DNA from: a virus | Virus record (IMG/VR): IMGVR_UViG_3300008516_000159 | Direction: 5' to 3' (one strand) | DNA length: 64,000 bases | Part shown: piece after piece, positions 1 through 64,000 of the stretch | Position numbering within the stretch: position 1 is the stretch's first letter | Layout of the letters: the number at the start of each line of letters is the position of its first letter | Program-made: the position numbers and the translations under genes | Notes under the pieces: model-generated | Databases searched by the model: none | Seen by the model: the letters and a program-made list of their open reading frames with translations, nothing else | Told to the model about the DNA's origin: nothing

Positions 1-343
1 TTTCTGAATAATTTGCAAATATTATATATAGCGCGCTTGCCACTGGATGATTCAGGTGATCATCCGCTTCGTAGTATTTATCCACCATATCGATGAGCCA
101 ATCAAAAGTTGTGTTCGGGGGAAAGATGATGTTAGATATCTCATCGGCTTCTTCTCGGGTCACATAGTCATTACCGAAAAAGAGAAAAACGGATATTTGT
201 GCACCGGCTGCGTAACCGGCCAGATACGTTGTTTTCATTTCGAGATCCCATCGTCTCCAATCTGTGCCATCCTCCATGAATGAATCTGCAAATAATGGAC
301 AAGCAATCAGCATTATCATCAATACAAAAATAATCTTTTTCAT
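1..343 (-). CDS. Secreted hypothetical protein (runs off window start)
   Basis: Hand-translated, not in ORF track: MKKIIFVLMIMLIACPLFADSFMEDGTDW...; signal peptide; starts 6 nt after the dnaE stop. Confidence 0.7.
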   Translation of the reverse strand, partial: MKKIIFVLMIMLIACPLFADSFMEDGTDWRRWDLEMKTTYLAGYAAGAQISVFLFFGNDYVTREEADEISNIIFPPNTTFDWLIDMVDKYYEADDHLNHPVASALYIIFANYSE

Positions 344-349
344 AGTGTT

Positions 350-1570
350 TTATCCTAAGAATTTTATTGTTTTACCGCCTAATCTTTCTGGATTTAAGAA
401 GCGCTCAAACTGTAACTTGTGTACAATAGGATCAACATCTGTTATGTTCAGGGCATAGGCTATAAGAGATCCTGCTGCGCTTCCCCTGCCAGGTCCTACA
501 TAAATATTTTCAGACTTGGCCCAGCCAACTATATCTGCCACTACTAAGAAATAAGAAGAAAATCCTGCGCTATAGATGATCTTGAGTTCATAAGCCAATC
601 TCATCATGTAGGTGTCATTTCGCAAGCATCTCCTATCCAGACCCTCTACGCACTTTTTGCGGAGTATCTCATCAAGGTCGGCGCCCTCGAACTCTGGAAT
701 AGGAGGCACGATATAATCATGCTGCTTAATATCAAACACCTCTATTTTATCGGCTATCTTTACGGTCGTATCACACCACCCCTCAATGTCCTTTTTATCG
801 TAGCCGGTGTTTATGCCTTCTCTGATGATTTCTTCTCTTGAGTGCAAATATATATTGTCTTCGTCGAATTGAAGCCCTTTGTCGTCGCCTACTTTACCGC
901 CAGTATTGACCAACAGCAGTTTGGCGTGATCGTCTTTCTGATCTGCCGTTATATAGTGGGCATCAGCGGTGATAATGGCTGGAACCTTCAACATTTTCCA
1001 GAACTTGTATAGTTTTATTTCTATGGCTTTTAATCTCTCGGTCTGATGTGGTTGAAACTCTATATAAAAGTCATCGCCAAATACATCAAGATACCAATCT
1101 AGGTTCCTCTTGGCCGCTTTTATATCATTGTTTATCAACATGCTTGTTACATCGTTGGCAAGACAGGCGGTTGTGGCTATTATATTTTTACTGTACGCCT
1201 TCAAGGTCTCTCTATCTATACGCGGTCTTTTATAAAAACCATAACGATGACCAATATATTGCATCTGCATTATGTTACGATAACCTTCGATGTTTTTCGC
1301 CAACAGTACAACATGAAAACGTTTTTCTCCCTTTGGTTTGACTTTCAGATCATCAACCATATAGGCCTCAACACCTATCAACGGTTTGATCTTGTATTTC
1401 TCGGCAAGGTGCCAGAACTCATAAACTCCTGACATTGTTCCATGATCGGTTATAGCTAAGGCAGGCTGCCTTAGTTCTTCTGCTACATACTTAAGGCGTG
1501 CTTTTTTCGTCCCTAGCCCATCGAGTGCACTAGAATCGGTGTGTACGTGAAGATTTACGAAGTTATCCAT
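350..1570 (-). CDS. dnaE: DNA polymerase III alpha, N-terminal fragment (PHP domain to start of palm)
   Basis: HVHTDSSALDG, TDHG, GVEAY, DAH, GPGRGSAAGSL and FERFLNPER motifs; stops before the PDIDxD catalytic motif. Confidence 0.93.
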   Translation of the reverse strand: MDNFVNLHVHTDSSALDGLGTKKARLKYVAEELRQPALAITDHGTMSGVYEFWHLAEKYKIKPLIGVEAYMVDDLKVKPKGEKRFHVVLLAKNIEGYRNIMQMQYIGHRYGFYKRPRIDRETLKAYSKNIIATTACLANDVTSMLINNDIKAAKRNLDWYLDVFGDDFYIEFQPHQTERLKAIEIKLYKFWKMLKVPAIITADAHYITADQKDDHAKLLLVNTGGKVGDDKGLQFDEDNIYLHSREEIIREGINTGYDKKDIEGWCDTTVKIADKIEVFDIKQHDYIVPPIPEFEGADLDEILRKKCVEGLDRRCLRNDTYMMRLAYELKIIYSAGFSSYFLVVADIVGWAKSENIYVGPGRGSAAGSLIAYALNITDVDPIVHKLQFERFLNPERLGGKTIKFLG

Positions 1571-1579
1571 TTAGTATAT

Positions 1580-1987
1580 CTATGTCTTGAGTAAGCTTTT
1601 GACACGACATCTTTCGCACATATTGCGCAACCAGCTATGCTTATAATTTTGTACTGCTACTTTTTTAGTCGAACCGCAAATCTCACACGTTTTTGCGCAT
1701 TGTTTTTGAGCCTCGCTGATCAACTCGATTACCTTTACGTACACATCACCGCACTCATGCACATAAACTCTGAGCTCGGCAAACTTTTCTTTTACCTGCA
1801 CAATCTCAAAATCTTTCGGAGGACGAAGGCTATCTATTTTAAGAATTAGGTCCAAAATAATATCAAACCAGCCGTCGCCGCAAGCAAAACCCTCTCTGTG
1901 ACCCATGCGGCTAACCGATTGATCTTCTTTGTGTTCGAAAAAATGTGGAAACCGATCGAATATTTTTTTCTCTAATTTGTCAGTCAC
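1580..1987 (-). CDS. Conserved phage hypothetical protein
   Basis: GDGWF...QVKEKFAELRVY and CEICG motifs seen in a common phage family. Confidence 0.7.
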   Translation of the reverse strand: MTDKLEKKIFDRFPHFFEHKEDQSVSRMGHREGFACGDGWFDIILDLILKIDSLRPPKDFEIVQVKEKFAELRVYVHECGDVYVKVIELISEAQKQCAKTCEICGSTKKVAVQNYKHSWLRNMCERCRVKSLLKT

Positions 1988-2089
1988 TTTATCTGACCCC
2001 TGGATTTTATTAAGATAAGAATACCAGACCTAACAGTCCCGGTCATAATTATATATGGCCCAAGCGCACATCAAAACAGGAGGAGTTTA

Positions 2090-2707
2090 ATGAGAAGAAT
2101 ACTGTTTTCACTTTTAGCTTTGTTGTTTTTATTCGGTCTCGGTTCCGGATTGTTCGCTCAGAAAGATGCCTATAGATGGTACGTCCGAACTATTGAGCTT
2201 AAAGTTACATTCTGGGAAGATGACGAGCAAAAGACGGAATATCGTGAAGAATATCTCTTATATTTTGGCAACGAAAAGACGTTAGAAGTAGAAGCTCAAC
2301 TCGCAAGATCTAGAATGGGTTTTGGAGCCATGGTGTTCCATCCTATACCAGAAGTGACAGAAAGCATGAGCTTCCAGGCCCCCGAAAGATGGTACGTGCA
2401 ACCATACGACCATAGTAAGCATGATTCTCCTAAATTATATCCATTGTTTGAGGATCGCGTATGGAACAACATGCCGCAGAACATCAAGCTCATCATAATG
2501 GCCCTGGATTACAAAGATGACGATCTTATTCTTATTCATATGAGAGGCAACACTGGCAGCATTAGTATTTGTTACCACCCTAAGTTTGACGAAGACAAGG
2601 AGTTTTATGGGGCAAAATTGGAGCAGCTTTTGGATTATCTAAACAACCTGGAAGATCCTGAGAAAGAAATACCTAATCCAATTTTACCAATTAAGAACAC
2701 AATATAA
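2090..2707 (+). CDS. Secreted hypothetical protein
   Basis: Strong RBS (aggaggag); hydrophobic signal peptide ending LFA. Confidence 0.75.
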   Translation: MRRILFSLLALLFLFGLGSGLFAQKDAYRWYVRTIELKVTFWEDDEQKTEYREEYLLYFGNEKTLEVEAQLARSRMGFGAMVFHPIPEVTESMSFQAPERWYVQPYDHSKHDSPKLYPLFEDRVWNNMPQNIKLIIMALDYKDDDLILIHMRGNTGSISICYHPKFDEDKEFYGAKLEQLLDYLNNLEDPEKEIPNPILPIKNTI

Positions 2708-2720
2708 AGATAATTTTGTT

Positions 2721-3020
2721 ATGACTAGAGAAGAGTTTCTGTCCATCGAACATCCATCTATAGAAGAGTACCGCTATTCAGACGTTGTGGTGTACTTTTT
2801 GTGGAATAAACCAAGCAAAAGTAGTATCACCTTGAAAGGCTCAGTATGGATCTACACGGATGGCAACAAAAGCATTGCACTAAAGAACGAAGTATTAAAG
2901 GAGCTTAAAGATCTTGAAGCCGCGGCTTTTTCTATAAGAAAAAAGAATTTAATATTGTTAAACCCCGGTAAAAAATATGTTATAGGTCGACTTTTCGGTG
3001 AAAAGGTGCGACAGGAATAA
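2721..3020 (+). CDS. Hypothetical protein
   Basis: Co-oriented run, no family recognised. Confidence 0.6.
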   Translation: MTREEFLSIEHPSIEEYRYSDVVVYFLWNKPSKSSITLKGSVWIYTDGNKSIALKNEVLKELKDLEAAAFSIRKKNLILLNPGKKYVIGRLFGEKVRQE

Positions 3021-3023
3021 AAT

Positions 3024-3344
3024 ATGAAATCAGCTGACACCATAAGCGATGTCGCAGTCCCGTTTCTTGTTAAAAGCAAAAGCGGTCAAGGCTCTACAAA
3101 AAGCTGGGAATACATATACGTAACAGAGGTCTACGATCGATTAGCCAAGAAAGAAAGTAAAGTCGGGGCTGTTGTGAGACTAATGCGGTTCGGTAGTAAC
3201 GTTGGCGTATTAATAGAAAAGGGTAAAGAAGCTCAATACATGTGGTCACATATATTTTCACCGAGGGCGCAACAGGTTGAGATGAAACGAGGTAAAAAAG
3301 ATCTACTTGTTGACCTTTTCACTTTTCCTGACAGAATGATTTAA
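3024..3344 (+). CDS. Hypothetical protein
   Basis: Co-oriented run, no family recognised. Confidence 0.6.
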   Translation: MKSADTISDVAVPFLVKSKSGQGSTKSWEYIYVTEVYDRLAKKESKVGAVVRLMRFGSNVGVLIEKGKEAQYMWSHIFSPRAQQVEMKRGKKDLLVDLFTFPDRMI

Positions 3345-3773
3345 ATTTTTTCTTAACTCCTTCTTCATGCCCAACTGGATTTCCTTGTTGGTCTCGTGTT
3401 CAATTACTTCATAATTATGATCAAAAAACTTGATGTTTTTTACCCAATCATTACGGCTGTCATCTGAGCTTATCATTTTTGCTATATCGGAGCGCTTCTT
3501 TTCCTTGCGCATGTTGTCCATTACATCGCGACGAATGACTTGATAGAAATAAGAAAACGCATACTTGTTTTTGGTGGGATCATACTTGTCCAGCTTTTTC
3601 CAGGAAAGTATAACAGCGCTCTGAATATAGTCATCGCGCTTGGAGTAGGCGATGTCAAAGTGGTGAGTTATCTGGCTGCCCATTTCATAAAAGTTGCTGA
3701 GCAGTTGCTGCATCTTCTCCGGATCCCTTCGGTCATTATAAAGCTTTTCCATTTCCTTCTTGTCAATGTTCAT
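3303..3773 (-). CDS. Sigma factor, T4 gp55-like (region 2 only)
   Basis: DDYIQSAVILSWKKLDKYDPTKNKYAFSYFYQVIRR resembles sigma region 2 / gp55 FDPEK..NPFAYFTQI; no region 4. Confidence 0.75.
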   Translation of the reverse strand: MNIDKKEMEKLYNDRRDPEKMQQLLSNFYEMGSQITHHFDIAYSKRDDYIQSAVILSWKKLDKYDPTKNKYAFSYFYQVIRRDVMDNMRKEKKRSDIAKMISSDDSRNDWVKNIKFFDHNYEVIEHETNKEIQLGMKKELRKNLNHSVRKSEKVNK

Positions 3774-3781
3774 GTTTTCTC

Positions 3782-3988
3782 CTAGTCTTTTAATAAAAAC
3801 TTAGCTTTTTCTTTCTTAGTTGTAGCCACTTCCCAAAATTTCGCCTCGCACATGTAACTTAGCTGTATTGGAACCGCTCGTGTTCTAGAGCCACTGCCAT
3901 CAGTTGCCTCTAGAATCATCGAGTCCTTGCCTTTTTCCAAGACCTTGTACAGACCTGAGTGCGTTCGAATCAGGTCGCCTTCTTTCAT
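3782..3988 (-). CDS. Small KOW/SH3-like protein ending KAKFLLKD
   Basis: MKEGDLIRTHSGLYKVL start; ORF track extends to 4054. Confidence 0.6.
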   Translation of the reverse strand: MKEGDLIRTHSGLYKVLEKGKDSMILEATDGSGSRTRAVPIQLSYMCEAKFWEVATTKKEKAKFLLKD

Positions 3989-4139
3989 GTTTTTGTACGG
4001 CGACAATTTTCTCATTATGCGATTTGCCGCCTTTTGGGCCTTTGAAGGATTCAACTATTATATCCGCCTTGTCTTTAAAATATGCTTCGAAAGGTCGCCA
4101 AGTGTCTAGGCTCTCTTTTCTTTTTTTCTTTTTCGACAA
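3900..4139 (-). CDS. Basic hypothetical protein
   Basis: Fills the gap after 4143 but overlaps the next gene by about 90 nt. Confidence 0.4.
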   Translation of the reverse strand: MSKKKKRKESLDTWRPFEAYFKDKADIIVESFKGPKGGKSHNEKIVAVQKHERRRPDSNALRSVQGLGKRQGLDDSRGN

Positions 4140-4142
4140 AAA

Positions 4143-4418
4143 CTATACCCTCCCTAACAATAGCATCTTGGCCGCCATTGCTTTTCCTTTTTTGCATTCT
4201 ACAATAATAACTTCGCGCCTCTCAACCGCCGCGGCGAGCCACTCGACCCCACAAGAGGTAGTGTAACCAGAAGGAAGGCCCTTAGTTTTTACAAGATCTA
4301 TTATTTTTATCGACTCGCCGTCGTTATACCGGTAATCTCCCTCACGGAACCCTGTTACCACATAGTAATCTTTTTGCTCTTTTAAATAAAAAACATCGTA
4401 CCTTTCGGGTTCATACAT
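4143..4418 (-). CDS. Hypothetical protein
   Basis: Overlaps primase stop; operon-like. Confidence 0.65.
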   Translation of the reverse strand: MYEPERYDVFYLKEQKDYYVVTGFREGDYRYNDGESIKIIDLVKTKGLPSGYTTSCGVEWLAAAVERREVIIVECKKGKAMAAKMLLLGRV

Positions 4419-5484
4419 GCTTCAATCTCTCTTTCAATACATTATAACTCGGACCGCTACTCATTGTAAAGCCTTTTTTTTCAGCGGAATCCAGTATTCT
4501 TCCGCGTAGCATTTCTGTTTTGTGATCTGTTTTGACTTTATGATGTTCTACTTCTTTTAATCCTGCCTCATTGGCGTCTTTATATCTGCTGTCCAGCTCG
4601 TAATAACCGACTTCTATTTCAGGCGCGATCTCTTTCATTATTTTGATGTTTTTGATTAAAGTACTGCGGCCAGCCTCATCATTGTCAGGAACAAAAATTA
4701 TTTTTTTAGGATTCTTCTCGGCTATTTTCTTTGCCTGAGGTTTTGATATGGTATTGCCCAATATCGCCACACCGTTTTTAACGGTCATCGCGTCAAATGG
4801 CCCTTCGACTACCACCACCGTACCACCTTCCAGAATACTATCGTAGTTATATACTATCTGGCTTTTCTGTATGCCCTTTGGATTCAAGTATTTCCGATAT
4901 TTGCGTTTTCTTTTATGAACCTTGAAAAACAAATCTTCACCCAACAGGTCGCGGGCCTGGAAGAACACAAGCTCGTGATTCATGTAAAATGGAATGTATA
5001 ACCTGGCCTTGTAATAGTTACTAGGAAAGTACTTCAACCCGAACCTCTTGACTGTTTGTGGTGATATGTTTTTATTGAACAAGAATTTTATGGCCAGCTT
5101 TCCTAACTCGGTTTTATTCGTAATGGTCATCAACCCAGGCGGCTCATTCATCTTTGCCAGTTTTATGACTTTGATTGGTGTTTTATATGGCTTGATTATA
5201 TCCTTGAATGACAGATAACTAAGGTATGTTTTAACTATGTATTCTTGGGCTTGTTTTGTTGACATGTCCAGCAAGTCGCTTACAAAGCCCAAAAAGGTAT
5301 TTGAGTAGCCGGTGTTGAAATCATGTACCACATTCATTGGCACATTTATTGACATTCTAAATCTCGTGTCTGGCTCAAACGGCCCATTGAAACATATTTC
5401 CGTGCCTCTGGGCCCTTCTTTTACTTTGTATTTCTCGAACTGATCATACGCAAATGCTTCCATTACGTTTTGAGGAAAGGTCAA
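4411..5484 (-). CDS. DNA primase (T4 gp61-like, Toprim)
   Basis: RLYIPF..FFQAR, KYLNP, VVEGPFDAM, AILG, DNDEAG, KDANE motifs. Confidence 0.9.
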   Translation of the reverse strand: MTFPQNVMEAFAYDQFEKYKVKEGPRGTEICFNGPFEPDTRFRMSINVPMNVVHDFNTGYSNTFLGFVSDLLDMSTKQAQEYIVKTYLSYLSFKDIIKPYKTPIKVIKLAKMNEPPGLMTITNKTELGKLAIKFLFNKNISPQTVKRFGLKYFPSNYYKARLYIPFYMNHELVFFQARDLLGEDLFFKVHKRKRKYRKYLNPKGIQKSQIVYNYDSILEGGTVVVVEGPFDAMTVKNGVAILGNTISKPQAKKIAEKNPKKIIFVPDNDEAGRSTLIKNIKIMKEIAPEIEVGYYELDSRYKDANEAGLKEVEHHKVKTDHKTEMLRGRILDSAEKKGFTMSSGPSYNVLKERLKHV

Positions 5485-5487
5485 ACT

Positions 5488-6414
5488 TTACTCCACTTCT
5501 GTGCGTCGCAGGGCCAAATAGTTTGGTTTAATTAACTCAGTAGGGCCGTACCTGGACAGCTTTTCTTGTAGCCATTCTTTTTCAACATCCAGCTTGTTGT
5601 TCAGCTTAAACACAAGATGTTCAAAATCTATTTCCATTATGACTGGCAACATGGCCGCCCAGTGTTTTATGAATTTATCGCCGCGGTAGATATAACTTTC
5701 TGCTTTGTTCCTGATTTCTTCTGAAAGATGTAGTCGGTTTTCTATGAAGTGTCCCGTGTTATAATTCTCACATATATCATAAATAGGGTGATAATCATAA
5801 AACAGGTTCCTGGTGGGGATTTCATAATATATTATTCCCGCAGTACTAATGGTCTTTATAAAACTTAATACATCTAAATCGAGCACAGTTACTTCGGCAC
5901 CGCTTCTTATCTTGTTCTTCAAATCCGCAATAATAAACAAAAACTCATCTTTTGTTAGATTTTCTTTTTCACCGACGTATCCCTCGGTCGATGTATTAAA
6001 CCTGCCGTAAATGGATTGATGTAACATAATCTCAATCATAGCTGAAATAAGAAACGATTTTATATATTCATTATGAATCTTTGTGCTAATGAGTTTATAC
6101 ATCCTATCGAAGAAATTGCAGTCATCATCAGTCCAATAGATATTATAATGCTCGCGAATGTAGTGATCGCTTTTTTTGGTTTCGCTTATCTGCTTCCACA
6201 GAAAGTTGGCATCTTTGAGGGTGTATTTACTATTCGCCACCAAACCTTTAATTTGGTGGTATACAGATTGAGAAATAGCATTGGCGAACAGGCGTATGTC
6301 GCGACCCTTGATGTCTATGATGTTTTGATACTTTGTAGCCAGCAAATCGACAATAATGCGATTGCGTGGTTTTATGCTGCTTAATAGATAATCCATGTTA
6401 TACTGTCCAATCAA
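5488..6414 (-). CDS. Degenerate DNA adenine methyltransferase-like protein
   Basis: Layout of D12/M.FokI-type MTases (IVDL..., LFANAI, YGRF, LDLDVLSFI, IIYYEIPT) with motif I and DPPY lost. Confidence 0.55.
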   Translation of the reverse strand: MIGQYNMDYLLSSIKPRNRIIVDLLATKYQNIIDIKGRDIRLFANAISQSVYHQIKGLVANSKYTLKDANFLWKQISETKKSDHYIREHYNIYWTDDDCNFFDRMYKLISTKIHNEYIKSFLISAMIEIMLHQSIYGRFNTSTEGYVGEKENLTKDEFLFIIADLKNKIRSGAEVTVLDLDVLSFIKTISTAGIIYYEIPTRNLFYDYHPIYDICENYNTGHFIENRLHLSEEIRNKAESYIYRGDKFIKHWAAMLPVIMEIDFEHLVFKLNNKLDVEKEWLQEKLSRYGPTELIKPNYLALRRTEVE

Positions 6415-6640
6415 AACAGATCGTCGCGGCGTTTTTTAATTCGTATTTTATGTAGCGTTCGTGATGCTTGCAACGACGACAGGCCGGAGCCCGATCGCAA
6501 GAAACAATATTTCTTTCATCATCAGTAGGCAGGCACCACATCCAAGTATTGCACGGCTTGTTCATACTTTCTACTATGCGATGAGCGCAATTATCACATG
6601 TGTCGATTAAAAGCGATTTGGCTATTTCGGCTTTAGTCAT
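6398..6640 (-). CDS. KAKxLL/Cys-rich small protein family member
   Basis: IAKSLLIDTCDNCAH...C..W. Confidence 0.7.
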   Translation of the reverse strand: MTKAEIAKSLLIDTCDNCAHRIVESMNKPCNTWMWCLPTDDERNIVSCDRAPACRRCKHHERYIKYELKNAATICFDWTV

Positions 6641-6773
6641 ATAGGTTGTCCGATTCTACCTCCGAAGAGTGTGGCAATGTCGAGAGTCGAGCTCGACCTG
6701 GTCTTGTTTAAGGATCAGCTCCAAGACTGCCTACCTAATATAATTATAACACAGTCCGGAGAAAACGTAAAGC

Positions 6774-7475
6774 CTAAAGTATTATTAGCAATAATAAAAA
6801 GACTCCGCCGACAACGCCAAGACCTAATAATCCAGGTCTCTTTAACTCTTCATCCCACGCTTCCTTTGTTTCCTCAGAAATATCCTTTGGTTCCGTGGGC
6901 GCAAAATCATAGACGGTTACCATTTGTCCTCTACGAACTACAATAGGAGCAAATTTACCTTGTGTGCTGGATACCTCAACCTCGCCCTTGAACACCAGTA
7001 TGTCTGTCTCATCAACCTTGGAATTCACACCATAAACCGTGCCCCTGACACCAGCAAGCACTGTGTTCGTCATTATACAAAAGCCACTGTCCTTATTTAG
7101 TAGCCTTCCTATTTTAGCTTTTACTTGGCCTCTAATTAAAGAAAATATGGCATTTTGTTTTCTTTCCCTGAGGGATAGTTCGAGACTATCCAACTTGAAA
7201 TAGGTGTCGGATGCCAGTTTGATTGTACTGCCATCGGGCATTGTTATGTCACACAAGCTATTATAACCAGTTTTGACAATAGAATTAACTGGCAAATCCA
7301 TGTTGATTCTGGCGGCCTTGATTTTTACAGAGTTCCCGCCATTGTCTCGGAACTCCACATCGACCTCGCCAGACATGTAGGACACATATGGTACCTCTTT
7401 TTCATAATACGCGCCGTAGCCGACACACGTTATGGCAAACATTAGTACTGCCAAAATAATCAAAAGCTTTTTCAT
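6774..7475 (-). CDS. FecR-domain membrane protein
   Basis: Signal peptide, VKTGYNS...PDGSTIKL, LIRGQV, LAGVRGTVY, VFKGEVEV; C-terminal TM helix. Confidence 0.85.
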   Translation of the reverse strand: MKKLLIILAVLMFAITCVGYGAYYEKEVPYVSYMSGEVDVEFRDNGGNSVKIKAARINMDLPVNSIVKTGYNSLCDITMPDGSTIKLASDTYFKLDSLELSLRERKQNAIFSLIRGQVKAKIGRLLNKDSGFCIMTNTVLAGVRGTVYGVNSKVDETDILVFKGEVEVSSTQGKFAPIVVRRGQMVTVYDFAPTEPKDISEETKEAWDEELKRPGLLGLGVVGGVFLLLLIIL

Positions 7476-7504
7476 TTTTTCTTCCTGAACTAAACTTTAG
7501 AAAA

Positions 7505-7660
7505 TCACAATGCTCTTGCGTGAAGCTCTACAAACTCCGCCTGCATCGTGCCAACCTCTTTCTTGAGTTCAGCCACCTCCTCTTTTAATTTCTTGTTTTC
7601 GTCTTCAAGCAAATTTAATCGCCTGTAGATCTCGTCGTGTACTCCACCAGTTGGGGCCAT
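7505..7660 (-). CDS. Small coiled-coil protein
   Basis: Hand-translated MAPTGGVHDEIYRRLNLLEDENKKLKEEVAELKKE..., 51 aa, RBS gagg. Confidence 0.55.
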   Translation of the reverse strand: MAPTGGVHDEIYRRLNLLEDENKKLKEEVAELKKEVGTMQAEFVELHARAL

Positions 7661-7662
7661 TT

Positions 7663-7905
7663 TTATATCCTCACCATTTTCCAATTTTTGACATTACTCT
7701 TCAGAAGATGTAACTGTCCAAATCTGCGCAACTGAGAAGTCGCCCTTTCGTCTTTGGCTATGTTTACATCTATTAACCCGTCTTCCCTGGGGTGAAACGT
7801 AAAGAAATGAACAGATCCGCAGTCGCAGCAAGCAAATTTTATATTTTGTGTCAAAGGATCTATTGTATGTGTGTCATCATCGGTAGCTTCTTTATATTTT
7901 CCCAT
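7663..7905 (-). CDS. Small CxxC protein
   Basis: ACCDCGSVH; RBS ggagg upstream. Confidence 0.65.
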   Translation of the reverse strand: MGKYKEATDDDTHTIDPLTQNIKFACCDCGSVHFFTFHPREDGLIDVNIAKDERATSQLRRFGQLHLLKSNVKNWKMVRI

Positions 7906-8139
7906 TTTTTATCTCCTCCCGGTATTTGGATGTCCCGGTGCTATTTTTCTGTGTTCGGCTTGTTTTATTATATCGCGGCCGTTCTTCCCCGCGGGTCGTT
8001 TTACAGGTCCATTTTGACTTTTATTCACCCTTTCTTGTTGTTTTGCTCTTCTATATTTTCCAAAGAATTCGATTCTGTTGGCCACAACTAAGCCTCCTAA
8101 AATAAGTTTCTATATTTTCATTTCATGATTACATATTGT

Positions 8140-8439
8140 TTAGTACGCGTTTTTATGACGCCAATTTTGCAGCATACCGGCGCCTGAGCCCTGATACTCT
8201 TTAGACGCATACAGATAAAACACCACGATGTCCCCTATTTCTGTTTCGTAATAAAGAGACAGATCACGAAATTGCCAGTATTGTCCGTTTTCATACTTGA
8301 CTATGACACTCTGGTCGCGCTTGTCTATAATCTCCCCTGTGATTTCATAAGTTTGAAACTTACCATACAAGCTACAACCCATGAGCAAGAACACTATCAG
8401 ACCCATGATGCAACACAACTTGATCATTTTATTTACCAT
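8140..8439 (-). CDS. Putative lipoprotein
   Basis: Hydrophobic leader ending LLMGC. Confidence 0.7.
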   Translation of the reverse strand: MVNKMIKLCCIMGLIVFLLMGCSLYGKFQTYEITGEIIDKRDQSVIVKYENGQYWQFRDLSLYYETEIGDIVVFYLYASKEYQGSGAGMLQNWRHKNAY

Positions 8440-8747
8440 ATTTGTTCCTCCGGATTTCTCCCATATGCATAATCCTTTATTTTTCCATTCCGTTTAAAAC
8501 GAATGCTCAAACAGCTATAATCCTCCAATTTAAGATACGTATGAAGATCTAGATTCAGCACCACTTGATCGCCGTCATGAGTTAAGAGAACTATTTTTCC
8601 CCAAAACTCACCCCTCGGGGCATCAATCAGTATCCAGTCTCTCGCGATGATCGTTCCCTGAACTCCTGTCACATATGGTGCTTGATCACACCCAATTGCG
8701 CCGAGAAAAAGGAGAAGTAAACTACCTATTAACAATACTCGCTTCAT
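8433..8747 (-). CDS. Putative lipoprotein
   Basis: Hydrophobic leader ending GAIGC; RBS ggagg. Confidence 0.7.
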   Translation of the reverse strand: MKRVLLIGSLLLLFLGAIGCDQAPYVTGVQGTIIARDWILIDAPRGEFWGKIVLLTHDGDQVVLNLDLHTYLKLEDYSCLSIRFKRNGKIKDYAYGRNPEEQIW

Positions 8748-8907
8748 GTTTATTCCTCCGGCTTCACTTTTTTCTTCTTCTTTAGTTCATTTGGTATATA
8801 TATGTTCTTGAGTGCCTGTTGTATGGCCTCTTGTGGGATATGTACTTGTATTTTATCATCTGTTTTACGTACTGGTTTTTTAGTCATCTTTCCCCCAAGA
8901 TAACTAC

Positions 8908-9198
8908 ATGACAGAAGCCGAACTTTACAATCTAAAATTACCGGCAGCTTTACATATCCAAGACACGCTTGGAAACCGCGCGCATATCATCAACGTCACG
9001 GCGCGCCGCGTGAGACGCGTGTTTTTCGATGTTCAAACAGTCAGACTTTACAACAGCAACAAAAGATATATTATATTTCACAGTCGAGGCGAATCTTCAG
9101 GAATCGCGGTTCTTGACGGAGAAATTCTGACAGGAACATCGAAGCTATCACATCAGAAAGCCAAGAGGAGCATGATCCTCATGGCCTTAGGACGATAA
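8908..9198 (+). CDS. Hypothetical protein with C-terminal KAKRSMILMAL helix
   Basis: Lone plus-strand ORF filling gap; shared C-terminal motif. Confidence 0.55.
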   Translation: MTEAELYNLKLPAALHIQDTLGNRAHIINVTARRVRRVFFDVQTVRLYNSNKRYIIFHSRGESSGIAVLDGEILTGTSKLSHQKAKRSMILMALGR

Positions 9199-10473
9199 CA
9201 ACTGCGTTAATCTGAATGTCCCGTAATCAATATCAAACTCAATCCTCATTGATGATTCGCCGTTTCTATTTTTGGCAACATATAATGTCATTTTGTTCTG
9301 TCCCTTTTGGTCCTGGCTCTGGCTTATCGTCGCAAAAAAATCAAGTATCTGTAATTTAATAATCGAATCTGCGATAAGCGCTCCTGAAATAATCTCCTTG
9401 GTACCGCCTTCTTTATCCATGGACTCTCTGTTGGTTTGTGAAGCTGTAATAATCGGAACTTCCATCTCGACAGCAAGGCCCCTGAGATTTTCATATATGT
9501 TGCCTAACTCCTCATACTTAGAAGAATAAGCATGAGTTGGTTTCATAATGTCTGCATAATCTACGATTATCATATCTGGCGTGAAGCCTTCGTAAACTTT
9601 TAATTTCTCCAAGTGAGCTTTTATAGAATTAACATTGCCACCTCTGGTTGGAAACTCTTTAATGTACAACCTAGCCTGTGTTCTGGCCTGTATCTCATTC
9701 ATTTTCTTTTTGAGTTCAGGTACCTCGTTTTTCAATTGAAGTGATGGTATACGGCTCATACAGGCATCATAACGCATACCGAGCCTTTCTTCGGATATTT
9801 CAAACGTATAGACCGCCACGTTGTAGTTTTTCAATAAAGCATTAGCGCCAACATTAACCAAGAATATAGATTTGCCTATCCCAGGTGGGGCTCCGAAACA
9901 GAATAAGCTTTTCTTTTCGAAACCACCGCCAAGGACCTTATCTATAAACGTCCAGCCGGACGGAACTTTTTCCAGGTGTAATTGATTGATACGTTCGTAT
10001 CGCTCTTCTATTTTCCATATGTCGATGCCAAGATCTATATCAATATTGAATAGTAGTGCGTCTTTGACTAAATCGTTTATTTCATCGAAGCTGTCATTCT
10101 GAAGCAAATCGACGGACTTGTACAAGGCATCCCGCATGCGAGCCTTTTTAGTAAAGCTCTTGACTTCGTCTAGTAGGTATTGTTTGTCTTTCCCGGAAAG
10201 TTCCTGATCATATATTACATCTGCGGCCCTCTTGACTGTATCCTTGTCTAGGTTGACATTCTTGAGTCTGTCAAATAAGATATTTTCGCTTGGAAGTTTA
10301 TTATACTTCTCAAATAATAACTTGAATGTAACAAAGATAGACTTGGTGACGCGATTATCAAAATAATGCGGCTCCAGGCTGTTCAGCATAAGTAGCCAAA
10401 AACTTCTATCGCGTAAGCTGTAGTTGAGTATTTCGAGCTCTAGTTGGTAGCCAAATTGGGGGGATTCTTTCAA
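9187..10473 (-). CDS. Replicative DNA helicase (DnaB / T4 gp41-like)
   Basis: Walker A GAPPGIGKS, FEISEE, IVDYAD, TASQTNR, KNRNG. Confidence 0.93.
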   Translation of the reverse strand: MKESPQFGYQLELEILNYSLRDRSFWLLMLNSLEPHYFDNRVTKSIFVTFKLLFEKYNKLPSENILFDRLKNVNLDKDTVKRAADVIYDQELSGKDKQYLLDEVKSFTKKARMRDALYKSVDLLQNDSFDEINDLVKDALLFNIDIDLGIDIWKIEERYERINQLHLEKVPSGWTFIDKVLGGGFEKKSLFCFGAPPGIGKSIFLVNVGANALLKNYNVAVYTFEISEERLGMRYDACMSRIPSLQLKNEVPELKKKMNEIQARTQARLYIKEFPTRGGNVNSIKAHLEKLKVYEGFTPDMIIVDYADIMKPTHAYSSKYEELGNIYENLRGLAVEMEVPIITASQTNRESMDKEGGTKEIISGALIADSIIKLQILDFFATISQSQDQKGQNKMTLYVAKNRNGESSMRIEFDIDYGTFRLTQLLSS

Positions 10474-10595
10474 GGACGTTCCTTGTGTGATTCTTTCATT
10501 TATATATGCTTTATCTATGCTTCCAAAGATAACAGAGAAGAGACGTCTATAATGTAGACAAACACCAAAGATAATAAAAAAGAAGGGAGAAAAAC

Positions 10596-10784
10596 ATGGA
10601 TCTTACAAATTTGCTCCAAAAACTTCACGACAAGATAGACAAAGAAGCAGCTGACAAAACCAAAGATCGTGGCATATCCGTTTTTGCCGCAGGCGACCCA
10701 GATAAGAGACCGAAGGAGTCTTTTGCCGAACTAGGCAAGGTTGTTACAAAGCCTCAGTCGGGAGAGGTATCCACAGGAAAGTAA
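10596..10784 (+). CDS. Hypothetical protein
   Basis: RBS gggag; starts plus-strand operon. Confidence 0.55.
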   Translation: MDLTNLLQKLHDKIDKEAADKTKDRGISVFAAGDPDKRPKESFAELGKVVTKPQSGEVSTGK

Positions 10785-10825
10785 ATGAAACCGATGGTAG
10801 TGTCGGTTTAAAAAAGGATAAAAAA

Positions 10826-11107
10826 ATGGATTTAGAAAAGTTTCTCAAGAGTCTGAATGAACAAGAACCAACCGTACGAAGAGCTCCGGCCCCTGCGGCA
10901 GTTGCTGGTCCAGCACCGGTTAGACAAGCAACAGTACAGCCAGGGGTTGTTCAACCAGCGGCTCCAGCAAGACAGGCCGCAGCTCCTCCACCTCCTCCTG
11001 CTCCCAAGGCTCAGGGATTTACAGATGCTCAAAAAAAGGAAGTAAAGGCTATCGTAGATAAAGCCATTGAAGATTTCATGAAAGGTCAAGTAGAAAAGGA
11101 ACTCTAA
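10826..11107 (+). CDS. Pro/Ala-rich protein, possible internal head protein
   Basis: MDLEKFLKSLNE N-terminus, low-complexity linker. Confidence 0.65.
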   Translation: MDLEKFLKSLNEQEPTVRRAPAPAAVAGPAPVRQATVQPGVVQPAAPARQAAAPPPPPAPKAQGFTDAQKKEVKAIVDKAIEDFMKGQVEKEL

Positions 11108-11847
11108 TGAAATTCTCTGATATAGTCGAAGCTGGTGTCGACAAGTCTGTCAAAAGAGATGTCAAGCACACAGAAAGAGCAGTAAAACTAGTTGGCAAAC
11201 GCTTGTATGATACAGCCACGCAGGCTTCCTATTATCATAAGAAAATGAAAGAGCTAGAAAGAAAGAGGGCCAGCTTGAAGGACAGGGTGGCTGTTTCTAG
11301 AAAACCCACAAAAGACATAGGGGAAGTAGCAGCACTAGATCATGCCATAAAGGATTATAAGGTAAAGATCAGAGACATGGGAAGTAAAATCGGATCTTAC
11401 CTGGCCGCAATGCCTTTCGGTACCAAAAAACAATACTTGACTACCATTCAGAAAAGATTCCCTGAGATATATACTTTCTTAAGAGTAGAACCAAAACAAG
11501 AGCGCGCCGATCAATTAGCCAGGGACAAAGAGGCGCGGCCAGGAGAACAAGTGGCACCGGAGCAACAGCCTCCTGGCGAACCAAAAGAACTTATTGATAA
11601 AATGAGACGCGAAATAGTCGACCTCAAAAAACAGCTTGCCGACAAACCAGAAGCACAACCCGCAAACGAAATAAGAGACGCTTTAATTGGCACTCTCACA
11701 TCGGATATGTATGGATATGGTGTTCGAGAGAGCGAAGCGTTTGTAGATAAATGGCTCAAGGCCAACCCACCAAAACCAAACGAAAAAATCCAAGATATAC
11801 TACCACGATTTCTTGCCGACATGGCAGAACAAAAAAGCCTCGTTTGA
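11107..11847 (+). CDS. Coiled-coil protein, possible internal head protein
   Basis: MKFSDIVEA N-terminus; translationally coupled. Confidence 0.7.
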   Translation: MKFSDIVEAGVDKSVKRDVKHTERAVKLVGKRLYDTATQASYYHKKMKELERKRASLKDRVAVSRKPTKDIGEVAALDHAIKDYKVKIRDMGSKIGSYLAAMPFGTKKQYLTTIQKRFPEIYTFLRVEPKQERADQLARDKEARPGEQVAPEQQPPGEPKELIDKMRREIVDLKKQLADKPEAQPANEIRDALIGTLTSDMYGYGVRESEAFVDKWLKANPPKPNEKIQDILPRFLADMAEQKSLV

Positions 11848-11879
11848 TACATATATAACCAAAAAGAAAGGACATACAC

Positions 11880-12215
11880 ATGATTAAAGATTTCGATGAA
11901 ATTGTTGACGAATGCCGCGAGCTGCACCGCAAAAAGGGCAGCGACTACGCAAACGACAAGGATCCTTACCTCAACTTCAGGATTACCGGGCTGACCGGTA
12001 TATCGACCCGCCTCGTAGACAAAGCCGTTCGACTGTTCAATGTTTGGGAAAATAAAAAAATCAACGTTACCGACGAAACCATAGAGGATACCATCAAAGA
12101 TGTTATCGTTCTCGGCATAATAGCTCTCTCCTGGTTTCGAAACGAAGAGCAGGCTATGAAAGAGGTGCCAAAGCCCAAGGATTCCGGTGGCATCATTCAT
12201 CACGAGGACAAATAA
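11880..12215 (+). CDS. DUF1599 / nucleotide-modification-associated domain protein
   Basis: KKGSDYA, LVDKAVRL, EDTIKDVIVLGII. Confidence 0.7.
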   Translation: MIKDFDEIVDECRELHRKKGSDYANDKDPYLNFRITGLTGISTRLVDKAVRLFNVWENKKINVTDETIEDTIKDVIVLGIIALSWFRNEEQAMKEVPKPKDSGGIIHHEDK

Positions 12216-12454
12216 TGAGCAAAGAGATTAGCGAAGCAAGACGAGTAATGAGGGAAGCCTTCGATAAGGACGAGAATTTTAGGTTTGGATATGTAGCCAA
12301 TATATCCTGCCTAATTCACGACAAAATTTCGTGGGATAAAAAGAAATACGCACTGGTGCTGTTAGAGGACAATAAAGCAGGTTGGAGTTGGGCCGCAACA
12401 AACGAGCTGGCAGAAAAGATACTGGATTTAATCTTCTATGACAAAAGAAACTAA
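12215..12454 (+). CDS. Hypothetical protein
   Basis: Coupled to upstream stop. Confidence 0.65.
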   Translation: MSKEISEARRVMREAFDKDENFRFGYVANISCLIHDKISWDKKKYALVLLEDNKAGWSWAATNELAEKILDLIFYDKRN

Positions 12455-12719
12455 AAAAGCTAAAGACATACTCAAAGACAGATCGTTTAGAATAATCTAC
12501 CTTCGTGAAGATGACATTGTATTATACAAAGAAGACTACCCATCGTTTATTCCTAACAAAGGCGACGCGGTTCTACTCGATGGAAAACATTATGTCGTAA
12601 TCGACAGAACATTTTGCCCTGAGGAAAACAATGTATGTATATATGTCAATGATTATAACACTATAGCGACAAAAACAATTAAAGAGATGAAGCCGGTGCC
12701 ATATAGGGGTTCGCTATAA
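12438..12719 (+). CDS. Hypothetical SH3-like protein with N-terminal KKAKDILK
   Basis: IPNKGDAVLLDGKHYVV. Confidence 0.65.
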   Translation: MTKETKKAKDILKDRSFRIIYLREDDIVLYKEDYPSFIPNKGDAVLLDGKHYVVIDRTFCPEENNVCIYVNDYNTIATKTIKEMKPVPYRGSL

Positions 12720-12720
12720 T

Positions 12721-13275
12721 ATGAAATGTGTGCGATGCCAGCTAGGACAAAGCAGGGAAGATAATAACTACGAAACAGTTTGGCATGATGGAAGTCCATC
12801 TGCCAAGATTATGATTGTAGGCGAAGCTCCCGGAAAAGAAGAGGCCGAGACAGGCAAGCCTTTTGTTGGCAGAGCGGGCAAGAAGCTTCGTTCAATACTG
12901 AAAGATTTTGTGGACCTCAAGAAAGATGTGTTCATTACCAATACTGTTCTGTGTAGGCCTCCCAATAATCGCAATCCTGAGATCTCCGAACAAGATGCCT
13001 GTTTTCCTCACCTAGAGGCGATGTTCTTTACCGTCAAACCAAGACTAGTAATGACAGTCGGCCGTGTTTCATCGGATTGGCTACTGAGAATAATTCATAA
13101 AGAATATAAGATATACGAAATGAAAGAGGCTACGTGGAATGATCATTGGTTTTTGTGGCTGCCCCTGTATCATCCCTCTTATCTGTTAAGAAAGCCCACC
13201 GCTGTAGAACCATTCGTAGCTTGTTTACAAAGATATAAAGGAATACTGGACAAGCTACGGACCCATGGCAATTAA
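12721..13275 (+). CDS. udg: Uracil-DNA glycosylase family 4
   Basis: C..C, GEAPG.EE, PFVGRAG, ITN.V.CRPP.NR.P, C, YHPSYLLR. Confidence 0.92.
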   Translation: MKCVRCQLGQSREDNNYETVWHDGSPSAKIMIVGEAPGKEEAETGKPFVGRAGKKLRSILKDFVDLKKDVFITNTVLCRPPNNRNPEISEQDACFPHLEAMFFTVKPRLVMTVGRVSSDWLLRIIHKEYKIYEMKEATWNDHWFLWLPLYHPSYLLRKPTAVEPFVACLQRYKGILDKLRTHGN

Positions 13276-13501
13276 ATACTACATCAACTTCGCAGACGAG
13301 TTGTTTATTCTCAAAGAGATAAAACTCGGAATAAGCCGCGTTAATGCAGAGGTAGTGTTTGCCACGGCCGATGTTCTATGGGCTCCTAAACTTCCTGACG
13401 GCAGCATTGGCGTATCAACAGACAACTGGCTCGATCTCTTCAAAGAGCCCAATGGTTTGCAAGATAAAAAGGAAATATTATTGGTAGCAATGGGAATATA
13501 A
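13265..13501 (+). CDS. 78-aa tandem paralog 1
   Basis: YYINF...W...EP.G..DKK.IL..(M/V)GI; exact 237-bp period. Confidence 0.8.
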   Translation: MAIKYYINFADELFILKEIKLGISRVNAEVVFATADVLWAPKLPDGSIGVSTDNWLDLFKEPNGLQDKKEILLVAMGI

Positions 13502-13738
13502 ATGAGCCAAACAAAGTATTATATCAACCTTTCAGACGAAGTTATTATCCTCAGAGAGAAAAAACGCGACGAGAAGCATGTGAATACAGACGTATTATTT
13601 ACCACAGCGACGTCGATTAAATTCAACACACTTGATGACGGTAGTTTTAATGTGGGGGCTGGCCATTGGGATCACTCTTTTAGAGAACCTTATGGAATTA
13701 AAGATAAAAAGATTATACTGCGATATGTAGGAATATAA
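13502..13738 (+). CDS. 78-aa tandem paralog 2
   Basis: Same family; TAAATG junction. Confidence 0.8.
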   Translation: MSQTKYYINLSDEVIILREKKRDEKHVNTDVLFTTATSIKFNTLDDGSFNVGAGHWDHSFREPYGIKDKKIILRYVGI

Positions 13739-13975
13739 ATGAACTCAGCCAGATACTATATCAATTTTTTACCCCGCGACGTTTTAATCGTCAGAAAAAA
13801 GAAACGTACTAAAGAACGCGTATATACGGATTTGTTGTTCACCTTCGGCGGTGATGTTCATGATTATTATATAACCAGCGATTTCACTGTATTAGTCCGG
13901 GACTGGGATCGATTTTTCACAGAGCCCAAGGGTGTTGAAGATAAAAAAGAGATACTACAAGCCATGGGAATATAA
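13739..13975 (+). CDS. 78-aa tandem paralog 3
   Basis: Same family; TAAATG junction. Confidence 0.8.
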   Translation: MNSARYYINFLPRDVLIVRKKKRTKERVYTDLLFTFGGDVHDYYITSDFTVLVRDWDRFFTEPKGVEDKKEILQAMGI

Positions 13976-14221
13976 ATGGAAAACACAAGGTACATCTGGA
14001 GAGTATTAAACTTTAGTCCGCCAGAAATAATTTTATACAAAGAAACAAAAGACAATAACTTCAAAGTAGTGTATACTGACGATGATAAGTTCTTTCCTGT
14101 AGGCTTTCAGCACTATAGAAAATTCATATTGCCAGTCGCCTTTACATTTTACCTAGAGAATGAAGACAAAAAAAGAATGATACACCTCAAATTTTCAGGC
14201 GAATTGTGGCCACAAAGTTAA
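13976..14221 (+). CDS. Hypothetical protein
   Basis: TAAATG junction; DKKRMIHLKF tail. Confidence 0.65.
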   Translation: MENTRYIWRVLNFSPPEIILYKETKDNNFKVVYTDDDKFFPVGFQHYRKFILPVAFTFYLENEDKKRMIHLKFSGELWPQS

Positions 14222-14533
14222 ATGGAAACTAAACCCGGTGAAATCAGATATCATAAAAAGCTAGGCATCAAAGTAAAGTACTTGGGCACCCTTGACCATG
14301 TTTGGTATGACGTCAGCGTAAAAATGATACCTCCAGCCGTTCATAAAATGTATGATATAACGAAAACGACAGGAGAAATCCCACAGTGGGAATGGCATAA
14401 ACACTGGACCACTGATGATCCAAAACTTTCTTCTGAAGAGATATTGAGGTCGGTAAAGATAATGAAACTTTTATGGCGGTTAGATAAGATCCCCGATAAA
14501 TACTCTGTTTACTACTTACAGAGGCGGACATGA
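14222..14533 (+). CDS. Hypothetical protein
   Basis: TAAATG junction. Confidence 0.65.
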   Translation: METKPGEIRYHKKLGIKVKYLGTLDHVWYDVSVKMIPPAVHKMYDITKTTGEIPQWEWHKHWTTDDPKLSSEEILRSVKIMKLLWRLDKIPDKYSVYYLQRRT

Positions 14534-14588
14534 AAATAGAGCCAGGAACAACAGGATATTATGCGTTCACTGGAAATGGAACATTCGA

Positions 14589-14876
14589 ATGGCACGCACT
14601 ATAAAAATTCGGGTATGGTACGAACAAAATAAAGACAGCTCAATCTTTACTGTCGGCGAAAAAGAACAGGACATGCCGAACGAAAACGTATCGATAAAAA
14701 TATTACTATCCAACGAAACTCAAGCTAGCACCATGGTCGAAAGGGATGTAGCCTGGGATTACGGCTGGTATCCTAAACTTTTAGAAAAAGATAGCCACTA
14801 TACCAGTAATATTAAAAAGATAATCATAAGTAAATCAATATTTAAACCAGAACATAAACTACATGGAGATTTATAA
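14589..14876 (+). CDS. Hypothetical protein (possibly frameshifted from a start at 14530)
   Basis: Tail NIKKIIISKSIF; upstream 24-aa ORF MKIEPGTTGYY resembles family N-termini. Confidence 0.55.
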   Translation: MARTIKIRVWYEQNKDSSIFTVGEKEQDMPNENVSIKILLSNETQASTMVERDVAWDYGWYPKLLEKDSHYTSNIKKIIISKSIFKPEHKLHGDL

Positions 14877-15604
14877 TGGATCTCGGTAAAATTAAACCCG
14901 AAAAAATAAAGACAGATTCGGTCGACAAAATAGATGATTTTGAAAACGACCAACTAGGAGCACTAAAACAGAGGAGAGTATGGCTCTCGATGCGCGATGA
15001 AGTAGTTAAAGCTTTAAGACATGCGGAGGCAAAAATCGCGAGGGCCAAAGCTATGAAGAAGCCAATCAAACGTGTTGCAGAATTGGCTAAAGAGATCAGG
15101 GGAGCAAAAAAAGAAGAAGCTAAAAAGAAATCCAGCAAGAACCTCAAGGAATTTATGGAACAATATGTAGGCCAGTTCCAGTTTAAAAAGGGCAATTCTG
15201 CGTTGGGTTTCTCTCGAGGCCACAGCAATTCGATTTATAACAAATATGGCTTTGACCAAGAAAATCTTAAAGTAGAAGATTTGGAAGCCATCAAAGAGTT
15301 TGTTGTTTACGCGAAAGGCCTCGTGAAAAAGGATAATAAAGACGTTCACGCTTTAATGGACGTCTGGACAAAAGCTCTGGATAGGACGATTGCAGATTGG
15401 CCAAAATCATTTGACGATTATGGCAAGGAAATTGTCAGTGAAATACTAGATGCCCTATTTGAGCTCGAAGACACCAGAGAAGAAAAAGAAAAATATATGG
15501 ATAAAGTAGATCTCGTAACCTCTCCTATGAATGATTCGGATTTTGTAGTTGCGAAAAAAGCAACGCCTCCGCTTCAAACCAAGGGAGACTACGAGAAATA
15601 CTAA
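14876..15604 (+). CDS. Hypothetical coiled-coil protein
   Basis: 242 aa, coupled start. Confidence 0.75.
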   Translation: MDLGKIKPEKIKTDSVDKIDDFENDQLGALKQRRVWLSMRDEVVKALRHAEAKIARAKAMKKPIKRVAELAKEIRGAKKEEAKKKSSKNLKEFMEQYVGQFQFKKGNSALGFSRGHSNSIYNKYGFDQENLKVEDLEAIKEFVVYAKGLVKKDNKDVHALMDVWTKALDRTIADWPKSFDDYGKEIVSEILDALFELEDTREEKEKYMDKVDLVTSPMNDSDFVVAKKATPPLQTKGDYEKY

Positions 15605-15897
15605 TGAACAAAATCAGCCAATACTTACGTAACAAAGAACTTACGCCGTGTGACCTGAAAACTCTGATACATTACATTGAAATAATTAGAGATATCGTCA
15701 ATTTGCCAGATGATATAGATCAGCTATCTGAAATTGCCGGGCTTGTAGCAGAAGAGCCCGGTGATTTGCTTGATGAAGCTGCTAGGAGAGTTGTAATTGA
15801 TGTATTAGATGCTTTAGATCAGGTAGATATTGATAGTGCTATTGCGGAATGTGACAACGATGACAACATTAGTCTTAATAATGGCGACTGGGATTAA
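15604..15897 (+). CDS. Acidic hypothetical protein
   Basis: Coupled start; converges on minus cluster. Confidence 0.65.
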   Translation: MNKISQYLRNKELTPCDLKTLIHYIEIIRDIVNLPDDIDQLSEIAGLVAEEPGDLLDEAARRVVIDVLDALDQVDIDSAIAECDNDDNISLNNGDWD

Positions 15898-15909
15898 TAA
15901 CCGCGGCGC

Positions 15910-16209
15910 TCAATCTTTACGTCCCTCAAAGGCTTGCCGAACAAACATCTTTTTGGCTTTCAAAGGCGTATGGCTAAAGTTGGATAAACGATCTTGATCA
16001 TAATTTCCAGGTAATATCAACCCCTCCTTGTGGCTTGTGTATATGTTTTTAACAACTCTATAAGTGACAAGAGTTTCTATGCCGCTCCCAATCATTACAG
16101 ATATCTTGCCTTTGTCTATCACGACATAAAGCACGTTCTGCATGTTCTCAGCCTCGATATAGGCCGCAAGCACTCTGTAAATTATATCACCTCTTTTAAA
16201 TGGTTTCAT
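15910..16209 (-). CDS. SH3-like small protein, C-terminal helix family
   Basis: FKRGDIIY...KAKKMFVRQAF. Confidence 0.75.
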   Translation of the reverse strand: MKPFKRGDIIYRVLAAYIEAENMQNVLYVVIDKGKISVMIGSGIETLVTYRVVKNIYTSHKEGLILPGNYDQDRLSNFSHTPLKAKKMFVRQAFEGRKD

Positions 16210-16511
16210 GTTTGTTCGCCTTCTATATTGTGCCGAAACGCTCGAAGTATTGCTCCTCTTTTTGCTTTTCTTAAAGTAGAATATACAGTTTGCGTCGGAG
16301 CCTCGTCATAGTCGCCTACTTTTAAGGCCTCCACACCGCTGAGTTTGCATAGCATACTCTTGATGATAGTAAAACCTACTACATCCTGATGGACTTCTGG
16401 GTCGTCTATTCTCACTTTCTCGATCGCGATACCGGTTACAGAAAACTTGGGATGAAAGCTGGCAAATGTTCTGTATGCAACATCACCCTTTTTCATTCTG
16501 AGTACCACCAA
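16206..16511 (-). CDS. SH3-like small protein, C-terminal helix family
   Basis: MKKGDVAY...KAKRGAILRAF. Confidence 0.75.
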   Translation of the reverse strand: MVVLRMKKGDVAYRTFASFHPKFSVTGIAIEKVRIDDPEVHQDVVGFTIIKSMLCKLSGVEALKVGDYDEAPTQTVYSTLRKAKRGAILRAFRHNIEGEQT

Positions 16512-16759
16512 AACAATCGACTTATGATAACGAGTTTGACTTCGATTAAGATCTTATAAAGATTATCCGTGTGAGCTTTTGAAAAATCTCCGGGTCCTAA
16601 AGCAAAGCCTTTTGCTTTGGGAGAGGCATACAACGAATCTTTTATACGTAGAGATGCCAACTCTATGCCTTCGGGGCTGTTTAATAGTTCAGCTCTTGAT
16701 ACCTCCAGCATAGACGGCGAAGACGCACTTATTAAATAAACTAAATCTCCTTGTCTCAT
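16493..16759 (-). CDS. SH3-like small protein, C-terminal helix family
   Basis: MRQGDLVY...VKLVIISRLF. Confidence 0.7.
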   Translation of the reverse strand: MRQGDLVYLISASSPSMLEVSRAELLNSPEGIELASLRIKDSLYASPKAKGFALGPGDFSKAHTDNLYKILIEVKLVIISRLFWWYSE

Positions 16760-17055
16760 TGTCCCACATCATCTAATGATAGTCTTATAAGCTCTTTTTT
16801 TGCATCCTGAGGATTGTCAGGAAAACGATAGAACTCCATTACAATCAGATTACCTTCTTGATACTCTCCGAAACTCTCGTCGTCTATACTTTGATATATT
16901 ATTTTGGTTATCTCTGCATCAGCATGACGGCTCGCTGGATAAACCTTAAGCATATCTACTTCTAATAACACCGCGACCGCATCCCGCGGATTACCATATA
17001 CATAGTATCGTTTTCCGGGAGTGTCGTCGTAGTAATGTTTGCGCATTAGTTTCAC
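16756..17055 (-). CDS. Paralog B2 of duplicated two-gene unit
   Basis: MKLMRK..DDTPGKRYY...DAKKELIRLSLDDVGQ. Confidence 0.8.
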   Translation of the reverse strand: MKLMRKHYYDDTPGKRYYVYGNPRDAVAVLLEVDMLKVYPASRHADAEITKIIYQSIDDESFGEYQEGNLIVMEFYRFPDNPQDAKKELIRLSLDDVGQ

Positions 17056-17333
17056 ATCAGTGCTCCACCAAAGTTTAAATGAATAAATAACTTTTTGGCC
17101 TCAAGCAAGCTGTCTGGTAACATTTTAATATACGATATATATCTCTCCTTACTGACCTCTATCTTTCTGTCTAGACCTTTGTAAAAAAGCGCTTTATCCA
17201 CCACATATGTTGCGTCACGGCTAGCCACGCTAGTAATTTTTACGCGGAATGCATATTGCTTGTCTTGCTTCGGATGGGCATAAACATACCATCTCATGTC
17301 GCCTTTTTCTGGTCTAGGATATTTAAATAGCAT
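17052..17333 (-). CDS. Paralog A2 of duplicated two-gene unit
   Basis: YPRPEKG..W.VYAH...EAKKLFI. Confidence 0.8.
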   Translation of the reverse strand: MLFKYPRPEKGDMRWYVYAHPKQDKQYAFRVKITSVASRDATYVVDKALFYKGLDRKIEVSKERYISYIKMLPDSLLEAKKLFIHLNFGGALM

Positions 17334-17351
17334 ACTGTTCTTCCGCTTATT

Positions 17352-17645
17352 TTATTGGCCGACATCATCTAACGACAGTCTTACAAGTTCTTTCTTTGCG
17401 TCTTGAGGAGTCTCTGGAAGATGATAGAAAAGTGCCATGAACGTATACCCCTCTTCGTAAACGCTAAATACGCCGGGAGTTTGATATATCACCTTGGTGA
17501 CTTTACAATAAACTTGATCGCTCGTGGGATGGACTTCATGAATCTCTATCTCTAATAATGTAGCACGAGCATCCCACGGATTGCCATACAAATAATATCG
17601 TTTTCCTGGAGTATCGTCAGGATAATACTTGCGCATTAACTTCAC
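17352..17645 (-). CDS. Paralog B1 of duplicated two-gene unit
   Basis: Clear paralog of 16756..17055. Confidence 0.8.
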   Translation of the reverse strand: MKLMRKYYPDDTPGKRYYLYGNPWDARATLLEIEIHEVHPTSDQVYCKVTKVIYQTPGVFSVYEEGYTFMALFYHLPETPQDAKKELVRLSLDDVGQ

Positions 17646-17923
17646 ATAAATACTCCTTCGAAACGCGCACGAATAAACAGCTGTTTTGCCTCAAACGCGG
17701 TTTCAGGTAAATGTCGCTTCCATGGGATTTCGAATGCTTCCCCAATGCTGCTTGGAGAATTGACGCTATAGATCACTTCTTCAACAGTAACATCGGCCAT
17801 ATCATCACCAACGTCGTCAATCACAACATCTAATATAAATGCTGATGAACGCTCCGCCGAGTGAGCATATACACACCATCTATTTTTGCCTTTTTTGGGT
17901 CTTGGATAATTTAATAATGGCAT
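17642..17923 (-). CDS. Paralog A1 of duplicated two-gene unit
   Basis: Clear paralog of 17052..17333. Confidence 0.8.
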   Translation of the reverse strand: MPLLNYPRPKKGKNRWCVYAHSAERSSAFILDVVIDDVGDDMADVTVEEVIYSVNSPSSIGEAFEIPWKRHLPETAFEAKQLFIRARFEGVFM

Positions 17924-17945
17924 TCAATATTCCATGACATATAAT

Positions 17946-18297
17946 TGGAGCCGGGGAGGTTCGAACTCCCGTCCCTCGAATATTCACTTTGAAACACTAC
18001 ATGCTTAGCCCTGCTGCGGGATTCGGTTATTAATTCACAGGACGAAACGTCATAACCTAGCCTAACTTGTTTTTCGCTTTTGAATCGGTATTGGCTTCGG
18101 TTCAAATAGCATAGTCTCCGTTTCTGACGCCCTATTTCTCACCAGAGACAATAAGAAATAGAACGGCTGCTTAATTAAGCAGCAAGTGCAAGTGTTTCGT
18201 TAGCAACTATAGTTTGAATGGTCTTTTAAAGAGCCTTACCAAACTCTGCATGCGTCTCAAAGATCATCATCCCAGGTCGAATCCAAATGTCGGCCCC
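17946..18297 (-). ncRNA. ssrA: tmRNA, tag (A)ANETLALAA
   Basis: GGGGCCG...GGAUUCGAC 5' end, G3-U70 acceptor, T arm GGGAGUUCGAACCUCCC, tag GCTAACGAAACACTTGCACTTGCTGCT TAA. Confidence 0.97.
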
Positions 18298-18304
18298 GTC
18301 ATCA

Positions 18305-18634
18305 TTATCTATGTCCTAAAGTGGCTTTAATTATGTTGTATTTAAATCTTTTCTGTTCATTGATCGCGTTCATTATCTTTTTAAGTTCTTCGGTAGTCGG
18401 CCTGACTACGGCACGTCGCGGACTAATCTGTACTCTCTCGGTGCGATCATATCGCCCATAAAGAGAGGCCCACCATTCTGTTCCATATGAAGAAGGCACA
18501 TATGTACCAATTTTAATTACTGCCGGCCACCCATATTTATTACCTGAATCGATTAGATATACAAATAGCTCACGATATTTTGCCGGACCTTTTTGTTTTT
18601 CATCTATTATAATTTCACCAGTTTTGAACTTCAT
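18305..18634 (-). CDS. MKFKTG-family small protein
   Basis: MKFKTGEIIIDEK; paralog of 18984..19319. Confidence 0.8.
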   Translation of the reverse strand: MKFKTGEIIIDEKQKGPAKYRELFVYLIDSGNKYGWPAVIKIGTYVPSSYGTEWWASLYGRYDRTERVQISPRRAVVRPTTEELKKIMNAINEQKRFKYNIIKATLGHR

Positions 18635-18637
18635 TCA

Positions 18638-18955
18638 TCAACCCATTAAATCAAATATGTCTTGTATAATACTTATTTTTTTACGCGGCGTAGTGCGCCT
18701 GGCGTACGGCTTCAATTGAGGCCACGAATCGATATGAGCAAAACCTTGATAATTAATATTTGTCCCCATTACTTCTGGCTTTCTTCTGGCAGAATATAAA
18801 AGATTCTCGAACTTTTTGCGGCTCGCTCTGCCTATCTGTACCACTAGTCTCACATTGTACGTGCGCGACTTGGACATAAGTACTCCAATGTACAGAAATA
18901 CCCTTCCGGAAGTGTGTTGTTTCCAGACTATTATATCACCCGTTTTAAATTTCAA
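18638..18955 (-). CDS. MKFKTG-family small protein
   Basis: MKFKTGDIIVW...KKISIIQDIF. Confidence 0.8.
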   Translation of the reverse strand: MKFKTGDIIVWKQHTSGRVFLYIGVLMSKSRTYNVRLVVQIGRASRKKFENLLYSARRKPEVMGTNINYQGFAHIDSWPQLKPYARRTTPRKKISIIQDIFDLMG

Positions 18956-18983
18956 ACCTATATGCCTCTCACGGTCGATATCA

Positions 18984-19319
18984 TTATATGTGTCTCATAA
19001 GAATCGTTACAATATTCTTTTTCAAACGAACGGTTTTTTTTATTTTATCGTTAATCATTTTCATTTCTTTGGCCGTAGGCTTCTCAACTGCCCGACCATG
19101 ACTGATTAATACATATCTTATGTTCCCCAGGCGATCGTCTATAGAAACCCAATCATCTGTACTATATTTTCCGGCAGAAATAAATCCGCCAATTCTTACT
19201 ACATTATGCATAGTTGCTCCTGAATAAATTAAAACAAATATCCCTCGCGATATATTTCGCGGGTCACGCGGCGAAGTGTCTTTTTCATCAATTAATATAT
19301 CGCCTGTCTTAAATTTCAT
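18984..19319 (-). CDS. MKFKTG-family small protein
   Basis: MKFKTGDILIDEK. Confidence 0.8.
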   Translation of the reverse strand: MKFKTGDILIDEKDTSPRDPRNISRGIFVLIYSGATMHNVVRIGGFISAGKYSTDDWVSIDDRLGNIRYVLISHGRAVEKPTAKEMKMINDKIKKTVRLKKNIVTILMRHI

Positions 19320-19321
19320 AT

Positions 19322-19579
19322 TTAGGTTCCTTTCGCAGCTCGATCAAACATACTAGCCACGATGTCACCTTTGTGACGTGCTTTGCGGACTTCTTGCTTC
19401 AATCTTTTAAAAAGGTCTAAATCCATTATTTTAGTTGATTTCGTAATATTATTTCCTGAGAACACTACCGTTTTTCGTTCATACGTATCCTTGGTTTTTC
19501 TGGCAATACTGTATAGAACCAGCCAGATACGGTCTCCTTTATGGCTCTTGAGATAGGGGTATATAAAATAATATATCAT
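19322..19579 (-). CDS. Small protein, C-terminal helix family
   Basis: Start at MIYYF (track extends to 19648); HKGDIVASMF tail. Confidence 0.65.
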   Translation of the reverse strand: MIYYFIYPYLKSHKGDRIWLVLYSIARKTKDTYERKTVVFSGNNITKSTKIMDLDLFKRLKQEVRKARHKGDIVASMFDRAAKGT

Positions 19580-19580
19580 T

Positions 19581-19862
19581 TTATTTTTTTGACCTAAATA
19601 TTCTTTCGATAATAAAACGCTTGTCGCCTGTGGCCGAGGCTCTGCCATTGGTTATCTCAAAAAAACTTGGAACGCCTTCGGTGCCGGTTTCGTTAAGTAT
19701 ACCAAAAATCACTTTAACTATTGGCCCTGAATACGCGGTGCGGCCCACAACCTGGACGATATCATTCCAAGTAGTTTTCTCTATAACAGGACTGTATTCT
19801 CTATAATAGAACACTGAACCGATCTGCAATTGGTCAATATCTTCGCTTGACAAATATTTCAT
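19581..19862 (-). CDS. Small protein, C-terminal helix family
   Basis: DKRFIIERIF tail. Confidence 0.7.
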   Translation of the reverse strand: MKYLSSEDIDQLQIGSVFYYREYSPVIEKTTWNDIVQVVGRTAYSGPIVKVIFGILNETGTEGVPSFFEITNGRASATGDKRFIIERIFRSKK

Positions 19863-19866
19863 TTCA

Positions 19867-20172
19867 CTATATTATTCCCTCGGTAGTAAAATATTCCTTC
19901 ACTACGGTTTTTTTTATCTTGCTGCTTTTTGCCCGCGTCATCTGTTGTTTTAATAACTGCATATCTTCATCTTTTATCAGGCCTCGTATTCCTGCCGGAT
20001 GTATCGCAGCAATACTCAAATCATGACGATCGCCGTATACAAATACCTGTTTTTTATCGAGCCTATGGGCGATGTTAAACCCTACAAACCAATCATCGTG
20101 AGAAGATGTATACAGATATACCCAAAATTCATCATCTAGACGTTCGTATATATAACCCGTTTTAAATTTCAA
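19867..20172 (-). CDS. MKFKTG-family small protein
   Basis: Likely TTG start; IKKTVVKEYF tail. Confidence 0.7.
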   Translation of the reverse strand: MKFKTGYIYERLDDEFWVYLYTSSHDDWFVGFNIAHRLDKKQVFVYGDRHDLSIAAIHPAGIRGLIKDEDMQLLKQQMTRAKSSKIKKTVVKEYFTTEGII

Positions 20173-20175
20173 TTT

Positions 20176-20424
20176 TTATTTCCAACTCGGCGCGGCAAAA
20201 AGACCCGCTATGAACCCTTGCTTGGTGCTGCGCTCGAAGTGTAGTCTGGCTACATAATCTATCACTATGATGTTTTTCTTGATATCCAGCGGCTCTCCTT
20301 CAAAAGCTTCGACCTTAAAAACGCGCATATCGCCTAGCGAAGTTTCCCCAGTACGATAAAAAACTATAAACATTTTTGTTTTTTGTGGACCACTTTTTGA
20401 AAATAATGTATAAAAAATTTCCAT
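20176..20424 (-). CDS. Small protein, C-terminal helix family
   Basis: TKQGFIAGLF tail. Confidence 0.7.
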   Translation of the reverse strand: MEIFYTLFSKSGPQKTKMFIVFYRTGETSLGDMRVFKVEAFEGEPLDIKKNIIVIDYVARLHFERSTKQGFIAGLFAAPSWK

Positions 20425-20642
20425 TATGATGCCTTTCCAAATACATCTTTCACAAAGCTTTTTTTCGTGCCTTTAGTCATCATTATTGTCGTATGAAAAA
20501 CTGATTCATGATATAATCCTTTGCGCCATTTTTTATCTTGCGCGCTCCACCAAACACGATTGACCTTAAGTTTCCCGCTATCCAACGTCTTAATAACACG
20601 AGCCATAGTTATATGTGGCTGTACTAAATAATAGATTACCAT
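20424..20642 (-). CDS. Small protein, C-terminal helix family
   Basis: Start at MVIYY; KGTKKSFVKDVF tail. Confidence 0.7.
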   Translation of the reverse strand: MVIYYLVQPHITMARVIKTLDSGKLKVNRVWWSAQDKKWRKGLYHESVFHTTIMMTKGTKKSFVKDVFGKAS

Positions 20643-20875
20643 CGTTTGAAGAAGTCCTTGATAAATGTTTGTTTGGTGCCTTTTGTCCAAAAGGCGGGAT
20701 CCGTTATGTCTTTGAGAGGAAAGTCAGTTACCATATGATATATCTTGCCTCCTCTTCTAAAATCTACAGCGTCTATATCGAAGCTTCCCGATCTTTTTTG
20801 TCTTATGATACTATGAAGCGCAATTGTTCTTGACGGTGTCGTTGAGCCAAAATCATAATATAGTTCTAATGCCAT
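20636..20875 (-). CDS. Small protein, C-terminal helix family
   Basis: KGTKQTFIKDFF tail. Confidence 0.7.
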   Translation of the reverse strand: MALELYYDFGSTTPSRTIALHSIIRQKRSGSFDIDAVDFRRGGKIYHMVTDFPLKDITDPAFWTKGTKQTFIKDFFKRW

Positions 20876-20878
20876 TAC

Positions 20879-21187
20879 TTATACATCCTTTAAAAGAACG
20901 CCATTTGGGTCCCACATCTTTTCTCTCAGAGCTTCGCCTTGTTTGTTATAACTGGTGTCAAAATTAATTTGGCCGCTGCTCCAGTATATTTTCCAATCTC
21001 CTACACGAATGCGGCCCCGGGCGTCGTCTTTAAGCTGACCGTATTGAAACACGTTTAGGTTCTCATGAGTTGATAAAAACCATCCGCACCGATAAGGCCC
21101 CTTAAAGCCATTTCGTTGTGATGCGTATATTGACACTCCCTTGCCATGCTTTTCGAAAAAATATTTTATGGCGTTGGTTTTATTCAT
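20879..21187 (-). CDS. Hypothetical protein
   Basis: RBS aaggaaag; first gene of minus cluster. Confidence 0.65.
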   Translation of the reverse strand: MNKTNAIKYFFEKHGKGVSIYASQRNGFKGPYRCGWFLSTHENLNVFQYGQLKDDARGRIRVGDWKIYWSSGQINFDTSYNKQGEALREKMWDPNGVLLKDV

Positions 21188-21250
21188 GTTCTTTCCTTTT
21201 TATTATCTTTGAAGCATACATACTTAAAAGGTTCCCCAAGATAAATTAAA

Positions 21251-21279
21251 GAAAAGGTCACTGACCTTCCCTTTTTTTT
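21251..21279. terminator. Hairpin with U-tracts on both strands in the pyrD leader
   Basis: AAGGTC-ACT-GACCTT then CCC and T8 on plus; TTCTTT on minus. Confidence 0.45.
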
Positions 21280-21308
21280 GCCTAAATTTTTTTTGCTCCG
21301 GAGGTAAC

Positions 21309-23081
21309 ATGCTCTTCTTGGGTGTAGAAATAAAAAACCGTTCAGTATTAGCATCCGGCATTTTAGGCTTATCGGCCGCGGCACTATCAAGAGTTCACAA
21401 AGAAGGAGCTGGCATAGTCACCAGTAAATCTATCGGACCTAAAAAAAGAGCGGGCCACCATGGCCCTGTTGTGTTTGACTGGGGCGAGGGACTGGTGAAT
21501 GCTGTCGGTTTATCTAATCCGGGCATAGACGCTTTTATCACACAATTCGAAAGATGCGATATAAACTTTCCTGTAATCATTTCCATATACGGCTCAATAG
21601 AAGAAGACTTTGAAATCATAGCTGAAAAACTCAAAAGGATCCGTCATGATTTCATAGAGCTTAACCTTTCCTGCCCCAACACATTAACTGAATTCGGCAC
21701 ACCCTTTGCCTACTCTGCTGCGGCAACCGCGGTTATTGTAAATGGGGTCAAGAGAGCGACAGACAAGCCCGTCATCGCCAAACTCAGCCCAAACACAAGC
21801 GAATTGAACAATATAGCCAAAGCTGCTGAGGCAGCTGGAGCAGACGCGCTATGTGTAATGAACAGTGTGGGTCCTGGTATGATTATAGATACCAACACCG
21901 CGGTGCCTGTGCTAGGAAATAAAATGGGCGGTGTTTCAGGCAAGGCTATACTGCCGTTAACTATCAAAAATGTGCATGAGCTATATAAAAAAGTCAGAAT
22001 TCCAATTATAGGCACAGGCGGCGTCACAGATACAGATAGCGCGCTGCAAGTATTAATGGCTGGCGCTACACTATATGGCATCGGCAGTGCGATTTATCAA
22101 AGAGACCTTGGTGTGTTCAAAGAAATAGATAATGGCATTCACCAGTTCATGGTAAACAATAACATAACAGAAAGTGAGGAATTGATTGGTCTATCTCACA
22201 AGCAAGCTATACATTCCTTTTATCAGACGACACATAAAAAACATCACTCCAAAATGGCTGTCCTGCCTATTACCGAAATAGAAAGGGATAATAGTGATAA
22301 AATTATTACCGTATATTTTGATGCTCACGAACTAAAAGAGTACCAGCGAAATCCAACACAGCCATTGCCGGGACAGTTCTACATGTTATGGCTTCCTGAG
22401 GCAGATCAAAAGCCATATTCTGTGTCATACTATAACGACGGACGCATTGGCTTTACGGTCAAACTAAGAGGTTGCTTTTCCAAGAAACTGTTTGAGGCCA
22501 AAGAAGGAGATCCCATAGGATTGTTGGGACCATTGGGCAGTCCATTCGGTCTGGATTATGATAACTATTTATTGGTAGGCGGCGGTATTGGCTGTGCACC
22601 TATGTTGTTTGCCGCGGCAGAGTTATATAAATCTGGTAAAAAGTTCAATCTATTCGTAGGTGCTGAAGAAAAACCATGGCTGAAGTGGGTTGAGCCTCTA
22701 TTAAACAAGACTGTACCGTGTAGTAAAGATTTAATTACGTACTGCACTGAAGACGGCTCGTGGGGCCACAAAGGTATGATAACAGATTGGTTGAAATACA
22801 CAGTCAAACGCGAAAAACCTGATTATACATTATTATGCGGCCCTGAACTGTTCACCAAGAAAGCTATTCACATACTCACAGACATGAAAATGCTTGGTCA
22901 AGCAAGCATAGAGCGCATGATGAAATGCGGCATCGGTATCTGCGGTTCCTGTTCAGTAGATCACACAGGAGATCGCGTCTGCGTTGAAGGACCTATGTTT
23001 GACTTTGATTACCTGCTACAAATGAAAGAGTTTGGTTCTTACTTTATGGATGAAACCGGCGCGGTAATCCAGCAAAGATAA
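21309..23081 (+). CDS. pyrD: Dihydroorotate dehydrogenase 1B fused to electron-transfer subunit (PyrD-PyrK)
   Basis: LASG, VTSKS, NAVGLSNPG, ELNLSCPN, KLSPN, GG.SG, GTGG then LPGQFYMLW..PYS, GGGIG.AP, CGP, ERMMKCGIGICGSC, CVEGP. Confidence 0.93.
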   Translation: MLFLGVEIKNRSVLASGILGLSAAALSRVHKEGAGIVTSKSIGPKKRAGHHGPVVFDWGEGLVNAVGLSNPGIDAFITQFERCDINFPVIISIYGSIEEDFEIIAEKLKRIRHDFIELNLSCPNTLTEFGTPFAYSAAATAVIVNGVKRATDKPVIAKLSPNTSELNNIAKAAEAAGADALCVMNSVGPGMIIDTNTAVPVLGNKMGGVSGKAILPLTIKNVHELYKKVRIPIIGTGGVTDTDSALQVLMAGATLYGIGSAIYQRDLGVFKEIDNGIHQFMVNNNITESEELIGLSHKQAIHSFYQTTHKKHHSKMAVLPITEIERDNSDKIITVYFDAHELKEYQRNPTQPLPGQFYMLWLPEADQKPYSVSYYNDGRIGFTVKLRGCFSKKLFEAKEGDPIGLLGPLGSPFGLDYDNYLLVGGGIGCAPMLFAAAELYKSGKKFNLFVGAEEKPWLKWVEPLLNKTVPCSKDLITYCTEDGSWGHKGMITDWLKYTVKREKPDYTLLCGPELFTKKAIHILTDMKMLGQASIERMMKCGIGICGSCSVDHTGDRVCVEGPMFDFDYLLQMKEFGSYFMDETGAVIQQR

Positions 23082-23088
23082 CTCTGTC

Positions 23089-23436
23089 ATGAGCGCAAAC
23101 GTATACAAAGTAATAGATAGTACCTGGACCTACAGCAGTATTTTTCATGACCGCGGTTCGCGTTCTATTACAAAAGACCAATGGAAGCTTATTCCGAAAG
23201 AGCTGCGCGCGAATATAGAATACTATGACGGCGCAGAGCTGAATAAAATGCCGCAGCGTGTATTTCCTTTTCGTGCAATAATGGAGTTTCAACATCATAG
23301 GGATCCGAATTATTACTTGATACAATATGGTTATGATAAAAAAGATTGGGCATTCATAGGTAAACGTGGTCTGAAAAAATATACCAAACAAGATGCTATA
23401 AAAGAGATGCTAAAAGGAAGCTTGCATATATCATGA
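23089..23436 (+). CDS. 115-aa tandem paralog 1
   Basis: Highly similar to next ORF; TKQDAIKEML tail. Confidence 0.8.
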   Translation: MSANVYKVIDSTWTYSSIFHDRGSRSITKDQWKLIPKELRANIEYYDGAELNKMPQRVFPFRAIMEFQHHRDPNYYLIQYGYDKKDWAFIGKRGLKKYTKQDAIKEMLKGSLHIS

Positions 23437-23780
23437 GTGCAAAAGTATACAAAATCATAGATAGTAATTGGATCTACAGCAGTATTTTTTATGACCGCGG
23501 TTCGGGCTGTATTACAAAAGACCAATGGAAACTTATTCCAAAAGATTTGCGCGCGAATATCGAATATTATGATGATGCAGAAATGTACAAAATGCCGAAG
23601 TATGTATTTCCTTATCATAAGATAATGGAGTTTAAACACTATAGAGATCCAAATTACTATTTGATACAATACGCTTATGATAAAAAAGATTGGGGATTTG
23701 TTAGTAAAAACGGTTTGCAAGAATATACAAAACAAGATACTGTAAAGGAAATCCTAAAAGGAAATCTCAGGGTCATATGA
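23433..23780 (+). CDS. 115-aa tandem paralog 2
   Basis: 344-bp duplication; TKQDTVKEIL tail. Confidence 0.8.
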   Translation: MSAKVYKIIDSNWIYSSIFYDRGSGCITKDQWKLIPKDLRANIEYYDDAEMYKMPKYVFPYHKIMEFKHYRDPNYYLIQYAYDKKDWGFVSKNGLQEYTKQDTVKEILKGNLRVI

Positions 23781-24121
23781 GCGCTAAAGTGTATCAAATT
23801 GAAGATCGTGGTTATGCATATCCTGCCGTATTTTGGGATCTAGAAGCATGGATAAAAAACCCCGACAGTATACCGCCGGATATGCAAAAACGAATAAAAC
23901 GTAAAGTAGCTCTTGATGAGAAATCTAGGCCGGCTGATGACTGGAAAAACAAAGCATATCTTAGCAGAGGCGAGTTCGTTCATATACTTGATAGTAAGTT
24001 GTTATATTTATTACAAAACCCTTTAGATCCTGACGAATGGTTTTTTATGGACGCTTCGTTTTGCCGAGGCGGTAGCAAACAGGATTATATACACAAAATG
24101 TTTATAGGACAAATAAAGTGA
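23777..24121 (+). CDS. Diverged paralog 3
   Basis: MSAKVY start; SKQDYIHKMF tail. Confidence 0.75.
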   Translation: MSAKVYQIEDRGYAYPAVFWDLEAWIKNPDSIPPDMQKRIKRKVALDEKSRPADDWKNKAYLSRGEFVHILDSKLLYLLQNPLDPDEWFFMDASFCRGGSKQDYIHKMFIGQIK

Positions 24122-24486
24122 AATTAGATCGAATATTAAAAGAAAGCGGAATGATACAAGAATCCAGAATAGGTCAGGTTGTCGCGCAATGGAAGGCTGG
24201 CAAACTTGTGCCGGGAAAAATACTACAACAGATAGGTTTGGTTCAGGATGATACAACTGGTCAGCCGTTGACTGGCACGCAGGTTAAGTTGAGAATGGTG
24301 CAGGCTGGTATGAAAGAAAACGATCCTTTAATGCCTGAAATAAAACAGGCTGCTGATAGGGCTTTTGTTAGCAGCGCTGGTAGAGAGGAATATAAACAGG
24401 AAAGAGAAAAAGAACAAAGAAGGATCGGCACCACAATAAAGGGTGCGGCTAAGAGGCAATCAAGACCATTTTTTCAAGAGACCTAA
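24118..24486 (+). CDS. Hypothetical protein, possible internal head protein
   Basis: MKLDRILKESGMIQES N-terminus. Confidence 0.7.
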   Translation: MKLDRILKESGMIQESRIGQVVAQWKAGKLVPGKILQQIGLVQDDTTGQPLTGTQVKLRMVQAGMKENDPLMPEIKQAADRAFVSSAGREEYKQEREKEQRRIGTTIKGAAKRQSRPFFQET

Positions 24487-24806
24487 GATATCATGAAAAA
24501 CGGTCTATCTAGCCAATGTTGGATTCTGTATATATGAAAGAATATTGAAAAATAAAGCTTGCGCAAAATAGGATTACTTTTAGAGCCCATTATGGAATCA
24601 ACCTTCCTGTGGGCTCTCATTTGTAAACCACAATAAGTATCCATCCCAAGACCCATTGAGCCTAGTTTTTCAATCTTGGCTGATACATCAGGGTCATTTT
24701 CGCGGCCCTTGTGCTGGTCGAGGTAATCGCACACTTTATCAGACGGCTTGCCTACTATACGATTCCAAATCTTGTCTACTATTTTGCCAAACAGTTTGAA
24801 ACACAT
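24483..24806 (-). CDS. Hypothetical protein
   Basis: Start MCFKLF with RBS aaggag downstream of a sigma70 promoter. Confidence 0.65.
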   Translation of the reverse strand: MCFKLFGKIVDKIWNRIVGKPSDKVCDYLDQHKGRENDPDVSAKIEKLGSMGLGMDTYCGLQMRAHRKVDSIMGSKSNPILRKLYFSIFFHIYRIQHWLDRPFFMIS

Positions 24807-24825
24807 ATCGCTTCTCCTTGTTATT

Positions 24826-24854
24826 ATAATATCACACACTCCTCTTTTTGTAAA
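24826..24854 (-). promoter_or_regulatory. sigma70-type promoter
   Basis: TTTACA-N17-TATTAT. Confidence 0.65.
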
Positions 24855-24863
24855 GCATTAATT

Positions 24864-24935
24864 AGCCCCTACTCGGATTCGAACCGAGATAAGATGGTTT
24901 TAGAAACCACCGCCTAACCATTCGGCCATAGGGAC
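24864..24935 (-). tRNA. Amber suppressor tRNA (anticodon CUA), U73
   Basis: Cloverleaf: GUGGU UU-CUA-AA ACCAU, T arm CUCGG UUCGAAU CCGAG. Confidence 0.88.
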
Positions 24936-24967
24936 ACAAGCCGGTATCTCTACCGGCTATATATATG

Positions 24968-25534
24968 TTACCTCTTCAGTTCCCAAAGACGAATTTTACC
25001 ATCGGTTTCGCCCTTGATAAACATACCGCTTTTGCGTACAGCCTGACACTGCCCTATATTCATACGTTTGACTTCATCGCCTAGCACAAAATCCATGGTT
25101 AATTGAGACCACCGACCTGAGGAAAGATCTTCTCTTATGTGCCAACCATTCTGGATCATTCTGATAACAGAGATCGTGCTGTGCTCGGTTGAATCTTCAA
25201 CAAACTTTTCGACTTCCTTGGCTACTTTCTCGAAGCTTTTGATATAATCATTAATCTTGCTTTTGAGGGTATTGCCTTCGTAGCCTGGGAAATCCAGTCG
25301 TATCTTCGAGTAATCTCCATCATGGTCCCATATCCAACTTTGATAGTCCATGGTTATAATATCCACCTTGCTGCCCCTCGTAGATATCACAAGCTCGTCG
25401 CCTTCAATATACTGATACGCGCCATCCCAGTAGCCAGGCTTTTGCTCCAAATTGAATATCGCACCACCTGGCACCCTGACATAATCTTCGGGGCTTTCTT
25501 TTTGCAATAGCGCAATAAGTTCTTTTACTTTCAT
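24968..25534 (-). CDS. Hypothetical protein
   Basis: Start MKVKELIALLQ, common phage N-terminus. Confidence 0.75.
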   Translation of the reverse strand: MKVKELIALLQKESPEDYVRVPGGAIFNLEQKPGYWDGAYQYIEGDELVISTRGSKVDIITMDYQSWIWDHDGDYSKIRLDFPGYEGNTLKSKINDYIKSFEKVAKEVEKFVEDSTEHSTISVIRMIQNGWHIREDLSSGRWSQLTMDFVLGDEVKRMNIGQCQAVRKSGMFIKGETDGKIRLWELKR

Positions 25535-25995
25535 ACCGTTAACAACTCCTTCGCGGCACACTTGCGAGCTCTAGGGGGAACATAAGGCGCTTCTGCCCAA
25601 ACGATAACTGTTTGTCCTAACTCATTGTGGGTCGTCTTATAACCCCAATTCTTGAGGGTGGTGTGGATATCATTTTCATCGGGCATGTTGTGCTTAGGTT
25701 GTTCAATCTCGTCGCGTGTTCGGCCACGAATTAAGCAATACGCAATGTGCTGATGACGATATAAATGGCTCAAATTCTTGGGACTGCTTTTGTACATCGC
25801 TTCCATTATGTTCCAGTACGCCTCTTTGAGTCTATCCCAAGCGCCGCGGTGGCGCATCTCTCGGGGTAGACCGCAAACACGCTGAAATCTGGAAAGCGCT
25901 CTTTGTTTTTCTTTGTAAATTGGTTTTGCTTCTTTGATTTGGTGAGCGAGCTCTTTGAGCTCTTCTTTGATTTGTAGATATTCTTTCTTTGTCAT
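25531..25995 (-). CDS. Conserved phage hypothetical protein
   Basis: RH.HIAYCLIRGRTRDEIE motif. Confidence 0.75.
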   Translation of the reverse strand: MTKKEYLQIKEELKELAHQIKEAKPIYKEKQRALSRFQRVCGLPREMRHRGAWDRLKEAYWNIMEAMYKSSPKNLSHLYRHQHIAYCLIRGRTRDEIEQPKHNMPDENDIHTTLKNWGYKTTHNELGQTVIVWAEAPYVPPRARKCAAKELLTV

Positions 25996-26121
25996 TGTCT
26001 TTCTCCTATTTGATTTTAATTGGCGTGAATAGGAGCGACAATTACGGTGGTAATAAAGCCTATGTCATTCTGCTTTCCTCCTTTTTGTTACATGTTATTA
26101 TATATGTCTCATCTATTATCT

Positions 26122-26418
26122 TTATCGTTGGAAACCTAAAAGCAAAGCTTTGGCGAGATCTCTTTTATTGGCAGGAACTAAACGCTGTGTCTTAAATATA
26201 GCTTCTAAACTACGCTTGTCGGCGAAACAGCCGTCTGTCGAGCCTTCTGAATACATATATTTGAGACGGTATTCGCTGGTAGGCAGATAGAAAGGCTCAT
26301 CCTCTTTGAACAAATGCAATTCTGTTATTTCTGCGATTCGCCACATGTTCGAAACCGCGGATTTATAAATCCCGTTTTTATATGGTTTATTGTCGCTTGT
26401 TATACGTGGCAAATTCAT
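26122..26418 (-). CDS. Hypothetical protein ending LAKALLL
   Basis: Operon-like overlap. Confidence 0.65.
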   Translation of the reverse strand: MNLPRITSDNKPYKNGIYKSAVSNMWRIAEITELHLFKEDEPFYLPTSEYRLKYMYSEGSTDGCFADKRSLEAIFKTQRLVPANKRDLAKALLLGFQR

Positions 26419-26627
26419 ACTGAATAACCGCCTCTTACAGATTTTATGCCGTATGGACTTTCAATCGTTTCTTTTGCCAAGTCGCGGACCTTGCGGGTCT
26501 TGGCGTGGCACTTTATACATTCTGCCACTATCCTTATTCTTCCGCGAGGAGCTTCAGAATGTACCTGTATTTCGCCTCCGCAATATTTGCAAAAGAAAAC
26601 ATATTTCTGTCCCTTGTTAACTGCCAC
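26415..26627 (-). CDS. Zinc-ribbon protein
   Basis: CKYCG...CIKC. Confidence 0.7.
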   Translation of the reverse strand: MAVNKGQKYVFFCKYCGGEIQVHSEAPRGRIRIVAECIKCHAKTRKVRDLAKETIESPYGIKSVRGGYSV

Positions 26628-26690
26628 AACTTTCCCTCTTTAATTCAATTTTATCTTGAAACAATACTGTTAAGGTAGGGAGTTAAAAAG

Positions 26691-27062
26691 TTATTTTGAT
26701 TTTGTTTGAAACTTTTCCCATAATGGAACCATATTTTCAAAACACTTCTTACCTTCTTCGCCTTTTGGCCAAAGACCAGGAATAATACGTATTTCTTTAT
26801 TCATAGCAAAAGCCATGCCCATGTCAAAAACGCATCCGCGCGATTGGCCGTCCCAGGCGACAAAAACAACATCTGCTTCTAGAATAGCATGTTTGTTATT
26901 CAAACATATCCTATAGCCAAGAGTTTTATCCTCCTGTTTTGTGTCTTCGACCGGCAGATATACAAAGTGGCCGGCCGCCTCAAGACCCTTTACGAATGAT
27001 TTGACTTCATTCATGAAATCTGGATCCGCATCTTTAATTGGGTGTATCACAAATACTTTCAC
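26691..27062 (-). CDS. Nucleoside 2-deoxyribosyltransferase-like protein
   Basis: VYLP...AILEADVVFVAWDGQSRGCVFDMGMAFAMNK. Confidence 0.8.
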   Translation of the reverse strand: MKVFVIHPIKDADPDFMNEVKSFVKGLEAAGHFVYLPVEDTKQEDKTLGYRICLNNKHAILEADVVFVAWDGQSRGCVFDMGMAFAMNKEIRIIPGLWPKGEEGKKCFENMVPLWEKFQTKSK

Positions 27063-27065
27063 TTT

Positions 27066-27260
27066 TTACTCCAACATGTAAGAGCCAGGGGGCGGCACGG
27101 GTTTATCGTTGCCAGCTTCTGCTTTCTTCAATGCACTGTAGAAACTATACCCTCCCAACTTTTGGTAACAATCTTCGTGCATATTATTACCTTGTATTTT
27201 ACGGAACTGCTGGCACACTTCTATTTTCTTGCCGCATACTGAACATCTAATCTTCTTCAT
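27066..27260 (-). CDS. Small Zn-binding protein
   Basis: CSVCG...HEDC. Confidence 0.65.
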   Translation of the reverse strand: MKKIRCSVCGKKIEVCQQFRKIQGNNMHEDCYQKLGGYSFYSALKKAEAGNDKPVPPPGSYMLE

Positions 27261-27263
27261 TTT

Positions 27264-27572
27264 TTACTCCTGATAATGAAATGTTATCTCTGAGTTAGAA
27301 CAATTATAAGATCTATTTTCTAAACCAGCTACAACGGGAACCAAAGTAACGCTTCTCCATCTGAGCTCGCTGGCTTTCCTTTGTTTTCTTTTTTTAGTCA
27401 ACACTGCGGCAACATCAAACATAAAATAGCCAAGTGTAGCCGAGAGCACCAGGCTTATATCAAATCCAAAGAACACATGAAAAGGAAGCATCATACAAAA
27501 CAATAACCCGCAAAACACAGTTGCTGTCCTTAGTGTCTCTTTTATGCTATCACTCTTGGTATAAAAAAACAT
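27264..27572 (-). CDS. Membrane protein
   Basis: Two hydrophobic segments; RBS gaggag. Confidence 0.65.
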   Translation of the reverse strand: MFFYTKSDSIKETLRTATVFCGLLFCMMLPFHVFFGFDISLVLSATLGYFMFDVAAVLTKKRKQRKASELRWRSVTLVPVVAGLENRSYNCSNSEITFHYQE

Positions 27573-27585
27573 TTTTATCTCCTCT

Positions 27586-27657
27586 TATCCCCGGTAGGAA
27601 TCGAACCTACAATCCAGGTTTAGGAAACCCGCGTTTTTTCCATTAGACTACGGGGAC
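27586..27657 (-). tRNA. tRNA-Arg(CCU)
   Basis: Cloverleaf, loop UU-CCU-AA. Confidence 0.9.
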
Positions 27658-27906
27658 TCAAATGTGACCGTTAAGAGTCTTAATCACATTATTAAATAGT
27701 TCTCTGAACTTATCGTCGCCGTTCAAAAGAGCCTTGGCTGCATCTGTTTTTGTTATATCCACGCAGGCTTGCAAAACGGCAGCTAAGGCGGCAATTTTGT
27801 TATTTACGGTAGTATCGTAATCGTGTGATACCTTGAGATTGATTTCTTCGAGCTCGATTTTAGCTGGAGTATATCCACCAGATATTTGAATTTGATGCTC
27901 TTCCAT
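27658..27906 (-). CDS. Hypothetical protein
   Basis: RBS aggag; stop abuts tRNA. Confidence 0.7.
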   Translation of the reverse strand: MEEHQIQISGGYTPAKIELEEINLKVSHDYDTTVNNKIAALAAVLQACVDITKTDAAKALLNGDDKFRELFNNVIKTLNGHI

Positions 27907-27953
27907 ATTTACTCCTTTAATAATGTGGGGCCCTTGCGGGCCCCTCTGTTGAT

Positions 27954-28154
27954 TTAAAGAACCGTTACATTTGATGCTTGCAAACCCTTCGGACCCTCTT
28001 TTACGTCAAAAGAAACCTCTTGATCTTCAGCCAATGTTTTAAAGCCTTCGGTGTTAATTTCGGAGTAATGCACGAATACATCATCGCCATCATCCCTACT
28101 GATAAAACCAAAACCTTTCTTTTCATTAAACCACTTTACTCTTCCTTCTGGCAT
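27954..28154 (-). CDS. cspA: Cold-shock protein
   Basis: [34 protein letters not shown]. Confidence 0.97.
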
Positions 28155-28198
28155 TAAAACTAAAACCTCCAAACTAAAATTGTGGCCAAACTGGCCAT

Positions 28199-28271
28199 TA
28201 TCCCCGGCAGGACTCGAACCTGCGTATATCTGATTAGAAATCAGATGCGTGCTCCACTACGCTACGGGGAC
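28199..28271 (-). tRNA. tRNA-Arg(UCU)
   Basis: Cloverleaf, loop UU-UCU-AA. Confidence 0.92.
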
Positions 28272-28279
28272 TCTAATAA

Positions 28280-28975
28280 TTAATCCCAAAGACTCATGAA
28301 GTGCATAGCAAATAAATCCAATCCCTTTTGGACCCTTTCGTAATATTCCATTTCAAGGTCAAAATTGTAATAAGAAATATCCTCTCCGAGATATTCCCTG
28401 TTTGCATTCTCAGGATCCTCTGGAGGAAGATATGAACTCATGACGTGTTTGTCGTTATCCTCTCCGCACCTGTATGCATAATAAACTGTTCTATTCTCTG
28501 GTGTTTTCTCATGAGGATATTTTAGTCCATATTTTTTTAGCATCCTGTCGCGTTTCTTATCATTAGCTTCGTAGCAAGTAATAAACTCAAACGCAAAAAC
28601 CATCTCATTCAAAACCTCATTCCACGCCTTTTCACCACCACCAGCCATTTTGCCCTTTGCGACAGCATCATCATATTCTTCCTTGGATTCCCACTCCTCT
28701 TCATAATAATCAGAAAAAAAAGAAGGATATCCATGTCGCGGCGCGTTTTTAAAAGCTTGAAGTTTGCCAAGAATGATTGGCGCTAAATGATTAGACAACC
28801 CCCACAGATCACAGTCTGAAGCGTGATATGTTCGAAACGCTCTTTGAGAAAACCATTTTACAGATCTATACGCGAGACCGATTTTTTCGATTTTCCATCT
28901 GATCCTTTTTAAAAAAGAAATCTTGCCAGCTCCCTCCTCTTCAGACAAATAATCCAAAAAGCTTTTCTCTACCAT
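28280..28975 (-). CDS. Conserved phage hypothetical protein
   Basis: 231 aa; DLWGL...KLQAFK...W..VLNEMVFAFE...GLDLFA.HF.SLWD. Confidence 0.8.
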   Translation of the reverse strand: MVEKSFLDYLSEEEGAGKISFLKRIRWKIEKIGLAYRSVKWFSQRAFRTYHASDCDLWGLSNHLAPIILGKLQAFKNAPRHGYPSFFSDYYEEEWESKEEYDDAVAKGKMAGGGEKAWNEVLNEMVFAFEFITCYEANDKKRDRMLKKYGLKYPHEKTPENRTVYYAYRCGEDNDKHVMSSYLPPEDPENANREYLGEDISYYNFDLEMEYYERVQKGLDLFAMHFMSLWD

Positions 28976-29174
28976 ATTATAACTCCCAGGACATTATTGT
29001 GTCTGTCGATAGTCCTCATCTGTTTTTAGGAAAACAGCAAGTCCAAATTACTGTCACAAGAATTGCAATACCCGTAGCGCCAAGCAGTAGTTGATTAAAC
29101 AATGATATCATTTCACTGCTTATATCCACATTGTCCTCTTGCTTTGTTATCTGTGTTTCTTTTCTTAAAATATC

Positions 29175-29843
29175 CTAATCATATATATGTGCCGTATCTG
29201 CTAGTTTGTTCCTGATGACAGGCTTGTTCATCCAATGTTCATCTTCTTCGAGCTGCTTAATGAACTCCGCTCTCACCAGCTTACCGCGCTGCTGCTTGCG
29301 ATAATTTTTTATAACTATACCTTCCATCATATCCTTGAAAGAACAATGAGAAGTCATTATAAAGTCATCCAAAGAATTAGTTTCTGTATAACCATAATAT
29401 AAGACAGGCACATGCTGAAAACCGAACTTTTTAACCTCCTGTATTCTATCGCCATGGTCAAGAAACTTTTTACCATTCCATATGTCAAAAACCAAAAAAT
29501 ACGATGGCAATTTATCGTAATCTATATTATGCTGAGCATACATTAATTCGCCGTAAATTATCCAGCCGATTGGAATCTGTACTATCTTTGGCTCATTGTG
29601 TCTTGCCCAATTCCAAAAGAATGAGAACTGTGGATGTATGCTATCCGCAAGACCTCTCCGCTTTTGCAAAGTCCAACCCTGTTTGCTGCGAATTATGCCG
29701 ACATTAGCTCCGTCAACTTTTTCGGTAATCTCAACTCTACCGGTCAAAAGAGCGTTCTGCTCCTGCTTGGACAGACAAAATTTGCCGCGGATCCGGATCT
29801 TAGGCGAAACCACCCTAAATGTCTTTTCGTACTTCAGGTACAT
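29175..29843 (-). CDS. RNA ligase (Rnl2-type nucleotidyltransferase domain)
   Basis: EKVDGAN, YGE, FLVFDIW, EGIVIK, KLVRAEF. Confidence 0.85.
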   Translation of the reverse strand: MYLKYEKTFRVVSPKIRIRGKFCLSKQEQNALLTGRVEITEKVDGANVGIIRSKQGWTLQKRRGLADSIHPQFSFFWNWARHNEPKIVQIPIGWIIYGELMYAQHNIDYDKLPSYFLVFDIWNGKKFLDHGDRIQEVKKFGFQHVPVLYYGYTETNSLDDFIMTSHCSFKDMMEGIVIKNYRKQQRGKLVRAEFIKQLEEDEHWMNKPVIRNKLADTAHIYD

Positions 29844-29845
29844 CT

Positions 29846-30091
29846 TTAAATGAACCCCTTGAAAGTCCCTAAATTATTTACCATGGACTCGTTAAGTTCG
29901 AAATGTTTACAAGAACCAAATTTATGAATACTCAACTCTCTTGTTGTTTCGCTATGCTTGAGGTGATCATACTTGTGTAGACCACAGGTGCCCCACTCAG
30001 AGTTAGGAAAATTACTGTGCAGACAAAGGCCACACACTTTACAAACTTGATAATCTATTTTCTGAAGCTTAGCGAGTTTATTGGCGTCCAT
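29846..30091 (-). CDS. Cys-rich small protein
   Basis: CKVCGLCLH...CGLH...CKHF. Confidence 0.7.
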   Translation of the reverse strand: MDANKLAKLQKIDYQVCKVCGLCLHSNFPNSEWGTCGLHKYDHLKHSETTRELSIHKFGSCKHFELNESMVNNLGTFKGFI

Positions 30092-30106
30092 GTTGGCTCC
30101 TTATAT

Positions 30107-30180
30107 TACCCTCGGCAGGACTCGAACCTGCGATCTCTGCGTTCGAAGCGCAGCATCTTAGTCCACTAGACGACGAGGGC
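30107..30180 (-). tRNA. tRNA-Arg(UCG)
   Basis: Cloverleaf, loop CU-UCG-AA. Confidence 0.92.
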
Positions 30181-30349
30181 TCGGTTTAAAATCAGTGCAA
30201 GCTAGCTCCTTTTGGTTGAGGATTGGGATGTTGTGACTGTCACAATGGCCCAATCCATCATCACAGTTCCAGAGTTGAAAGTGCGCGCAACCAGCGCAAT
30301 GACTCTCACCTAGGAGCAGCTCTCTAGCTATTTCAGCTTTCATCTTCAT
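30158..30349 (-). CDS. KAKxLL/Cys4 small protein
   Basis: IARELLL..CAGCAHF..C..C; stop inside tRNA-Arg. Confidence 0.7.
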   Translation of the reverse strand: MKMKAEIARELLLGESHCAGCAHFQLWNCDDGLGHCDSHNIPILNQKELACTDFKPSPRRLVD

Positions 30350-30350
30350 T

Positions 30351-30424
30351 AGGCCAGGACAGGATTCGGACCTGCATCATCTCGGGTTGCAACCGAGCGC
30401 CTAAGCCATTTCAGCCACCTGGCC
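30351..30424 (-). tRNA. tRNA-Cys(GCA)
   Basis: Cloverleaf, U73, T loop UCCGAAU. Confidence 0.9.
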
Positions 30425-30426
30425 GT

Positions 30427-30696
30427 TTAATCAGAATCGAGGATATCAACAATCTGCCAGTGACAATACTCATCAAACTGACGAGGTTCTAATATCTTTC
30501 TGGCAGCCGCGGCATCACCCTGCGTAGCTTTTTCGTATATCCTGGATTCCATTTCTTTCAGATCATCAAACAATTGCCAATCCTTATCCAGGTAATTAAA
30601 GCACGCGAGAAAAGCTTTTGCCATCAGCTCTTCTGTTGATGCATCCCAGGCTATGGGAGCAATCTTTCTGTTTTCGTACAAAAGTATCCTGTCCAT
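30427..30696 (-). CDS. Hypothetical protein
   Basis: Stop abuts tRNA-Cys. Confidence 0.7.
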   Translation of the reverse strand: MDRILLYENRKIAPIAWDASTEELMAKAFLACFNYLDKDWQLFDDLKEMESRIYEKATQGDAAAARKILEPRQFDEYCHWQIVDILDSD

Positions 30697-30898
30697 GTTT
30701 TCTCCTGTCTATCTTCTTTAATTTAACTTCGTCCTCGGCCTTCATCCGCATTAGATTGTCCATTGCCAGACATCTGCCACAAACAACCTTTTTACGGTTT
30801 GCTTGATGCCACCATCGGTTTCCACAGTCGCACTCTATTAAAAGATAATTAACTCTTGAAGACCAGCGAGCATCAATTATAGCCAGCTTTTTCTGCAT
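30596..30898 (-). CDS. Zinc-ribbon hypothetical protein
   Basis: CDCG...CGRC; tail overlaps next gene. Confidence 0.5.
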   Translation of the reverse strand: MQKKLAIIDARWSSRVNYLLIECDCGNRWWHQANRKKVVCGRCLAMDNLMRMKAEDEVKLKKIDRRKHGQDTFVRKQKDCSHSLGCINRRADGKSFSRVL

Positions 30899-31117
30899 TT
30901 CTCACAACACCTCACACATCAACCCAGATCTACTTTTTTCCAGCGCGAGTGGAAGTACTTTAATTTCTTTTTCATCTTTCTACACTTCTCACAGTACTTC
31001 GTATACTTATGCACTCCTGGGTGATCCTCGCTACCAGTATATCTTTCTATTGTTGGTATCCATACCCAATCATGTTTACACATCACATATATCCTAGGTT
31101 TCTGATATGCCTGCGTT

Positions 31118-31420
31118 TTATCGTGGGATATTTTCTTCTTTTCCTTCCCATTTGTTACAATACATTTCCTTTGGAAATGCTTCTTGTTTCAAGTTTCTCT
31201 CGTCGCAAAAGTAGTACAATCCAGATACTGCGAACTCTGTGTGCATGTGACAACAGTTTTTACAAGAACCAGATTTTAGCAATAGTCTTTTTGCTATTGT
31301 TTTTCTTGAAATATTTTTTAACTTATCTATTGTTTTTTCTAATGGTTCAACTGGCCGCAATTCTTGATTCCACAAAACAGGCATTTGCACCTTATAATAA
31401 TTATTGCTATCGTCGCTCAT
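31118..31420 (-). CDS. KAKxLL/Cys4 protein
   Basis: IAKRLLLKSGSCKNC..C..CNKW. Confidence 0.7.
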   Translation of the reverse strand: MSDDSNNYYKVQMPVLWNQELRPVEPLEKTIDKLKNISRKTIAKRLLLKSGSCKNCCHMHTEFAVSGLYYFCDERNLKQEAFPKEMYCNKWEGKEENIPR

Positions 31421-31443
31421 TAAATTCTCAACCTATATTCTTG

Positions 31444-31529
31444 TGCCCGAGGAGAGATTCGAACTCTCACGACCTTCAAGATCACAAGGCCCTCGACCTT
31501 GCGCGGCTACCTAGTTACGCCACCCGGGC
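31444..31529 (-). tRNA. tRNA-Leu(GAG), long variable arm, C33
   Basis: Loop UC-GAG-GG. Confidence 0.9.
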
Positions 31530-31867
31530 TATTTCCTCTCTTCTGGATCACCGCAAAATATACAGCAATCACTAGATTCGTGATCGGGATTATAACATTT
31601 GAGAATAATTTTCTCCTTGTTTACAGAGACTACATATTTATTCCCAGACTTATCTGTTTTAGAGAAATAATGGCATATGTGATCTGGACTCTTCGGGCAA
31701 TACCAACAAAGAAATTGACCTCCTGTTTTACCGTAACCACCACGGTAACCACAATGTTTACATTCGGCCCCACCATAAACCTTGCTCTTCATTTCGTGCC
31801 AACATTCACCGCGCAGGATTTTCTTAGCTTTTTCTGTCTTTGGCATGCTCTCTGTTTTATATTTCAT
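31529..31867 (-). CDS. Cys-rich protein with KAKKIL
   Basis: Multiple CxxC; CIFCGDPEERK. Confidence 0.7.
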   Translation of the reverse strand: MKYKTESMPKTEKAKKILRGECWHEMKSKVYGGAECKHCGYRGGYGKTGGQFLCWYCPKSPDHICHYFSKTDKSGNKYVVSVNKEKIILKCYNPDHESSDCCIFCGDPEERK

Positions 31868-31868
31868 T

Positions 31869-31941
31869 TGGAGCTGAGGGGATTCGAACCCCTTACCTAC
31901 TGAATGCCATTCAGCCGCTCTCCCAATTGAGCTACAGCCCC
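31869..31941 (-). tRNA. tRNA-Ala(GGC)
   Basis: G3-U70, loop AU-GGC-AU. Confidence 0.93.
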
Positions 31942-31942
31942 T

Positions 31943-32314
31943 CTATTGACTTAGCAAACGCTTTGCTCTGTGTTTCCTAAATCTTCTCATCTCTCTTTTT
32001 TCGGCTTTTCTTAATCCACAAGCGCCATAAGCATACTGTATAACCTCTATTGTGGTGCGACCGCGGTCCCGAAAATAGCCATCGACAGGGTCTTGACCAA
32101 AAAATATTACCGATACCTTTAGATTATCACTATCCCAATCGTCTCTCTCGATGTCCACTCCATCAAGTCGAAATACTTGCCTAGCGCCGTCTGCCACTCG
32201 ATAGGAATAAAACTTTCCCGCTTTGAGTCGCATACGTTTCAATTCTTCCACATAAGAGTCGCGACGACGCTCGGCCTCTTTTTGTTCTGTAACGCTAGGA
32301 TCCGGATCTATCAT
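31943..32314 (-). CDS. Hypothetical protein ending RAKRLLSQ
   Basis: Operon-like. Confidence 0.7.
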   Translation of the reverse strand: MIDPDPSVTEQKEAERRRDSYVEELKRMRLKAGKFYSYRVADGARQVFRLDGVDIERDDWDSDNLKVSVIFFGQDPVDGYFRDRGRTTIEVIQYAYGACGLRKAEKREMRRFRKHRAKRLLSQ

Positions 32315-32315
32315 T

Positions 32316-32630
32316 TTACAGAGAGTTTCTCATCAGGCTTACAAAAACAGATTTAGCTTTGCGGGGTTTAGGTCCGAGTATAGTCCAGCTTTTCAAGTAC
32401 ATATCTATCAGCAAATCACCGGTTTTCCCCATTGAATTAATAACCTGACTGAAGGAGCATGAATTAGTTTTGGCCTGTGTCATAACCTTTTTAAGCTCCC
32501 CAATGTCGACCTTATTCTGCCTCTTGCTCCACTTCTTTATGAGCGATCTGATTTCTTTCGAAATCTCAATCTTTCGTTCATGCATGTTTTCCATTGCTCT
32601 TCTTTCGTACTGCGAAATCCAATATCTCAT
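32316..32630 (-). CDS. Hypothetical protein
   Basis: RBS ggaggg after sigma70 promoter. Confidence 0.7.
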   Translation of the reverse strand: MRYWISQYERRAMENMHERKIEISKEIRSLIKKWSKRQNKVDIGELKKVMTQAKTNSCSFSQVINSMGKTGDLLIDMYLKSWTILGPKPRKAKSVFVSLMRNSL

Positions 32631-32650
32631 TTTCTTACCCTCCTGTATAT

Positions 32651-32679
32651 ATTATAATACAGAAGGGGTATATTGTAAA
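32651..32679 (-). promoter_or_regulatory. sigma70-type promoter
   Basis: TTTACA-N17-TATAAT. Confidence 0.8.
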
Positions 32680-32680
32680 G

Positions 32681-33670
32681 TTATTCCTTTATGACTTTCT
32701 TCAGTGCTTCAAAATATTCTTTATTTAGATATCCCTTTTTGACTTCTTCTTCCATGATTTCAAAAGCTTCCTCTGGCTTGTTTTTTTGTCGGTAGCTTCT
32801 ATCGGTCGTAAGAGCGTCATACACATCTGCAACAGCAGCAATTTGGGCTATCAGAGGCATTTCTGCTTTTGATAAGTGGTCCGGATAACCGCTGCCATCC
32901 AATCTCTCATGATGATTTCTGATAACAGGCAAGGCGGCTTTTAGGTTTGTCAGATCCTTGCAGATTTCATAGCCCTTGATTGTATGCTGTTTCACAATGT
33001 CATATTCCTTGATGTTCAACGGGCTATTTCTGGATTTTAGAATACGATCGGGAATACCTATTTTACCTATGTCGTGCAATAAACACCCTACGTATAGAGC
33101 GTTTCGATTTTCACCATTCTCTATTTTAACGTTGTCAAAGATCTTAAGACTATACTGACCGACTCTTGTTGAATGACCTTCGGTGTATTTGTCTCTGGCC
33201 TCAACTGCTCGGTTGAGAGCAGTAATCATATCTTCGGCGTTAACAAGATCTTTGCGCGCCTTGCTCAATGATAACAAGTTCCTGCTCAATGTGAGAAACT
33301 CTGTTATCTCCAAAGGCTTTAATAGAAACACATTTACGCCGGCCTCTAATGCCGCTTCTTTGACGCTGTCCGCATGACCTGTGATCATCAAGATCGGAAG
33401 CCAGCTGTTTTGCCTTTTGATCTCCGCTGTCAAATCTATACCGGATCCATTCAGAAGCTTATAGTCTACTATCGCCAGATCCAAATCTATTTTTTGGATC
33501 AGCTCTTGAGCTTCCTTGTAAGTTCCGGTCTGATAAATCTTTACGTCATCATCTAAAAACGATTCCAGACTGTTGACGATCACATCCAACGTAGGAGGGT
33601 GATCATCAACAACCAATATATTATACACTTGCCTACCTAACCAAATGGGGCGATTGCGATGTGTATCCAT
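32681..33670 (-). CDS. Response regulator with HD-GYP phosphodiesterase domain
   Basis: REC: LVVDD, IVDY, MITG, LLKP; HD-GYP: YTEGHSTRV, LLHDIGKIGIPD, HHERLDGSGYP, ADVYDALTTDRSYR. Confidence 0.95.
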   Translation of the reverse strand: MDTHRNRPIWLGRQVYNILVVDDHPPTLDVIVNSLESFLDDDVKIYQTGTYKEAQELIQKIDLDLAIVDYKLLNGSGIDLTAEIKRQNSWLPILMITGHADSVKEAALEAGVNVFLLKPLEITEFLTLSRNLLSLSKARKDLVNAEDMITALNRAVEARDKYTEGHSTRVGQYSLKIFDNVKIENGENRNALYVGCLLHDIGKIGIPDRILKSRNSPLNIKEYDIVKQHTIKGYEICKDLTNLKAALPVIRNHHERLDGSGYPDHLSKAEMPLIAQIAAVADVYDALTTDRSYRQKNKPEEAFEIMEEEVKKGYLNKEYFEALKKVIKE

Positions 33671-33712
33671 TCACCCTCCCTATTTAGATTTTCACTCGTC
33701 AAGAAAAGAAGC

Positions 33713-34510
33713 TTAGCTTTTATCTTCTTCCTTGTCTTTCGCTTGCCACTTGTCGATATCATCCAGCTTCTTTTGGGTCTCGTCCCAATCAACCAGCGCG
33801 GGGTTCTTTACTGGTTCGGAGCCGCTATAAAAAGACGCTGTACCAGTTCCGCCGCTTCTGCGCATGCTGTAGTACTTACCAAGAGCTTGATTGTGTGCTA
33901 CCGTCATACTTTTAACACCAGCGTTTGTTCCACGCCAGCTCAAAGTGTTACCGACAGACACAGAAAGATCATTAACAGCTGTGCTCATGACATCCTGATT
34001 GGCACCCAAGTATGTGAATGTCCACCGGCCGGTTCCTTCGAGGTCTTCTATTTTAGACTTGAGTTTTTTGCGACCTTCTTCACCAGCATAATCACTTGAG
34101 CTGTTTTCCCAGCCATCGGTAATGATGGTAAACAGCACAGCCACATCCGGATCGTGTATGTCAGGAATGTCTTTCATAAATTTTTCGATTGTAAAGCCAA
34201 TCGCATCGTAGAGGGCTGTCATGCCATCTGGCCTGTAGTCGTCTACACCCAACTCCTCTACATCGTTGACATCTTCGTTGAAAATCGCGGTATCGATTTT
34301 CTCGTTGAAAGTAACAAATGTAAGTTTTGTTTCAAGGCCTGATGTCGGTTGACCTTGAAGCAACTTTTTAGCCACGTTACTAGGCTTGTTGGATTCTTCC
34401 TTGAGAACCTGCAGCTGCTCATTAAAGTTATTACGAGCTTCGTCTTTAATGCTGCACATGCTGCCGCTTCTGTCAAGAATAACCGCAACGTAAGTCTTTA
34501 GTGTTGTCAT
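33713..34510 (-). CDS. von Willebrand factor A domain protein
   Basis: MIDAS ILDRSGSM, TALYDAIG, ITDG.ENSS, TYLGANQD. Confidence 0.9.
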   Translation of the reverse strand: MTTLKTYVAVILDRSGSMCSIKDEARNNFNEQLQVLKEESNKPSNVAKKLLQGQPTSGLETKLTFVTFNEKIDTAIFNEDVNDVEELGVDDYRPDGMTALYDAIGFTIEKFMKDIPDIHDPDVAVLFTIITDGWENSSSDYAGEEGRKKLKSKIEDLEGTGRWTFTYLGANQDVMSTAVNDLSVSVGNTLSWRGTNAGVKSMTVAHNQALGKYYSMRRSGGTGTASFYSGSEPVKNPALVDWDETQKKLDDIDKWQAKDKEEDKS

Positions 34511-34530
34511 TCTTTACTCCTTGTTATTTT

Positions 34531-34604
34531 TACCACCGCCGGGATTCGAACCCAGAACATCTCGCTTTTGAGGCGAGCGCCTCTACCAGTTGCGCTACGG
34601 TGGC
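34531..34604 (-). tRNA. tRNA-Leu(CAA), short variable loop
   Basis: Loop CU-CAA-AA; variable AUGUU; A73. Confidence 0.85.
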
Positions 34605-34616
34605 TCGTAATATTAT

Positions 34617-34805
34617 CTATGTGTCAAAGCGCCTCCAACGCGAGCAACCCTCACTGTTAGGCGCTGTAGAGATTGCATAGTAGAAACAATGATACTCATC
34701 TTGATCATCATTTTTATAAAAGCAGTTGCTGCAGGTTTGATTTCCTAAAAGCAATTGCTTTGCAATCTTCTTCTTCATCGATGTGCTTATTTCGTATCTA
34801 TGCAT
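34617..34805 (-). CDS. KAKxLL/Cys4 small protein
   Basis: IAKQLLL..CSNCFY..C..CSRW. Confidence 0.75.
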   Translation of the reverse strand: MHRYEISTSMKKKIAKQLLLGNQTCSNCFYKNDDQDEYHCFYYAISTAPNSEGCSRWRRFDT

Positions 34806-35368
34806 TCAACAACCCTTGCGTTGAAATTCAGAAACTCTAACCAACCAAACCTTTCTGCCTTGTCTCTGGAAATAACCAGGAACGGCATATATTTGGGCTC
34901 AAATGGCTTCTTGATTAAATGCATGTGAGCTTCCTTTAAGAGCTTGTTGCCCTTTTTGCGGTTACACTTCTTACATGCGGCAACCTGATTCTCCCATGCG
35001 TTAACGTGCGCAGGCCTTATTTTTGGCGATATTTCGTGCCAACGAGAAACAGGAATGACGTGGTCAACCGTTAACTCGTTGATTTGATAACGCTCGCCAC
35101 AGTACATACACTTCATATCATCACGATATATGATGTTTAGACGCGAGTAAACGACCTTGCGCTTTGGAATCTTGTTGAAGTCAAGCAACATGATTACGCG
35201 TGGCAAAGGTATCGACAGATACTGTGACCTGATAGGCTGGGCTTCATCTTCGCGTATTGCGCGCGACTTGCCCAATACCAACGAACAAACGGCTTCCCTG
35301 ACATTACAAACGTCAACCGGAACCATTCCACTGTTCAATGTTAAAACCGGTGCATATAGATTAACCAT
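34787..35368 (-). CDS. HNH endonuclease (McrA-like)
   Basis: RDDMKCMYCG, LTVDHVIP.SR, WEN.VAACKKCNRKKG. Confidence 0.92.
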   Translation of the reverse strand: MVNLYAPVLTLNSGMVPVDVCNVREAVCSLVLGKSRAIREDEAQPIRSQYLSIPLPRVIMLLDFNKIPKRKVVYSRLNIIYRDDMKCMYCGERYQINELTVDHVIPVSRWHEISPKIRPAHVNAWENQVAACKKCNRKKGNKLLKEAHMHLIKKPFEPKYMPFLVISRDKAERFGWLEFLNFNARVVECIDTK

Positions 35369-35381
35369 TTACGCCTCCTAT

Positions 35382-35456
35382 TGGGCGGGGAGGGATTCGA
35401 ACCCTCAACATCCAGATTTTAAATCTGGCGCCTCTACCAAGTTGCGCTACTCGCCC
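35382..35456 (-). tRNA. tRNA-Leu(UAA), short variable loop
   Basis: Loop UU-UAA-AA; variable AUGUU. Confidence 0.85.
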
Positions 35457-35666
35457 CTGTTCTTGTCTATCATATGATTCTTAAGGCGGCCGCCACTATT
35501 GCCGCCACAATCCACACTGCGATTAGTATAAAAAACATGATCTTCGCATTTTTTGGCTGGTTATAGTTTTCCTCTCCTTTTTTGAATTTCTTCACTTTAA
35601 AATCCCACCAGCTTTCCCAAACGTGCCATTTTCTCACAATACCCCCTCCTCATTACATTATCTTTG

Positions 35667-35743
35667 TACCCCGGGGAGGACTCGAACCTCCAGACAACCC
35701 ACGTTCTGAACGTAGTGGCTATACCCGATTCGCCTACCGGGGC
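35667..35743 (-). tRNA. tRNA-Leu(CAG), short variable loop
   Basis: Loop UU-CAG-AA; variable GUUGU. Confidence 0.85.
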
Positions 35744-35748
35744 TAGTG

Positions 35749-35823
35749 TGCCCGCGAGAGGATTCGAACCTCCAACATCACGGTCCTAAGCCGTGCGCCT
35801 CTGCCAGGTTGCGCTACGCGGGC
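35749..35823 (-). tRNA. tRNA-Leu(UAG), short variable loop
   Basis: Loop CU-UAG-GA; variable AUGUU. Confidence 0.87.
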
Positions 35824-36182
35824 TAATCTTTCAATATAAGCTTCGCAACTTCTTTACGATGCTCAGGAAGCACTTCTAAATCAGCGAAAGCTTTGATTAA
35901 TGTGTATATCCCCCTTGGTGTTATTTTCCACCAATTAGAGAGATAGTACGTTGCCCCTCCTCTAACCGAAGCATTTACTGGTCTGTGTTTTGTTATCTTC
36001 AATACCTTTTTCTTCTTCATTTCGTACAAATAACATCTGGTTTTAGAAGAACTATACGCCACACCTTCAAACAGAAAACAAGCCTGTGCCGTACGAAAGG
36101 TTTCTATTCCGAATTCCCCATACACTTCGCGCAAGCGCTCCATGTATTTGTATATTTCAACCCCATCTTTGTTTATAAACAC
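35823..36182 (-). CDS. Winged-helix-like protein
   Basis: Helical core then WKITPRG; tail VAKLILKD. Confidence 0.6.
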   Translation of the reverse strand: MFINKDGVEIYKYMERLREVYGEFGIETFRTAQACFLFEGVAYSSSKTRCYLYEMKKKKVLKITKHRPVNASVRGGATYYLSNWWKITPRGIYTLIKAFADLEVLPEHRKEVAKLILKD

Positions 36183-36363
36183 GGCCGTACTTTCTCCTCG
36201 CAGCCTCTTCGCATCTATCTAATATGTGCCTTTTGAGCTTATCGGCGGTTACACTTAAAGACGAAACTGCAACTGCGGCCGCAGCCGCCTTGTAACCTGC
36301 CTCATAAGCGTCACTTACTAATTCAGCATAACGCTCAGCGGTAATCGTGATAGTTATTGCCAT
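36157..36363 (-). CDS. Hypothetical protein
   Basis: RBS ggag. Confidence 0.6.
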   Translation of the reverse strand: MAITITITAERYAELVSDAYEAGYKAAAAAVAVSSLSVTADKLKRHILDRCEEAARRKYGRVYKQRWG

Positions 36364-36375
36364 GTTTTCTCCAAT

Positions 36376-36448
36376 CGTGCCGAGCGGGTTTCGAACCCAC
36401 GACCTATGGCTCCGCAGGCCATCGCTCTGTCCCCTGAGCTACCGGCAC
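36376..36448 (-). tRNA. tRNA-Arg(GCG)
   Basis: Loop CU-GCG-GA. Confidence 0.92.
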
Positions 36449-36449
36449 T

Positions 36450-36761
36450 TTAGACCTTATCAACCGCATCGGCGATTTTTTTATAATATTCCTGCATCTT
36501 TTCAAAAGATTCCTTGTCTAGATACTGACAGCTTAGAAAAGTCGGCATTCCGTTTATTGCCACAGGGCACGCCTTGTTTATGTATTCAAAGATCAAGAAA
36601 GGCTTATTTTTGTTAAATTGTTTTCGAGCCTTTTTGTCCATAAAAGCAAGAGGCATGAATATGTGATCTATGAAAGATTTATTCTCGCACTGCTTGTCGG
36701 TGAAAACCTCGCCCGAATAAATGTCAAGAGCGAGCTGTTTTAGTTCCTCGTTGCTTCTCAT
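36450..36761 (-). CDS. Conserved phage hypothetical protein
   Basis: IFMPLAF...FEYINKACP.AING.PTF.SC.YL. Confidence 0.75.
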   Translation of the reverse strand: MRSNEELKQLALDIYSGEVFTDKQCENKSFIDHIFMPLAFMDKKARKQFNKNKPFLIFEYINKACPVAINGMPTFLSCQYLDKESFEKMQEYYKKIADAVDKV

Positions 36762-36955
36762 TTTCTCACCTCTATTTGTTGATCTCTTTTATAAGAGACA
36801 CAACCTTTAAATCGATCTACATTAATTTTTAGGCCGCCTGCATTATTTATTGTACACCAGTTCGCGAACGCCGCGTAATATTTGCAAGTTGAACAGACAG
36901 AATGAACACTGTCACTTACCAATAAACGTTTGGCTTCTTGAGCTTTATGATTCAA
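36758..36955 (-). CDS. KAKxLL/Cys4 small protein
   Basis: Likely TTG start; EAKRLL..CSTCKY..C..C. Confidence 0.65.
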   Translation of the reverse strand: MNHKAQEAKRLLVSDSVHSVCSTCKYYAAFANWCTINNAGGLKINVDRFKGCVSYKRDQQIEVRK

Positions 36956-36967
36956 TTTAATTCCTTT

Positions 36968-37041
36968 TGGGCCAGGAGGGAATCGAACCCCCAACTCCTT
37001 GATTAAAAGTCAAGTACGCTGCCTAGTTGCGTCACTGACCC
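36968..37041 (-). tRNA. tRNA-Lys(UUU)
   Basis: Loop CU-UUU-AA. Confidence 0.9.
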
Positions 37042-37049
37042 GCTACTAC

Positions 37050-37265
37050 TTACTTCTTCTTGGCTATGTCTTGCATTATCAAACCTACAAGCTTGTGTAT
37101 CCCGTCGTCACGATTATGATACGTATGTCCCTTTGTTGCTTGTTTGTCTTGTCTATCATACCTAACATAATCATATCCGCACAGGTTGTCCTCAATAGTT
37201 AGCACATTTGTACAATCTATAAGCTCGATCAAAGTGCCGTTTACTTCTATTTTTATCGTCATCAT
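37050..37265 (-). CDS. Hypothetical protein
   Basis: Co-oriented run. Confidence 0.65.
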   Translation of the reverse strand: MMTIKIEVNGTLIELIDCTNVLTIEDNLCGYDYVRYDRQDKQATKGHTYHNRDDGIHKLVGLIMQDIAKKK

Positions 37266-37268
37266 TTT

Positions 37269-37493
37269 TCATTCTTCCTTTGAGAATAGTGCTTCCAATC
37301 TGTTCTGTACACCCTGCGCTTCATCAAAGGTGACACAGTTGAGCATATATGTATCGTGCTCAGCTTGAGCCTTGTAGAACCTTAGTTTTTTACCGAACGT
37401 TTTTTCAATTGCTTCTTCGTTCAACACCGTGTTCATGGGAACCTGTAAAAACACGGTGTTTGTTTTTAGTGATATAAATATTCGCTTTTCCAT
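37269..37493 (-). CDS. Hypothetical protein
   Basis: CATAGATAA motif upstream. Confidence 0.65.
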   Translation of the reverse strand: MEKRIFISLKTNTVFLQVPMNTVLNEEAIEKTFGKKLRFYKAQAEHDTYMLNCVTFDEAQGVQNRLEALFSKEE

Positions 37494-37509
37494 GCTATTA
37501 TCTATGTCT

Positions 37510-37621
37510 CAAGCTCTCTCCGGGCACTGCGGTTAGATGTCTCCAATTTAGCTATACCGCACCTCGATCGTGGAGACCGGTTCACGTAAAGAGGTGAGAC
37601 ACGGCGCCCGGACAGAGCTCG
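37510..37621 (-). ncRNA. Candidate three-way-junction RNA with complementary loops
   Basis: Long closing helix CGAGCUCU.UCCGGGCGC / GUGCCCGGA.AGAGCUUG; two hairpins with loop segments GUCUC and GAGAC. Confidence 0.55.
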
Positions 37622-37629
37622 AAACCATG

Positions 37630-37711
37630 TGGGCCGGGGAGGACTCGAACCTCCGAAGTCCGAAGACGTGTGGTTTACAGCCACGTGGAATTGCCACTAT
37701 CCGACCGACCC
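37630..37711 (-). tRNA. tRNA-Tyr(GUA)
   Basis: Loop CU-GUA-AA, long arm GUCUUCGGAC. Confidence 0.92.
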
Positions 37712-37861
37712 TTTTGTTTCTTTTACAACTATCGCATAACATTTATCACAAAGACCGTGAGAAATAACCGGTTCCTTGTATTTAGGATTATCCGGCCATT
37801 CTTCTTCGCGGATGTCTTTACCGCATTTACTACACCGTATTATTGCCTTCATATATTATAT

Positions 37862-37890
37862 ATTATAACCTATTTCTAAAGAATTGTAAA
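37862..37890 (-). promoter_or_regulatory. sigma70-type promoter
   Basis: TTTACA-N17-TATAAT. Confidence 0.8.
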
Positions 37891-37898
37891 GCTAAAGC

Positions 37899-37924
37899 AA
37901 AAAAAAACTTCCCCGCAGGGAAGT
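37899..37924 (-). terminator. Intrinsic terminator
   Basis: ACUUCCC-UGCG-GGGAAGU followed by a U-run. Confidence 0.85.
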
Positions 37925-37952
37925 CTGTTAATCTGATCTCAGGTCCCTGTGG

Positions 37953-38018
37953 TTATGGCGTAATCCTGGCGAGTAGTAAATACAAATCGCCATAACGTTT
38001 ACACAGGTAATGTCTCAT
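37953..38018 (-). CDS. 21-aa peptide MRHYLCKRYGDLYLLLARITP
   Basis: RBS GAGG 8 nt upstream; followed by terminator. Confidence 0.4.
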   Translation of the reverse strand: MRHYLCKRYGDLYLLLARITP

Positions 38019-38050
38019 TTCTTTTTCCTCTCGTATATGTATGTCTTATC

Positions 38051-38269
38051 TTAAGACATATTCACATAATGCTTGTATTTCGGAGGATGTTTTTTCTCCC
38101 AATCGAGGCAGCCAAATTTATCAGGTAGATCTATGATTTTAAAGCTATATAGACCGCACACAGGCTCATCTATATACTTTTGGCGTTCGCTACTTCTTAT
38201 GAACCAGTGACAGTCTACACAGACGTTACCGATCAGAAGTTGTTTGGCTTTTTCTGTTTTCGTTGTCAT
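38051..38269 (-). CDS. KAKxLL/Cys4 small protein
   Basis: EKAKQLLIGNVCVDCHWF..C..CLDW. Confidence 0.75.
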   Translation of the reverse strand: MTTKTEKAKQLLIGNVCVDCHWFIRSSERQKYIDEPVCGLYSFKIIDLPDKFGCLDWEKKHPPKYKHYVNMS

Positions 38270-38411
38270 CACAATACGATGGTTCATAATATTTGCAAGC
38301 TGGAACAGTCTCTGGATCATATATGATCCCACCATCAACTTCACATAAGTGAAAATGATGTGGTGTTCCTGCGCATTTTAGACAAGTTATGCACGTCTTT
38401 TTATCGTTCAT
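38226..38411 (-). CDS. Cys4 small protein
   Basis: CITCLKC..C..CKYY. Confidence 0.65.
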   Translation of the reverse strand: MNDKKTCITCLKCAGTPHHFHLCEVDGGIIYDPETVPACKYYEPSYCDDNENRKSQTTSDR

Positions 38412-38412
38412 T

Positions 38413-38486
38413 TGAGCGATAGTGGGTTCGAACCACTGACCTCTTGGACGTCGACCAAGCGCTCATACCAACTGAGCTAATCGCCC
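38413..38486 (-). tRNA. tRNA-Val(GAC), C33, G37
   Basis: GGGCGAUUAGCUCAG start; loop UC-GAC-GU. Confidence 0.88.
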
Positions 38487-38809
38487 TGTTCCTCCACTTT
38501 AGCATCATACTCAGAAAGATTACTAATCACATCGGCTTTTTCCTGCATTTCTCTATTGTCTAATTGAAAAATCAAGTTAACACATACGCACGCCATTTGC
38601 AAAAGCCGTTTTTTCAATTCAATTTTAAAATATGGATTTGATACATCCAACTTATCAATTTTCGCAAGACGCTTTCGTAACATTCTACGAAACTCTTCTA
38701 TTCCTGCATCTTTGTTTAGGTCGCTCCACAAAAACTCTTGAATCTTTCTGGCGGCTATCATGACATCCACCATGATTTTTTCTTCATCAGATAATCTTTT
38801 AGAATCCAT
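38477..38809 (-). CDS. Hypothetical helical protein
   Basis: ELKKRLLQMACVC; TAG stop is tRNA positions 8-10. Confidence 0.7.
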   Translation of the reverse strand: MDSKRLSDEEKIMVDVMIAARKIQEFLWSDLNKDAGIEEFRRMLRKRLAKIDKLDVSNPYFKIELKKRLLQMACVCVNLIFQLDNREMQEKADVISNLSEYDAKVEEQGD

Positions 38810-38821
38810 GTTATCCTCGTG

Positions 38822-38894
38822 TGCGGAGTGAGGGAGTCGAACCCCCGACTTTCTGAATGTAAGTCAGACGCGCTACCAGCTGCGCTAACCCCGC
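38822..38894 (-). tRNA. tRNA-Val(UAC)
   Basis: Loop CU-UAC-AU. Confidence 0.92.
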
Positions 38895-39007
38895 TAAAGA
38901 ACTCTGGTGAAATTTCCTACCAAAAGCATATCTCTCTTTTTGCTTAGCAGGCGGATCAGAGAGCCATTTCTTTTTTCACACGCCGTCTCGCTATTACAGA
39001 GTTCGTG

Positions 39008-39080
39008 TCCCCCGGGACAGTATCGAACTGCCTACGCTCTGGCCTTCAACCAGACGCTCTACCTATTGAGCTACCGAGGG
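39008..39080 (-). tRNA. tRNA-Phe(GAA), G37 G38
   Basis: Loop UU-GAA-GG. Confidence 0.85.
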
Positions 39081-39105
39081 TTAATCAAATCATGATATGT
39101 CTTGC

Positions 39106-39318
39106 TCAACGAGGCCGCCGCGCGTCGTTAAGCTCAACAGCACGCCAACGAGTAATCTTTCGCCAATGCTCACATGTTCTCACTAGTGGCAATCTTAGGT
39201 TTTTTGACTCAGGCCTAAACCTATAACATTTTCCCGTAGCATCAAACCAATAACAATTTTCACAAACCTTACCGATTAATAAGCTTTTAGCTCTTATCGC
39301 TTTATGAATTTTTCGCAT
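39106..39318 (-). CDS. KAKxLL/Cys4 small protein
   Basis: RAKSLLIGKVCENCYWF..C..CEHW. Confidence 0.75.
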   Translation of the reverse strand: MRKIHKAIRAKSLLIGKVCENCYWFDATGKCYRFRPESKNLRLPLVRTCEHWRKITRWRAVELNDARRPR

Positions 39319-39512
39319 GTTCTTGTCAATGGCGTCATAACCTTAAGATTGTGACATTCTCCATCTAAGATTTTCAGCTTGCAACCGAAAGCCCTAATCA
39401 TTTCTTCTGCATCTGGCAATGTCTCAAATATCAACTGCTTCGGAAACACGCAGTTGTTGCATGTTTTGTCCGTCAAAATGGCCATGGCTGTTTGTTTTTT
39501 ATCTAACTTCAT
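39294..39512 (-). CDS. KAKxLL/Cys4 small protein (diverged)
   Basis: TAMAILTDKTCNNC..C..CEKF. Confidence 0.7.
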   Translation of the reverse strand: MKLDKKQTAMAILTDKTCNNCVFPKQLIFETLPDAEEMIRAFGCKLKILDGECHNLKVMTPLTRTCEKFIKR

Positions 39513-39527
39513 TTCTATGTAAATCAT

Positions 39528-39599
39528 TAGGCCCTGAGGGAATTGAACCCCCGGCACCTAGATTAAGAGTCTAGTGTTCTTCCGCTGAACTAAGGGCCC
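39528..39599 (-). tRNA. tRNA-Lys(CUU)
   Basis: Loop CU-CUU-AA. Confidence 0.9.
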
Positions 39600-40024
39600 G
39601 GTATAACTGAGTAATCTTCAGCCAAATGAACTCTCTGTTGTTGATTGTTCTTAGCTGGTTCTACTCTTAATGATATATTATCACCAGAAAAATCTACTAT
39701 AGGTATAAAATATAACCTTTTATTATTTGGACAATAAACGACAACCAAATCAATTTCATCTTTTCTGGCTGGTCTCCTCCGCTTTCCTTGGTAAGGTCCT
39801 GAACTACTTATATCAACAAGCAACGCTCCATTGGTTTTTTTCCCTTCGCGAATAGAAATATATTTTACTTGGACTCTTAAACACTTTCCGTTCTTATACG
39901 CAATAAAGTCAAATGGCAAATGCTCGCTTATTGTTGTAAAAATATAGTATCCACTTTCCGCAAAAGACAATTGAGCTTTGTAGACGGCCAAATCTCCTTT
40001 ATCTGCAGTAGGGTGTTTATTCAT
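39590..40024 (-). CDS. PD-(D/E)XK endonuclease, I-Ssp6803I-like
   Basis: KGDLA...PFDFI...RVQVK...ID.VVVYCP...LYFIP; stop inside tRNA-Lys. Confidence 0.88.
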   Translation of the reverse strand: MNKHPTADKGDLAVYKAQLSFAESGYYIFTTISEHLPFDFIAYKNGKCLRVQVKYISIREGKKTNGALLVDISSSGPYQGKRRRPARKDEIDLVVVYCPNNKRLYFIPIVDFSGDNISLRVEPAKNNQQQRVHLAEDYSVIPGP

Positions 40025-40218
40025 TAAGAGCCCCTATTTTCAAAACGCTCACAATACTTTGGCATTTCGATTATTTCGCCAGTCTTGTCACAATAATATT
40101 TATTTAAAGCAAATGATACATTTCTCCATATGCAAGACTCGCAGTTTTCATTCTTGAGAATATGTTTTGCAACTTTAGACTTGTTCACTTTTACCTGTCC
40201 AAAATTCACACGTGCCAA
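40024..40218 (-). CDS. KAKxLL/Cys4 small protein
   Basis: VAKHILKNENCESCIW..C..CERF. Confidence 0.7.
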   Translation of the reverse strand: MARVNFGQVKVNKSKVAKHILKNENCESCIWRNVSFALNKYYCDKTGEIIEMPKYCERFENRGS

Positions 40219-40390
40219 ATGTAGGCCTCTGCTTCATATCGTGAGTGTGATTTTTTTCCGGCCAAGCGTAATGAGACTGATCTCTACACCAGCTTTTAAA
40301 AGAGATGCCTTCGTAGTCAAGACATTCCTGGCATTTATGGCCAGTTAATAAATGTTTGGCTATTTTTGCTATTTTTTTAATTGCTATCAC
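40175..40390 (-). CDS. KAKxLL/Cys4 small protein
   Basis: IAKHLLTGHKCQECL..C..CEFW. Confidence 0.7.
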   Translation of the reverse strand: MIAIKKIAKIAKHLLTGHKCQECLDYEGISFKSWCRDQSHYAWPEKNHTHDMKQRPTFGTCEFWTGKSEQV

Positions 40391-40406
40391 CTCTCTAAAT
40401 AATATG

Positions 40407-40479
40407 TGTGCACGGCTGGACTTGAACCAGCTGCCTCAGAGTTATCAGCTCTGTGCTCTACCAGCTGAGCTACGCGCAC
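40407..40479 (-). tRNA. tRNA-Ile(GAU)
   Basis: Loop CU-GAU-AA. Confidence 0.92.
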
Positions 40480-40571
40480 TTATTTCTCTCTAATAGCTTT
40501 CTGCCAAACAATACCGACGAAAATAATAATCGTACCGGCACTAATCAAAATCCAACTTTGTAGTACTTGAC

Positions 40572-40811
40572 TCATTCTTTTTTCCCTGCTAAAACTATTC
40601 TCAAATCTTGCTCAATCATACCGTAAAGCTCATCAATTAATATTTCTCCGAGTTCTCCATATTTCTTTTCCAACTCAGCAACGCCAAGCTCGTTTTCATC
40701 GAGACGCATTGAAGGCTGGTCATCTATAACCAGACATCCCTCTTTGATCTCAAACTTGTATCCTGGAAAATCTTGTTTGAGCCGCGTCAAAATTTCTGCA
40801 TTAAAATCCAT
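40572..40811 (-). CDS. Hypothetical protein
   Basis: Co-oriented run. Confidence 0.65.
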   Translation of the reverse strand: MDFNAEILTRLKQDFPGYKFEIKEGCLVIDDQPSMRLDENELGVAELEKKYGELGEILIDELYGMIEQDLRIVLAGKKE

Positions 40812-40830
40812 ATATTATTCCTTTCACCCG

Positions 40831-41277
40831 CTAGGACACTGGTGTGAATCTCCCCTGTTTACTTAGATCCCTCCTTTCATAAGCCCATTTGGAGCGACAG
40901 GATTTCGAACAAAACGTGTTTGTAATTCCTCTTTTCATCCTCTTGCGATGATCTCGCTCTAATCTTTCAAACCGCATGCCGCATTCGTTGCACACGAGAG
41001 TGATTTGTGGAGATTTTCGCGGCCGAGGACGGTTGCGCTTTCTGTGGCTAAAAGCGATATTATCCAAATCAAAGAAAAGTTCGATTGGATCCTTGCTGTG
41101 TAGCCACGGCACCTTATGTTCTATACTCAACTCATCGGCGCCTTCAATCCTCTTTCCGCATCGAAAACAAACATCTTCTCCCAAACGTCGAACCATATTG
41201 AACAACAACATTTTTTTCAGTTTGGAGGCGGCAGTTGTGTGGCTCACACCCAACTGTTCTTTTTTGGAGTCACTCAT
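40831..41277 (-). CDS. HNH-family endonuclease with C-terminal Zn finger
   Basis: CFRCG..SIEHKVPW..LDNIAFSH..N; CNECG..FCSKSC. Confidence 0.78.
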   Translation of the reverse strand: MSDSKKEQLGVSHTTAASKLKKMLLFNMVRRLGEDVCFRCGKRIEGADELSIEHKVPWLHSKDPIELFFDLDNIAFSHRKRNRPRPRKSPQITLVCNECGMRFERLERDHRKRMKRGITNTFCSKSCRSKWAYERRDLSKQGRFTPVS

Positions 41278-41297
41278 TTTAAGCCTTTTTTAAAAGA

Positions 41298-41550
41298 ATA
41301 ATAGCTCTCATAACCTGGATTCTGATTAAATCTACATCTATCTCAGCCTTAGACTGGCCCTTGCGAGCTGCCCGCTACCCGCTCATCATGATGCCACTTA
41401 CGCATTAGAGCTGCTTGCGGTCGCACGGTAGATCGCCATAGCGATCTTTATGAGTGGTAAAACGGCTTGTGGCCTCCCACACTAAGTGGACCGTGTCCAG
41501 AGTTTTCTCTACATATTGTGAAATATGCAGCGTAGATCCGGAGCTATTAT
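41298..41550 (-). ncRNA. rnpB: RNase P RNA, minimal (253 nt)
   Basis: P1 AUAAUAGCUC/GAGCUAUUAU; P2 AUCUAC/GUAGAU; P3 hairpin; CR-I GAGAAAACUCUGG and CR-V CAGAAUCCAGGUUA form P4 with bulged U; L15 GGGUA; CR-IV AGAUAGAUG. Confidence 0.87.
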
Positions 41551-41551
41551 T

Positions 41552-41623
41552 TAGGCCGAGCGGGATTCGAACCCAGCATTGAGCGGTTATAAGCCGCCGA
41601 GTCTACCATTGACTTACCGGCCC
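41552..41623 (-). tRNA. tRNA-Ile(UAU)
   Basis: Loop CU-UAU-AA. Confidence 0.9.
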
Positions 41624-41677
41624 GTGCGCTTGGCAAACTTCTCAGCGAGCTTTTCTGTCGCTATTGTTTCTACGTAT

Positions 41678-41706
41678 AGTATACCAAGCAATCCTAAAAT
41701 TGTAAA
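41678..41706 (-). promoter_or_regulatory. sigma70-type promoter upstream of tRNA-Ile(UAU) and rnpB
   Basis: TTTACA-N17-TATACT. Confidence 0.75.
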
Positions 41707-41729
41707 GGTATTAATTAAAATCTGCATCT

Positions 41730-41903
41730 CTATATCTCCATAGCCGATTCATCGATACAACTAGCACAGAGCCAATGTTTAGTATAATCACCATACATGT
41801 CGGCAGCATATGGATCTTCAGTGTATTCTGCGTTAGGATTGCCACACCTTTCGCAGGGTTTGGATAATAAAAGCTCTTTTGCTTTTTCGGCCTTTTGTTT
41901 CAC
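41730..41903 (-). CDS. KAKELLL Zn-finger paralog (not in ORF track)
   Basis: GTG start; KAEKAKELLLSKPCERCG..EDPY..KHWLCASC. Confidence 0.75.
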   Translation of the reverse strand: MKQKAEKAKELLLSKPCERCGNPNAEYTEDPYAADMYGDYTKHWLCASCIDESAMEI

Positions 41904-42127
41904 GTGTTAACCCCCTGTGATAACGCGAACCATTTTGAAAGATCTCTGTCTGTTGGAATTGCCACATCTAATTCTTCGAGACAATTGTAGCAAAGCCAAT
42001 GTTTATCATGGTTATCGAACATCTCAGCATCATACGGATCTTCAACGTATATTGCGTCAGCGTTGCCACACCTGTCACAAGGTTTAGATAACAAAAGCTC
42101 TTTTGCTTTTTTGGTCTTTTCTTTCAT
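41900..42127 (-). CDS. KAKELLL Zn-finger paralog
   Basis: KAKELLLSKPCDRCG..EDPY..KHWLCYNC. Confidence 0.8.
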   Translation of the reverse strand: MKEKTKKAKELLLSKPCDRCGNADAIYVEDPYDAEMFDNHDKHWLCYNCLEELDVAIPTDRDLSKWFALSQGVNT

Positions 42128-42138
42128 GACATTATCTA

Positions 42139-42300
42139 TTACGCGTCAACTGAAACACATTTATCACAAAGCCAATGTTTAGTGTGATAACCGTTGGCCA
42201 GAAGAAATGGATCTTCAACTTTCGTAGCGTTAGGGTTGCCACACCTTTCACACGGCTTGGATAATAAAAGCTCTTTTGCTTTTTCGGTTTTTTCTTTCAT
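42139..42300 (-). CDS. KAKELLL Zn-finger paralog
   Basis: KAKELLLSKPCERCG..EDPF..KHWLCDKC. Confidence 0.8.
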   Translation of the reverse strand: MKEKTEKAKELLLSKPCERCGNPNATKVEDPFLLANGYHTKHWLCDKCVSVDA

Positions 42301-42316
42301 GGCATTATCTATGTCT

Positions 42317-42402
42317 CGGAGACGCGGGGATTCGAACCCCGAACCCGCTTCCGCGAGCACCTGTCTTCCAAACAGGCCGACTACCAGTTATCACACGTCT
42401 CC
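42317..42402 (-). tRNA. tRNA-Ser(GGA)
   Basis: Loop UU-GGA-AG, long arm, G73. Confidence 0.92.
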
Positions 42403-42415
42403 CTGTGTCCTTCAT

Positions 42416-42643
42416 TCAGCATCTATTATTGGCTAGCACTATTTCAAGTCTACAGGCTCGACACACACTCAATATGGTACCGTCTTCTAATCGTTCCCAA
42501 CCAAAGTATTTACACATATACCTTCTTGGATAATAATGCCCACATATTTCACACTTGTATTTCCTTCTCCTCATTTTAGCGCACTCTTCACAACAGTACC
42601 TGGATAATAAAAAATCCTTTGCTTTTTTGGTCTTTTTCTTCAC
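42416..42643 (-). CDS. KAKxLL Zn-finger protein
   Basis: KAKDFLL; CEICG..CRAC. Confidence 0.7.
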   Translation of the reverse strand: MKKKTKKAKDFLLSRYCCEECAKMRRRKYKCEICGHYYPRRYMCKYFGWERLEDGTILSVCRACRLEIVLANNRC

Positions 42644-42662
42644 GGCCTTATCTATGTCTCAA

Positions 42663-43067
42663 TTACATAGGTGACTTTTCTTCAACCACTCCGCGGTCTT
42701 CCAACTCAGGTCTGTGTCGGTAAAGCAAAGGTCTTTGGATTTTGACCAGCTCATAACCTACAATATCACCGAGAATTTTTAGCCATGTTCCACGGCAAAA
42801 AGGCCCATCGGCCAAGTCGCTACCGCGTGTCCATTCTTCTCCGGCTCTTGGTTTTCTTGAGCTGGCTATACATCCAAGATAACCATCGTCTTTTCCGCCT
42901 ATTGGTGGTCTGGCTGATATACCATAAGAATGATCATTGGTATACAACTTCAAATAAACACGACCCTTTTCCTCGGCAACATAAATACAGTCTTCTTCTT
43001 TGTAACCGGCGTATCTTAATTCGCCAACCCACTCCATTAGTTGATTCTTGATATCCTCGAGTTCCAT
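42663..43067 (-). CDS. Conserved phage hypothetical protein
   Basis: GYLGCIASSRKPRAGE.W.RG.DLADG. Confidence 0.75.
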   Translation of the reverse strand: MELEDIKNQLMEWVGELRYAGYKEEDCIYVAEEKGRVYLKLYTNDHSYGISARPPIGGKDDGYLGCIASSRKPRAGEEWTRGSDLADGPFCRGTWLKILGDIVGYELVKIQRPLLYRHRPELEDRGVVEEKSPM

Positions 43068-43137
43068 AACAGAACCTCCTAAACTTTTAATTTGCCATAA
43101 CGGCTATTATTCCTTGTGTCTCTAAATAGTGTTGCTT

Positions 43138-43572
43138 TTATTCCTCTGTCGCCGGCTTAAAATAATATACATTCCAGCCAGTAGTCCGGTTATCAATCAT
43201 CCTTATCCCACTGTCGCCTATTAGTATATAGACATCGTCACCCACATCGCAGTTCAAAAATAAATCGCGATTGTCAAACGACCACGAACCATTTCTTTCC
43301 AGATTTTTTTCTATTGTTTCTTTTTCGGTCGTCTTGATACAAATAATCTCGGTCAGGGTTCCAGTTATATGTGTGTAATACTTATTTTCACTCACGAGCA
43401 ATTGATCTACCACACGACCAGCATAAGCATATGAAGTCTTGGCATCTAATCTAGATTCGTCTTGTATCTTAAAGTTCGCTGGATTGTATAATAACACATA
43501 ACACAAAAGTGTACACAGTCCTGCGGCCGCAAACACAACACTTACTTTAAACCAAAATCTATTCTTACCCAT
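43138..43572 (-). CDS. Membrane-anchored hypothetical protein
   Basis: N-terminal TM helix; RBS aaggag. Confidence 0.7.
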   Translation of the reverse strand: MGKNRFWFKVSVVFAAAGLCTLLCYVLLYNPANFKIQDESRLDAKTSYAYAGRVVDQLLVSENKYYTHITGTLTEIICIKTTEKETIEKNLERNGSWSFDNRDLFLNCDVGDDVYILIGDSGIRMIDNRTTGWNVYYFKPATEE

Positions 43573-43595
43573 TTTTATCTCCTTGTACCTATATT

Positions 43596-43683
43596 CGGAG
43601 AGCTAGAGATTCGAACTCTAAAAGCAACAATTGTCGCTTTACTGCTTTTCGAAAGCAGCTCCTCATCCAACCGGATGCCCTCC
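43596..43683 (-). tRNA. tRNA-Ser(CGA)
   Basis: Loop UU-CGA-AA, long arm, G73. Confidence 0.9.
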
Positions 43684-44082
43684 ATTATATTTCTCGTAGT
43701 ATTTTTTTCGATATCTATTATAATTATTATTACAACCCCTATTTCTACCTGCAAATGTAGTTGTTTGGCTATTACAGTTAGAACAAATAAGTCTCAAATT
43801 ATTTTTGCTGTGATTTATATTATTTCCGTCAATATGATCCAATACAAATATAAGATCTTTGTTGTTCCAAACATTTTCCATTCCACATATGGCGCATTGA
43901 TTATTCTGTTCACTTAATAGATATCGTCTGATCCAAATACCAGGCTTTTTAGATGTTGCTCCACTTTTTAGCCATTCTATAATATATATTTCTTCGCGAT
44001 GTCTTCTACTACAGCTGTCACAACATTCGCTGTTGCTGTAAATCTTTCTTCCACAATTACAAATTTTATTCTTTTGTGGCAT
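43663..44082 (-). CDS. HNH endonuclease
   Basis: CAICG..LDHIDGN..N..NLRLICSNCNSQT; stop inside tRNA-Ser. Confidence 0.9.
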   Translation of the reverse strand: MPQKNKICNCGRKIYSNSECCDSCSRRHREEIYIIEWLKSGATSKKPGIWIRRYLLSEQNNQCAICGMENVWNNKDLIFVLDHIDGNNINHSKNNLRLICSNCNSQTTTFAGRNRGCNNNYNRYRKKYYEKYNGGHPVG

Positions 44083-44716
44083 GCATATATTCCTTTACTG
44101 GTTTGTAGCTTCTTCTGTGTATCTCACAAGGTCCGTATTTCAGCAGGCCCTTGATGTGTTCTCTTGTCGGATAACCTTTGTTTTTATCAAAATGGTAACC
44201 GTCAAAATGGTAGTTCATATCTATCATATGATCATCTCTTATTACTTTAGCCAAGATGCTTGCCGCAGCAACAGCCAAACTTTTGTCTTCGCCATATACA
44301 AATGAAATAGTCGGTACTTTTAAATATAACCAGTTTAATTTAACAGCATCCACCATTACATATTCTAGTGTTTTACTATACTTGGCTAAATCTTCTCGAG
44401 CAGAAATTATAGCCATTTTCATCGCCATTTTCGTGGCTTTCAATATGTTTATGTCATCTATAGTAAAGGCGTGAACAGTTCCCCAACCATAGGCAACAGC
44501 GCTGCTTTTTATATCAACACACAATCTTCTTCTCTGCCAATTAGTAAGCTTCTTGGAATCTTTTATGCCTTGCGGTATATTGTCGTAATCCAACACCACA
44601 CAGGCCGCAATAACCGGGCCAGCTAAACTTCCACGGCCAGCTTCATCTACTCCAGCTATTGTGTAGTACCCAAGATTCCTCAGGAAATCATCTATCTTGT
44701 TCATCTTCAGCACCAA
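44066..44716 (-). CDS. rnhB: Ribonuclease HII
   Basis: AGVDEAGRGSLAGPV, DSKKL, VDA, VAAASILAKV.RD, NKGYPT..H, HRRSY. Confidence 0.95.
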   Translation of the reverse strand: MVLKMNKIDDFLRNLGYYTIAGVDEAGRGSLAGPVIAACVVLDYDNIPQGIKDSKKLTNWQRRRLCVDIKSSAVAYGWGTVHAFTIDDINILKATKMAMKMAIISAREDLAKYSKTLEYVMVDAVKLNWLYLKVPTISFVYGEDKSLAVAAASILAKVIRDDHMIDMNYHFDGYHFDKNKGYPTREHIKGLLKYGPCEIHRRSYKPVKEYMHATKE

Positions 44717-44963
44717 GCTGGCTTAACCACATTTCTAATTGATGATAGAAATCATCATCGAAAGCTACCTTTTCCATGAAGGCCCATATGACTTGTTTGT
44801 TCTTAACTTCGTCCCATAGTTCCTTTGTGATCTTTTTAGCCAATTGATATTCATAGCCCGCTTTCCAGCATTTTTCGCAACAATATTCACTTTCCCAGAA
44901 ATTAGACAGACTGCAGCTGGTGCAGTGATGATATTTTTTACCACAACTTTTACATATAGCCAT
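44688..44963 (-). CDS. Cys-rich hypothetical protein
   Basis: CKSCG..CTSC..CCEKC. Confidence 0.7.
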   Translation of the reverse strand: MAICKSCGKKYHHCTSCSLSNFWESEYCCEKCWKAGYEYQLAKKITKELWDEVKNKQVIWAFMEKVAFDDDFYHQLEMWLSQLGAEDEQDR

Positions 44964-45110
44964 TCAATATCTCATATACATATGCTTTTAATAATATAGA
45001 CGCCGCCCCGTTGTTACGAGTATATATATCAAGCTCCTTAACTTGACCCCGCGTTGCCTACCGAACCTGGGGCTGCGCGCCTATTGGCGATCAAGAAGGA
45101 TCGACCAATA

Positions 45111-45196
45111 CGGAAGGCCGGGGATTCGAACCCCGAAGCCACTTGCGCGACCAACAGATTAGCAATCTGTCCGACTACCAATTATCGCAGCCTTCC
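45111..45196 (-). tRNA. tRNA-Ser(GCU)
   Basis: Loop UU-GCU-AA, long arm with GCAA loop. Confidence 0.92.
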
Positions 45197-45600
45197 AAAA
45201 ATTCCTTATAAAAAGGCCTCTCGTTAGATTTCTTTTTTTTAGCTTCCAACACTCTTATAGAAAAATAATGCTCACAACTGCCGTCTAAGTGTTTTTTTGA
45301 AATATACAACACTTTATCTACATCTGGAACATATACTGCCCAACCATCTATTAAATCCATGTCTATAGCCACTTCTTTGCTATTTACAACATTGTAAAAA
45401 GGTATATGAATCAAACCTTCCCAGCCTTTTCTATTAACCGATCTATACTTCACTTGCAGTCTTACGGTCTTTGATCCTTTGACCGCAATCAGATCAACAG
45501 AGGAATAATCTCCGAATGGCAAGAAGATTTCGTAACCTCTATCGATTAAATCGTCAATTACTTTAGTTAAGCCTTTTACGCCCTTTTCGTTTGTGTTCAC
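45175..45600 (-). CDS. PD-(D/E)XK endonuclease, I-Ssp6803I-like
   Basis: EKG...PFGDYSSVDLI...RLQVKY..ID.WAVY.P; stop inside tRNA-Ser. Confidence 0.88.
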   Translation of the reverse strand: MNTNEKGVKGLTKVIDDLIDRGYEIFLPFGDYSSVDLIAVKGSKTVRLQVKYRSVNRKGWEGLIHIPFYNVVNSKEVAIDMDLIDGWAVYVPDVDKVLYISKKHLDGSCEHYFSIRVLEAKKKKSNERPFYKEFLEGCDNW

Positions 45601-45607
45601 TGTTTTA

Positions 45608-46003
45608 TCATTTCAAAAGTCTTTTTGCTTTTAAACGCTTTTCGTCTTTCTCTTTTAGCATTGGAATATCGAGCCCGAATTGTTTGTTAAACAATCTCCG
45701 GCCGTCAGATGAATGAACCAATGTTAAGTTGCTATAAACACAACCGCCAACACCATTGGCTTTTCTGTGTATAACGCGAACATTAGTTTGAGGCCAGACA
45801 ATACCAGCACCATCTTTTTTAACGACGGTTTTCAAAGGTGTGATAACAGCAAGAGTATCTCCAACATCAAGTTCAATTCTCTCTAGCAAGCCAATGGCAC
45901 CAATGAGTCTTTCATTGCCATTTTCGTCAGGCGCGGATATAGTAAATCCAGAAATGTTACAGGGTTCTAAAAGTGGCCCAAACACGAGTTTTTTCGTCTT
46001 CAT
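45608..46003 (-). CDS. Hypothetical protein ending LKAKRLLK
   Basis: Co-oriented run. Confidence 0.7.
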   Translation of the reverse strand: MKTKKLVFGPLLEPCNISGFTISAPDENGNERLIGAIGLLERIELDVGDTLAVITPLKTVVKKDGAGIVWPQTNVRVIHRKANGVGGCVYSNLTLVHSSDGRRLFNKQFGLDIPMLKEKDEKRLKAKRLLK

Positions 46004-46027
46004 ACTATGATCCTATTAAATTAATTC

Positions 46028-46399
46028 CTATTTCCTAAGCAATTTAAGTGCAAAATCAGACGCCTTGTCGAACAATATAATGATCTCCATTCGCGAGTTT
46101 TCGCCTGAAACTGATTTGATCGTATGGTTTACAAAACAAATATCACCACTCCACTGTTCCATCCAATCACGAAGTCTCTCGAAGGTGTCAGCTATTATTT
46201 CAATCATCCTACGAGTTCTTATACCAAAGAATGATACTCTTACCCCAACAGAAAACGACTGCTTGCGACTATCAAGCTTTCCACTCTTGCTAACAAAAAC
46301 ATCATACGGTAGCGAATCTATAGAGACAGCATCGCTGCTTCCTTCAATTTTGTCATACAAAGAAAGTATTATATTTTGGTATGTTTCTATATCTAACAT
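46028..46399 (-). CDS. Hypothetical protein
   Basis: Follows tRNA-Ser. Confidence 0.65.
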   Translation of the reverse strand: MLDIETYQNIILSLYDKIEGSSDAVSIDSLPYDVFVSKSGKLDSRKQSFSVGVRVSFFGIRTRRMIEIIADTFERLRDWMEQWSGDICFVNHTIKSVSGENSRMEIIILFDKASDFALKLLRK

Positions 46400-46407
46400 T
46401 TTCTATG

Positions 46408-46490
46408 CGGAGGCGGAGGGATTCGAACCCCCAAGCCGTTACCGACCACTCGGGTTCAAACCGAGCTGACTACCGTTATCACACGCCTCC
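46408..46490 (-). tRNA. tRNA-Ser(UGA)
   Basis: Loop UU-UGA-AC, long arm, G73. Confidence 0.92.
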
Positions 46491-46678
46491 TACTTCATCC
46501 CGTATCGTTTTCTTATTTCTTCCCAGGCTATATTATGACGAATCAAATCCTTTGCCCACTCGGCCCGATGCCGCTTTCTTTCTTTGTTAAGTCGTCGACG
46601 CGCTATAATAAACAATACAGTCGCGACGAACATGCCAAAAACAGCAAGCAAAAATCCAAGTATTTTTACAAAGTCCAT
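46490..46678 (-). CDS. Small membrane protein
   Basis: N-terminal TM helix, basic tail. Confidence 0.7.
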   Translation of the reverse strand: MDFVKILGFLLAVFGMFVATVLFIIARRRLNKERKRHRAEWAKDLIRHNIAWEEIRKRYGMK

Positions 46679-46679
46679 T

Positions 46680-46753
46680 CTGGCCTGAGAGGATTTGAAC
46701 CTCTAGCCTTCTGATTCAGAGTCAGACGCTCTACCAAATTGCGCTACAGGCCA
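46680..46753 (-). tRNA. tRNA-Gln(CUG)
   Basis: U1-A72, loop CU-CUG-AA, G73. Confidence 0.92.
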
Positions 46754-46852
46754 TCGCGTCGCCTAACAGCTCATCTACATCATTACAATGTTGATTTTGG
46801 CATAAGCCTCAGGAATCCTGGTATGCGACGCAGTACTACGATCCCTTTTTCC

Positions 46853-47224
46853 CTAAAACGGCATTGGTATTAAATAGCTACGCGTATATGAATCGTTTAC
46901 GTACATCGGACCAATTCGGCTGTCAGAAAAGGTACTCTTTTCCACTTCCAGTTTAGCAACGCCTTTTTTATCCACAAAAGCCTTGAACCGGCTTTGCTCT
47001 ATCAACATAATACAATAGTATTCGCCGTCGTCGGAGATCATAGTTACAGCGTACACGAATTCGCCAAAAACACCACCCATGAACTCAACGATTGGTACAT
47101 CAAAGAGACCTTGATATTTAATAGTAATATCATGATCTACGCCATATGCTCTGAATGTGCTTTCTTCGGCATATGCCATGGTAACCATAAAAAACAACAC
47201 CATAAAAATCAAAAGCTTTTTCAT
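46853..47224 (-). CDS. Secreted hypothetical protein
   Basis: Start MKKLLIFMVLFF..AYA signal peptide. Confidence 0.7.
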   Translation of the reverse strand: MKKLLIFMVLFFMVTMAYAEESTFRAYGVDHDITIKYQGLFDVPIVEFMGGVFGEFVYAVTMISDDGEYYCIMLIEQSRFKAFVDKKGVAKLEVEKSTFSDSRIGPMYVNDSYTRSYLIPMPF

Positions 47225-47259
47225 ATTATCCATCCTAATGTCAAGCTGTTCTATCCTTG

Positions 47260-47469
47260 TTACAACATTGTGCTCGTCCCAATTCCCGGTGGGCAATCTG
47301 AAATCATCCATGCAATTGCAAGAATAAAAAAGTAGGCTATCAATATTGCTCCTATCCAAACAGGGCATGTGTGTCGATAAATTATGGCGAGTATAAAACC
47401 ACCAAGCCCAACTGCTGTCAAGATACACAAAATCCCTTGCACTTTCATATTATCCTTCGTATTCCTCAT
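47260..47469 (-). CDS. Small membrane protein
   Basis: Two TM segments. Confidence 0.55.
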
Positions 47470-48469
47470 GCTGCTGCGTCACTCTTATAAAAGTGGTACA
47501 CTTGCTGAGTTGTTTCAATGATGGCGCACCAACATAAGTACAGGTTGACCTAAGCCCGCCCAATATTTCTCTAATCGTGTCTATGACACGCCCTTTGTAC
47601 GCCACATCAATGGTCCTCCCTTCTGAGGCACGGTGAGCTTTAGGCCCACCATGGTACCGTTTTTGCGCCGTCTCTGAGGACATGCCATAGAACTTCATAT
47701 TTCCTTGTTCATCAACATTACCACATTCACTATGGCCAGCTAACATACCACCAAGCATAACGAAGTCAGCACCAGCTCCGAAAGCTTTCGCGACATCACC
47801 GGGACATCTGCAACCGCCATCAGATATAATATGTCCTTTCAGGCCGTGGGCCGCATCAGCACATTCAATAATAGCCGAAAGCTGTGGATAACCGACCCCA
47901 GTCTTCAATCTTGTAGTACAAACCGATCCCGAACCGATACCAACCTTGACTATATCAGCACCGGATAAAATCAATTGTTCAGTCATCTCCGCAGTTACAA
48001 CGTTACCGGCTATTATAGTAACTTCAGGAAATCTTTTGCGAGCTTTTTGAACAAAGTCCGCAAAATACTCTCCATAACCGTTAGCCACGTCGATGCATAT
48101 GAACTCCAGGAAATCAGTTGTCAGCTCGCCTATTGCTTCAAATTTATCTAACTCTTCCTCGCGAGCACCTATACTAATCGCTCCGTAATATGGAAAGAAC
48201 ATATGTATGTTTTTTTTCCAATCTTCCAAATTATAATACTTATGTATAGCTGTAAATATATATTGATCTCTGAGAGCAGAGTGCATCTCAAAGCTACCTA
48301 TCGTGTCCATGTTAGATGCCATTATTGGAATGCCTTTCCAATAAAGACCAGAATGTTTAAAATGGTAATCGCGTTCTAAATCTACATCTTTCCTGGATCG
48401 CAATGTACTTCTCTTTGGACGAATCAAAACGTCCTTGAAATCAAGTTTTACGTCATCATCTAATCTCAT
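47450..48469 (-). CDS. guaC: GMP reductase
   Basis: [59 protein letters not shown]. Confidence 0.96.
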
Positions 48470-48478
48470 TTTAAGGCC

Positions 48479-48709
48479 TTACCATATCATTTCGGAAAGT
48501 AACCACTTTTCACATATTCTAGAGAACGGTATCACCACGCCATCTGGCCCGAATTTAATATCCCCCCTGCTGTTATGAGGGTCGCAATCTGACGGATACA
48601 TGCAACTTTTATCGTAATAATGACAGCTGTCGCACGATCTACCATATTGCAAAAGGAGCTTTGCACGTTCTATTTTTGTTCGACCAGGTATTGATACACA
48701 AGACATCAC
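48479..48709 (-). CDS. KAKxLL/Cys4 paralog
   Basis: RAKLLLQYGRSCDSC..CEKW. Confidence 0.75.
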   Translation of the reverse strand: MMSCVSIPGRTKIERAKLLLQYGRSCDSCHYYDKSCMYPSDCDPHNSRGDIKFGPDGVVIPFSRICEKWLLSEMIW

Positions 48710-48993
48710 TCAAACCGCTTCGCCGCTTCTCTTTCAGCCTGAATAGAGGTAACTGCCAGTTCAGCAAGCGCCCATCTGGCACATACTCTCATTTCTGGTA
48801 TTTCGCCATGACGCGCCGACAAACCGCGATCTAAGCCGACCGTGCATTTTTCATTAGGACCATAAAAATCATAAGCCAATGATTCTTCGCAATGATGATT
48901 AAAATATTCACAGCTATCGCAAGATCTGCCGTATTTCAAAAGTAGCTTGCTGCGCACTATTTTTATTTGACTCTCTTCTGCTACGTAATGCAT
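48706..48993 (-). CDS. KAKxLL/Cys4 paralog
   Basis: RSKLLLKYGRSCDSC..CARW. Confidence 0.75.
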   Translation of the reverse strand: MHYVAEESQIKIVRSKLLLKYGRSCDSCEYFNHHCEESLAYDFYGPNEKCTVGLDRGLSARHGEIPEMRVCARWALAELAVTSIQAEREAAKRFE

Positions 48994-49004
48994 TTTTTCG
49001 TGTT

Positions 49005-49271
49005 TTAATCAGCCTCTTCGTCATCTTCAAACGTTACTTCAGATATTTTTAGCTTAGCGAGCACCCAGCTGTCGCATGTTCTTGTTTCCGGTAAATCTAA
49101 GCCTCGCTCTGTGGTTAACATACACGCCTCGCTGAAGCCATAAAAACCATGATCCCGTGGCTCCTTGCAATTATAATCAAAGTGTTCGCAGCTATCGCAA
49201 GATTTGCCGTATTTCAAAAGCAGCTTAGTGCGCTCTGTTTTTATTTGACTCTCTTTTGGTACGTAATACAT
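49005..49271 (-). CDS. KAKxLL/Cys4 paralog
   Basis: RTKLLLKYGKSCDSC..CDSW. Confidence 0.75.
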   Translation of the reverse strand: MYYVPKESQIKTERTKLLLKYGKSCDSCEHFDYNCKEPRDHGFYGFSEACMLTTERGLDLPETRTCDSWVLAKLKISEVTFEDDEEAD

Positions 49272-49474
49272 TCAGATAGTATCCAGTAACCGCACATCTT
49301 TTCTTTTGGCATATCGCCGAAAACACAATCTACGTAATCCTCTCCATCAAACGTTTTGAGCAAACAATAATAATTGACTTTAAAACGACCGCAACTTTCA
49401 CAAGCTCGTCCACATCTTAAAATTAATTTAGCTTGTTCTCTCTTTATTTCATTTTCATCTGTTCTGTAATACAT
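49241..49474 (-). CDS. KAKxLL/Cys4 paralog
   Basis: QAKLIL.CGRACESC..CGYW. Confidence 0.75.
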   Translation of the reverse strand: MYYRTDENEIKREQAKLILRCGRACESCGRFKVNYYCLLKTFDGEDYVDCVFGDMPKEKMCGYWILSECITYQKRVK

Positions 49475-49494
49475 TTCATACTTATATATGTATG

Positions 49495-49568
49495 GGTGAC
49501 CGAAGGGATTCGAACCCTCGAATACCGGTTCCACAGACCGGCGCCTTTACCGCTCGGCCACGGCCACC
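49495..49568 (-). tRNA. tRNA-His(GUG) with encoded G-1
   Basis: G-1:C73, loop CU-GUG-GA. Confidence 0.93.
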
Positions 49569-49573
49569 GCGTG

Positions 49574-49647
49574 CTGACCCGAGTGGGATCGAACCACTAA
49601 CATCCAGATTCAAAGTCTGGCGCTCTACCAAATTGAACTACGGGTCA
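49574..49647 (-). tRNA. tRNA-Gln(UUG)
   Basis: U1-A72, loop CU-UUG-AA. Confidence 0.92.
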
Positions 49648-49869
49648 TTCTCTGAGGCGCGCTCTCAACATCGCTCCGACAACATGAGCCGCCATTTTAA
49701 CCATATCTTTATTACGTTCTGTTGAGTATATCGAAACTACAGATTGCTCTATGTCTACATGTACGTTAGGAATGGTCGATATGGTGAGAAGTGCTTTTTT
49801 GATGCCAACAACCCTTTCGGGCGTAAGGCCATCAACAAAGTAGCTATACCATTTCAGCTTTGCAGTCAC
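49645..49869 (-). CDS. Small ferredoxin-like-fold protein
   Basis: beta-alpha-beta-beta-alpha-beta hydrophobic pattern, GTG start. Confidence 0.55.
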   Translation of the reverse strand: MTAKLKWYSYFVDGLTPERVVGIKKALLTISTIPNVHVDIEQSVVSIYSTERNKDMVKMAAHVVGAMLRARLRE

Positions 49870-49931
49870 GAGCTTTCTCCTGAATGCTTATCATTGTATC
49901 GCTTCTTTGTTGTTTTGTAAAGCTATAAGCG

Positions 49932-50006
49932 CTCCCCCGGATAGACTCGAACTATCATCTCCAGCCCAAGCGGCTGGTGTCTTAAGGGACGTCTCCCCAC
50001 GAAAGT
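49932..50006 (-). pseudogene. tRNA-like element with abnormal D region
   Basis: T arm GAUAG UUCGAGU CUAUC and stem CCAGC/GCUGG intact; loop CGCUUGG lacks U33; weak acceptor. Confidence 0.5.
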
Positions 50007-50073
50007 AACTAACATATAAACCAACTAGTATGTTTAAATGTGTTTTCTTTCTCCATGCTAGACGACGAGAGAT

Positions 50074-50146
50074 TGGAGCTGGGGGGATTCGAACCCCCAA
50101 TATCCTGAGTGCAAATCAGGCATCTTCCCAGTTTGATCACAGCCCC
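50074..50146 (-). tRNA. tRNA-Ala(UGC)
   Basis: G3-U70, loop UU-UGC-AC. Confidence 0.93.
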
Positions 50147-50529
50147 TAGGGTAATGTTAAAGCGTATTTGGCCTGTGCGGCTTTATTTGCTAACCTAACA
50201 TGACCATTTTTGATCATATTTTCTATGATGGTGTATGACACGTGCATAACCTTGTTGATAGTACCATCCTTCATAACGGCCGCAAAAATAACCGCGTTAT
50301 CTCTTACGTAATATTCAGGTCCACTTATGTGTAGGACGCCATCAAATCTGACGTATTTGGTAAGTTTTTTAAGTTCTTCTTTTGTTATAACAGAATACGC
50401 TGGCAGCATAATCTGTTCTTTCTCGACTGGATATTTATTCCAGTCTATTTCGTAAACCTTGGCTAATTTAAAAAAATTATGTTCGGGTTTCATTGTTAGT
50501 GTGATTTCGGTAACTTCGTCCGTGTCCAT
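50146..50529 (-). CDS. Hypothetical protein
   Basis: RBS aagga; tail AQAKYAL. Confidence 0.7.
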   Translation of the reverse strand: MDTDEVTEITLTMKPEHNFFKLAKVYEIDWNKYPVEKEQIMLPAYSVITKEELKKLTKYVRFDGVLHISGPEYYVRDNAVIFAAVMKDGTINKVMHVSYTIIENMIKNGHVRLANKAAQAKYALTLP

Positions 50530-50541
50530 GTAACGATCCTT

Positions 50542-50580
50542 AAAAAAAAAATATAAAGCCTGAGACTAGAGCTCTATATG
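50542..50580 (-). terminator. Intrinsic terminator closing the large ncRNA
   Basis: AUAUAGAGC...GCUUUAUAU followed by U-run. Confidence 0.65.
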
Positions 50581-51410
50581 TTAACCCTTTCATTCCCTTA
50601 CGGTTTGGGTGCTATCCAAACCTTAGGAACTTATCCACCGATCCAGGACCGGTAGGTTAACACAGCTGCTTTTTTATACTGGTAGCGGTTCCAGTGTCGC
50701 ACTGAATCACTCGGCTATCTGGGTACCGTCAGCCTTGCGAGCTGTAAAGAGGCGCTAACCTCACCGTGCTCCTTTCAACCAACCTTCCGCCGCCTTGCGA
50801 GCCTTGGAAAGTCCATATTCCCCGAAGGGTACGGAGTTGAGCTGCTTTCATCCAGCACCGGGTCAGTCTTTGCAGATATTCCAACGTATCGGAATCGAAC
50901 CGATCACATTATGCTCCTCAAGGCATACGCTCTACCAAACTGAGCTAACATTGATAAAACGGGTCACCCCGCGGCAACACCGTGCTAACCCACCAGTTTC
51001 ATAGGCTTTTGGCCTACGGAATGCCGGACGGTGCTTGTCTTTCCCTTGCCAGGTACTGAACGGTTTTTCAAGATCGATGTGCTCCCAACGCATACCGTTG
51101 GGCGGATATGCCCACCAACCTATCAAACTGCTATGAGGCGCTCACTTGCGAGGCTCGCACAACATAACTACTGTTCACTCTCCTGTTTGACCGATTTTGG
51201 TTGCAAGTAATCGATTTCCAGTCGAAAGAAATAATGCCAGTGTTACCCACATCATTTCCTGTCCTTGCTCGGCGTCCACACAAGCTCCGCGAGGACCGCG
51301 AAGCCATTGGAGTGTCAGCTTGCTTGAATTGACCATCCGAAGATGGCGACGGTCGCCAACCCGCCTTTACAGTCCTTGCGAACTGCTGTCAATGTCAAGC
51401 CACTATATAC
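50579..51410 (-). ncRNA. Large ornate ncRNA, GOLLD-like, with embedded tRNA
   Basis: About 830 nt GC-rich, no credible ORF, over 10 hairpins with GCAA/UUCG loops, long-range GUUAACC/GGUUAAC, own promoter motif and terminator. Confidence 0.7.
50880..50954 (-). tRNA. Embedded tRNA-like domain with 8-nt anticodon loop (CUUGAGGA)
   Basis: D arm GCUC AGUUUGGUA GAGC; stem UAUGC/GCAUA; T arm AUCGG UUCGAUU CCGAU. Confidence 0.75.
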
Positions 51411-51446
51411 TTTTTTCAAAGAACAATCTTTTCTTGGAATGCAGAG

Positions 51447-51455
51447 TTATATATG
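51447..51455 (-). promoter_or_regulatory. Candidate phage promoter motif CATATATAA
   Basis: Recurrent motif in front of genes and RNAs. Confidence 0.5.
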
Positions 51456-51484
51456 CTTCCAGAAATAGCTTTTTTTTATCTTTT

Positions 51485-51703
51485 TTAATAACCGCTTATC
51501 TCAATACTTCTGGATGTTCCACAGCCAGGGCACTTAACATCAACAGAAAGTTCTCCGTGAGATCCACAAAGCTCACAAGGACTACTCCAGTGATTAAACG
51601 CAAACTCGTCAACTTTCACTCTGTGTGATTTATCACACTTGCTGCAGTGAAACTTCACAGTAATACTTTCTAAAGTGAATTCGATCTTCTTGCCTCTGGC
51701 CAT
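51485..51703 (-). CDS. Zinc-ribbon protein
   Basis: CSKC, CELCG, CPGC; RBS aggagg. Confidence 0.75.
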   Translation of the reverse strand: MARGKKIEFTLESITVKFHCSKCDKSHRVKVDEFAFNHWSSPCELCGSHGELSVDVKCPGCGTSRSIEISGY

Positions 51704-51723
51704 GTTATCCTCCTAAGATCTAT

Positions 51724-51752
51724 ATTCTAAAGCTTTTTAGTCTTTTTGTAAA
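51724..51752 (-). promoter_or_regulatory. sigma70-type promoter
   Basis: TTTACA-N17-TAGAAT. Confidence 0.7.
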
Positions 51753-51791
51753 GTTTTTTCTATGTCAAAGAGCTAAGACTTTTTTGTTACT

Positions 51792-51866
51792 TCGGCCATC
51801 TCAGATTCGAACTGAGGATCTCATGCTCCCAGGGCATGCGGAGTGACCAAACTCTCCTAATGGCCG
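51792..51866 (-). tRNA. tRNA-Pro(UGG), C33
   Basis: C1-G72, A73, loop CC-UGG-GA. Confidence 0.87.
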
Positions 51867-51900
51867 TTCCAACTTTGTTTTACATAATCAATCCAATAAT

Positions 51901-51974
51901 TCGGGACGGCTGGATTCGAACCAGCGACTACCTGATCCCAGGTCAGGTGGGGTAGCCAGCTCCCCTACGCCCCG
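51901..51974 (-). tRNA. tRNA-Pro(UGG), C33
   Basis: C1-G72, A73, loop CC-UGG-GA. Confidence 0.87.
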
Positions 51975-52052
51975 TGGCACGTCCGCCAGGATTCGAACCC
52001 GGAACCAACTGCTTTGGAGGCAGCCGCTCTGCGCAATTAGAGCTACGGACGC
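51975..52052 (-). tRNA. tRNA-Trp(CCA) with encoded CCA, no spacer to tRNA-Pro
   Basis: Loop CU-CCA-AA, G73-CCA. Confidence 0.9.
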
Positions 52053-52136
52053 TTATTTGTTGGCGCTACAAGCAGATCTTACACTACACCATGGTAGTTA
52101 GTTTGGGATCTTGGCAGGGAAGCGCCAACTTCAGTG

Positions 52137-52211
52137 TGCCCGAGAGAGGAGTTGAACCTCCAAATTACACTGGTTCTAAGCCAGCAGCCTTTGCCATTTA
52201 GCCACTCGGGC
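52137..52211 (-). tRNA. tRNA-Leu(UAG) second copy, short variable loop
   Basis: Loop CU-UAG-AA; variable GUAAUU. Confidence 0.85.
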
Positions 52212-52215
52212 AATA

Positions 52216-52282
52216 AGGATAGACAGGATTCGAACCTTTTCTTTCATAGCGCGCCCTTTGAAAGTTTTACCTTTGTCTATCC
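52216..52282 (-). pseudogene. tRNA-like element (acceptor plus T arm, no D stem)
   Basis: GGAUAGAC/GUCUAUCC 8-bp helix, AGG UUCGAAU CCU, UUUCA/UGAAA stem with 12-nt loop. Confidence 0.6.
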
Positions 52283-52285
52283 ATG

Positions 52286-52357
52286 AGCGAGTGAGGGGAC
52301 TCGAACCCCTAATAAGTAGCTTGGAAGGCTACCGCCCTACCATTGGACGACACTCGC
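52286..52357 (-). tRNA. tRNA-Gly(UCC)
   Basis: Loop CU-UCC-AA, U73. Confidence 0.92.
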
Positions 52358-52555
52358 TTATTTCAAAGACCATTTATCACAGCCCCTGTTAAATATAACA
52401 TCGAGGACTAAATCTTTTTTCAAAAAACAATACTCATATACTCCAATTGGAGGACCGGCATCATCCTCTTTACAGTGCCGGCAATTACTGCATCTCTTTC
52501 CGTGCTTTAAAAGATCCTTGGCTGCATCCCTCTTCGCGTCTGACCTGCCAGTCAT
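52358..52555 (-). CDS. KAKxLL/Cys4 paralog
   Basis: AAKDLLKHGKRCSNC..CDKW. Confidence 0.75.
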   Translation of the reverse strand: MTGRSDAKRDAAKDLLKHGKRCSNCRHCKEDDAGPPIGVYEYCFLKKDLVLDVIFNRGCDKWSLK

Positions 52556-52697
52556 CACAATTCTTTCCTTTTTGCAGGTGCACAGTTGGTGTCGAATCGA
52601 AAAAACACATCCTAGCTCTTTGAACCACGCTAGCATACACACAATTACTGCATCCTCTTCCGTGCTTTAAAAGATCCTTGACTAATTCACGTTTCAT
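52485..52697 (-). CDS. KAKxLL/Cys4 paralog
   Basis: LVKDLLKHGRGCSNC..CDDW. Confidence 0.7.
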   Translation of the reverse strand: MKRELVKDLLKHGRGCSNCVYASVVQRARMCFFDSTPTVHLQKGKNCDDWQVRREEGCSQGSFKARKEMQ

Positions 52698-52900
52698 TGC
52701 CAGTATTTACATATCCCATCTACTGGAAACGCCATTGCGTATTTACCGGCATCCCCTTTTTCGTATCTACGATACTCAGAAGTGCAAAAAGCAATCGACA
52801 TACAAGTACGCCCGTCGGGGTTCAGAGCCATAAACTCACAACTCCGACACACTTTCCCGTATTTTAAAAGCCTCTTGGCTTTATTAGCAGACCGCTTCAT
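52694..52900 (-). CDS. KAKxLL/Cys4 paralog
   Basis: KAKRLLKYGKVCRSC..CKYWQ. Confidence 0.8.
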   Translation of the reverse strand: MKRSANKAKRLLKYGKVCRSCEFMALNPDGRTCMSIAFCTSEYRRYEKGDAGKYAMAFPVDGICKYWQ

Positions 52901-53103
52901 TGCCAGTATTTACACACCCTCTCTTCTGGTAACGGCATAGTATCTATCAACATAAAACGGTACTTCTTCGTGAGCCTGAGTTCATGATCACAGCGATAAA
53001 AAGGCTCATCATTCACTGTGAAAGCGTGGCTATGAAACTCGCAACTCCGACACTCTTTCCCGTATCTTAAAAGATCCTTAGCTTTACTCACAGACTGTTT
53101 CAT
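52897..53103 (-). CDS. KAKxLL/Cys4 paralog
   Basis: KAKDLLRYGKECRSC..CKYWQ. Confidence 0.8.
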   Translation of the reverse strand: MKQSVSKAKDLLRYGKECRSCEFHSHAFTVNDEPFYRCDHELRLTKKYRFMLIDTMPLPEERVCKYWQ

Positions 53104-53123
53104 CGCACGATTATATATGTCGC

Positions 53124-53150
53124 AAAAAAAAACCTCCCTTTGAGGGAGGT
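53124..53150 (-). terminator. Intrinsic terminator
   Basis: ACCUCCCU-CAA-AGGGAGGU followed by a U-run. Confidence 0.85.
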
Positions 53151-53171
53151 ATAACTATAATAGTCCGTCCC

Positions 53172-53255
53172 TCAGGTGCGCATAATTGGACCTACTCCGG
53201 CTATCGCGGAATGTGACCAAATAATACTAAACTGTTGCGGCTTGAGGTGTAACAT
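53172..53255 (-). CDS. 27-aa peptide MLHLKPQQFSIIWSHSAIAGVGPIMRT
   Basis: RBS aagga; followed by terminator. Confidence 0.4.
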   Translation of the reverse strand: MLHLKPQQFSIIWSHSAIAGVGPIMRT

Positions 53256-53447
53256 ATCCTTTTCCTTTTGTGTGTATTATTATCTTGGCTCTTTTTTGTC
53301 TTCGCTCTTAAAAATCAGATCAAGCAACGGGTCAAGATATGCTGCCAAACCACACAATGCTACAAATATTAATCCGACGCCAATCATTTGTATTTATCGA
53401 CCTTAGATATTTTCTCATTGCCCTTTTCAAGGTTATACTCACGGACA

Positions 53448-53822
53448 CTACATCGCACCGCCAGTAAGATACTTATTAGGCTGCCAGACAGTTGTTTTCT
53501 GTCTGAATATATTTTTGAGTATAGTCTTGCCGCGACTATAAAAATATTGCCTTAGGAACTTAAAAGCTTTTTCATAATCTTCCAGGGTCTTGAACGGTTC
53601 TCCATGTTCAATTGGCGCTGGCATATTCGATCTTCTGGCTGCAAATGTATGCTTGCGAATGTAACCTGAGCTGGGTGTAATATAAAACCTGGATTCCATT
53701 ATTAATGTTTCGAATGTAAAAGAACCGCGACCTCTGGTCGCCTTGGGTGTAACATCACGGAAACCAGCGTCAATCAAAAGCTTATATTGCTTGCTGTTTT
53801 TAGCATCTTCATATATGCCCAT
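53448..53822 (-). CDS. Hypothetical protein, possible virion protein
   Basis: 124 aa; follows ncRNA terminator. Confidence 0.7.
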   Translation of the reverse strand: MGIYEDAKNSKQYKLLIDAGFRDVTPKATRGRGSFTFETLIMESRFYITPSSGYIRKHTFAARRSNMPAPIEHGEPFKTLEDYEKAFKFLRQYFYSRGKTILKNIFRQKTTVWQPNKYLTGGAM

Positions 53823-53876
53823 TGCTTATTCCTACCCCTGCTGCTTTCACTTATAACTATCTTCGGTCTTATGAAA

Positions 53877-53908
53877 TAAAAGAGCTGGGTTGGCTAGCAA
53901 CCCAGCCC
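53877..53908 (-). terminator. Intrinsic terminator
   Basis: GGGCUGGGUUG-CUAGC-CAACCCAGCUC followed by UUUU. Confidence 0.85.
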
Positions 53909-54222
53909 GAAATATTGCGACTTAAGAGGCTGCGCTTACGAGATCAATCGGGTTTTCCACCAGATCCCTTTAACTCGCATCCTAAGATGGGGGAAATGTA
54001 CTTCAGTCATCAACCTCAATGAGCCGGCAGGGAGGCGAATACTCACCCGTAGTCAGGTTTTTAATGCCGATATTCAACCGGGGATAGTATGGCCCTCGGC
54101 TGGAAGGGTTCGACTACTTCAGAAAACCAGTCCAAAACCTAATTCTGGATTGCATTTACTAGAAACACAACCAGTCGTATATTGTATCCATGTGCCTTTG
54201 AACCCTGCTATTTAAAAGAACT
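53878..54222 (-). ncRNA. Candidate stand-alone structured ncRNA (about 345 nt)
   Basis: Between a perfect sigma70 promoter and a strong terminator; no sense ORF; long-range GCAGGG..AGGC / GCCU.CCCUGC. Confidence 0.6.
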
Positions 54223-54228
54223 AATTAC

Positions 54229-54257
54229 ATTATATCAGCACATATGCGTTTTGTAAA
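54229..54257 (-). promoter_or_regulatory. sigma70-type promoter
   Basis: TTTACA-N17-TATAAT. Confidence 0.8.
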
Positions 54258-54265
54258 GCTTTTTT

Positions 54266-54469
54266 TTATTTTTCTTCGGAAAGGACAACCTTTTCAAGCT
54301 CTGTGATAAGCTTTTTTATTGTTTCATGTGCCTTTGAACACGCGCAAGCGATTACGTGCGGCGCGCCAGCGCCATGACCAACGCACGATGCGTGTTTCCA
54401 AAGAGTGTCAATGGCGGTCAAATAAAGCTCTACTTTTTCTTTATCTTCAACTTTTACCATTTTTATCAC
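54266..54469 (-). CDS. Hypothetical protein
   Basis: RBS gaggtgagg. Confidence 0.65.
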   Translation of the reverse strand: MIKMVKVEDKEKVELYLTAIDTLWKHASCVGHGAGAPHVIACACSKAHETIKKLITELEKVVLSEEK

Positions 54470-54492
54470 CTCACCTCAATATATATGTTTTG

Positions 54493-54567
54493 AGCCCGCG
54501 GCCGGATTCGAACCGACACACCCCTGTTTACGGGACAGGACTCTGACCGAGTTTGAGCTACGCGGGC
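54493..54567 (-). tRNA. tRNA-Thr(CGU), C33
   Basis: Loop CC-CGU-AA, U73. Confidence 0.87.
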
Positions 54568-54577
54568 TTGAATGTAT

Positions 54578-54988
54578 TTACTTATCGGCTTCGGCAAATC
54601 TCTTTTCATTTTCCTTTCTTATCCTTTCCATTGTCTTTTTCCATTTCCTTTTTTTTACCTCATCAGGATCGTTTTTTTTGCCTTTGCCAACTAATTTCAT
54701 GATTTCAGTCAAGTGCTCAGTTTCGTCCTTAATGGAGCCTTCCAGATATTGTATCTTAAATTCAATATCTTCACACTTTTTTGCGATTTTAGAATCTGGC
54801 ACCCGTTTTGTGTTAATTATTTCCCATTCAATTTTTCTGAATTTATCAGACCACGAATGTCCATCCGCCTTTGTGTCTACATGTAATTCTTTTATTTCTT
54901 CAGTATCTACCTTGTCGGCATAAAGAGGGATGTATTCCCAGTCAGAGCATCCCCATGCCCAAGTGCTTCTCATCTTGAGCCATTTCAT
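54578..54988 (-). CDS. Hypothetical protein
   Basis: Start MKWLK with RBS ggaggag. Confidence 0.7.
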   Translation of the reverse strand: MKWLKMRSTWAWGCSDWEYIPLYADKVDTEEIKELHVDTKADGHSWSDKFRKIEWEIINTKRVPDSKIAKKCEDIEFKIQYLEGSIKDETEHLTEIMKLVGKGKKNDPDEVKKRKWKKTMERIRKENEKRFAEADK

Positions 54989-55035
54989 ATTTACTCCTCC
55001 AATCAATATTAATAGCAGACAGACAGAATTAACTG

Positions 55036-55368
55036 TTATAATCTCTCGATCGTCTTGCCAGAATCATTCAACAAATACGCTTCTTGAACAGCAAGCACTC
55101 TCGTATCGCCAGAATTAAGAAAAAGATATAAGATGCTAACATATTCAGAATCTTCATTTGACAATTGAACCTGCTGACATTCATAAACAGGATATTCACC
55201 TGGTATCTCTTCGCAAGAACTTCTACCTCGTGGAACGTAAATAAGAGGAAAAACCTTACCATCCTTCATTATTCCAGAAGTAGTACTGATTTCATGAATA
55301 TCCTCTATGAATCTCCAAGTAGTTGAGCGCTCACCCAACAAATTTGTACTTTTTACTTTAAGTATCAT
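55036..55368 (-). CDS. Conserved phage hypothetical protein
   Basis: Tail AYLLNDSGKTIERL. Confidence 0.75.
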   Translation of the reverse strand: MILKVKSTNLLGERSTTWRFIEDIHEISTTSGIMKDGKVFPLIYVPRGRSSCEEIPGEYPVYECQQVQLSNEDSEYVSILYLFLNSGDTRVLAVQEAYLLNDSGKTIERL

Positions 55369-55431
55369 AATCTTCCTTCCTTTCTATCTATTTTCTACCT
55401 GTCTGCTTGTTTGTTGTATACATATGTTATG

Positions 55432-55504
55432 AGCTGACGCCGGGAATCGAACCCGGGACCTGCTGATTACCGATCAGCTGCGCTACCGCCTGTGCCACGT
55501 CAGC
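55432..55504 (-). tRNA. tRNA-Thr(GGU), C33
   Basis: Loop UC-GGU-AA, U73. Confidence 0.88.
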
Positions 55505-55762
55505 TTAGTTCATTTTATGTTTTTCATTTAAGCTCTTTCGAATAGCCAGGTACTTTACCCGGGCCATGACAAAAAACATCGCGACGATACAGAGAGTTAA
55601 TACTACAATTAGACTATAGAAAGTAACCTCTATGTTCTTTGCGCTAGCCAGAAAAAAGTTGGCAATCAAAAGTGGCGAAGCACCCAACAACAACCATCCA
55701 AATCTACATTTTCGATTGTCATACCACGCATTCAACCTGTACTGCCATTTTGATATTCTCAT
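55505..55762 (-). CDS. Small membrane protein
   Basis: Two TM segments; paralog-like to 58228..58467. Confidence 0.7.
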   Translation of the reverse strand: MRISKWQYRLNAWYDNRKCRFGWLLLGASPLLIANFFLASAKNIEVTFYSLIVVLTLCIVAMFFVMARVKYLAIRKSLNEKHKMN

Positions 55763-55767
55763 TTTAA

Positions 55768-55980
55768 TTAAACTTCATTCAATTGAAACCTTTTAAAGAG
55801 ATTCTCGTCAGTAATCCCAATAGACCGGCAAAACTCCATATTATGCAATTTTTCGGTCGCTTCTTCTACAGTATCCGCCTCAACGGTTATTACTGTTTTT
55901 GGCTCCACAACACCGTTTTTAAAAGCAATCGCATATGATCCTGACGAATCCGGATTCTCAAAAAGAATGGCGTATCTCAC
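55768..55980 (-). CDS. Hypothetical protein
   Basis: RBS aggagg, GTG start. Confidence 0.65.
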   Translation of the reverse strand: MRYAILFENPDSSGSYAIAFKNGVVEPKTVITVEADTVEEATEKLHNMEFCRSIGITDENLFKRFQLNEV

Positions 55981-56062
55981 AGCTGGACCTCCTTTTAAAG
56001 CTATTTGTTCTTAGTAACGGCAAGCGTTACGTTTTTTAACTCCCAATCGTTCATTTATGTGG

Positions 56063-56191
56063 TTATTCAGTATAATCCCACGGCCATCCTATAAAGCCCT
56101 TGCCTTTAATGCAATGACCGATTAAACACCCAATGCCAGTACAAAACAATAGACCTATATAAATGATCATACCTATTTCCCACCATTCCAT
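56063..56191 (-). CDS. Small membrane peptide
   Basis: MEWWEIGMIIYIGLLFCTGIGCLIG. Confidence 0.5.
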   Translation of the reverse strand: MEWWEIGMIIYIGLLFCTGIGCLIGHCIKGKGFIGWPWDYTE

Positions 56192-56205
56192 TTTATCACT
56201 CCTAA

Positions 56206-56448
56206 TCAATCCTCTAAAATGTGCTGGTGCCAGATTGCGAAACACAAATCGCGGCGAATCGGCCCATTGGAGTGTGGCACCATCCAACGGATACTATCCA
56301 ATTTACAGTCCTCGCAATCTTGCCAATTAAAATCTTTGATATCATTATAGCGATTTAAATGCTTACAACGAGCTCTTATCGCCGCTTTCAAGAGCTGGTC
56401 CATTTCACTATCTTTTTTTAAGAACATTTGAGGCTTTCGCTTCATCAT
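56206..56448 (-). CDS. Cys-rich hypothetical protein
   Basis: CKH, CEDC, CF; true start uncertain. Confidence 0.55.
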   Translation of the reverse strand: MMKRKPQMFLKKDSEMDQLLKAAIRARCKHLNRYNDIKDFNWQDCEDCKLDSIRWMVPHSNGPIRRDLCFAIWHQHILED

Positions 56449-58246
56449 ACCACCATGTATCTATGAAACCCAGAGCATATTTGGGTTGTACTTTAGGCCG
56501 ACCAAACATATCCCAATATGACACTCTATAAACAGTAATGTGCCAGTGAGGTATCACATAATGTCCCCACAAAAGCACCCTGTCTAGCGCGCGGCAAGCC
56601 GTGATAAGCTCTTCTCTTGTCTTAGCGTGGATAACCTTTTCGATCAAACCATCTACCACGGGATCCTCGATACCAATGTAGTTCCCGGAACCGGACAAAT
56701 TTGCTGTATATGAACCCCACATGTTTCTCTGTTCGTTACCTGGAGAATTGCTTTGACCCCAACTACCAACTATCATGTCGAAATCGAAAGCATTTAGCCT
56801 ATTTATATATTGAGAACTATCTACCAATCTAATCTCCATCTCGATACCAACTTTTTCCAGGTTTTGTCTGAACGGCATGCTGATTCTTTCGAAACCAGGA
56901 CTAACCAGGAGGATCTCGAACTTGAACTGTTTTCCATCTTTCATAAGACGGTTTTTATCGTCCAGCACCCAACCGGCCTCTTGTAGTAAAGTCATGGCAT
57001 TTTCGAAATTGTTTCTCATATTTTTTGCGCCGCCAGTAGGAGAACTATATTCTGTTGTGAACACCTCATCTGGTAACTGATCCCTATAAGGCTCTAATAA
57101 CTTTAATTCAGACCTGCTTGGTAAATTGTAACTGGCCAATTCTGAATTAGAGAAATAGCTATGAGTTCTTTCATAGGCACCGTAGAACAACGCCTCGTTT
57201 GTCCACTCGAAGTCAAACAGATATGTCAAAGCCAATCTTACCCGCTTGTCCTTGAACAGGTCGCGACGAATATTGAAAGCGAACGATTGCATGCCTGTTG
57301 GATTTCCATTGGGTAGCTCTTCTTTTATTATGTAGCCTTTCTTGAACATCTTTCCTTCATAGGCTGTTGCCCACACTTTCGAAGTGTTCTCCATTCTGAA
57401 ATCGTATTCGCCAGATTTAAAGGCTTCGACAACCACGGTCTCATCACGGTAATATTCGTATGTTATTGTATCAAAATTGAATGTCCCTTTTCTAACAGGA
57501 ATATTCTCGCCCCAGTAATCTGTCACCCTCTCATATGTAATAGAGCGGCCGGCATTTAACATCAACACCCTGTAAGGGCCGCTTCCAACAGGAAAATCAA
57601 GACTAGTCTTGTCAAACTCGTGCTCGGTGAAATACTTTTTCTGGATAATAGATATCTGACCCATTATCAAGGGAAGCTCTCTGTTTACTTCTCCCTTTTT
57701 GAAGATGAATTTAACCTTGCGATCATTTATTTTAACAGCCTCATTTACGCTAGCGTAGTACATACGGTAAAACGGAGATGCCTTTTTTGACATAAGCATC
57801 TCAAAAGAGAATATAACATCATCAGCAGTGACCGACGTACCGTCGTGCCAACGGGCTTCCTCTCTTAGAGTAAACGCAACCCAGGAGCCGTCCTTGGGGA
57901 CCTCGATGCTTTCGGCCAATAATCCATATACTGAAAATGGCTCGTCATCGGCATTTACAGTCAATGTTTCATATATCAGACCAATACCGGCGGCGGAGTT
58001 GCCCCTTAGGATGAATGGATTGAGGCTGTCAAAAGTGCCGACCGCGGCTAAAGTAATGTCGCCTCCCTTGGGTGCATCTGGATTTACATATTCGAAATGT
58101 TTAAAATCTGCAGGATACTTAAGATCGCCATGCATGGCAAGACCGTGACTTTCGCCGGCGAATATAGGCATGGCGCTCAATAAAAACGCCAAAAAACCAA
58201 CGATACATAATGTTTTCATATTTTCCCTCATCTTTTCTTGCTCCAA
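56408..58246 (-). CDS. ABC transporter peptide-binding protein, YejA-like
   Basis: HGLAMHGDLKYPADFKHFEYVNPDAPKGG, TFDSLNPFI, LREEARWHDG, GSGPY, ALDRVLLWGHYVIPHW. Confidence 0.93.
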   Translation of the reverse strand: MEQEKMRENMKTLCIVGFLAFLLSAMPIFAGESHGLAMHGDLKYPADFKHFEYVNPDAPKGGDITLAAVGTFDSLNPFILRGNSAAGIGLIYETLTVNADDEPFSVYGLLAESIEVPKDGSWVAFTLREEARWHDGTSVTADDVIFSFEMLMSKKASPFYRMYYASVNEAVKINDRKVKFIFKKGEVNRELPLIMGQISIIQKKYFTEHEFDKTSLDFPVGSGPYRVLMLNAGRSITYERVTDYWGENIPVRKGTFNFDTITYEYYRDETVVVEAFKSGEYDFRMENTSKVWATAYEGKMFKKGYIIKEELPNGNPTGMQSFAFNIRRDLFKDKRVRLALTYLFDFEWTNEALFYGAYERTHSYFSNSELASYNLPSRSELKLLEPYRDQLPDEVFTTEYSSPTGGAKNMRNNFENAMTLLQEAGWVLDDKNRLMKDGKQFKFEILLVSPGFERISMPFRQNLEKVGIEMEIRLVDSSQYINRLNAFDFDMIVGSWGQSNSPGNEQRNMWGSYTANLSGSGNYIGIEDPVVDGLIEKVIHAKTREELITACRALDRVLLWGHYVIPHWHITVYRVSYWDMFGRPKVQPKYALGFIDTWWYDEAKASNVLKKR

Positions 58247-58467
58247 TGGTTAACTCGTGAAACACTAAACACAATGGAGCCAAGACATAATATTAACACC
58301 ACAAAACAACAAAAAGGATCTACGCTGTTGAACCTTGCTTCAATATTTAATATGACGAACACGATCAACCATGGGAAAAACAAAAGGAGTGTGTTACAAA
58401 ATTTTCTGTAGCTGCTCAGACCATCGTACCATATGTTATATTTCTGAAAGAATTTTTTAATTGTCAA
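58228..58467 (-). CDS. Small membrane protein
   Basis: Two TM segments. Confidence 0.65.
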   Translation of the reverse strand: MTIKKFFQKYNIWYDGLSSYRKFCNTLLLFFPWLIVFVILNIEARFNSVDPFCCFVVLILCLGSIVFSVSRVNHWSKKR

Positions 58468-58697
58468 CGGTAACTACCTTCATTTGCCGACCAATACAAT
58501 TCTATACCAAGAATTCGAGCTCTTGTGTCCGCACATTCAGGGCAGAGCAGGCCAGCTTCACCTTCTTTGGGTGTTATTATTTTCCATACTTCATCAGGTA
58601 CAAGGTAGACTGTTTCATATGCTTTGCCACAAACCTGACAATGTTCCATAGTACCTAAAGAGTCCTCATCCAAAGTTGTTCCATCCCATTGATCCAT
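58464..58697 (-). CDS. Zn-binding hypothetical protein
   Basis: CQVCG..YLVPDEVW..LCPEC. Confidence 0.7.
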   Translation of the reverse strand: MDQWDGTTLDEDSLGTMEHCQVCGKAYETVYLVPDEVWKIITPKEGEAGLLCPECADTRARILGIELYWSANEGSYR

Positions 58698-58748
58698 CAG
58701 CCTAACAAGTTTTTCCTTCTTGACATTTAGCTAGTTTCATCTAACTAG

Positions 58749-59354
58749 CTACTCATTGTTGTTTTTATCTATTGTCAGATTTTCTTGATCTGTTGTTATT
58801 AAGCTTTCTGTTTCTACTTCTGGCTCTGGCTCCTCTTTTATTATTTCTCTCAATACCCAGTCACCAGTTAATTGCCGGTGTATTTTTATGGATACCTTAT
58901 ACTCGAACCAATTTAGAACAATTTCTTGATATACCATACCCGATTGAGAAATAATATTCTCTTCTGTTTTGTCAGGCAAGCCATACTCTTCCATATAAAG
59001 ATCCACTGACTCTCCTAAAGATTTGCCAGTTAACTTCCTATGAAATTCTATACTAAGATTTTGTTTTTCCCATTCTAAAACAACTGACTGATAAAGTATA
59101 CCTGCGCGCGAAATAATATTTTCTTTAGCGCTATCTGGTAACCCATACTCATCTATGTAGTCTTCAACTAAGTCATTCAATACGTTAGTCTTGATGGCCC
59201 CGCCTTCCATCCGCACCACGATACCTTCACTAACATCGGCGGCTTCTTTCGACACTTCAGGCACTTCAGACCTTTCAGCTGTTCCGCCAGCATAAAGGCT
59301 TGAGAAGGCAAACAGCATTGAAGCTACTATAAAACATACTTTAACAAACTTCAT
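58749..59354 (-). CDS. Exported protein with spirochaete-style signal (SLYAGGTAE)
   Basis: Start MKFVK; internal duplication (YIDEYGLPD / YMEEYGLPD). Confidence 0.7.
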   Translation of the reverse strand: MKFVKVCFIVASMLFAFSSLYAGGTAERSEVPEVSKEAADVSEGIVVRMEGGAIKTNVLNDLVEDYIDEYGLPDSAKENIISRAGILYQSVVLEWEKQNLSIEFHRKLTGKSLGESVDLYMEEYGLPDKTEENIISQSGMVYQEIVLNWFEYKVSIKIHRQLTGDWVLREIIKEEPEPEVETESLITTDQENLTIDKNNNE

Positions 59355-59392
59355 TTTTTTTGTTTCCTCTTTCTTTTGTCGTATATTCCATG

Positions 59393-59465
59393 AGCCGGCG
59401 ACAGGATTCGAACCTGCATCATCCTCATTACAAGTGAGGCGCTCAACCATTGAAGCTACACCGGC
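59393..59465 (-). tRNA. tRNA-Thr(UGU)
   Basis: Loop CU-UGU-AA, U73. Confidence 0.92.
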
Positions 59466-59647
59466 TAATCCAACACCTCTAAAATATCAATATTACCAAC
59501 CCACTCGCCTTTGTTCATTTCAACGACAATCATGTCCGTGTTAGGAATTTGGCGCACCTTTTCAACCTTGCCCCTTATACTGTGTCCGAATGCGCTTTTG
59601 TGTTCAACCGTTTTACCGACCAGCTTGCGAGCCTCTTCTAATGTCAT
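59465..59647 (-). CDS. Small SH3-like protein
   Basis: LVGKTVEH..GKVEKV. Confidence 0.65.
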   Translation of the reverse strand: MTLEEARKLVGKTVEHKSAFGHSIRGKVEKVRQIPNTDMIVVEMNKGEWVGNIDILEVLD

Positions 59648-60006
59648 TCCTCTTCATACCTTTCTGGATTTTCACTAATAGTCACAACCAATTCATTACC
59701 ATCAGTGCTGAACATGTAATATGTCTCGCCGAATTCAGGTTCTATTCTTATATTCAAAGGCTCTTCTGTCTCGTCTAAAGCTCTTAATACAAAAGTAGAA
59801 TGAGGTCCGTATTGAGTAAGATTGTGTGTCACAAAATCATAGGGACCCGTGCTGCTATGCGTGCTATATATAAAACCGGCGACTGTTATTTCACCACACA
59901 TTAACTCCCATCGTCCACTATAACTTACCTGGACTTTGTAGCATTGCGCGAACAGCGGCACGCCAATCAAAAGAAAAATCAATGTAAGAAAAATCAGCTT
60001 TTTCAA
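59644..60006 (-). CDS. Secreted hypothetical protein
   Basis: TTG start, RBS aggagg, signal ending PLFA. Confidence 0.7.
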   Translation of the reverse strand: MKKLIFLTLIFLLIGVPLFAQCYKVQVSYSGRWELMCGEITVAGFIYSTHSSTGPYDFVTHNLTQYGPHSTFVLRALDETEEPLNIRIEPEFGETYYMFSTDGNELVVTISENPERYEEE

Positions 60007-60032
60007 AAAACCTCCTATATATAAAATCGAAA

Positions 60033-60290
60033 AGCAGGTGGGCGTCCAACGGATTATCCTCTTAACGCATTATAATCGGCCATAAGATCAAATAAATCTA
60101 ATCTTTTAATTTTGATTTACTGGTCCTATTATCCATTAATTTTAACGCGGCGTAATGAGAGGTATTTCACCTACTCGCATTTTTCTAGTTACCGCGGCGG
60201 TCTATTCCCATCGCTGTCACTAATGGCCTAGTCTGTCTTTCCAGATTGTCAGCGCGTATCCCTCCTGTTTAAGTTTTAGCGGGACCTGCT
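60033..60290 (-). ncRNA. Candidate structured ncRNA (about 258 nt)
   Basis: Closing AGCAGGU/ACCUGCU; inner CGCUG/CAGCG, UCUG/CAGA, GGCCAU/AUGGCC, GGUCC/GGACC, AGGU-GAAAU-ACCU; no ORF. Confidence 0.55.
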
Positions 60291-60324
60291 CTCCAATTTC
60301 AAAGAACAAATTTGTGCTATTCTT

Positions 60325-60411
60325 CTGTCCCGGCTGGATTCGAACCAGCGTTCACCTTGTAAGGGCCTTTGATTTAACGGACCAACGCTCTACCAGCTGA
60401 GCTACGGGACA
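60325..60411 (-). tRNA. tRNA-Asn(GUU) with long variable arm, C33
   Basis: U1-A72, G73, loop CC-GUU-AA, 19-nt arm containing CCUU-ACA-AGG. Confidence 0.82.
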
Positions 60412-60420
60412 TCAACCAGG

Positions 60421-60687
60421 TTAATCACTGTCATCTAGCATATTCTTTACTGCCTGACTCACAGGGTTTCTTTCGTCTACCAGATCGTGTATATTAATCG
60501 GCGTACCATATTTATCAGTCAACGATTTATATTCCGCGACAAATACCCCATCTTTGATTACGACTGCGCCGCCATAATCTAGATATATACCGTCTGGAAT
60601 AAAGACCTTGTCGCCTATTTTATAAGCATTAAGCTCACATGGGCCAACTTTGAGCTGACAATCTCCATAACAATCATACACTCCCAC
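60421..60687 (-). CDS. Conserved phage hypothetical protein
   Basis: MGVYDCY..QLKVG..IPDGIY. Confidence 0.7.
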   Translation of the reverse strand: MGVYDCYGDCQLKVGPCELNAYKIGDKVFIPDGIYLDYGGAVVIKDGVFVAEYKSLTDKYGTPINIHDLVDERNPVSQAVKNMLDDSD

Positions 60688-60929
60688 TACTCTACCTCCT
60701 TCGGTAAATCCAGGGTTCCCAAGAGTTTTTGGGCAACAACTCGCGAGATTTGGACCTTACAATGAGGATTTTTCCATTTCTCATCCCTTTTCAAATCAAT
60801 AGCCCCTGGATAATCCGGTGAATATCCATTAGCCATAACTTCTAGGCATTTTGGATCTATTCTTAACTCTGATAATAAATCAAAAACGGCATTTTGTAAA
60901 GCATTATAATCTTTCATATTTACCCCCAT
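60687..60929 (-). CDS. Hypothetical protein
   Basis: Coupled. Confidence 0.65.
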   Translation of the reverse strand: MGVNMKDYNALQNAVFDLLSELRIDPKCLEVMANGYSPDYPGAIDLKRDEKWKNPHCKVQISRVVAQKLLGTLDLPKEVE

Positions 60930-61132
60930 ACAACATCAAACTTCCTTTTACCATCATCAAGTTGCCAATCTTTACAGTATGACAAATCGTTTATTATTAA
61001 AGACTCCAATGGTCCCTTGCCCTTGTCGACCAAAAGGAGACAATAGCCATTTGATGTCTTAAAATTACAAGTTCTGCAAAATTTGTTGGCCAATAATCTT
61101 TTAGCCAGCAAAAATTTCTTTTTCTTTCTCAT
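60920..61132 (-). CDS. KAKxLL/Cys4 small protein
   Basis: LAKRLLANKFCRTC..C..CKDW. Confidence 0.75.
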   Translation of the reverse strand: MRKKKKFLLAKRLLANKFCRTCNFKTSNGYCLLLVDKGKGPLESLIINDLSYCKDWQLDDGKRKFDVVWG

Positions 61133-61403
61133 TCTGCCGCCACCAGGTGTGCCGTCTCGCGCGCCAGCGGGGAGATAGAGTTCGCGCGATGAACTGCTGG
61201 ATGCGGCCGCAGGCCGGTACCCATCGCTCACAATATTTGATCCTGCTAATATCACTACGCCTCACGGTATTTATCTTAAATACGGAACCATGCCCTGTTA
61301 TTCTTAACCAACAATAACCGTTTGATGACGCGTAATCGCAGTTTTGACATCCTCGATTAAGCAGAGCGCCCTTTGCCAGTACTTTCTTTTTCGATTTATT
61401 CAA
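61101..61403 (-). CDS. KAKxLL/Cys4 small protein
   Basis: LAKGALLNRGCQNC..C..CERW. Confidence 0.7.
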   Translation of the reverse strand: MNKSKKKVLAKGALLNRGCQNCDYASSNGYCWLRITGHGSVFKINTVRRSDISRIKYCERWVPACGRIQQFIARTLSPRWRARRHTWWRQNEKEKEIFAG

Positions 61404-62083
61404 CTGACCCCTCTTGCGAAATCAATGGCCATTTGTTTGGCATCTTCCATGGTCTTGGCCTTCCACTCGCCGCGGCCCCACGCAGGATACGTAGTGAATA
61501 TATCATGATTTATTGTCCCACCATCATCTTGTACAGTTGTAAATGTCAACCGCATTCCTTTTTCATTAGTATATTTGTCCAGATGATCCAACTCATATTT
61601 GATATTGGTATCATCGTCGTCGGTATAAAAGTTAACAGTATCCTCAACGAACTCTTGTTTGTTGCGAGGAGTAAAGCCGCAACTGCCTTTTACAACCTTG
61701 CTGCCGATGGTGAATCCGTATATGGCTCTGTGCGACCAGCCATACCATTTATTTTCTTCTTCACAAAAACCAATCGAGCAAGGCCGCATAGTTTCATCTT
61801 CACCCTCTTTTAAAAGTCGCTTGGCTTTCACAGCTTTCGGCAGCTCTTTCCTTTGGATTTTTTCCGGCTTTATACCACGTTTGGCGCAAATATAATATCC
61901 AATTTTCTTGTCTCCAATATACCAACCGTCGGGCCAGGTAAAAGCCGTACACATATCAAAATCTTGACAGCCATACGTAGCGCCATAGACGGTGTAGTAT
62001 GCTAATTGATAACCATGGTTCTTGTACCTAATAACCTTGTTTATCTGTTTTACGTCTTTGCCGTACCTTTCTATATCTAACAT
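61400..62083 (-). CDS. Conserved phage protein with internal KAKRLL
   Basis: CSIGF.E.E.KWYGWSHRAIYGF.IG, GRGEW.AKTMEDAKQMAIDFA. Confidence 0.8.
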   Translation of the reverse strand: MLDIERYGKDVKQINKVIRYKNHGYQLAYYTVYGATYGCQDFDMCTAFTWPDGWYIGDKKIGYYICAKRGIKPEKIQRKELPKAVKAKRLLKEGEDETMRPCSIGFCEEENKWYGWSHRAIYGFTIGSKVVKGSCGFTPRNKQEFVEDTVNFYTDDDDTNIKYELDHLDKYTNEKGMRLTFTTVQDDGGTINHDIFTTYPAWGRGEWKAKTMEDAKQMAIDFARGVS

Positions 62084-62095
62084 ATTAATTCCATT

Positions 62096-62170
62096 CGGAG
62101 ACGAAGGGATTCGAACCCTTAACCTTTTGATAGACAGTCAATTGTTCTAGCCAATTAGAACTACGCCTCC
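62096..62170 (-). tRNA. tRNA-Asp(GUC), U37
   Basis: Loop CU-GUC-UA, G73. Confidence 0.88.
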
Positions 62171-62180
62171 TGGTTTTCTT

Positions 62181-62552
62181 CTATACCGACTTTAGTGGCT
62201 CATCGTTTGTCGAAGCCGCTTCTGGTTTATAAACTTCCCATGACTTCCCGATTTTTATTTCTGGAGTCAAACCCTTTTCCGTTAGTTCATCGAAAAGATT
62301 CTTTCGAGCGACCTGAGCATCTTCGGTAGCATCAACAGCCTCTTTGAAAAGACAAGCATCGTGCCTTGGTATTTCTATTTCCTTGGCGTCCTTTTCGTCA
62401 ACCCTTGGCTTATCTGAATGAAACATCCCGGCGGCATCGTTTACGCATATATCAAACTCCGGTAACCACAGCTCCCAGATTTGGTGTTCAAAACAACTAT
62501 GAGCGATCACCGCACCGGGATTAACAGTAATCTTATACAGCAAAGCCTTCAT
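62181..62552 (-). CDS. Hypothetical protein
   Basis: Start MKALLY with RBS aggag. Confidence 0.7.
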   Translation of the reverse strand: MKALLYKITVNPGAVIAHSCFEHQIWELWLPEFDICVNDAAGMFHSDKPRVDEKDAKEIEIPRHDACLFKEAVDATEDAQVARKNLFDELTEKGLTPEIKIGKSWEVYKPEAASTNDEPLKSV

Positions 62553-62576
62553 AGGGACACTCCTGCTATTTATATG

Positions 62577-62648
62577 AGCGGCCAACGGGACTCGGACCCG
62601 TGTTTTCACCTTGGCAAGGTGGTGTAATAGCCCCTATACGATGGCCGC
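62577..62648 (-). tRNA. tRNA-Gly(GCC)
   Basis: Loop UU-GCC-AA, U73. Confidence 0.9.
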
Positions 62649-62719
62649 TAAATAAATACTGCCTCTGGTTCTTCCAACAGCGGCATTTTATTGTTTGTCG
62701 TCAAGATTATATATGCTAT

Positions 62720-62791
62720 TGCCTCAGACCGGATTTGAACCGGTATACTCTTCCGTATGAAAGAAGCGCTAAGCCATTTAGCTACTGAGGC
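62720..62791 (-). tRNA. tRNA(CAU), elongator Met or Ile2
   Basis: Loop UU-CAU-AC, paired 1:72. Confidence 0.85.
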
Positions 62792-63091
62792 TTAAAGATA
62801 ATTCAAATCCGTTAGAATGCGCTTGAAATAATTAAGCTTTACGTCTTCGTAAGCCAAAAACTCCCAATCGATAGTCAATATTTTTACACAGTACCGATCA
62901 GAATAAGCTTTGTAAAAGATCTCGTAATATTGTACATCCGGCCTATTCAATCTATAAACAAGCCCTATATAAATTTCTTTTTTTACTCTTTCATTGGCCT
63001 TGCGACAACAATCAAGAAAGCTATCTCCCGGACTACTTAGTATTCCTAAAAGAATAACGGTTGCGATTATAGAAAAGATGATCCTTTTCAT
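62792..63091 (-). CDS. Membrane-anchored hypothetical protein
   Basis: N-terminal TM helix. Confidence 0.65.
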   Translation of the reverse strand: MKRIIFSIIATVILLGILSSPGDSFLDCCRKANERVKKEIYIGLVYRLNRPDVQYYEIFYKAYSDRYCVKILTIDWEFLAYEDVKLNYFKRILTDLNYL

Positions 63092-63369
63092 TTACGGAGC
63101 CTTTGTACTACATCGAATATTTTGTTCAATACTTCATTCTCAAAAACTCTGTCGTCTTTTATGAATGTATCCCCACATAAATCCCAGTCCATCTCGTGTT
63201 CCATCTCACGCAAGATATCGCCCAGCTCTAACAACATATTTGACAGTTCCGGAAACCGATCTTTAACATACGGATCCCTAGCGATATTGTCTAGATCATC
63301 CTCAAGCCTGGCTCCAGAATAACCGAAATGTCCACCACTCATCTTAACTCGATCCTTTCTTGTTAGCAA
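63088..63369 (-). CDS. Conserved phage hypothetical protein
   Basis: MSGGHFGY...W...GD motif. Confidence 0.7.
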   Translation of the reverse strand: MLTRKDRVKMSGGHFGYSGARLEDDLDNIARDPYVKDRFPELSNMLLELGDILREMEHEMDWDLCGDTFIKDDRVFENEVLNKIFDVVQRLRK

Positions 63370-63382
63370 AATCTAATTTCAT

Positions 63383-63454
63383 TAGCGGGGACAGGACTCG
63401 AACCTGTGACCTTTGGGTTATGAGCCCAACAAGCTGCCTCTGCTCCACCCCGCA
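63383..63454 (-). tRNA. Initiator tRNA-fMet(CAU)
   Basis: GGG/CCC anticodon stem, unpaired U1:U72. Confidence 0.92.
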
Positions 63455-63463
63455 TCGTTTACT

Positions 63464-64000
63464 CTATCTATAAAGAGTAAGTATATCGGGTTCACCATCT
63501 CGCACCAATATGGTGTGTTCAAAATGGGCTGATGGTGTGCCGTCCTTTGTGACAACCGTCCACTTGTCGTCGCTGACATACACTTCATACCCACCAACAT
63601 TCACCATTGGTTCAATGGCGAGTGTCATCCCTGCGCGCAAACGCGGCCCTTTGCCCGGTACTGGTGCTTTAAAGTTGGGTATGCGAGGCTCCTCGTGCAA
63701 TCTCTTACCAACACCATGCCCAACAAAATCGCGAACTATTGAAAATCCATCACCTTCCACCACGTTTTGAACAGCCCGAGATATATCGGCCACATGATTG
63801 TGGTGAACCGCTTTTTCTATTCCCGCATAAAGAGCACGCTCTGTCGTTTCCAGAAGCTTTCTCTTTACCTCTGATATGCGACCGACAGGGATAGTAACGG
63901 CTGCATCACCAAAATACCCGGCCGTGTTCACTCCCACGTCAACACTCAGTATATCGCCTTCTTGCAGCCTGTACACACCCGGTATGCCATGAATAACCTC
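63464..64000 (-). CDS. map: Methionine aminopeptidase type I (5' end outside window)
   Basis: HGIP, GDILSVDVG, GYFGDAA, GHGVG..LHEEP, LAIEPM, SAHFEHT. Confidence 0.96.
   Translation of the reverse strand, partial: EVIHGIPGVYRLQEGDILSVDVGVNTAGYFGDAAVTIPVGRISEVKRKLLETTERALYAGIEKAVHHNHVADISRAVQNVVEGDGFSIVRDFVGHGVGKRLHEEPRIPNFKAPVPGKGPRLRAGMTLAIEPMVNVGGYEVYVSDDKWTVVTKDGTPSAHFEHTILVRDGEPDILTLYR

Follow-up and report, generated by a model that had tools for sequence, protein, structure and literature searches.

A HiPIP-like family of Cys4 miniproteins amplified in tandem in huge phages

HiPIPs are exported proteins, and a parallel for a phage family with a common leader is provided by the internal proteins IPI-IPIII of T4, which combine a short conserved N-terminal leader with hypervariable small bodies and are encoded by a plastic multi-gene locus beside a tRNA cluster. 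Phage zinc-ribbon miniproteins of the Lar and DZR types are likewise small Cys-rich accessory proteins. HiPIP-like [4Fe-4S] modules also occur as accessory small subunits of glycyl-radical enzymes (GREs), among them HPAD-gamma, where the cluster is needed for structural integrity and the subunit clamps on to play an accessory role rather than being a proven electron carrier (PMC13450708).

The family described here was found in a 64,000-nucleotide stretch of IMG/VR virus record IMGVR_UViG_3300008516_000159 (the window), which is part of a 148.7-kb huge-phage contig. It resembles HiPIPs (PF01355) in the pattern C-x2-C ... C ... C, in an aromatic residue two positions past the second Cys and a Trp three positions past the last, and in being a small loop-rich domain that ends soon after. 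Unlike HiPIPs, its members are phage-encoded in dozens of copies, have neither a hydrophobic nor a twin-Arg signal peptide, carry a family-specific N-terminal helix segment of just 11-20 residues and vary widely in loop length. HPAD-gamma, BSS-beta/gamma and MASS-beta/gamma are Cys4 miniproteins of similar size, theirs holding [4Fe-4S]; these subunits are single-copy, whereas the phage family is multi-copy, and no GRE partner was found among the annotated neighbours of the phage genes. The likeness to T4 IPI-IPIII lies in the conserved leader, the variable body, the multiple fast-evolving copies and the proximity to tRNAs; the T4 proteins, however, lack a Cys4 core. With the zinc-ribbon miniproteins the family shares a two-knuckle body only in the variants at 41730-42300, while canonical members lack the second knuckle and have HiPIP-type aromatics.

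An initial annotation, made from the window alone, had proposed a family of more than 20 Cys4 miniproteins sharing a leader motif. An HMM built from 99 distant sequences from outside the window, none orthologous to a window gene, recovered these loci, matching 23 of the 1,188 stop-to-stop frames on both strands (E 6e-14 to 3e-4), all of them on the minus strand. The family is thus real and coding. A regular expression for the leader followed by CxxC..C gave 21 matches on the minus strand and 0 on the plus strand. No model in Pfam, PHROGs or NCBIfam covers the miniproteins. The second, CxxC..CxxC subtype had been put at four copies; three are members, while the fourth (42416-42643) has only the leader in common. 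The features are as follows.

6398..6640, minus: 80-aa member with an additional Cys insertion, located outside the tRNA array (HMM E 2.3e-8; alignment A1)
24864..63454, minus: tRNA array (ARAGORN), 42 tRNA genes, 22 of the 23 members inside
29846..30091, minus: borderline divergent relative (E 0.038)
30158..30349, minus: member with its ATG 1 nt past tRNA-Cys, and overlapping tRNA-Arg(tcg) by 23 nt at its 3' end (E 8.3e-6)
31118..31420, minus: member with N-terminal extension, start uncertain (E 2.2e-11)
31529..31867, minus: borderline; leader-like N-terminus, different Cys-rich body (E 0.066)
34617..34778, minus: member immediately downstream of an HNH endonuclease gene (E 3.5e-12; L011 orthologue, dN/dS 0.22)
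36758..36955, minus: member 13 nt past tRNA-Lys(ttt), with an uncertain TTG start (E 7.5e-5; L011 orthologue, dN/dS 0.58)
38051..38269, minus: member, start possibly upstream, up to 38344 (E 5.3e-13; dN/dS 0.48)
39106..39318, minus: member with the top HMM score, source of AlphaFold model 1 (E 5.8e-14; pLDDT 77.5)
39294..39512, minus: member, 16 nt after tRNA-Lys(ctt) (E 6.8e-8; dN/dS 0.30)
40024..40188, minus: member, 1-nt overlap with the start of a PD-(D/E)XK endonuclease gene (E 1.1e-9; dN/dS 0.19-0.24)
40175..40390, minus: member, 16 nt after tRNA-Ile(gat), missing from relative L007 (E 9.7e-10)
41730-41903, 41900-42127, 42139-42300, minus: three variant members, shared leader, CxxC..CxxC body (E 1.5e-4, 6e-6, 3.2e-4)
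42416..42643, minus: relative that shares the leader but has another multi-Cys body, a non-member by HMM (E 2.6)
48479-48706, 48706-48993, 49005-49271, 49241-49474, minus: tandem cluster, four members (E 2.8e-8, 9.3e-8, 2.1e-10, 3.7e-5)
52358-52555, 52485-52697, 52694-52900, 52897-53103, minus: tandem cluster, four members (E 7.1e-8, 1.5e-9, 3.9e-9, 7.5e-10)
60920-61132, 61101-61403, minus: two overlapping members, the second overlapping a Tad6-like gene by 4 nt (E 9.1e-8, 1.6e-7)

Window members are stand-alone proteins, mostly of 53-100 aa, each of which would constitute a single small metal-cluster domain. In the alignment the C..C, C and C positions are invariant, the leader Lys and Leu-Leu are nearly so, and a Trp or Phe lies three residues past the last Cys; the Cys pattern and aromatic columns are invariant in alignments A1, A2 and A4. 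The leader consensus I-A-K-x-L-L is followed by CxxC. A Lys-rich helix precedes the first Cys, whose median distance from the N-terminus is 15 residues, and the last Cys falls within (P-x4)-C-x-x-W. A few relatives that are truncated or have two domains lack the leader. Where present, it is usually separated from the first Cys by only 3-5 residues, and this tight spacing speaks for a structural role rather than for the docking helix proposed initially; the leader is probably a short amphipathic N-terminal helix that packs against the cluster core. The variable surface would be formed by both loops between the Cys residues and by the tail at the C-terminus, all of which differ greatly in length and sequence (the C2-C4 loop spans 23-61 residues).

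The suggestion that the Cys spacing recalls HiPIPs is borne out, at marginal scores, by two profiles with no sequences in common. Against the PDB, the best real matches of profile A2 were five HiPIPs (E 0.1-0.35), and four of the five matches of profile A5 were HiPIPs (E 0.36-1.9), the alignments beginning at the CxxC and ending at the C-terminal CxxW; hhalign against HiPIP gave a probability of 54% with all four Cys in register. In A2 no Pfam family recurred more often than HIPIP, which tied for first place (4 of 92 members, best E 0.0046), although its gathering threshold was reached by no member, no window member matched it and the independent set gave 0/45 single-sequence matches; the HiPIP signal was significant in no single test run. 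Two AlphaFold models computed without cofactor (pLDDT 77.5 and 74.2) both contain a knuckle and loops besides a helix at the N-terminus. Foldseek, the structural check that had been proposed, returned nothing for either model at E<=0.001 against the PDB, and the sole VIA match of the two models was that of model 2 to HPAD-gamma (2y8n_B), which at Z 2.2 over 38 residues is not significant. Given these marginal scores and fold searches that returned no significant match, the family is termed HiPIP-like and not a HiPIP member. As all four Cys of the cluster, together with two aromatic positions, align with the HiPIP ligand register, the core is most likely a Cys4-ligated [4Fe-4S] cluster, a structural Zn site being the alternative.

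If the four Cys held structural Zn, the members might be small proteins that bind DNA or RNA and regulate gene expression in phage or host. Cys4 miniproteins are more often Zn sites, the CxxC..CxxC variants at 41730..42300 have weak zinc-ribbon-type Pfam matches, and the window members have a median pI of 8.7 with several K/R-rich tails. The pI, however, ranges from 4.8 to 10.7, and it would be unusual for one genome to encode 20-40 divergent regulators. Moreover, paired CxxC knuckles of the zinc-ribbon or rubredoxin type are limited to the variant subtype; canonical members have one CxxC and two isolated Cys, and place their aromatics in the HiPIP register. We consider this explanation unlikely.

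The family evolves fast under purifying selection: dN/dS between orthologues of members is 0.19-0.66, compared with 0.06-0.11 for the neighbouring IMPDH and HNH genes. In the less diverged paralogue pairs loop dN is two to five times scaffold dN, an excess that shrinks or disappears in the most heavily saturated pairs. The significant feature of the arrangement is tandem clustering, rather than tRNA adjacency: members are each other's neighbours in 11 pairs, where 3.5 would be expected (0 of 20,000 permutations as high). The first gene of each tandem cluster is preceded by its own promoter-like motif, which in the cluster at 52358..53103 lies 7 nt before the ATG at 53103. Close relatives differ by gain or loss of members, and the cluster at 48479..49474, whose junctions comprise a 4-nt overlap at 48706, a 12-nt gap and a 31-nt overlap, has a different copy number in relative L006. 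The genes would multiply via tandem duplication within accessory regions, some adjacent genes overlapping by 4 nt.

The proposed search of phage contigs with a family HMM showed the miniproteins to be widespread. Among 1.84 billion proteins there are 181 cluster representatives at E<=1e-3, nearly all of 53-150 aa with the common leader and Cys pattern. The huge-phage contigs examined contain 9-32 HMM matches apiece, and two short contigs carry three and four tandem copies. A 114-kb IMG/VR phage contig (G001) encodes 32-39 copies (22+14+3 HMM matches), 21 of which form one contiguous tandem run of 5.1 kb. Tandem amplification is thus general across the family.

These observations lead us to favour, with a probability of about 0.6, a HiPIP-like Cys4 metal-cluster scaffold with variable loops that has been amplified in accessory regions as a set of binders or modulators, its co-location with tRNAs being incidental. 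A diversified library on a common scaffold, as the initial annotation envisaged, is consistent with the invariant leader and Cys, the variable loops, the tandem amplification and the fast evolution. The members would be cytoplasmic binders or modulators of host or phage macromolecules, acting in takeover or counter-defence, much as the HiPIP-like GRE small subunits clamp on by means of a structural cluster. This binder role, the most likely one, is inferred from architecture.

The resemblance to the T4 internal proteins raises the rather improbable alternative that the leader is a targeting sequence, the proteins being packaged in the capsid and injected with the DNA, and that the variable bodies serve anti-defence. 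The architecture is parallel and the phages that carry the family have Gp23-type capsids. The consensus of T4 prohead-protease sites is (L/I)-x-E, and in 25 of the 99 outside members the leader similarly ends L-L-E; the Glu, however, follows Leu-Leu in only this quarter of outside members and in 0 of the 23 window members. Furthermore, the leader lies only 3-5 residues from the first ligand Cys and belongs to the domain in the models, and the N-termini of the capsid proteins themselves bear merely a vague likeness to it. In keeping with a capsid connection, some outside members carry capsid-protein fragments, in the form of C-terminal copies of two segments. The first, a conserved N-terminal stretch containing 'VSVQPM', is probably the EF-Tu-binding Gol region; the second corresponds to Gp23 profile positions 128-194, which we take to include the spine helix. 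Such fusions might also be viewed differently, and this is a comparably long shot, with the family as a combinatorial library of Fe-S-stabilised counter-defence binders, in which the fragment-bearing members would be decoys or blockers for host immune sensors of the major capsid protein (Lit, CapRel, TIR or STAND type).

The initial annotation had further stated that nearly all members abut or overlap tRNA genes, and had suggested a role in shielding phage tRNAs or blocking the anticodon nucleases of the host; placement among tRNAs would then ensure co-expression. The statement on adjacency was too strong. A tRNA is the immediate neighbour of 11 of the 22 array members, compared with 45 of the 61 other array genes, and label permutation against these genes places adjacency not above chance (P(>=observed)=0.99). 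The 22 members inside the array represent 11 of 12 independent loci; the array, which extends about 2 kb past the window end, makes up 55% of the 73 kb examined (binomial P ~0.008). The starts of several members lie 1-23 nt past the 3' end of a tRNA on the same strand, co-transcription with tRNAs is plausible given the common strand and gaps of 1-26 nt, synteny with the same tRNAs is retained in relatives, and an RNA ligase gene flanks the array. A lineage-specific functional link to tRNAs may exist, because 11 of the 12 loci lie in the array and in another huge phage, L013, two tRNAs flank a run of four tandem members. Most arrays elsewhere, however, are without tRNAs: the contig with the largest arrays, G001, has none, nor do the arrays of L001-L004, while G003 has a single tRNA for its nine copies and the members of G002 and G004 lie both within tRNA zones and tens of kb outside them. 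As the proteins are also not uniformly basic, a role as tRNA-linked effectors is very unlikely, and the co-location looks as if miniprotein and tRNA genes simply occupy the same plastic accessory region, rather than reflecting a function directed at tRNAs. For the original claim this is a useful negative: functional tests should not be steered by tRNA adjacency.

Finally, that the members are phage HiPIPs carrying electrons to or from radical-SAM or other redox enzymes, as the ligand signature and the radical-SAM genes near the arrays of L003 and L012 might suggest, can be given hardly any weight, as dozens of highly divergent copies per genome without signal peptides are a misfit, no redox partner is consistently adjacent, and a HiPIP-like module can have a purely structural function, as in the small subunits of GREs (PMC13450708).

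The miniproteins thus constitute a large, conserved and unannotated family that huge phages have amplified into dozens of tandem copies. If the HiPIP-like scaffold is confirmed, this would be the first known multi-copy cytoplasmic phage protein with a HiPIP-type module, and a natural minimal metal-cluster scaffold that achieves diversity via its loops. The capsid-fragment fusions hint at a possible tie to capsid-sensing immunity. The family, if confirmed, would also account for an appreciable part of the 'dark' small genes that huge phages carry in their accessory regions.

The source of the window is a huge phage, represented by a 148,677-bp metagenomic contig that includes it. A regular expression for the KAKxLL leader followed by CxxC..C matched 21 times in the window, on the minus strand only (plus strand, 0). 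An HMM built from 99 outside sequences, made non-circular by taking out 11 close orthologues of window genes, was then run on both strands against all 1,188 stop-to-stop frames with a length of 30 aa or more. It identified 23 frames at E values of 5.8e-14 to 3.2e-4, each on the minus strand; the top plus-strand frame scored E 0.34. The coordinates proposed in the initial annotation were recovered for these 23 frames, while 42416-42643 proved to contain the leader only (E 2.6). Two additional frames, 29846-30091 and 31529-31867, are borderline.

In the family alignment the four Cys are invariant and the Lys and Leu-Leu of the N-terminal helix nearly so. The last Cys is preceded at four to five residues by a Pro and followed at three by a Trp or Phe. 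The median distance from the N-terminus to the first Cys is 15 residues, and the C2-C4 span of 23-61 residues typically holds exactly one Cys. The consensus of the outside sequences is clearer still, approximating to I-A-K-N-L-L-x-x-K-T-C-D-N-C ... C ... P-x-E-x-T-C-x-x-W. A few relatives are leader-less two-domain or truncated forms (P0007, P0100 and P0106), and in the variant subtype at 41730-42300 the same leader is joined to a CxxC..CxxC body. Some neighbouring cluster genes overlap by 4 nt (at 48706, 41900, 52694, 52897 and 61400), which suggests that they may be translationally coupled.

Small Cys-rich ORFs without the leader share the family's region and have the appearance of zinc ribbons by eye. 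One, 38226-38411, resembles a leaderless family body, a likeness that is not significant by HMM.

Leaderless Cys-rich ORFs
38226-38411, minus strand
37697-37852, minus strand
51485-51703, minus strand
44688-44963, minus strand
58464-58697, minus strand
30596-30898, minus strand

Short contigs from related phages, at 73-93% nucleotide identity, retain the order of tRNA and miniprotein genes. Comparison of 13 window members with these related fragments (19 comparisons) gave dN/dS values between 0.19 and 0.66; the corresponding values are 0.11 in the IMPDH-type gene and 0.06 in the HNH gene. These orthologue data show that the family is under purifying selection yet evolving fast. In paralogue comparisons synonymous sites are saturated, so dN/dS between paralogues gives no judgement on positive selection. 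Single members and endonuclease genes vary in presence between relatives: locus L007 lacks both 40175-40390 and the PD-(D/E)XK gene, and in L006 the copy number of the 48-49 kb cluster differs.

The initial annotation had noted that the Cys spacing recalls 4Fe-4S folds of the type of high-potential iron-sulfur proteins (HiPIPs) or Zn folds, and the HiPIP likeness is supported by two independent profiles and by the register of an hhalign alignment. When a 92-member profile was searched against all PDB sequences, a spurious repeat protein came top, followed by five different HiPIPs (E 0.1-0.35), whose alignments run from the CxxC through the C-terminal CxxW and match all four cluster ligands. 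A second profile, built from IMG/VR array members only and with no sequence in common with the first, returned five PDB matches, of which four, including the top two, were HiPIPs (E 0.36-1.9). The hhalign comparison with the HiPIP C-terminal segment gave 54% probability and an identical register. Taken one sequence at a time, members give a weak signal: Pfam HIPIP was matched by 4 of the 92 (best E 0.0046) and by none of the 45 that make up the independent set. Structure prediction followed by fold search, a check that had been advocated at the outset, yielded two AlphaFold models (pLDDT 77.5 and 74.2), in both of which a knuckle, a small hairpin and loops accompany an N-terminal helix; neither has a significant structural neighbour in the PDB. 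The sole VIA match was HPAD-gamma (2y8n_B, Z 2.2). A 2026 review (PMC13450708) counts it among several HiPIP-like [4Fe-4S] small subunits, which clamp onto glycyl-radical enzymes and whose structural integrity requires the cluster. Neighbours in BFVD are uncharacterised phage miniproteins, one of which was labelled HiPIP-like by its depositors. Although each of these lines is weak, their combination, given the minute share of the PDB that HiPIPs occupy, shows a real common ligand signature. The family is here called HiPIP-like rather than a HiPIP: it falls below the Pfam threshold, carries no export signal, has an N-terminal helix of its own and displays highly variable loops. A [4Fe-4S] cluster is slightly favoured over Zn as the bound metal.

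Replication genes in the window encode the N-terminal part of DNA polymerase III alpha, a DnaB-type helicase and a Toprim primase. RNA ligase and RNase HII genes are also present, together with those for a GMP-reductase/IMPDH-type enzyme, a dihydroorotate dehydrogenase fusion, a Tad6-like Thoeris inhibitor, and HNH and PD-(D/E)XK endonucleases. Between 17.9 and 63.5 kb ARAGORN located 42 tRNA genes and a single tmRNA, on the minus strand throughout; two extra tRNA-Glu genes lie immediately past the window's right end, and the array stops beyond them. ARAGORN gives five of the six tRNA-Leu genes a length of only 74-78 nt, which leaves no room for the long variable arm of class II. The anticodon CTA tRNA, together with a tRNA-like gene whose anticodon apparently has four bases, prompts the question whether the phage recodes stop codons or suppresses frameshifts. 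Close relatives lack at least one of the endonuclease genes (39590-40024), as would fit a tRNA-array region that is plastic and prone to homing. The Tad6-like protein contains an insertion of ∼80 residues that includes a KAKRLL stretch, and the 3' end of its gene shares 4 nt with a family member.

Features of the tRNA array and its surroundings
17946-18297, minus strand, phage tmRNA with tag ANETLALAA
24864-24935, minus strand, amber-suppressor-type tRNA, anticodon CTA
29175-29843, minus strand, RNA ligase gene at the edge of the tRNA array
34531-35823 and 52136-52211, minus strand, short tRNA-Leu genes (ARAGORN)
34787-35368, HNH-like free-standing endonuclease gene within the array
40831-41277, HNH-like free-standing endonuclease gene within the array
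43663-44082, HNH-like free-standing endonuclease gene within the array
39590-40024, PD-(D/E)XK free-standing endonuclease gene within the array
45175-45600, PD-(D/E)XK free-standing endonuclease gene within the array
50880-50954, minus strand, tRNA-like gene, apparent four-base anticodon (tgag)
61400-62083, minus strand, Tad6-like protein (type I Thoeris inhibitor, E 2e-41)

The motif ACATA(G/T)ATAA, allowing at most one mismatch, occurs 52 times against 27±5 expected; its relaxed form is found 22 times on the minus strand and twice on the plus. In family clusters it precedes the start codon of the first gene by 4-9 nt (53103, 49474, 42643 and 42300), and it does so likewise for two other ORFs and for the polymerase gene (1570). 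The mature 5' ends of the tmRNA and tRNA-Leu(caa) follow it at 7-8 nt, and it frequently lies 2-3 nt beyond the 3' end of a tRNA. The motif looks like a phage promoter that would yield leaderless or near-leaderless transcripts.

Examples of ACATA(G/T)ATAA
53111-53120, minus strand
49482-49491, minus strand
42648-42657, minus strand
42305-42314, minus strand
37498-37507, minus strand
34613-34622, minus strand
18305-18314, minus strand
1576-1585, minus strand

A tRNA-centred function, such as protecting tRNAs or inhibiting host anticodon nucleases, had been proposed for the miniproteins and is not supported by these data. When the genes from 29 to 64 kb were placed in order (83 on the minus strand, plus 39 tRNAs), 11 of 22 family genes had a tRNA neighbour compared with 45 of 61 other genes; shuffled labels gave a mean of 14.8 tRNA-adjacent family genes (P(>=11)=0.99), so adjacency is not above chance. 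The lower value reflects the location of the family in tandem blocks, as 11 family-family neighbour pairs were observed against 3.5 expected, a number reached in 0 of 20,000 shuffles. Many family arrays elsewhere are free of tRNAs: there is none in the contig G001, in loci L001-L004 or in nine of ten IMG/VR loci, and G003 combines nine members with a single tRNA. In two other huge-phage contigs, G002 (60 tRNAs) and G004 (58 tRNAs), members reside within the tRNA zones and also tens of kilobases outside them. The family may nevertheless be tied to tRNAs in this lineage specifically, since the tRNA array contains 11 of the 12 independent family loci while occupying 55% of the 73 kb analysed (by our own arithmetic, a binomial P of about 0.008), and in L013 four tandem members are flanked by two tRNAs. 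Our reading is that in some lineages the family and the tRNAs share one plastic accessory region.

Outside this phage the family is represented by 181 proteins at E<=1e-3 in a profile search of 1.84 billion cluster representatives, and nearly all of the best 150 of these are 53-150 aa long and have the common architecture. No credible match to the family was found in Pfam, PHROGs or NCBIfam. Its matches in the named protein collection carry neither a family name nor a domain, and longer fused forms did not appear there (weak evidence). Tblastn of deposited GenBank phage genomes with two members gave 0 matches, the 70-87 aa queries having poor sensitivity; IMG/VR searched with single window proteins gave 0 relatives, and literature searches did not find a description of the family. 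Tandem arrays are the rule among the outside loci. Two short contigs contain three and four tandem copies beside dCMP-deaminase and thymidylate-synthase-like genes, and a 216-kb contig has at least four copies inside 20 kb; the IMG/VR contigs bearing the family are 41-388 kb. The most extensive example is provided by G001 (114 kb), in which three loci contain 22, 14 and 3 HMM matches, 21 of them in one unbroken 5.1-kb run; a second model counted 32. The G001 capsid protein is of the Gp23 type, its nearest deposited relative (31% identity) being from a 595-kb uncultured phage. An RlaP RNA-repair gene lies close to one of the G001 family arrays.

In at least 12 outside members the C-terminal part copies a segment of the capsid protein, corresponding to Gp23 profile positions 6-45 (the 'VSVQPM' block) or 128-194, and both segments strongly resemble the same phages' own capsid proteins. 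The first is probably the Gol region, the element that binds EF-Tu and sets off the Lit protease (PMC3014915). In G002 (250 kb) the capsid-fragment member is the sole Gp23 match. Insertion of family ORFs in the capsid gene was ruled out, as the fused forms are found in tandem arrays beside nucleotide-metabolism genes.

Members with capsid segments
P0028, P0107, P0110, P0111 and P0143, Gp23 profile 6-45
P0067 and P0105, Gp23 profile 128-194
L013:10472-10843, L001:1052-1456 and L002:66-398, further members with capsid segments

Conservation covers the leader helix on its hydrophobic face, the four Cys with the Thr, Asn and aromatic residues beside them, and the Pro-x4-Cys-x2-Trp end, which together would form a minimal core. 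The remainder is variable, including both loops, the tail and the charge (pI 4.8-10.7). The family may be a scaffold displaying variable binding surfaces, a view that draws on the dozens of divergent copies per genome, their gain and loss between relatives and the intermediate dN/dS; members would bind host or phage macromolecules in takeover or counter-defence. The leader usually ends 3-5 residues before the first Cys, and this tight spacing favours a structural cap over the cluster. It may also have a role separate from the core, because P0007, P0100 and P0106 dispense with it and the variant subtype reuses it. A function as a prohead-protease site is largely rejected for this phage, as the Glu is absent, and the resemblance to the capsid protein N-terminus, from which the leader might have been copied, is only vague. 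The protein family is real and apparently undescribed, and represents a striking tandem expansion of HiPIP-like miniproteins in huge phages.

Follow-up and report, generated by a model that had tools for sequence, protein, structure and literature searches.

We describe an RNase P-like RNA of 253 nt, encoded on the minus strand (41550->41298) of a 64,000-nt stretch of DNA, hereafter the window, from a huge uncultured phage. RNase P RNA, a ribozyme universal among cells, trims tRNA precursors at their front end. The phage RNA is probably a type-A-derived RNase P RNA that has lost most of its specificity domain and acts, with the RnpA protein of the host, on the pre-tRNAs of the phage. The catalytic domain is kept: P1-P5, in which the P4 pseudoknot retains its bulged U, then J5/15, P15-P17, L15 with its GGU, a P18-like hairpin, and the joiners J18/2 and J2/4. 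What has been lost, judging from the sequence, is the part that reads the tRNA elbow (P10-P14, CR-II and CR-III), which is replaced by a short conserved element and two small hairpins. Homology, conservation of the fold and genomic placement are matters of observation; expression, catalysis and the protein partner are predicted.

The RNA sits in an array of 42 tRNA genes (covering every specificity) and a tmRNA, as counted by ARAGORN, and a GOLLD RNA, all encoded on one strand; an Rfam scan of the window returned 40 matches to the tRNA model together with the tmRNA and the GOLLD RNA. Genes for HNH, PD-(D/E)XK and endonuclease VII proteins lie between the tRNA genes, many small ORFs match PHROG families, and no ORF longer than 42 aa overlaps the RNA itself. 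An earlier note, made from the letters of this DNA, had reported more than 40 tRNAs and a tmRNA, an RNA beginning 1 nt after tRNA-Ile(UAU), and a tRNA-Trp with an encoded CCA that abuts tRNA-Pro with no spacer. All of this holds: tRNA-Ile(UAU) ends at 41552, leaving 0-1 nt between its discriminator and the RNA. The sigma70 promoter of the same note fares less evenly; the site TTTACA-17-TATACT is present and matches the consensus at 10/12 positions, yet the region gives 2 such sites against 1.2 expected, and the one at 41706-41678 is neither statistically distinctive nor above chance for the region. The features of the RNA and its surroundings are collected in Table 1.

Table 1. Features of the RNase P-like RNA and of the array around it, in window coordinates; RNA position p corresponds to window coordinate 41551-p.
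Feature	Coordinates	Strand	Remarks
Whole RNase P-like RNA	41298..41550	-	253 nt; 255 nt if A41551/U41297 extend P1
P1	41541..41550 / 41298..41307	-	RNA 1-10/244-253, 10 Watson-Crick pairs; 11 bp with 41551/41297
P2	41532..41539 / 41328..41335	-	RNA 12-19/216-223, 8 bp including 2 G-U
P3 hairpin	41509..41530	-	RNA 21-29/34-42, 9 bp, loop UCAC
CR-I = J3/4 (AGAA) + P4 5' strand AAC-U-CUGGA	41496..41508	-	bulged U50
P5 (CACGGU/ACCGUG)	41490..41495 / 41424..41429	-	RNA 56-61/122-127, 6 bp
Specificity-domain remnant	41430..41489	-	RNA 62-121
J5/15 (CGA)	41421..41423	-	E. coli CAA; G at the A248 position, A249 kept
P15 (CCGC/GCGG), P16 (GCUC/GAGC), P17 hairpin, conserved AUGAUG, L15	41372..41420	-	
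L15 GGGUA	41376-41380	-	RNA 171-175, 3' side of the P15/P16 loop; E. coli equivalent 291-295
GCAA-capped 4-bp hairpin	41357..41368	-	RNA 183-194
P18-like hairpin CAGUC-UAA-GGCUG	41344..41356	-	
J18/2 (AGAUAGAU)	41336..41343	-	E. coli AGAUGAAU
J2/4 (AAUCAGA) + CR-V / P4 3' strand UCCAGGUU, then AU	41310..41327	-	
tRNA-Ile(UAU)	41552..41623	-	directly upstream of the RNase P-like RNA
Promoter-like site TTTACA-17-TATACT	41678..41706	-	TG before the -10 element; consensus match only
HNH endonuclease gene	40831..41277	-	20 nt downstream of the RNase P-like RNA; Pfam HNH, E=3e-6
Free-standing HNH and PD-(D/E)XK genes in the array	40831-41277, 39590-40024, 43663-44082, 45175-45600	-	Pfam
Cysteine-rich protein genes, first four	36758-36994, 38051-38344, 39106-39318, 40175-40390	-	
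Cysteine-rich protein genes, last four	41730-41903, 41900-42127, 42139-42360, 42416-42643	-	
GOLLD RNA	50557-51036	-	Rfam 155.7 bits, E=1e-41
tRNA-like gene	50880-50954		embedded in the GOLLD RNA
tRNA with anticodon CUA	24864-24935	-	ARAGORN label Pyl
tmRNA	17943-18297	-	Rfam 140.9 bits

Every pairing that the earlier note had listed for a phage RNase P-like RNA is present, and the E. coli strings which it had quoted are correct: the annotated MG1655 rnpB has GAGGAAAGUCCGGGC at 61, ACAGAACCCGGCUUAU at 347 and GGGUAGGCUGC at 291. In P4, AAC(U)CUGGA pairs with UCCAGGUU over 8 bp, the bulged U being kept as U50 and two pairs being compensated relative to E. coli, as the note had said; against the E. 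coli CR-I sequence GAGGAAAGUCCGG, that of the window differs by G64->A in addition to these two compensated pairs. The joiners AGAUAGAU and AAUCAGAA are present, and J18/2 and J2/4 are E. coli-like. The minimum-free-energy fold regains P1, P2, P3 and the hairpins, with a z-score of -3.08. Substitutions that are rare in the core comprise the A for G at E. coli position 64, found otherwise only in the relative L062, a G at the A248 position and a U for A at the start of CR-V; the GCGAC at J5/15 recurs in L134, L062, L131 and L035. Hairpins equivalent to the GCAA-capped one are GNRA hairpins with different stems in L134, L062, L014 and L111, and the P18-like position is occupied by CAGC/GCUG or CAGGC/GCCUG in L134, L062 and L010.

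No motif of CR-II or CR-III, which together with P10-P12 read the T-loop, is found in RNA 62-121. This remnant is made up of a CUUAGU motif, a GUGG 71-74/CCAC 94-97 helix, GAG, a linker CGUUUUA and hairpins at 77-87 and 105-120; candidate local hairpins are CCAC/GUGG (62-74), GGC/GCC (77-87) and GAUCGC/GCGAUC (105-120), so that the GUGG could pair either locally (62-74) or at long range (71-74/94-97). P10-P14 are gone, as the earlier note had said, and a short conserved element with two small hairpins stands in their place. Some of the helix names that the note had used in this reduced domain (P7, P8, P9) find no support in the relatives. The helix which it called P7 (CACGGU/ACCGUG) is better read as P5, and the local P8 (CCAC/GUGG), which uses the same GUGG as the long-range helix, was rejected as it is not conserved in the relatives; covariation favours GUGG 71-74/CCAC 94-97.

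Direct database searches with the window copy were negative. There was no Rfam RNase P match at the gathering threshold (a curated 100 bits for RF00010), nor at E<=10 on either 551 nt or 281 nt, and none to the models of RNase P clan CL00002, type T and archaeal models included; blastn of the RNA against 50,697 GenBank phage records found no match, and a pattern with the exact P4 sequence gave 0 matches in IMG/VR. Neighbouring genes were of limited help in finding relatives. An adjacent RNase HII gene, used as a synteny marker in IMG/VR, led to none, and a neighbouring 134-aa protein has 78 homologs whose gene neighbourhoods differ, of which the only useful ones were contigs of the same phage: the RNA is identical in L002 and has one change in L003, C132U, which keeps the P15 pair as G-U.

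Relatives were gathered instead with a CR-I...CR-V pattern written from features common to E. coli and the window, with two P4 pairs set to N, no pairing required of them, and a gap of 155-185 nt. The pattern matches once in the window and in 0/100 shuffles. It identified 12 contigs in IMG/VR, to which longer gaps added 8 and shorter gaps 8, and elsewhere 116 metagenome stretches and 22 MAG contigs. The two free P4 pairs are both standard, and a perfect closing P1 (5-13 bp) is present, in 131/139 distinct sequences; five sequences with a non-complementary P4 pair have no other RNase P feature, and this is roughly the small number of random matches expected. Members of the family assembled here, for which no published definition was found, are marked by CR-I and CR-V 60-220 nt apart, complementary P4 strands, a closing P1 and the helices of the type A catalytic domain, all of which the window copy has. 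A scan with a gap of 93-123 nt gave 0 matches, and one with a gap of 62-92 nt gave two RNAs of ~150 nt with the catalytic domain only. These lie on the + strand of IMG/VR contigs (L175:9754-9867 and L176:9010-9124); P5 is closed directly by an 8-nt loop, with no specificity domain, and a tRNA follows a few bases downstream. The MAG contigs (L153-L174) carry similarly shortened type A RNase P RNAs, mostly with no tRNA array nearby. Several are labelled as candidate-phyla-radiation (CPR) bacteria (Shapirobacteria, Dojkabacteria, Patescibacteria); L168 is on a 949-kb Shapirobacteria scaffold, and further examples are L162, L163, L164, L171 and L172. The MAG copies are probably the cells' own reduced rnpB genes, and could be either the source of the phage copies or a case of parallel reduction.

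That the relatives belong to the RNase P family can be stated with confidence. Full-length matches to RF00010 were obtained for L011 (84.5 bits, E=2e-26), L010 (70.7 bits, E=9e-22) and L015 (66.1 bits, E=3e-20), the specificity domain being skipped in the alignments of the latter two. All 20 of the further members tested match an Rfam RNase P model, with E from 6e-56 to 3e-6, the best model being RF00010 in 18 and RF00373 in 2. Their scores lie between 34 and 178 bits and only 2/20 reach the 100-bit gathering score, as does none of the first ten loci. Motifs like CR-II/CR-III are kept in L011, L022, L024, L028 and L062 and are absent in others, as they are in the window. On these scores there is no statistical doubt that the relatives are RNase P class A homologs; read from its sequences, the RNA family spans from nearly complete to core-only molecules, with the window copy at the sequence-diverged end, as the most diverged of the members seen.

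The membership of the window copy was examined with models from which it had been left out. An nhmmer profile of 130 relatives finds 41526-41298(-) with E=1.6e-11, the only significant match in 64 kb. Such profile tests are partly circular, and because the pattern that gathered the family had been designed partly on the window, the search was repeated with the pattern anchors removed; the window locus was again the only match reported (E=2.5e-4). The covariance model CM R1, made from five distant relatives and a nested structure supplied by hand, has as its top match exactly 41298-41550(-), full length, at 23.9 bits and E=3e-4, the next match being at E=0.27. On E. coli rnpB this narrow model finds the CR-V end only (E=0.028) and does not recover the full gene; for this reason the link to RNase P rests on the scores of the Rfam models against the family. 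The nhmmer family profiles skip the specificity-domain part of the window, and nhmmer also aligns the remnant to the GCUUAAGGUGGGAG...UACCAC element of the relatives. A second CR-I-like string in the window, GAGAGGAAAGUCAG at 20713-20727 (+), has neither a CR-V partner nor flanking helices and scores E=4.6; it was set aside as a chance match.

Conservation of the fold was measured on the CM R1 alignment of 70 sequences, P4 being added as a pseudoknot outside the structure of the model. Cells are paired in 95.6% of cases; shuffling lowers this to 63.8% and sliding the partners to 33-43%. Covariation scores 0.61 on the real alignment, 0.14 after shuffling and <=0.073 after sliding. Compensatory changes on both sides occur in 10/10 helices, including the unmodelled P4, which is 98% paired with three covarying pairs (GC/CG/UG, CG/AU/GC/UA and AU/GC/CG/UA). 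Across the family all 9/9 modelled pairs of P1 and 6/6 of P2 covary, P2 being 98.5% paired; P3 varies in length and its base pairs covary, and the inner 4 pairs of P5 (helix 5) are 98.5% paired and covarying. For the remnant of the specificity domain, the homologous helix of the relatives covaries (helices 6-7). The long-range helix 7 of the family, of the GGUGG/CCACC type, has a conserved GCUUAAGG before it and GAG with a variable hairpin after it, and nhmmer aligns the window's GUGG 71-74/CCAC 94-97 with it. In a MAFFT alignment of 18 3' halves that included the window, P15 is 98.3% and P16 98.6% paired, with covariation of 0.74 against 0.17 in shuffles, and P17 was also confirmed on an alignment including the window. 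With full-length sequences, MAFFT and RNAalifold misaligned the variable P3 and could not show P4, because P4 crosses P2; the hand-given structure and the covariance-model alignment were used instead.

The earlier note had named two observations that, taken together, would speak against an RNase P RNA, namely the lack of a covariance-model match and the lack of P4 covariation in homologs. Rfam does miss the window copy, and P4 covaries in 131 relatives. The interpretation as RNase P is supported by the relatives being class A homologs, by the recovery of the locus with a window-free covariance model and profile HMMs, and by its placement in a tRNA array.

This placement is the rule for the family, and most of the relatives are in the arrays of viral contigs. 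At least one tRNA lies within 2 kb of the RNA in 102 of the 158 family loci, at least three in 77 and at least five in 54; a tRNA ends <=10 nt upstream in 32 loci and starts <=10 nt downstream in 53. The relatives with the same placement as the window copy are IMG/VR viral contigs, two of which have direct terminal repeats. A gene for the protein partner, RnpA (PF00825), was not found among the 110 window ORFs of 85-210 aa, nor in five huge-phage records carrying the RNA, three of them >=90% complete, by a search that found it in 10/14 reference genomes. Given this negative result, the RNA would have to act with a protein from the host or on its own.

From this arrangement a course of events can be proposed. 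The RNA would be transcribed together with tRNA-Ile(UAU), possibly from the promoter-like site, and the cut maturing tRNA-Ile(UAU) at its 3' end would leave the RNA with its 5' end. It would then bind the RnpA of the host, a partner which we infer because no phage rnpA was found, and would cleave the 5' leaders of ~42 phage pre-tRNAs and of the pre-tmRNA, including the junction between tRNA-Trp(CCA) and tRNA-Pro, where the lack of a spacer means that one RNase P cut would finish both tRNA ends. The phage would thereby have its own supply of a tRNA-maturing catalyst during infection. A CCA is encoded in 1/42 of the window tRNA genes, that for tRNA-Trp, which tRNA-Pro abuts directly; because the other 41/42 lack it, CCA would have to be added before the GGU of L15 could make contact with it. 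These 41 all have A as the first base after the discriminator, and the last base of the leader (-1) is A in most window tRNA genes; this shared A after the discriminator and at -1 looks like a common processing signal.

Resemblance by chance, or an unrelated structured RNA with two short motifs in common with RNase P by accident, can be given almost no credence. The silence of Rfam for the window copy and of blastn against the GenBank phages would fit it, and it is contradicted by the significant and unique matches obtained with window-free models and by helices in register with a covarying RNase P family whose E-values go down to 6e-56. The contig might instead be cellular and the RNA the ordinary chromosomal rnpB of a bacterium with a small genome, such as a member of the CPR, and we regard this as very improbable. 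It is true that the pattern also finds reduced RNase P RNAs in MAGs, several of them CPR-labelled and one on a 949-kb scaffold, that none of the MAG matches listed has a tRNA array nearby, and that no structural phage gene was identified within the 64-kb window. Set against a cellular origin are the 42 tRNA genes of every specificity with a tmRNA and a GOLLD RNA on one strand, the interspersed HNH, PD-(D/E)XK and endonuclease VII genes and PHROG-matching small ORFs, the viral (IMG/VR) contigs, two with direct terminal repeats, on which the same placement recurs, and the absence of 16S and 23S rRNA from the window in the Rfam scan.

A more serious contender, though still an unlikely one, is that the RNA descends from RNase P but has ceased to cleave tRNA and persists for some other task: it might titrate host RnpA and so depress host tRNA maturation, act on the polycistronic tRNA transcript as chaperone or scaffold, or cleave a different substrate. 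The window copy falls below Rfam detection, carries G64->A and A248->G at normally conserved core positions, and lacks the specificity domain; no phage RnpA was found, and some organellar RNase P RNAs are reported to be functionally defective (PMC4264200). Against this, purifying selection has kept all the helices and joiners of the catalytic core in 70-131 relatives, with compensatory changes, and neither the bulged U, nor the AAA of J3/4-P4, nor the GGU of L15 has been altered; an RnpA decoy would not need P15-P17 or L15, and the G64->A change recurs in L062, which still matches RF00010 with E=4e-13.

Among known RNAs the closest comparison is with E. coli M1 RNA (rnpB, RF00010), with which the phage RNA shares P1-P2-P3, P4 and its bulged U, the CR-I and CR-V sequences and J5/15, together with P15-P16-P17 with L15 GGGUA, a P18-like hairpin and J18/2 of the form AGAU(A/G)(G/A)AU, all checked on the annotated gene. 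It differs in being 253 rather than 377 nt long, without P10-P14 and CR-II/CR-III, and in a GNRA hairpin added before P18, the changes G64->A and A248->G, and the two compensated P4 pairs; it is also below any Rfam threshold, and lies in a phage tRNA array rather than a cell chromosome. The type T RNase P RNAs belong to an archaeal lineage and have archaeal protein partners. Those of Pyrobaculum and its relatives are natural RNAs without most of the specificity domain (PMC13462272). Both they and the phage RNAs are thus natural molecules of similar size reduced essentially to the catalytic domain, but the phage RNAs clearly descend from bacterial type A and the window copy has no match to any model of the RNase P clan; by this analogy, the window RNA is like type T in its mode, that is, in doing without a specificity domain, and is not a type T member.

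A mechanistic precedent is provided by an engineered construct: the catalytic domain of the E. coli RNA alone cleaves substrates, with reduced efficiency (PMC5839562). The natural type T enzymes of archaea are a second precedent (PMC13462272). In contrast to the engineered construct, the phage RNAs are natural and conserved, and keep a small replacement element, GCUUAAGG...GGGAG. Plastid and mitochondrial RNase P RNAs, some of them reportedly defective in function as RNA alone, offer a further parallel in being bacterial-type RNAs which lost peripheral elements in a small genome (PMC4264200); their genomic setting differs.

Full-text searches, of incomplete coverage and hence amounting to absence of evidence, did not turn up any account of an RNase P RNA encoded by a virus. 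The passages of a 2024 historical review of RNase P in which phages are discussed mention no virus-encoded copy, the term RNase P is absent from a comparative overview of jumbo phages and from a survey of huge phages, and the paper on the RNase P gene finder Bcheck describes no RNase P RNA encoded by a virus. The RNase P ribozyme itself is known; what varies here is type A descent without a specificity domain, encoded by phages within tRNA arrays and scoring below the curated threshold.

A broader reading, which we put forward tentatively and as a whole, is that large phages carry bacterial-type RNase P ribozymes of ~150 to ~300 nt which work without a specificity domain; that these RNAs may be punched out of the tRNA-array transcript by the very tRNA-end cuts which they help to make; that phage tRNA maturation may thus be independent of host rnpB, with host RnpA or possibly no protein; and that the lineage of the window may have shifted its substrate rules, with G at 248 and leaders that mostly have A at -1. 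If all this is true, the ribozyme joins the translation-related functions encoded by viruses, and these RNAs are natural minimal RNase P enzymes. A conserved natural family without the elbow-reading domain bears on the question of the minimal RNA for accurate pre-tRNA cleavage, on how the cleavage site is chosen without a specificity domain, and on why phages with large tRNA arrays invest in a processing catalyst of their own. In practical terms, the curated Rfam threshold misses most such genes (2/20 pass) and the window copy wholly.

Several other features of the array deserve mention. A family of small cysteine-rich proteins of 57-97 aa, with a motif like KAKELLLSKPCxRCGN ... HWLC..C, is encoded between the tRNA genes, and four of these genes stand one after another immediately upstream of tRNA-Ile(UAU). 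On a related viral contig, a group I intron (L012:7420-7637, + strand; Rfam 76.5 bits) lies a few kb from the tRNA array. The GOLLD RNA in the array of the window contains an embedded tRNA-like gene, for which ARAGORN reads a four-base anticodon (tgag), and the tmRNA encodes the tag peptide ANETLALAA according to the same program. The tRNA with anticodon CUA is an amber suppressor, a hint that TAG may be read in some of the phage's genes.

Follow-up and report, generated by a model that had tools for sequence, protein, structure and literature searches.

A divergent GOLLD RNA of a large uncultivated phage carries a tRNA-like module in its linker

The closest described relatives of the RNA analyzed here are the GOLLD RNAs, which are among the very few natural RNAs shown to form a protein-free closed cage. 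Two of them have been solved, env-38 (833 nt, a 14-mer cage, PDB 9MEE) and the Streptococcus agalactiae GOLLD (700 nt, a 12-mer, 9L0R). In the solved cage, linker J13/15 makes an intermolecular kissing loop with L20, and the conserved A's of L14/P14, whose stems are variable, make A-minor contacts (10.1101/2024.12.08.627333). The linker lies inside the cage, and tRNAs occur in it (PMC12286853). A Mycolicibacterium GOLLD has a tRNA-Phe in J13/15 (cited in PMC12990946), and the Mycobacterium/Mycolicibacterium GOLLD with a linker tRNA lies in a horizontally acquired tRNA array (PMC12990946, PMC6582537); a “pseudo tRNA” within a Mycobacterium GOLLD could not be detected as an RNA of its own (PMC6582537). 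Since linker tRNAs have been published, an embedded tRNA is in itself a known feature. ROOL, the other cage-forming phage RNA, makes a homo-oligomeric cage with an internal disordered linker (PMC12286853).

We analyzed a 64-kb stretch of DNA from an uncultivated large phage (the window), for which an initial annotation had suggested either a member of GOLLD or a new class of giant ncRNA, with a tRNA embedded in its middle. Scanned with Rfam 15 at curated thresholds, the whole window gave a single GOLLD (RF02032) match, at 51036-50557 on the minus strand. It covers positions 1-416 of the 416-position model and scores 155.7 bits with E 1e-41, the gathering score being 150. A local permissive search of 50400-51600 returned the identical match plus a tRNA, and ROOL, OLE and every other Rfam family were without a match at E<=1. 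The full-model match, together with a tRNA in the linker where published GOLLDs have tRNAs, bears out the first option and excludes a new class. Two insertions, a 75-nt tRNA in the linker and an additional hairpin (GGUUUGG/CCAAACC) in the P26 loop, keep the score to just 5.7 bits above the gathering threshold; the 3'-domain landmarks, namely the L14 loop CAAAA, GUGGAUAA and the terminal loop UCUCAG, are all present in the model alignment. The location beside tRNA genes in a phage is also that of GOLLDs. Judged from its sequence, the unit is almost certainly a divergent, full-length member of the family in a large uncultivated phage; the RNA is a further GOLLD, not a new RNA class, and has nothing outside the known family features.

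For comparison, a pattern from the GOLLD 3' end, GTGGATAA...AAAG...TCTCAGNCT (GUGGAUAA...AAAG...UCUCAGNCU), found at least 118 IMG/VR loci, and all 14 of the 14 pattern-picked loci that were checked proved to be GOLLDs (163-218 bits) within tRNA islands. Among the matches listed, the sole close relative is L044, on a 189-kb IMG/VR contig, which shares 72% identity with the window in the 5' domain and 78% in the 3' domain; the homology spans exactly from CTGGAAGCATATATAA to UCUCAGGCUUUAUA plus the T-run. Exact-pattern scans of IMG/VR for clade relatives with two 5'- and 3'-domain words returned L044 alone, and a blastn search of the unit against 50,697 phage records matched the tRNA part alone (T4/N4-type tRNA-Pro). 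Two metagenome-contig matches of a 19-mer scan were chance matches and not GOLLD, and five further GGTGGATAAGTTCNTAAGG loci (from IMG/VR and genome contigs) were also taken as chance matches because none of them has a GOLLD match.

The unit runs on the minus strand from ~51440 to ~50545. It has 50-52% G+C, against 35-44% in the flanks and 41% in the whole window, and its sense strand has no ORF longer than 64 aa, so that the earlier description of an ORF-poor, GC-rich unit holds. The 898-nt stretch folds at -318.6 kcal/mol and beats 20 of 20 dinucleotide shuffles (z -4.6). All the hairpins named in the initial annotation were found in the minus-strand sequence, and those of the 3' half map to Rfam GOLLD consensus helices. 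The long-range pairing GUUAACC/GGUUAAC that it proposed is model helix 330-336/399-405, and its UUCCU/AGGGAA pairing is a hairpin at model positions 364-393. With a conserved core of ~870 nt, the transcript would probably measure ~895 nt (minus strand, 51440 to ~50545) and would follow the GOLLD layout, leading from a 390-nt 5' domain through the P13/P14 hairpin and a linker of 115 nt to the conserved 3' domain. Its neighbors are a 72-aa zinc-ribbon-like ORF (51703-51485) and a 127-aa ORF starting at 50529.

Upstream of the unit stands a promoter-like motif, CTGGAAGCATATATAA (51447-51462, minus), which is identical in L044, where the homology begins; the CATATATAA motif noticed earlier at 51447-51455 is real and forms part of it. 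The gene strand of the window has 13 copies of CATATATA and the opposite strand 2, against an expectation of ~2.3. L044 has 8 copies, all of them on its gene strand (+) and typically in the context TGGAnGCATATATA(A/C). CATATATA(A) is often preceded by TGGAnG, and window sites are found, for example, at 62715, 53119, 51455, 49490, 26106, 10508 and 2057 (minus). In both related phages, CATATATA is placed 3' of terminators and tRNAs and 5' of genes, and for this reason we take it as a likely promoter of this phage lineage; the sigma-70 consensus is not matched at 51462-51447. TGGAAGCATATATAA appears to be the GOLLD's own lineage-specific promoter, and the RNA probably starts near 51440, a few bases downstream of CTGGAAGCATATATAA. 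At the other end, a run of ten T's (50551-50542, minus) directly follows the last GOLLD helix, a T6 run stands at the equivalent place in L044, and the T10 run leads directly into the Shine-Dalgarno sequence AAGGA and the start codon (ATG, 50529) of the downstream ORF. Of the terminator annotated at 50542-50580, the T-run after the last helix stands, while its hairpin does not: no G+C-rich hairpin precedes the T10 run, and the terminator scan made no call at 50542-50551. The T10 run is the probable 3' end of the transcript, and termination probably occurs there.

Because Rfam models the 3' domain alone, the 390 nt upstream of it needed a separate test. The candidate 5' domain (51037-51424, minus) is closed by UCUUU (51422-51418) and AAAGA (51042-51038). 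RNAalifold on the 5' domains of the window and L044 gave 104 pairs, of which 24 are compensatory and 0 broken. Slid controls, in which pairing partners were shifted by 1-3 columns, gave 0-2 compensatory pairs and 34-44% pairing, a contrast that is inflated because these two sequences also supplied the structure. The covariation across the full 5' domain is based mainly on one relative, L044, and the closing helix UCUUU/AAAGA is invariant between the two, so that covariation is no test of that helix. Beyond L044, the main 5' helices are common to the divergent loci L033, L088 and L089, all Rfam GOLLDs (177-218 bits), with up to five pair types at single positions. The motif GGGUAACACUG (51249-51239, minus) recurs, with at most one mismatch, at the matching relative position in at least 12 other loci picked by the GOLLD 3'-end motif, where chance would give about one match anywhere. 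The same motif (GGGUAACAC) is also found within the 5' domain of env-38, the solved 14-mer GOLLD (sequence from the supplement of PMC12286853). A hairpin, CCCAACG/CGUUGGG, within 51037-51424 (minus) is a clade-specific extra. Taking together the compensatory pairs, the helices in divergent GOLLDs and the motif in env-38, we identify the 390-nt 5' half as a structured GOLLD 5' domain of a divergent subtype.

Downstream of it, the long P13/P14 hairpin (50975-51036, minus; model 1-62), with the conserved A-rich loop CAAAA (L14), aligns to the Rfam model ungapped and with high posterior probability. The 3' domain core P15-P27 (50557-50859, minus; model 135-416) contains GUGGAUAA and the terminal loop UCUCAG, and its P26 loop receives the inserted GGUUUGG/CCAAACC hairpin. 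When 50557-51036 (P13/P14 and linker included) was compared with L044, 139 pairs were predicted, 16 of them compensatory and 0 broken. The conserved 3' end of linker J13/15, AUAUCUGCAAAGACUGACC (50860-50879, minus), aligns to the Rfam segment GCAAAAGUCU and is near-identical in L044. A search by complementarity for the published L20-J13/15 kissing loop gave no pairing that could be assigned in the phage RNA. Of additional note, AGACUG at the end of this linker (50865-50870, minus) is complementary to UAGUCU in the terminal loop L27 (50564-50569, minus). RNAalifold pairs these segments in both the window and L044; since they are invariant in the two, there is no covariation, and the Rfam GOLLD consensus is without this complementarity.

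The remainder of the linker begins with a GNRA hairpin, CGGG-GUGA-CCCG, followed by UUUUA (50960-50971, minus) and standing directly before the tRNA-like module. Its counterpart in L044 (~11628-11645) is AUGGG-GAGA-CCCAU followed by UUUUU, a compensatory change. This hairpin and U-run (50971-50955) were scored as terminator-like by the scan, with 4-5 pairs only, and they could act as a pause or partial stop within the GOLLD.

The cloverleaf that had been noticed at 50880-50954 (minus) is recognized by both ARAGORN and the Rfam tRNA model (49.6 bits), but with an anticodon loop of 8 nt. The module falls at model position ~100-110, 323 nt from the 3' end, between P13/P14 and P15 (from ~50859). 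It has a complete cloverleaf with 7 of 7 acceptor pairs (2 of them G-U), discriminator A, a D loop AGUUUGGUA, a T loop UUCGAUU and the GG/TTCRA tertiary partners of the D and T arms; CCA is unencoded, as in all tRNAs of the phage. Its anticodon loop, CUUGAGGA, has 8 nt (CU-UGAG-GA) in place of the 7 of a canonical elongator tRNA, whose loop has U33 and a purine at 37, and for this reason ARAGORN cannot name the module, giving it the label “tRNA-???” with anticodon tgag. Over 57 nt, the module shares 84-86% identity with T4/N4-type tRNA-Pro(UGG), and the alignment has a single gap, of one base, inside the anticodon: The loop UUUG-GGA of those tRNAs aligns with CUUGAGGA, which has an extra A. 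Between the module and its L044 counterpart, compensatory changes have turned U-A into A-U in the acceptor stem and C-G into U-A in the anticodon stem, and have altered two pairs of the T stem; the anticodon arm of L044 is abnormal, with 3-4 pairs and a loop of ~9 nt. That the stems are kept by compensatory changes while the anticodon arm of L044 is abnormal argues for selection on the tRNA shape and not on a canonical anticodon loop.

Our survey extends this picture to other GOLLDs. Among the matches listed, 26 of 118 loci have a tRNA-like that ARAGORN places 292-346 nt from the 3' end, and Rfam adds at least one more (L088). An anticodon loop of a size other than 7 nt was found in 5 of the 26 linker tRNA-likes, all with 8 nt, against 4 of 455 free tRNAs of the same listed loci, all with 6 nt. 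This enrichment has a Fisher p of 3e-5 with related sequences counted separately; as L031 and L114 are near-identical, the independent odd-loop events come to about four. The acceptor stems differ as well: All seven pairs are present in 288 of 392 unique free tRNAs of the listed loci but in just 2 of 22 unique linker tRNA-likes, those of the window and L044, the other 20 having imperfect stems. Near-identical linker tRNA bodies carry GCU, UGA, UCU or 8-nt loops, without the long arm of a real tRNA-Ser. The opal-reading anticodon UCA is seen in the linker tRNA-likes of L005 and L089; among the listed loci, suppressor-type anticodons occur in 2 of 26 linkers and in 1 of 455 tRNAs elsewhere. To judge from the literature, this degeneracy of linker tRNAs in many phage GOLLDs may be tabulated here for the first time. 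In most linker “tRNAs”, the acceptor stem is imperfect or the anticodon loop is wrongly sized, while the L-shape is conserved, which points to a tethered mimic more than to a usable stock of tRNA and bears on the published idea of the cage as a tRNA store.

The GOLLD unit sits within the tRNA island of the phage. ARAGORN counts 42 tRNAs in the window, the embedded one included, together with a tmRNA, and Rfam 15 counts 39 tRNAs and the tmRNA; all are on the minus strand, the same as the unit. The window also encodes phage-type replication genes (a DnaB-like helicase, a Toprim primase and the N-terminal part of DnaE), a dihydroorotate dehydrogenase, an IMPDH/GMP-reductase-like gene and a response-regulator-HD protein. 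The best isolate-phage relatives of the DnaB-like helicase are 31-32% identical, 32% being the maximum. The standard genetic code fits the window, and we rejected stop-codon recoding, as readthrough of TAG, TGA or TAA gave no more sensible set of ORFs. A tRNA with the amber-reading anticodon CUA is present at 24864-24935 (minus). There is no sign of TAG recoding in the window: TAG terminates 21 gene-strand ORFs of at least 120 aa, and its readthrough leaves the largest ORFs unlengthened. The tmRNA of the window, at 17943-18297, belongs to the standard one-piece type. The viral contig of L005 has, at 8908-9279 and ~1.8 kb away from its GOLLD, a tmRNA gene of the permuted (two-piece) type. In the stretch 41100-41750, a permissive search with Rfam gave no match to RNase P families at E<=1 and found only a tRNA-Ile (41552-41623).

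U at position 33 of the anticodon loop is near-universal in tRNAs. In the window, C33 replaces it in 7 of the 41 free tRNAs, which are Leu-GAG, Val-GAC, two Pro-UGG, Thr-CGU, Thr-GGU and Asn-GUU (genes at 31443-31529, 38413-38486, 51792-51866, 51901-51974, 54492-54567, 55431-55504 and 60325-60411, all minus). C33 is found in 14 of 392 free tRNAs of the 118 loci among the matches listed, this window's included. This variation of the anticodon loop may be an evasion of host tRNA nucleases.

Based on these findings, the explanation that we hold with high confidence is a full-length GOLLD gene with a tethered, non-decoding tRNA look-alike in its linker. By homology with the two solved GOLLDs, the RNA would self-assemble without protein into a closed cage of 12 to 14 subunits, and we consider it likely that it assembles in this way. 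In such a cage, as in the solved relatives, the 5' domains would form the caps and the linker would point into the lumen, which would then hold 12-14 tRNA look-alikes, one per linker. The extra base in the anticodon loop suggests that the module is probably a tethered tRNA look-alike and not a working tRNA, and, from the survey, we lean toward a module that does not decode. It would serve as bait or cargo for a tRNA-binding factor, as a mimic that binds tRNA-handling factors or is protected from them.

The strongest competitor of this explanation is that the GOLLD supplies a working tRNA, as its precursor or its store. The 75-nt module would be cut out by RNase P and RNase Z, an excision that would also split the GOLLD into two domains; CCA would be added, the tRNA would be charged with Pro or Leu, and its 8-nt loop may read a +1 frameshift or four-base codon, CUCA or CCUC. 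The seven acceptor pairs, kept in L044 by compensatory change and unlike those of most linker tRNA-likes, accord with this idea, as do the canonical D and T arms, A73 and G72 as in tRNA-Pro, a 3' trailer that starts with AUA like those of the phage's free tRNAs, and the expanded loop in both clade members (8 nt in the window, ~9 nt in L044). It has also been hypothesized that GOLLD exposes covalently linked tRNAs when the cage opens (PMC12286853). However, the other linker tRNA-likes of the listed loci have mismatched acceptor stems and freely drifting anticodon loops, the anticodon stem of L044 is reduced to 3-4 pairs, and the free tRNAs of the phage already include two tRNA-Pro(UGG) and a tRNA-Leu(GAG). 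The failure to detect the Mycobacterium linker pseudo-tRNA as a separate RNA (PMC6582537) also speaks against release. Moreover, nowhere in the 64-kb window does a gene junction require a +1 shift at CUCA or CCUC; as a search of one window for a +1 step joining long frames, this is a weak negative. Release of a working tRNA therefore seems unlikely to us. Because it combines a perfect acceptor stem with an expanded loop, the module of the window and L044 would be a good substrate for testing the access of RNase P to the linker in the cage.

A more specific role for the tethered look-alike can also be imagined. The cage could be an anti-defense sponge, in which 12-14 tethered tRNA look-alikes, with anticodon loops made non-canonical on purpose, would sequester, by binding, host tRNA-targeting nucleases or other tRNA-binding factors during infection. 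Such a function, which we nevertheless regard as quite improbable, would fit with C33 in 7 of 41 free tRNAs and with anticodon loops that drift or expand in linker tRNA-likes across GOLLDs.

Another possibility is that the 5' structured RNA, the tRNA and the 3' GOLLD-like RNA are separate genes made independently. The weak terminator-like hairpin and U-run (50971-50955) before the tRNA could be read in this way, and the solved 3' domain of the S. agalactiae GOLLD assembles alone (PMC12990946). Against this, the linker hairpin has just 4-5 pairs, the promoter-like motif occurs once only, upstream of the whole unit, and the Rfam model runs across the tRNA, matching P13/P14 on its 5' side and P15-P27 on its 3' side. 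The order of 5' domain, P13/P14, linker and 3' domain is moreover that of the solved full-length GOLLDs, and independent genes are thus very improbable. Finally, a protein-coding region or an RNA class unrelated to GOLLD, for which a 143-aa ORF on the opposite strand (51197-51628) might be cited, has a negligible chance and is ruled out by the GOLLD model match (E 1e-41), the 1- and 2-base indels and 40 compensatory base-pair changes in the L044 alignment, and the lack of a Pfam match for any ORF in the unit even at E 0.1.

Frameshift-suppressor tRNAs of the sufA6/SufB2 class, which act in the +1 direction, are derived from tRNA-Pro and have an extra G beside the anticodon. The phage module resembles them in joining a tRNA-Pro-like body to one extra anticodon-loop base; unlike them, it has its extra A inside UGG and is embedded in a giant RNA, and no gene requiring a frameshift was seen in the 64-kb window. 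ROOL and the phage RNA are both large ornate phage RNAs near tRNA islands, but their sequences and folds are unrelated, and there was no ROOL match at E<=1. The GOLLD of Mycobacterium/Mycolicibacterium shares with the phage RNA a tRNA-shaped element in J13/15 and a setting in a tRNA array (PMC12990946, PMC6582537). In contrast to the mycobacterial element, the phage module resembles tRNA-Pro(UGG), its acceptor stem is perfect but its anticodon loop has 8 nt, and it belongs to an uncultivated large phage and not to a mycobacterial chromosome.

Compared with the solved GOLLDs, the phage RNA has a 5' domain so divergent in sequence that L044 alone can be aligned to it by BLAST, and it has extra hairpins in the 5' domain and the P26 loop. 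Its linker of ~115 nt is longer than that of env-38 (42 nt, disordered) because it holds the tRNA-like and the GNRA hairpin. The findings on the tRNA module leave the family assignment unchanged, and the RNA is an ordinary find for a GOLLD. In common with RF02032, it has a 3' domain above the gathering score, a 5' domain with GGGUAACAC, an A-rich L14 loop and a linker that joins P13 to P15, and it lies in a phage, next to a tRNA island; it adds to the family a divergent full-length GOLLD from a large phage with a near-complete tRNA set.
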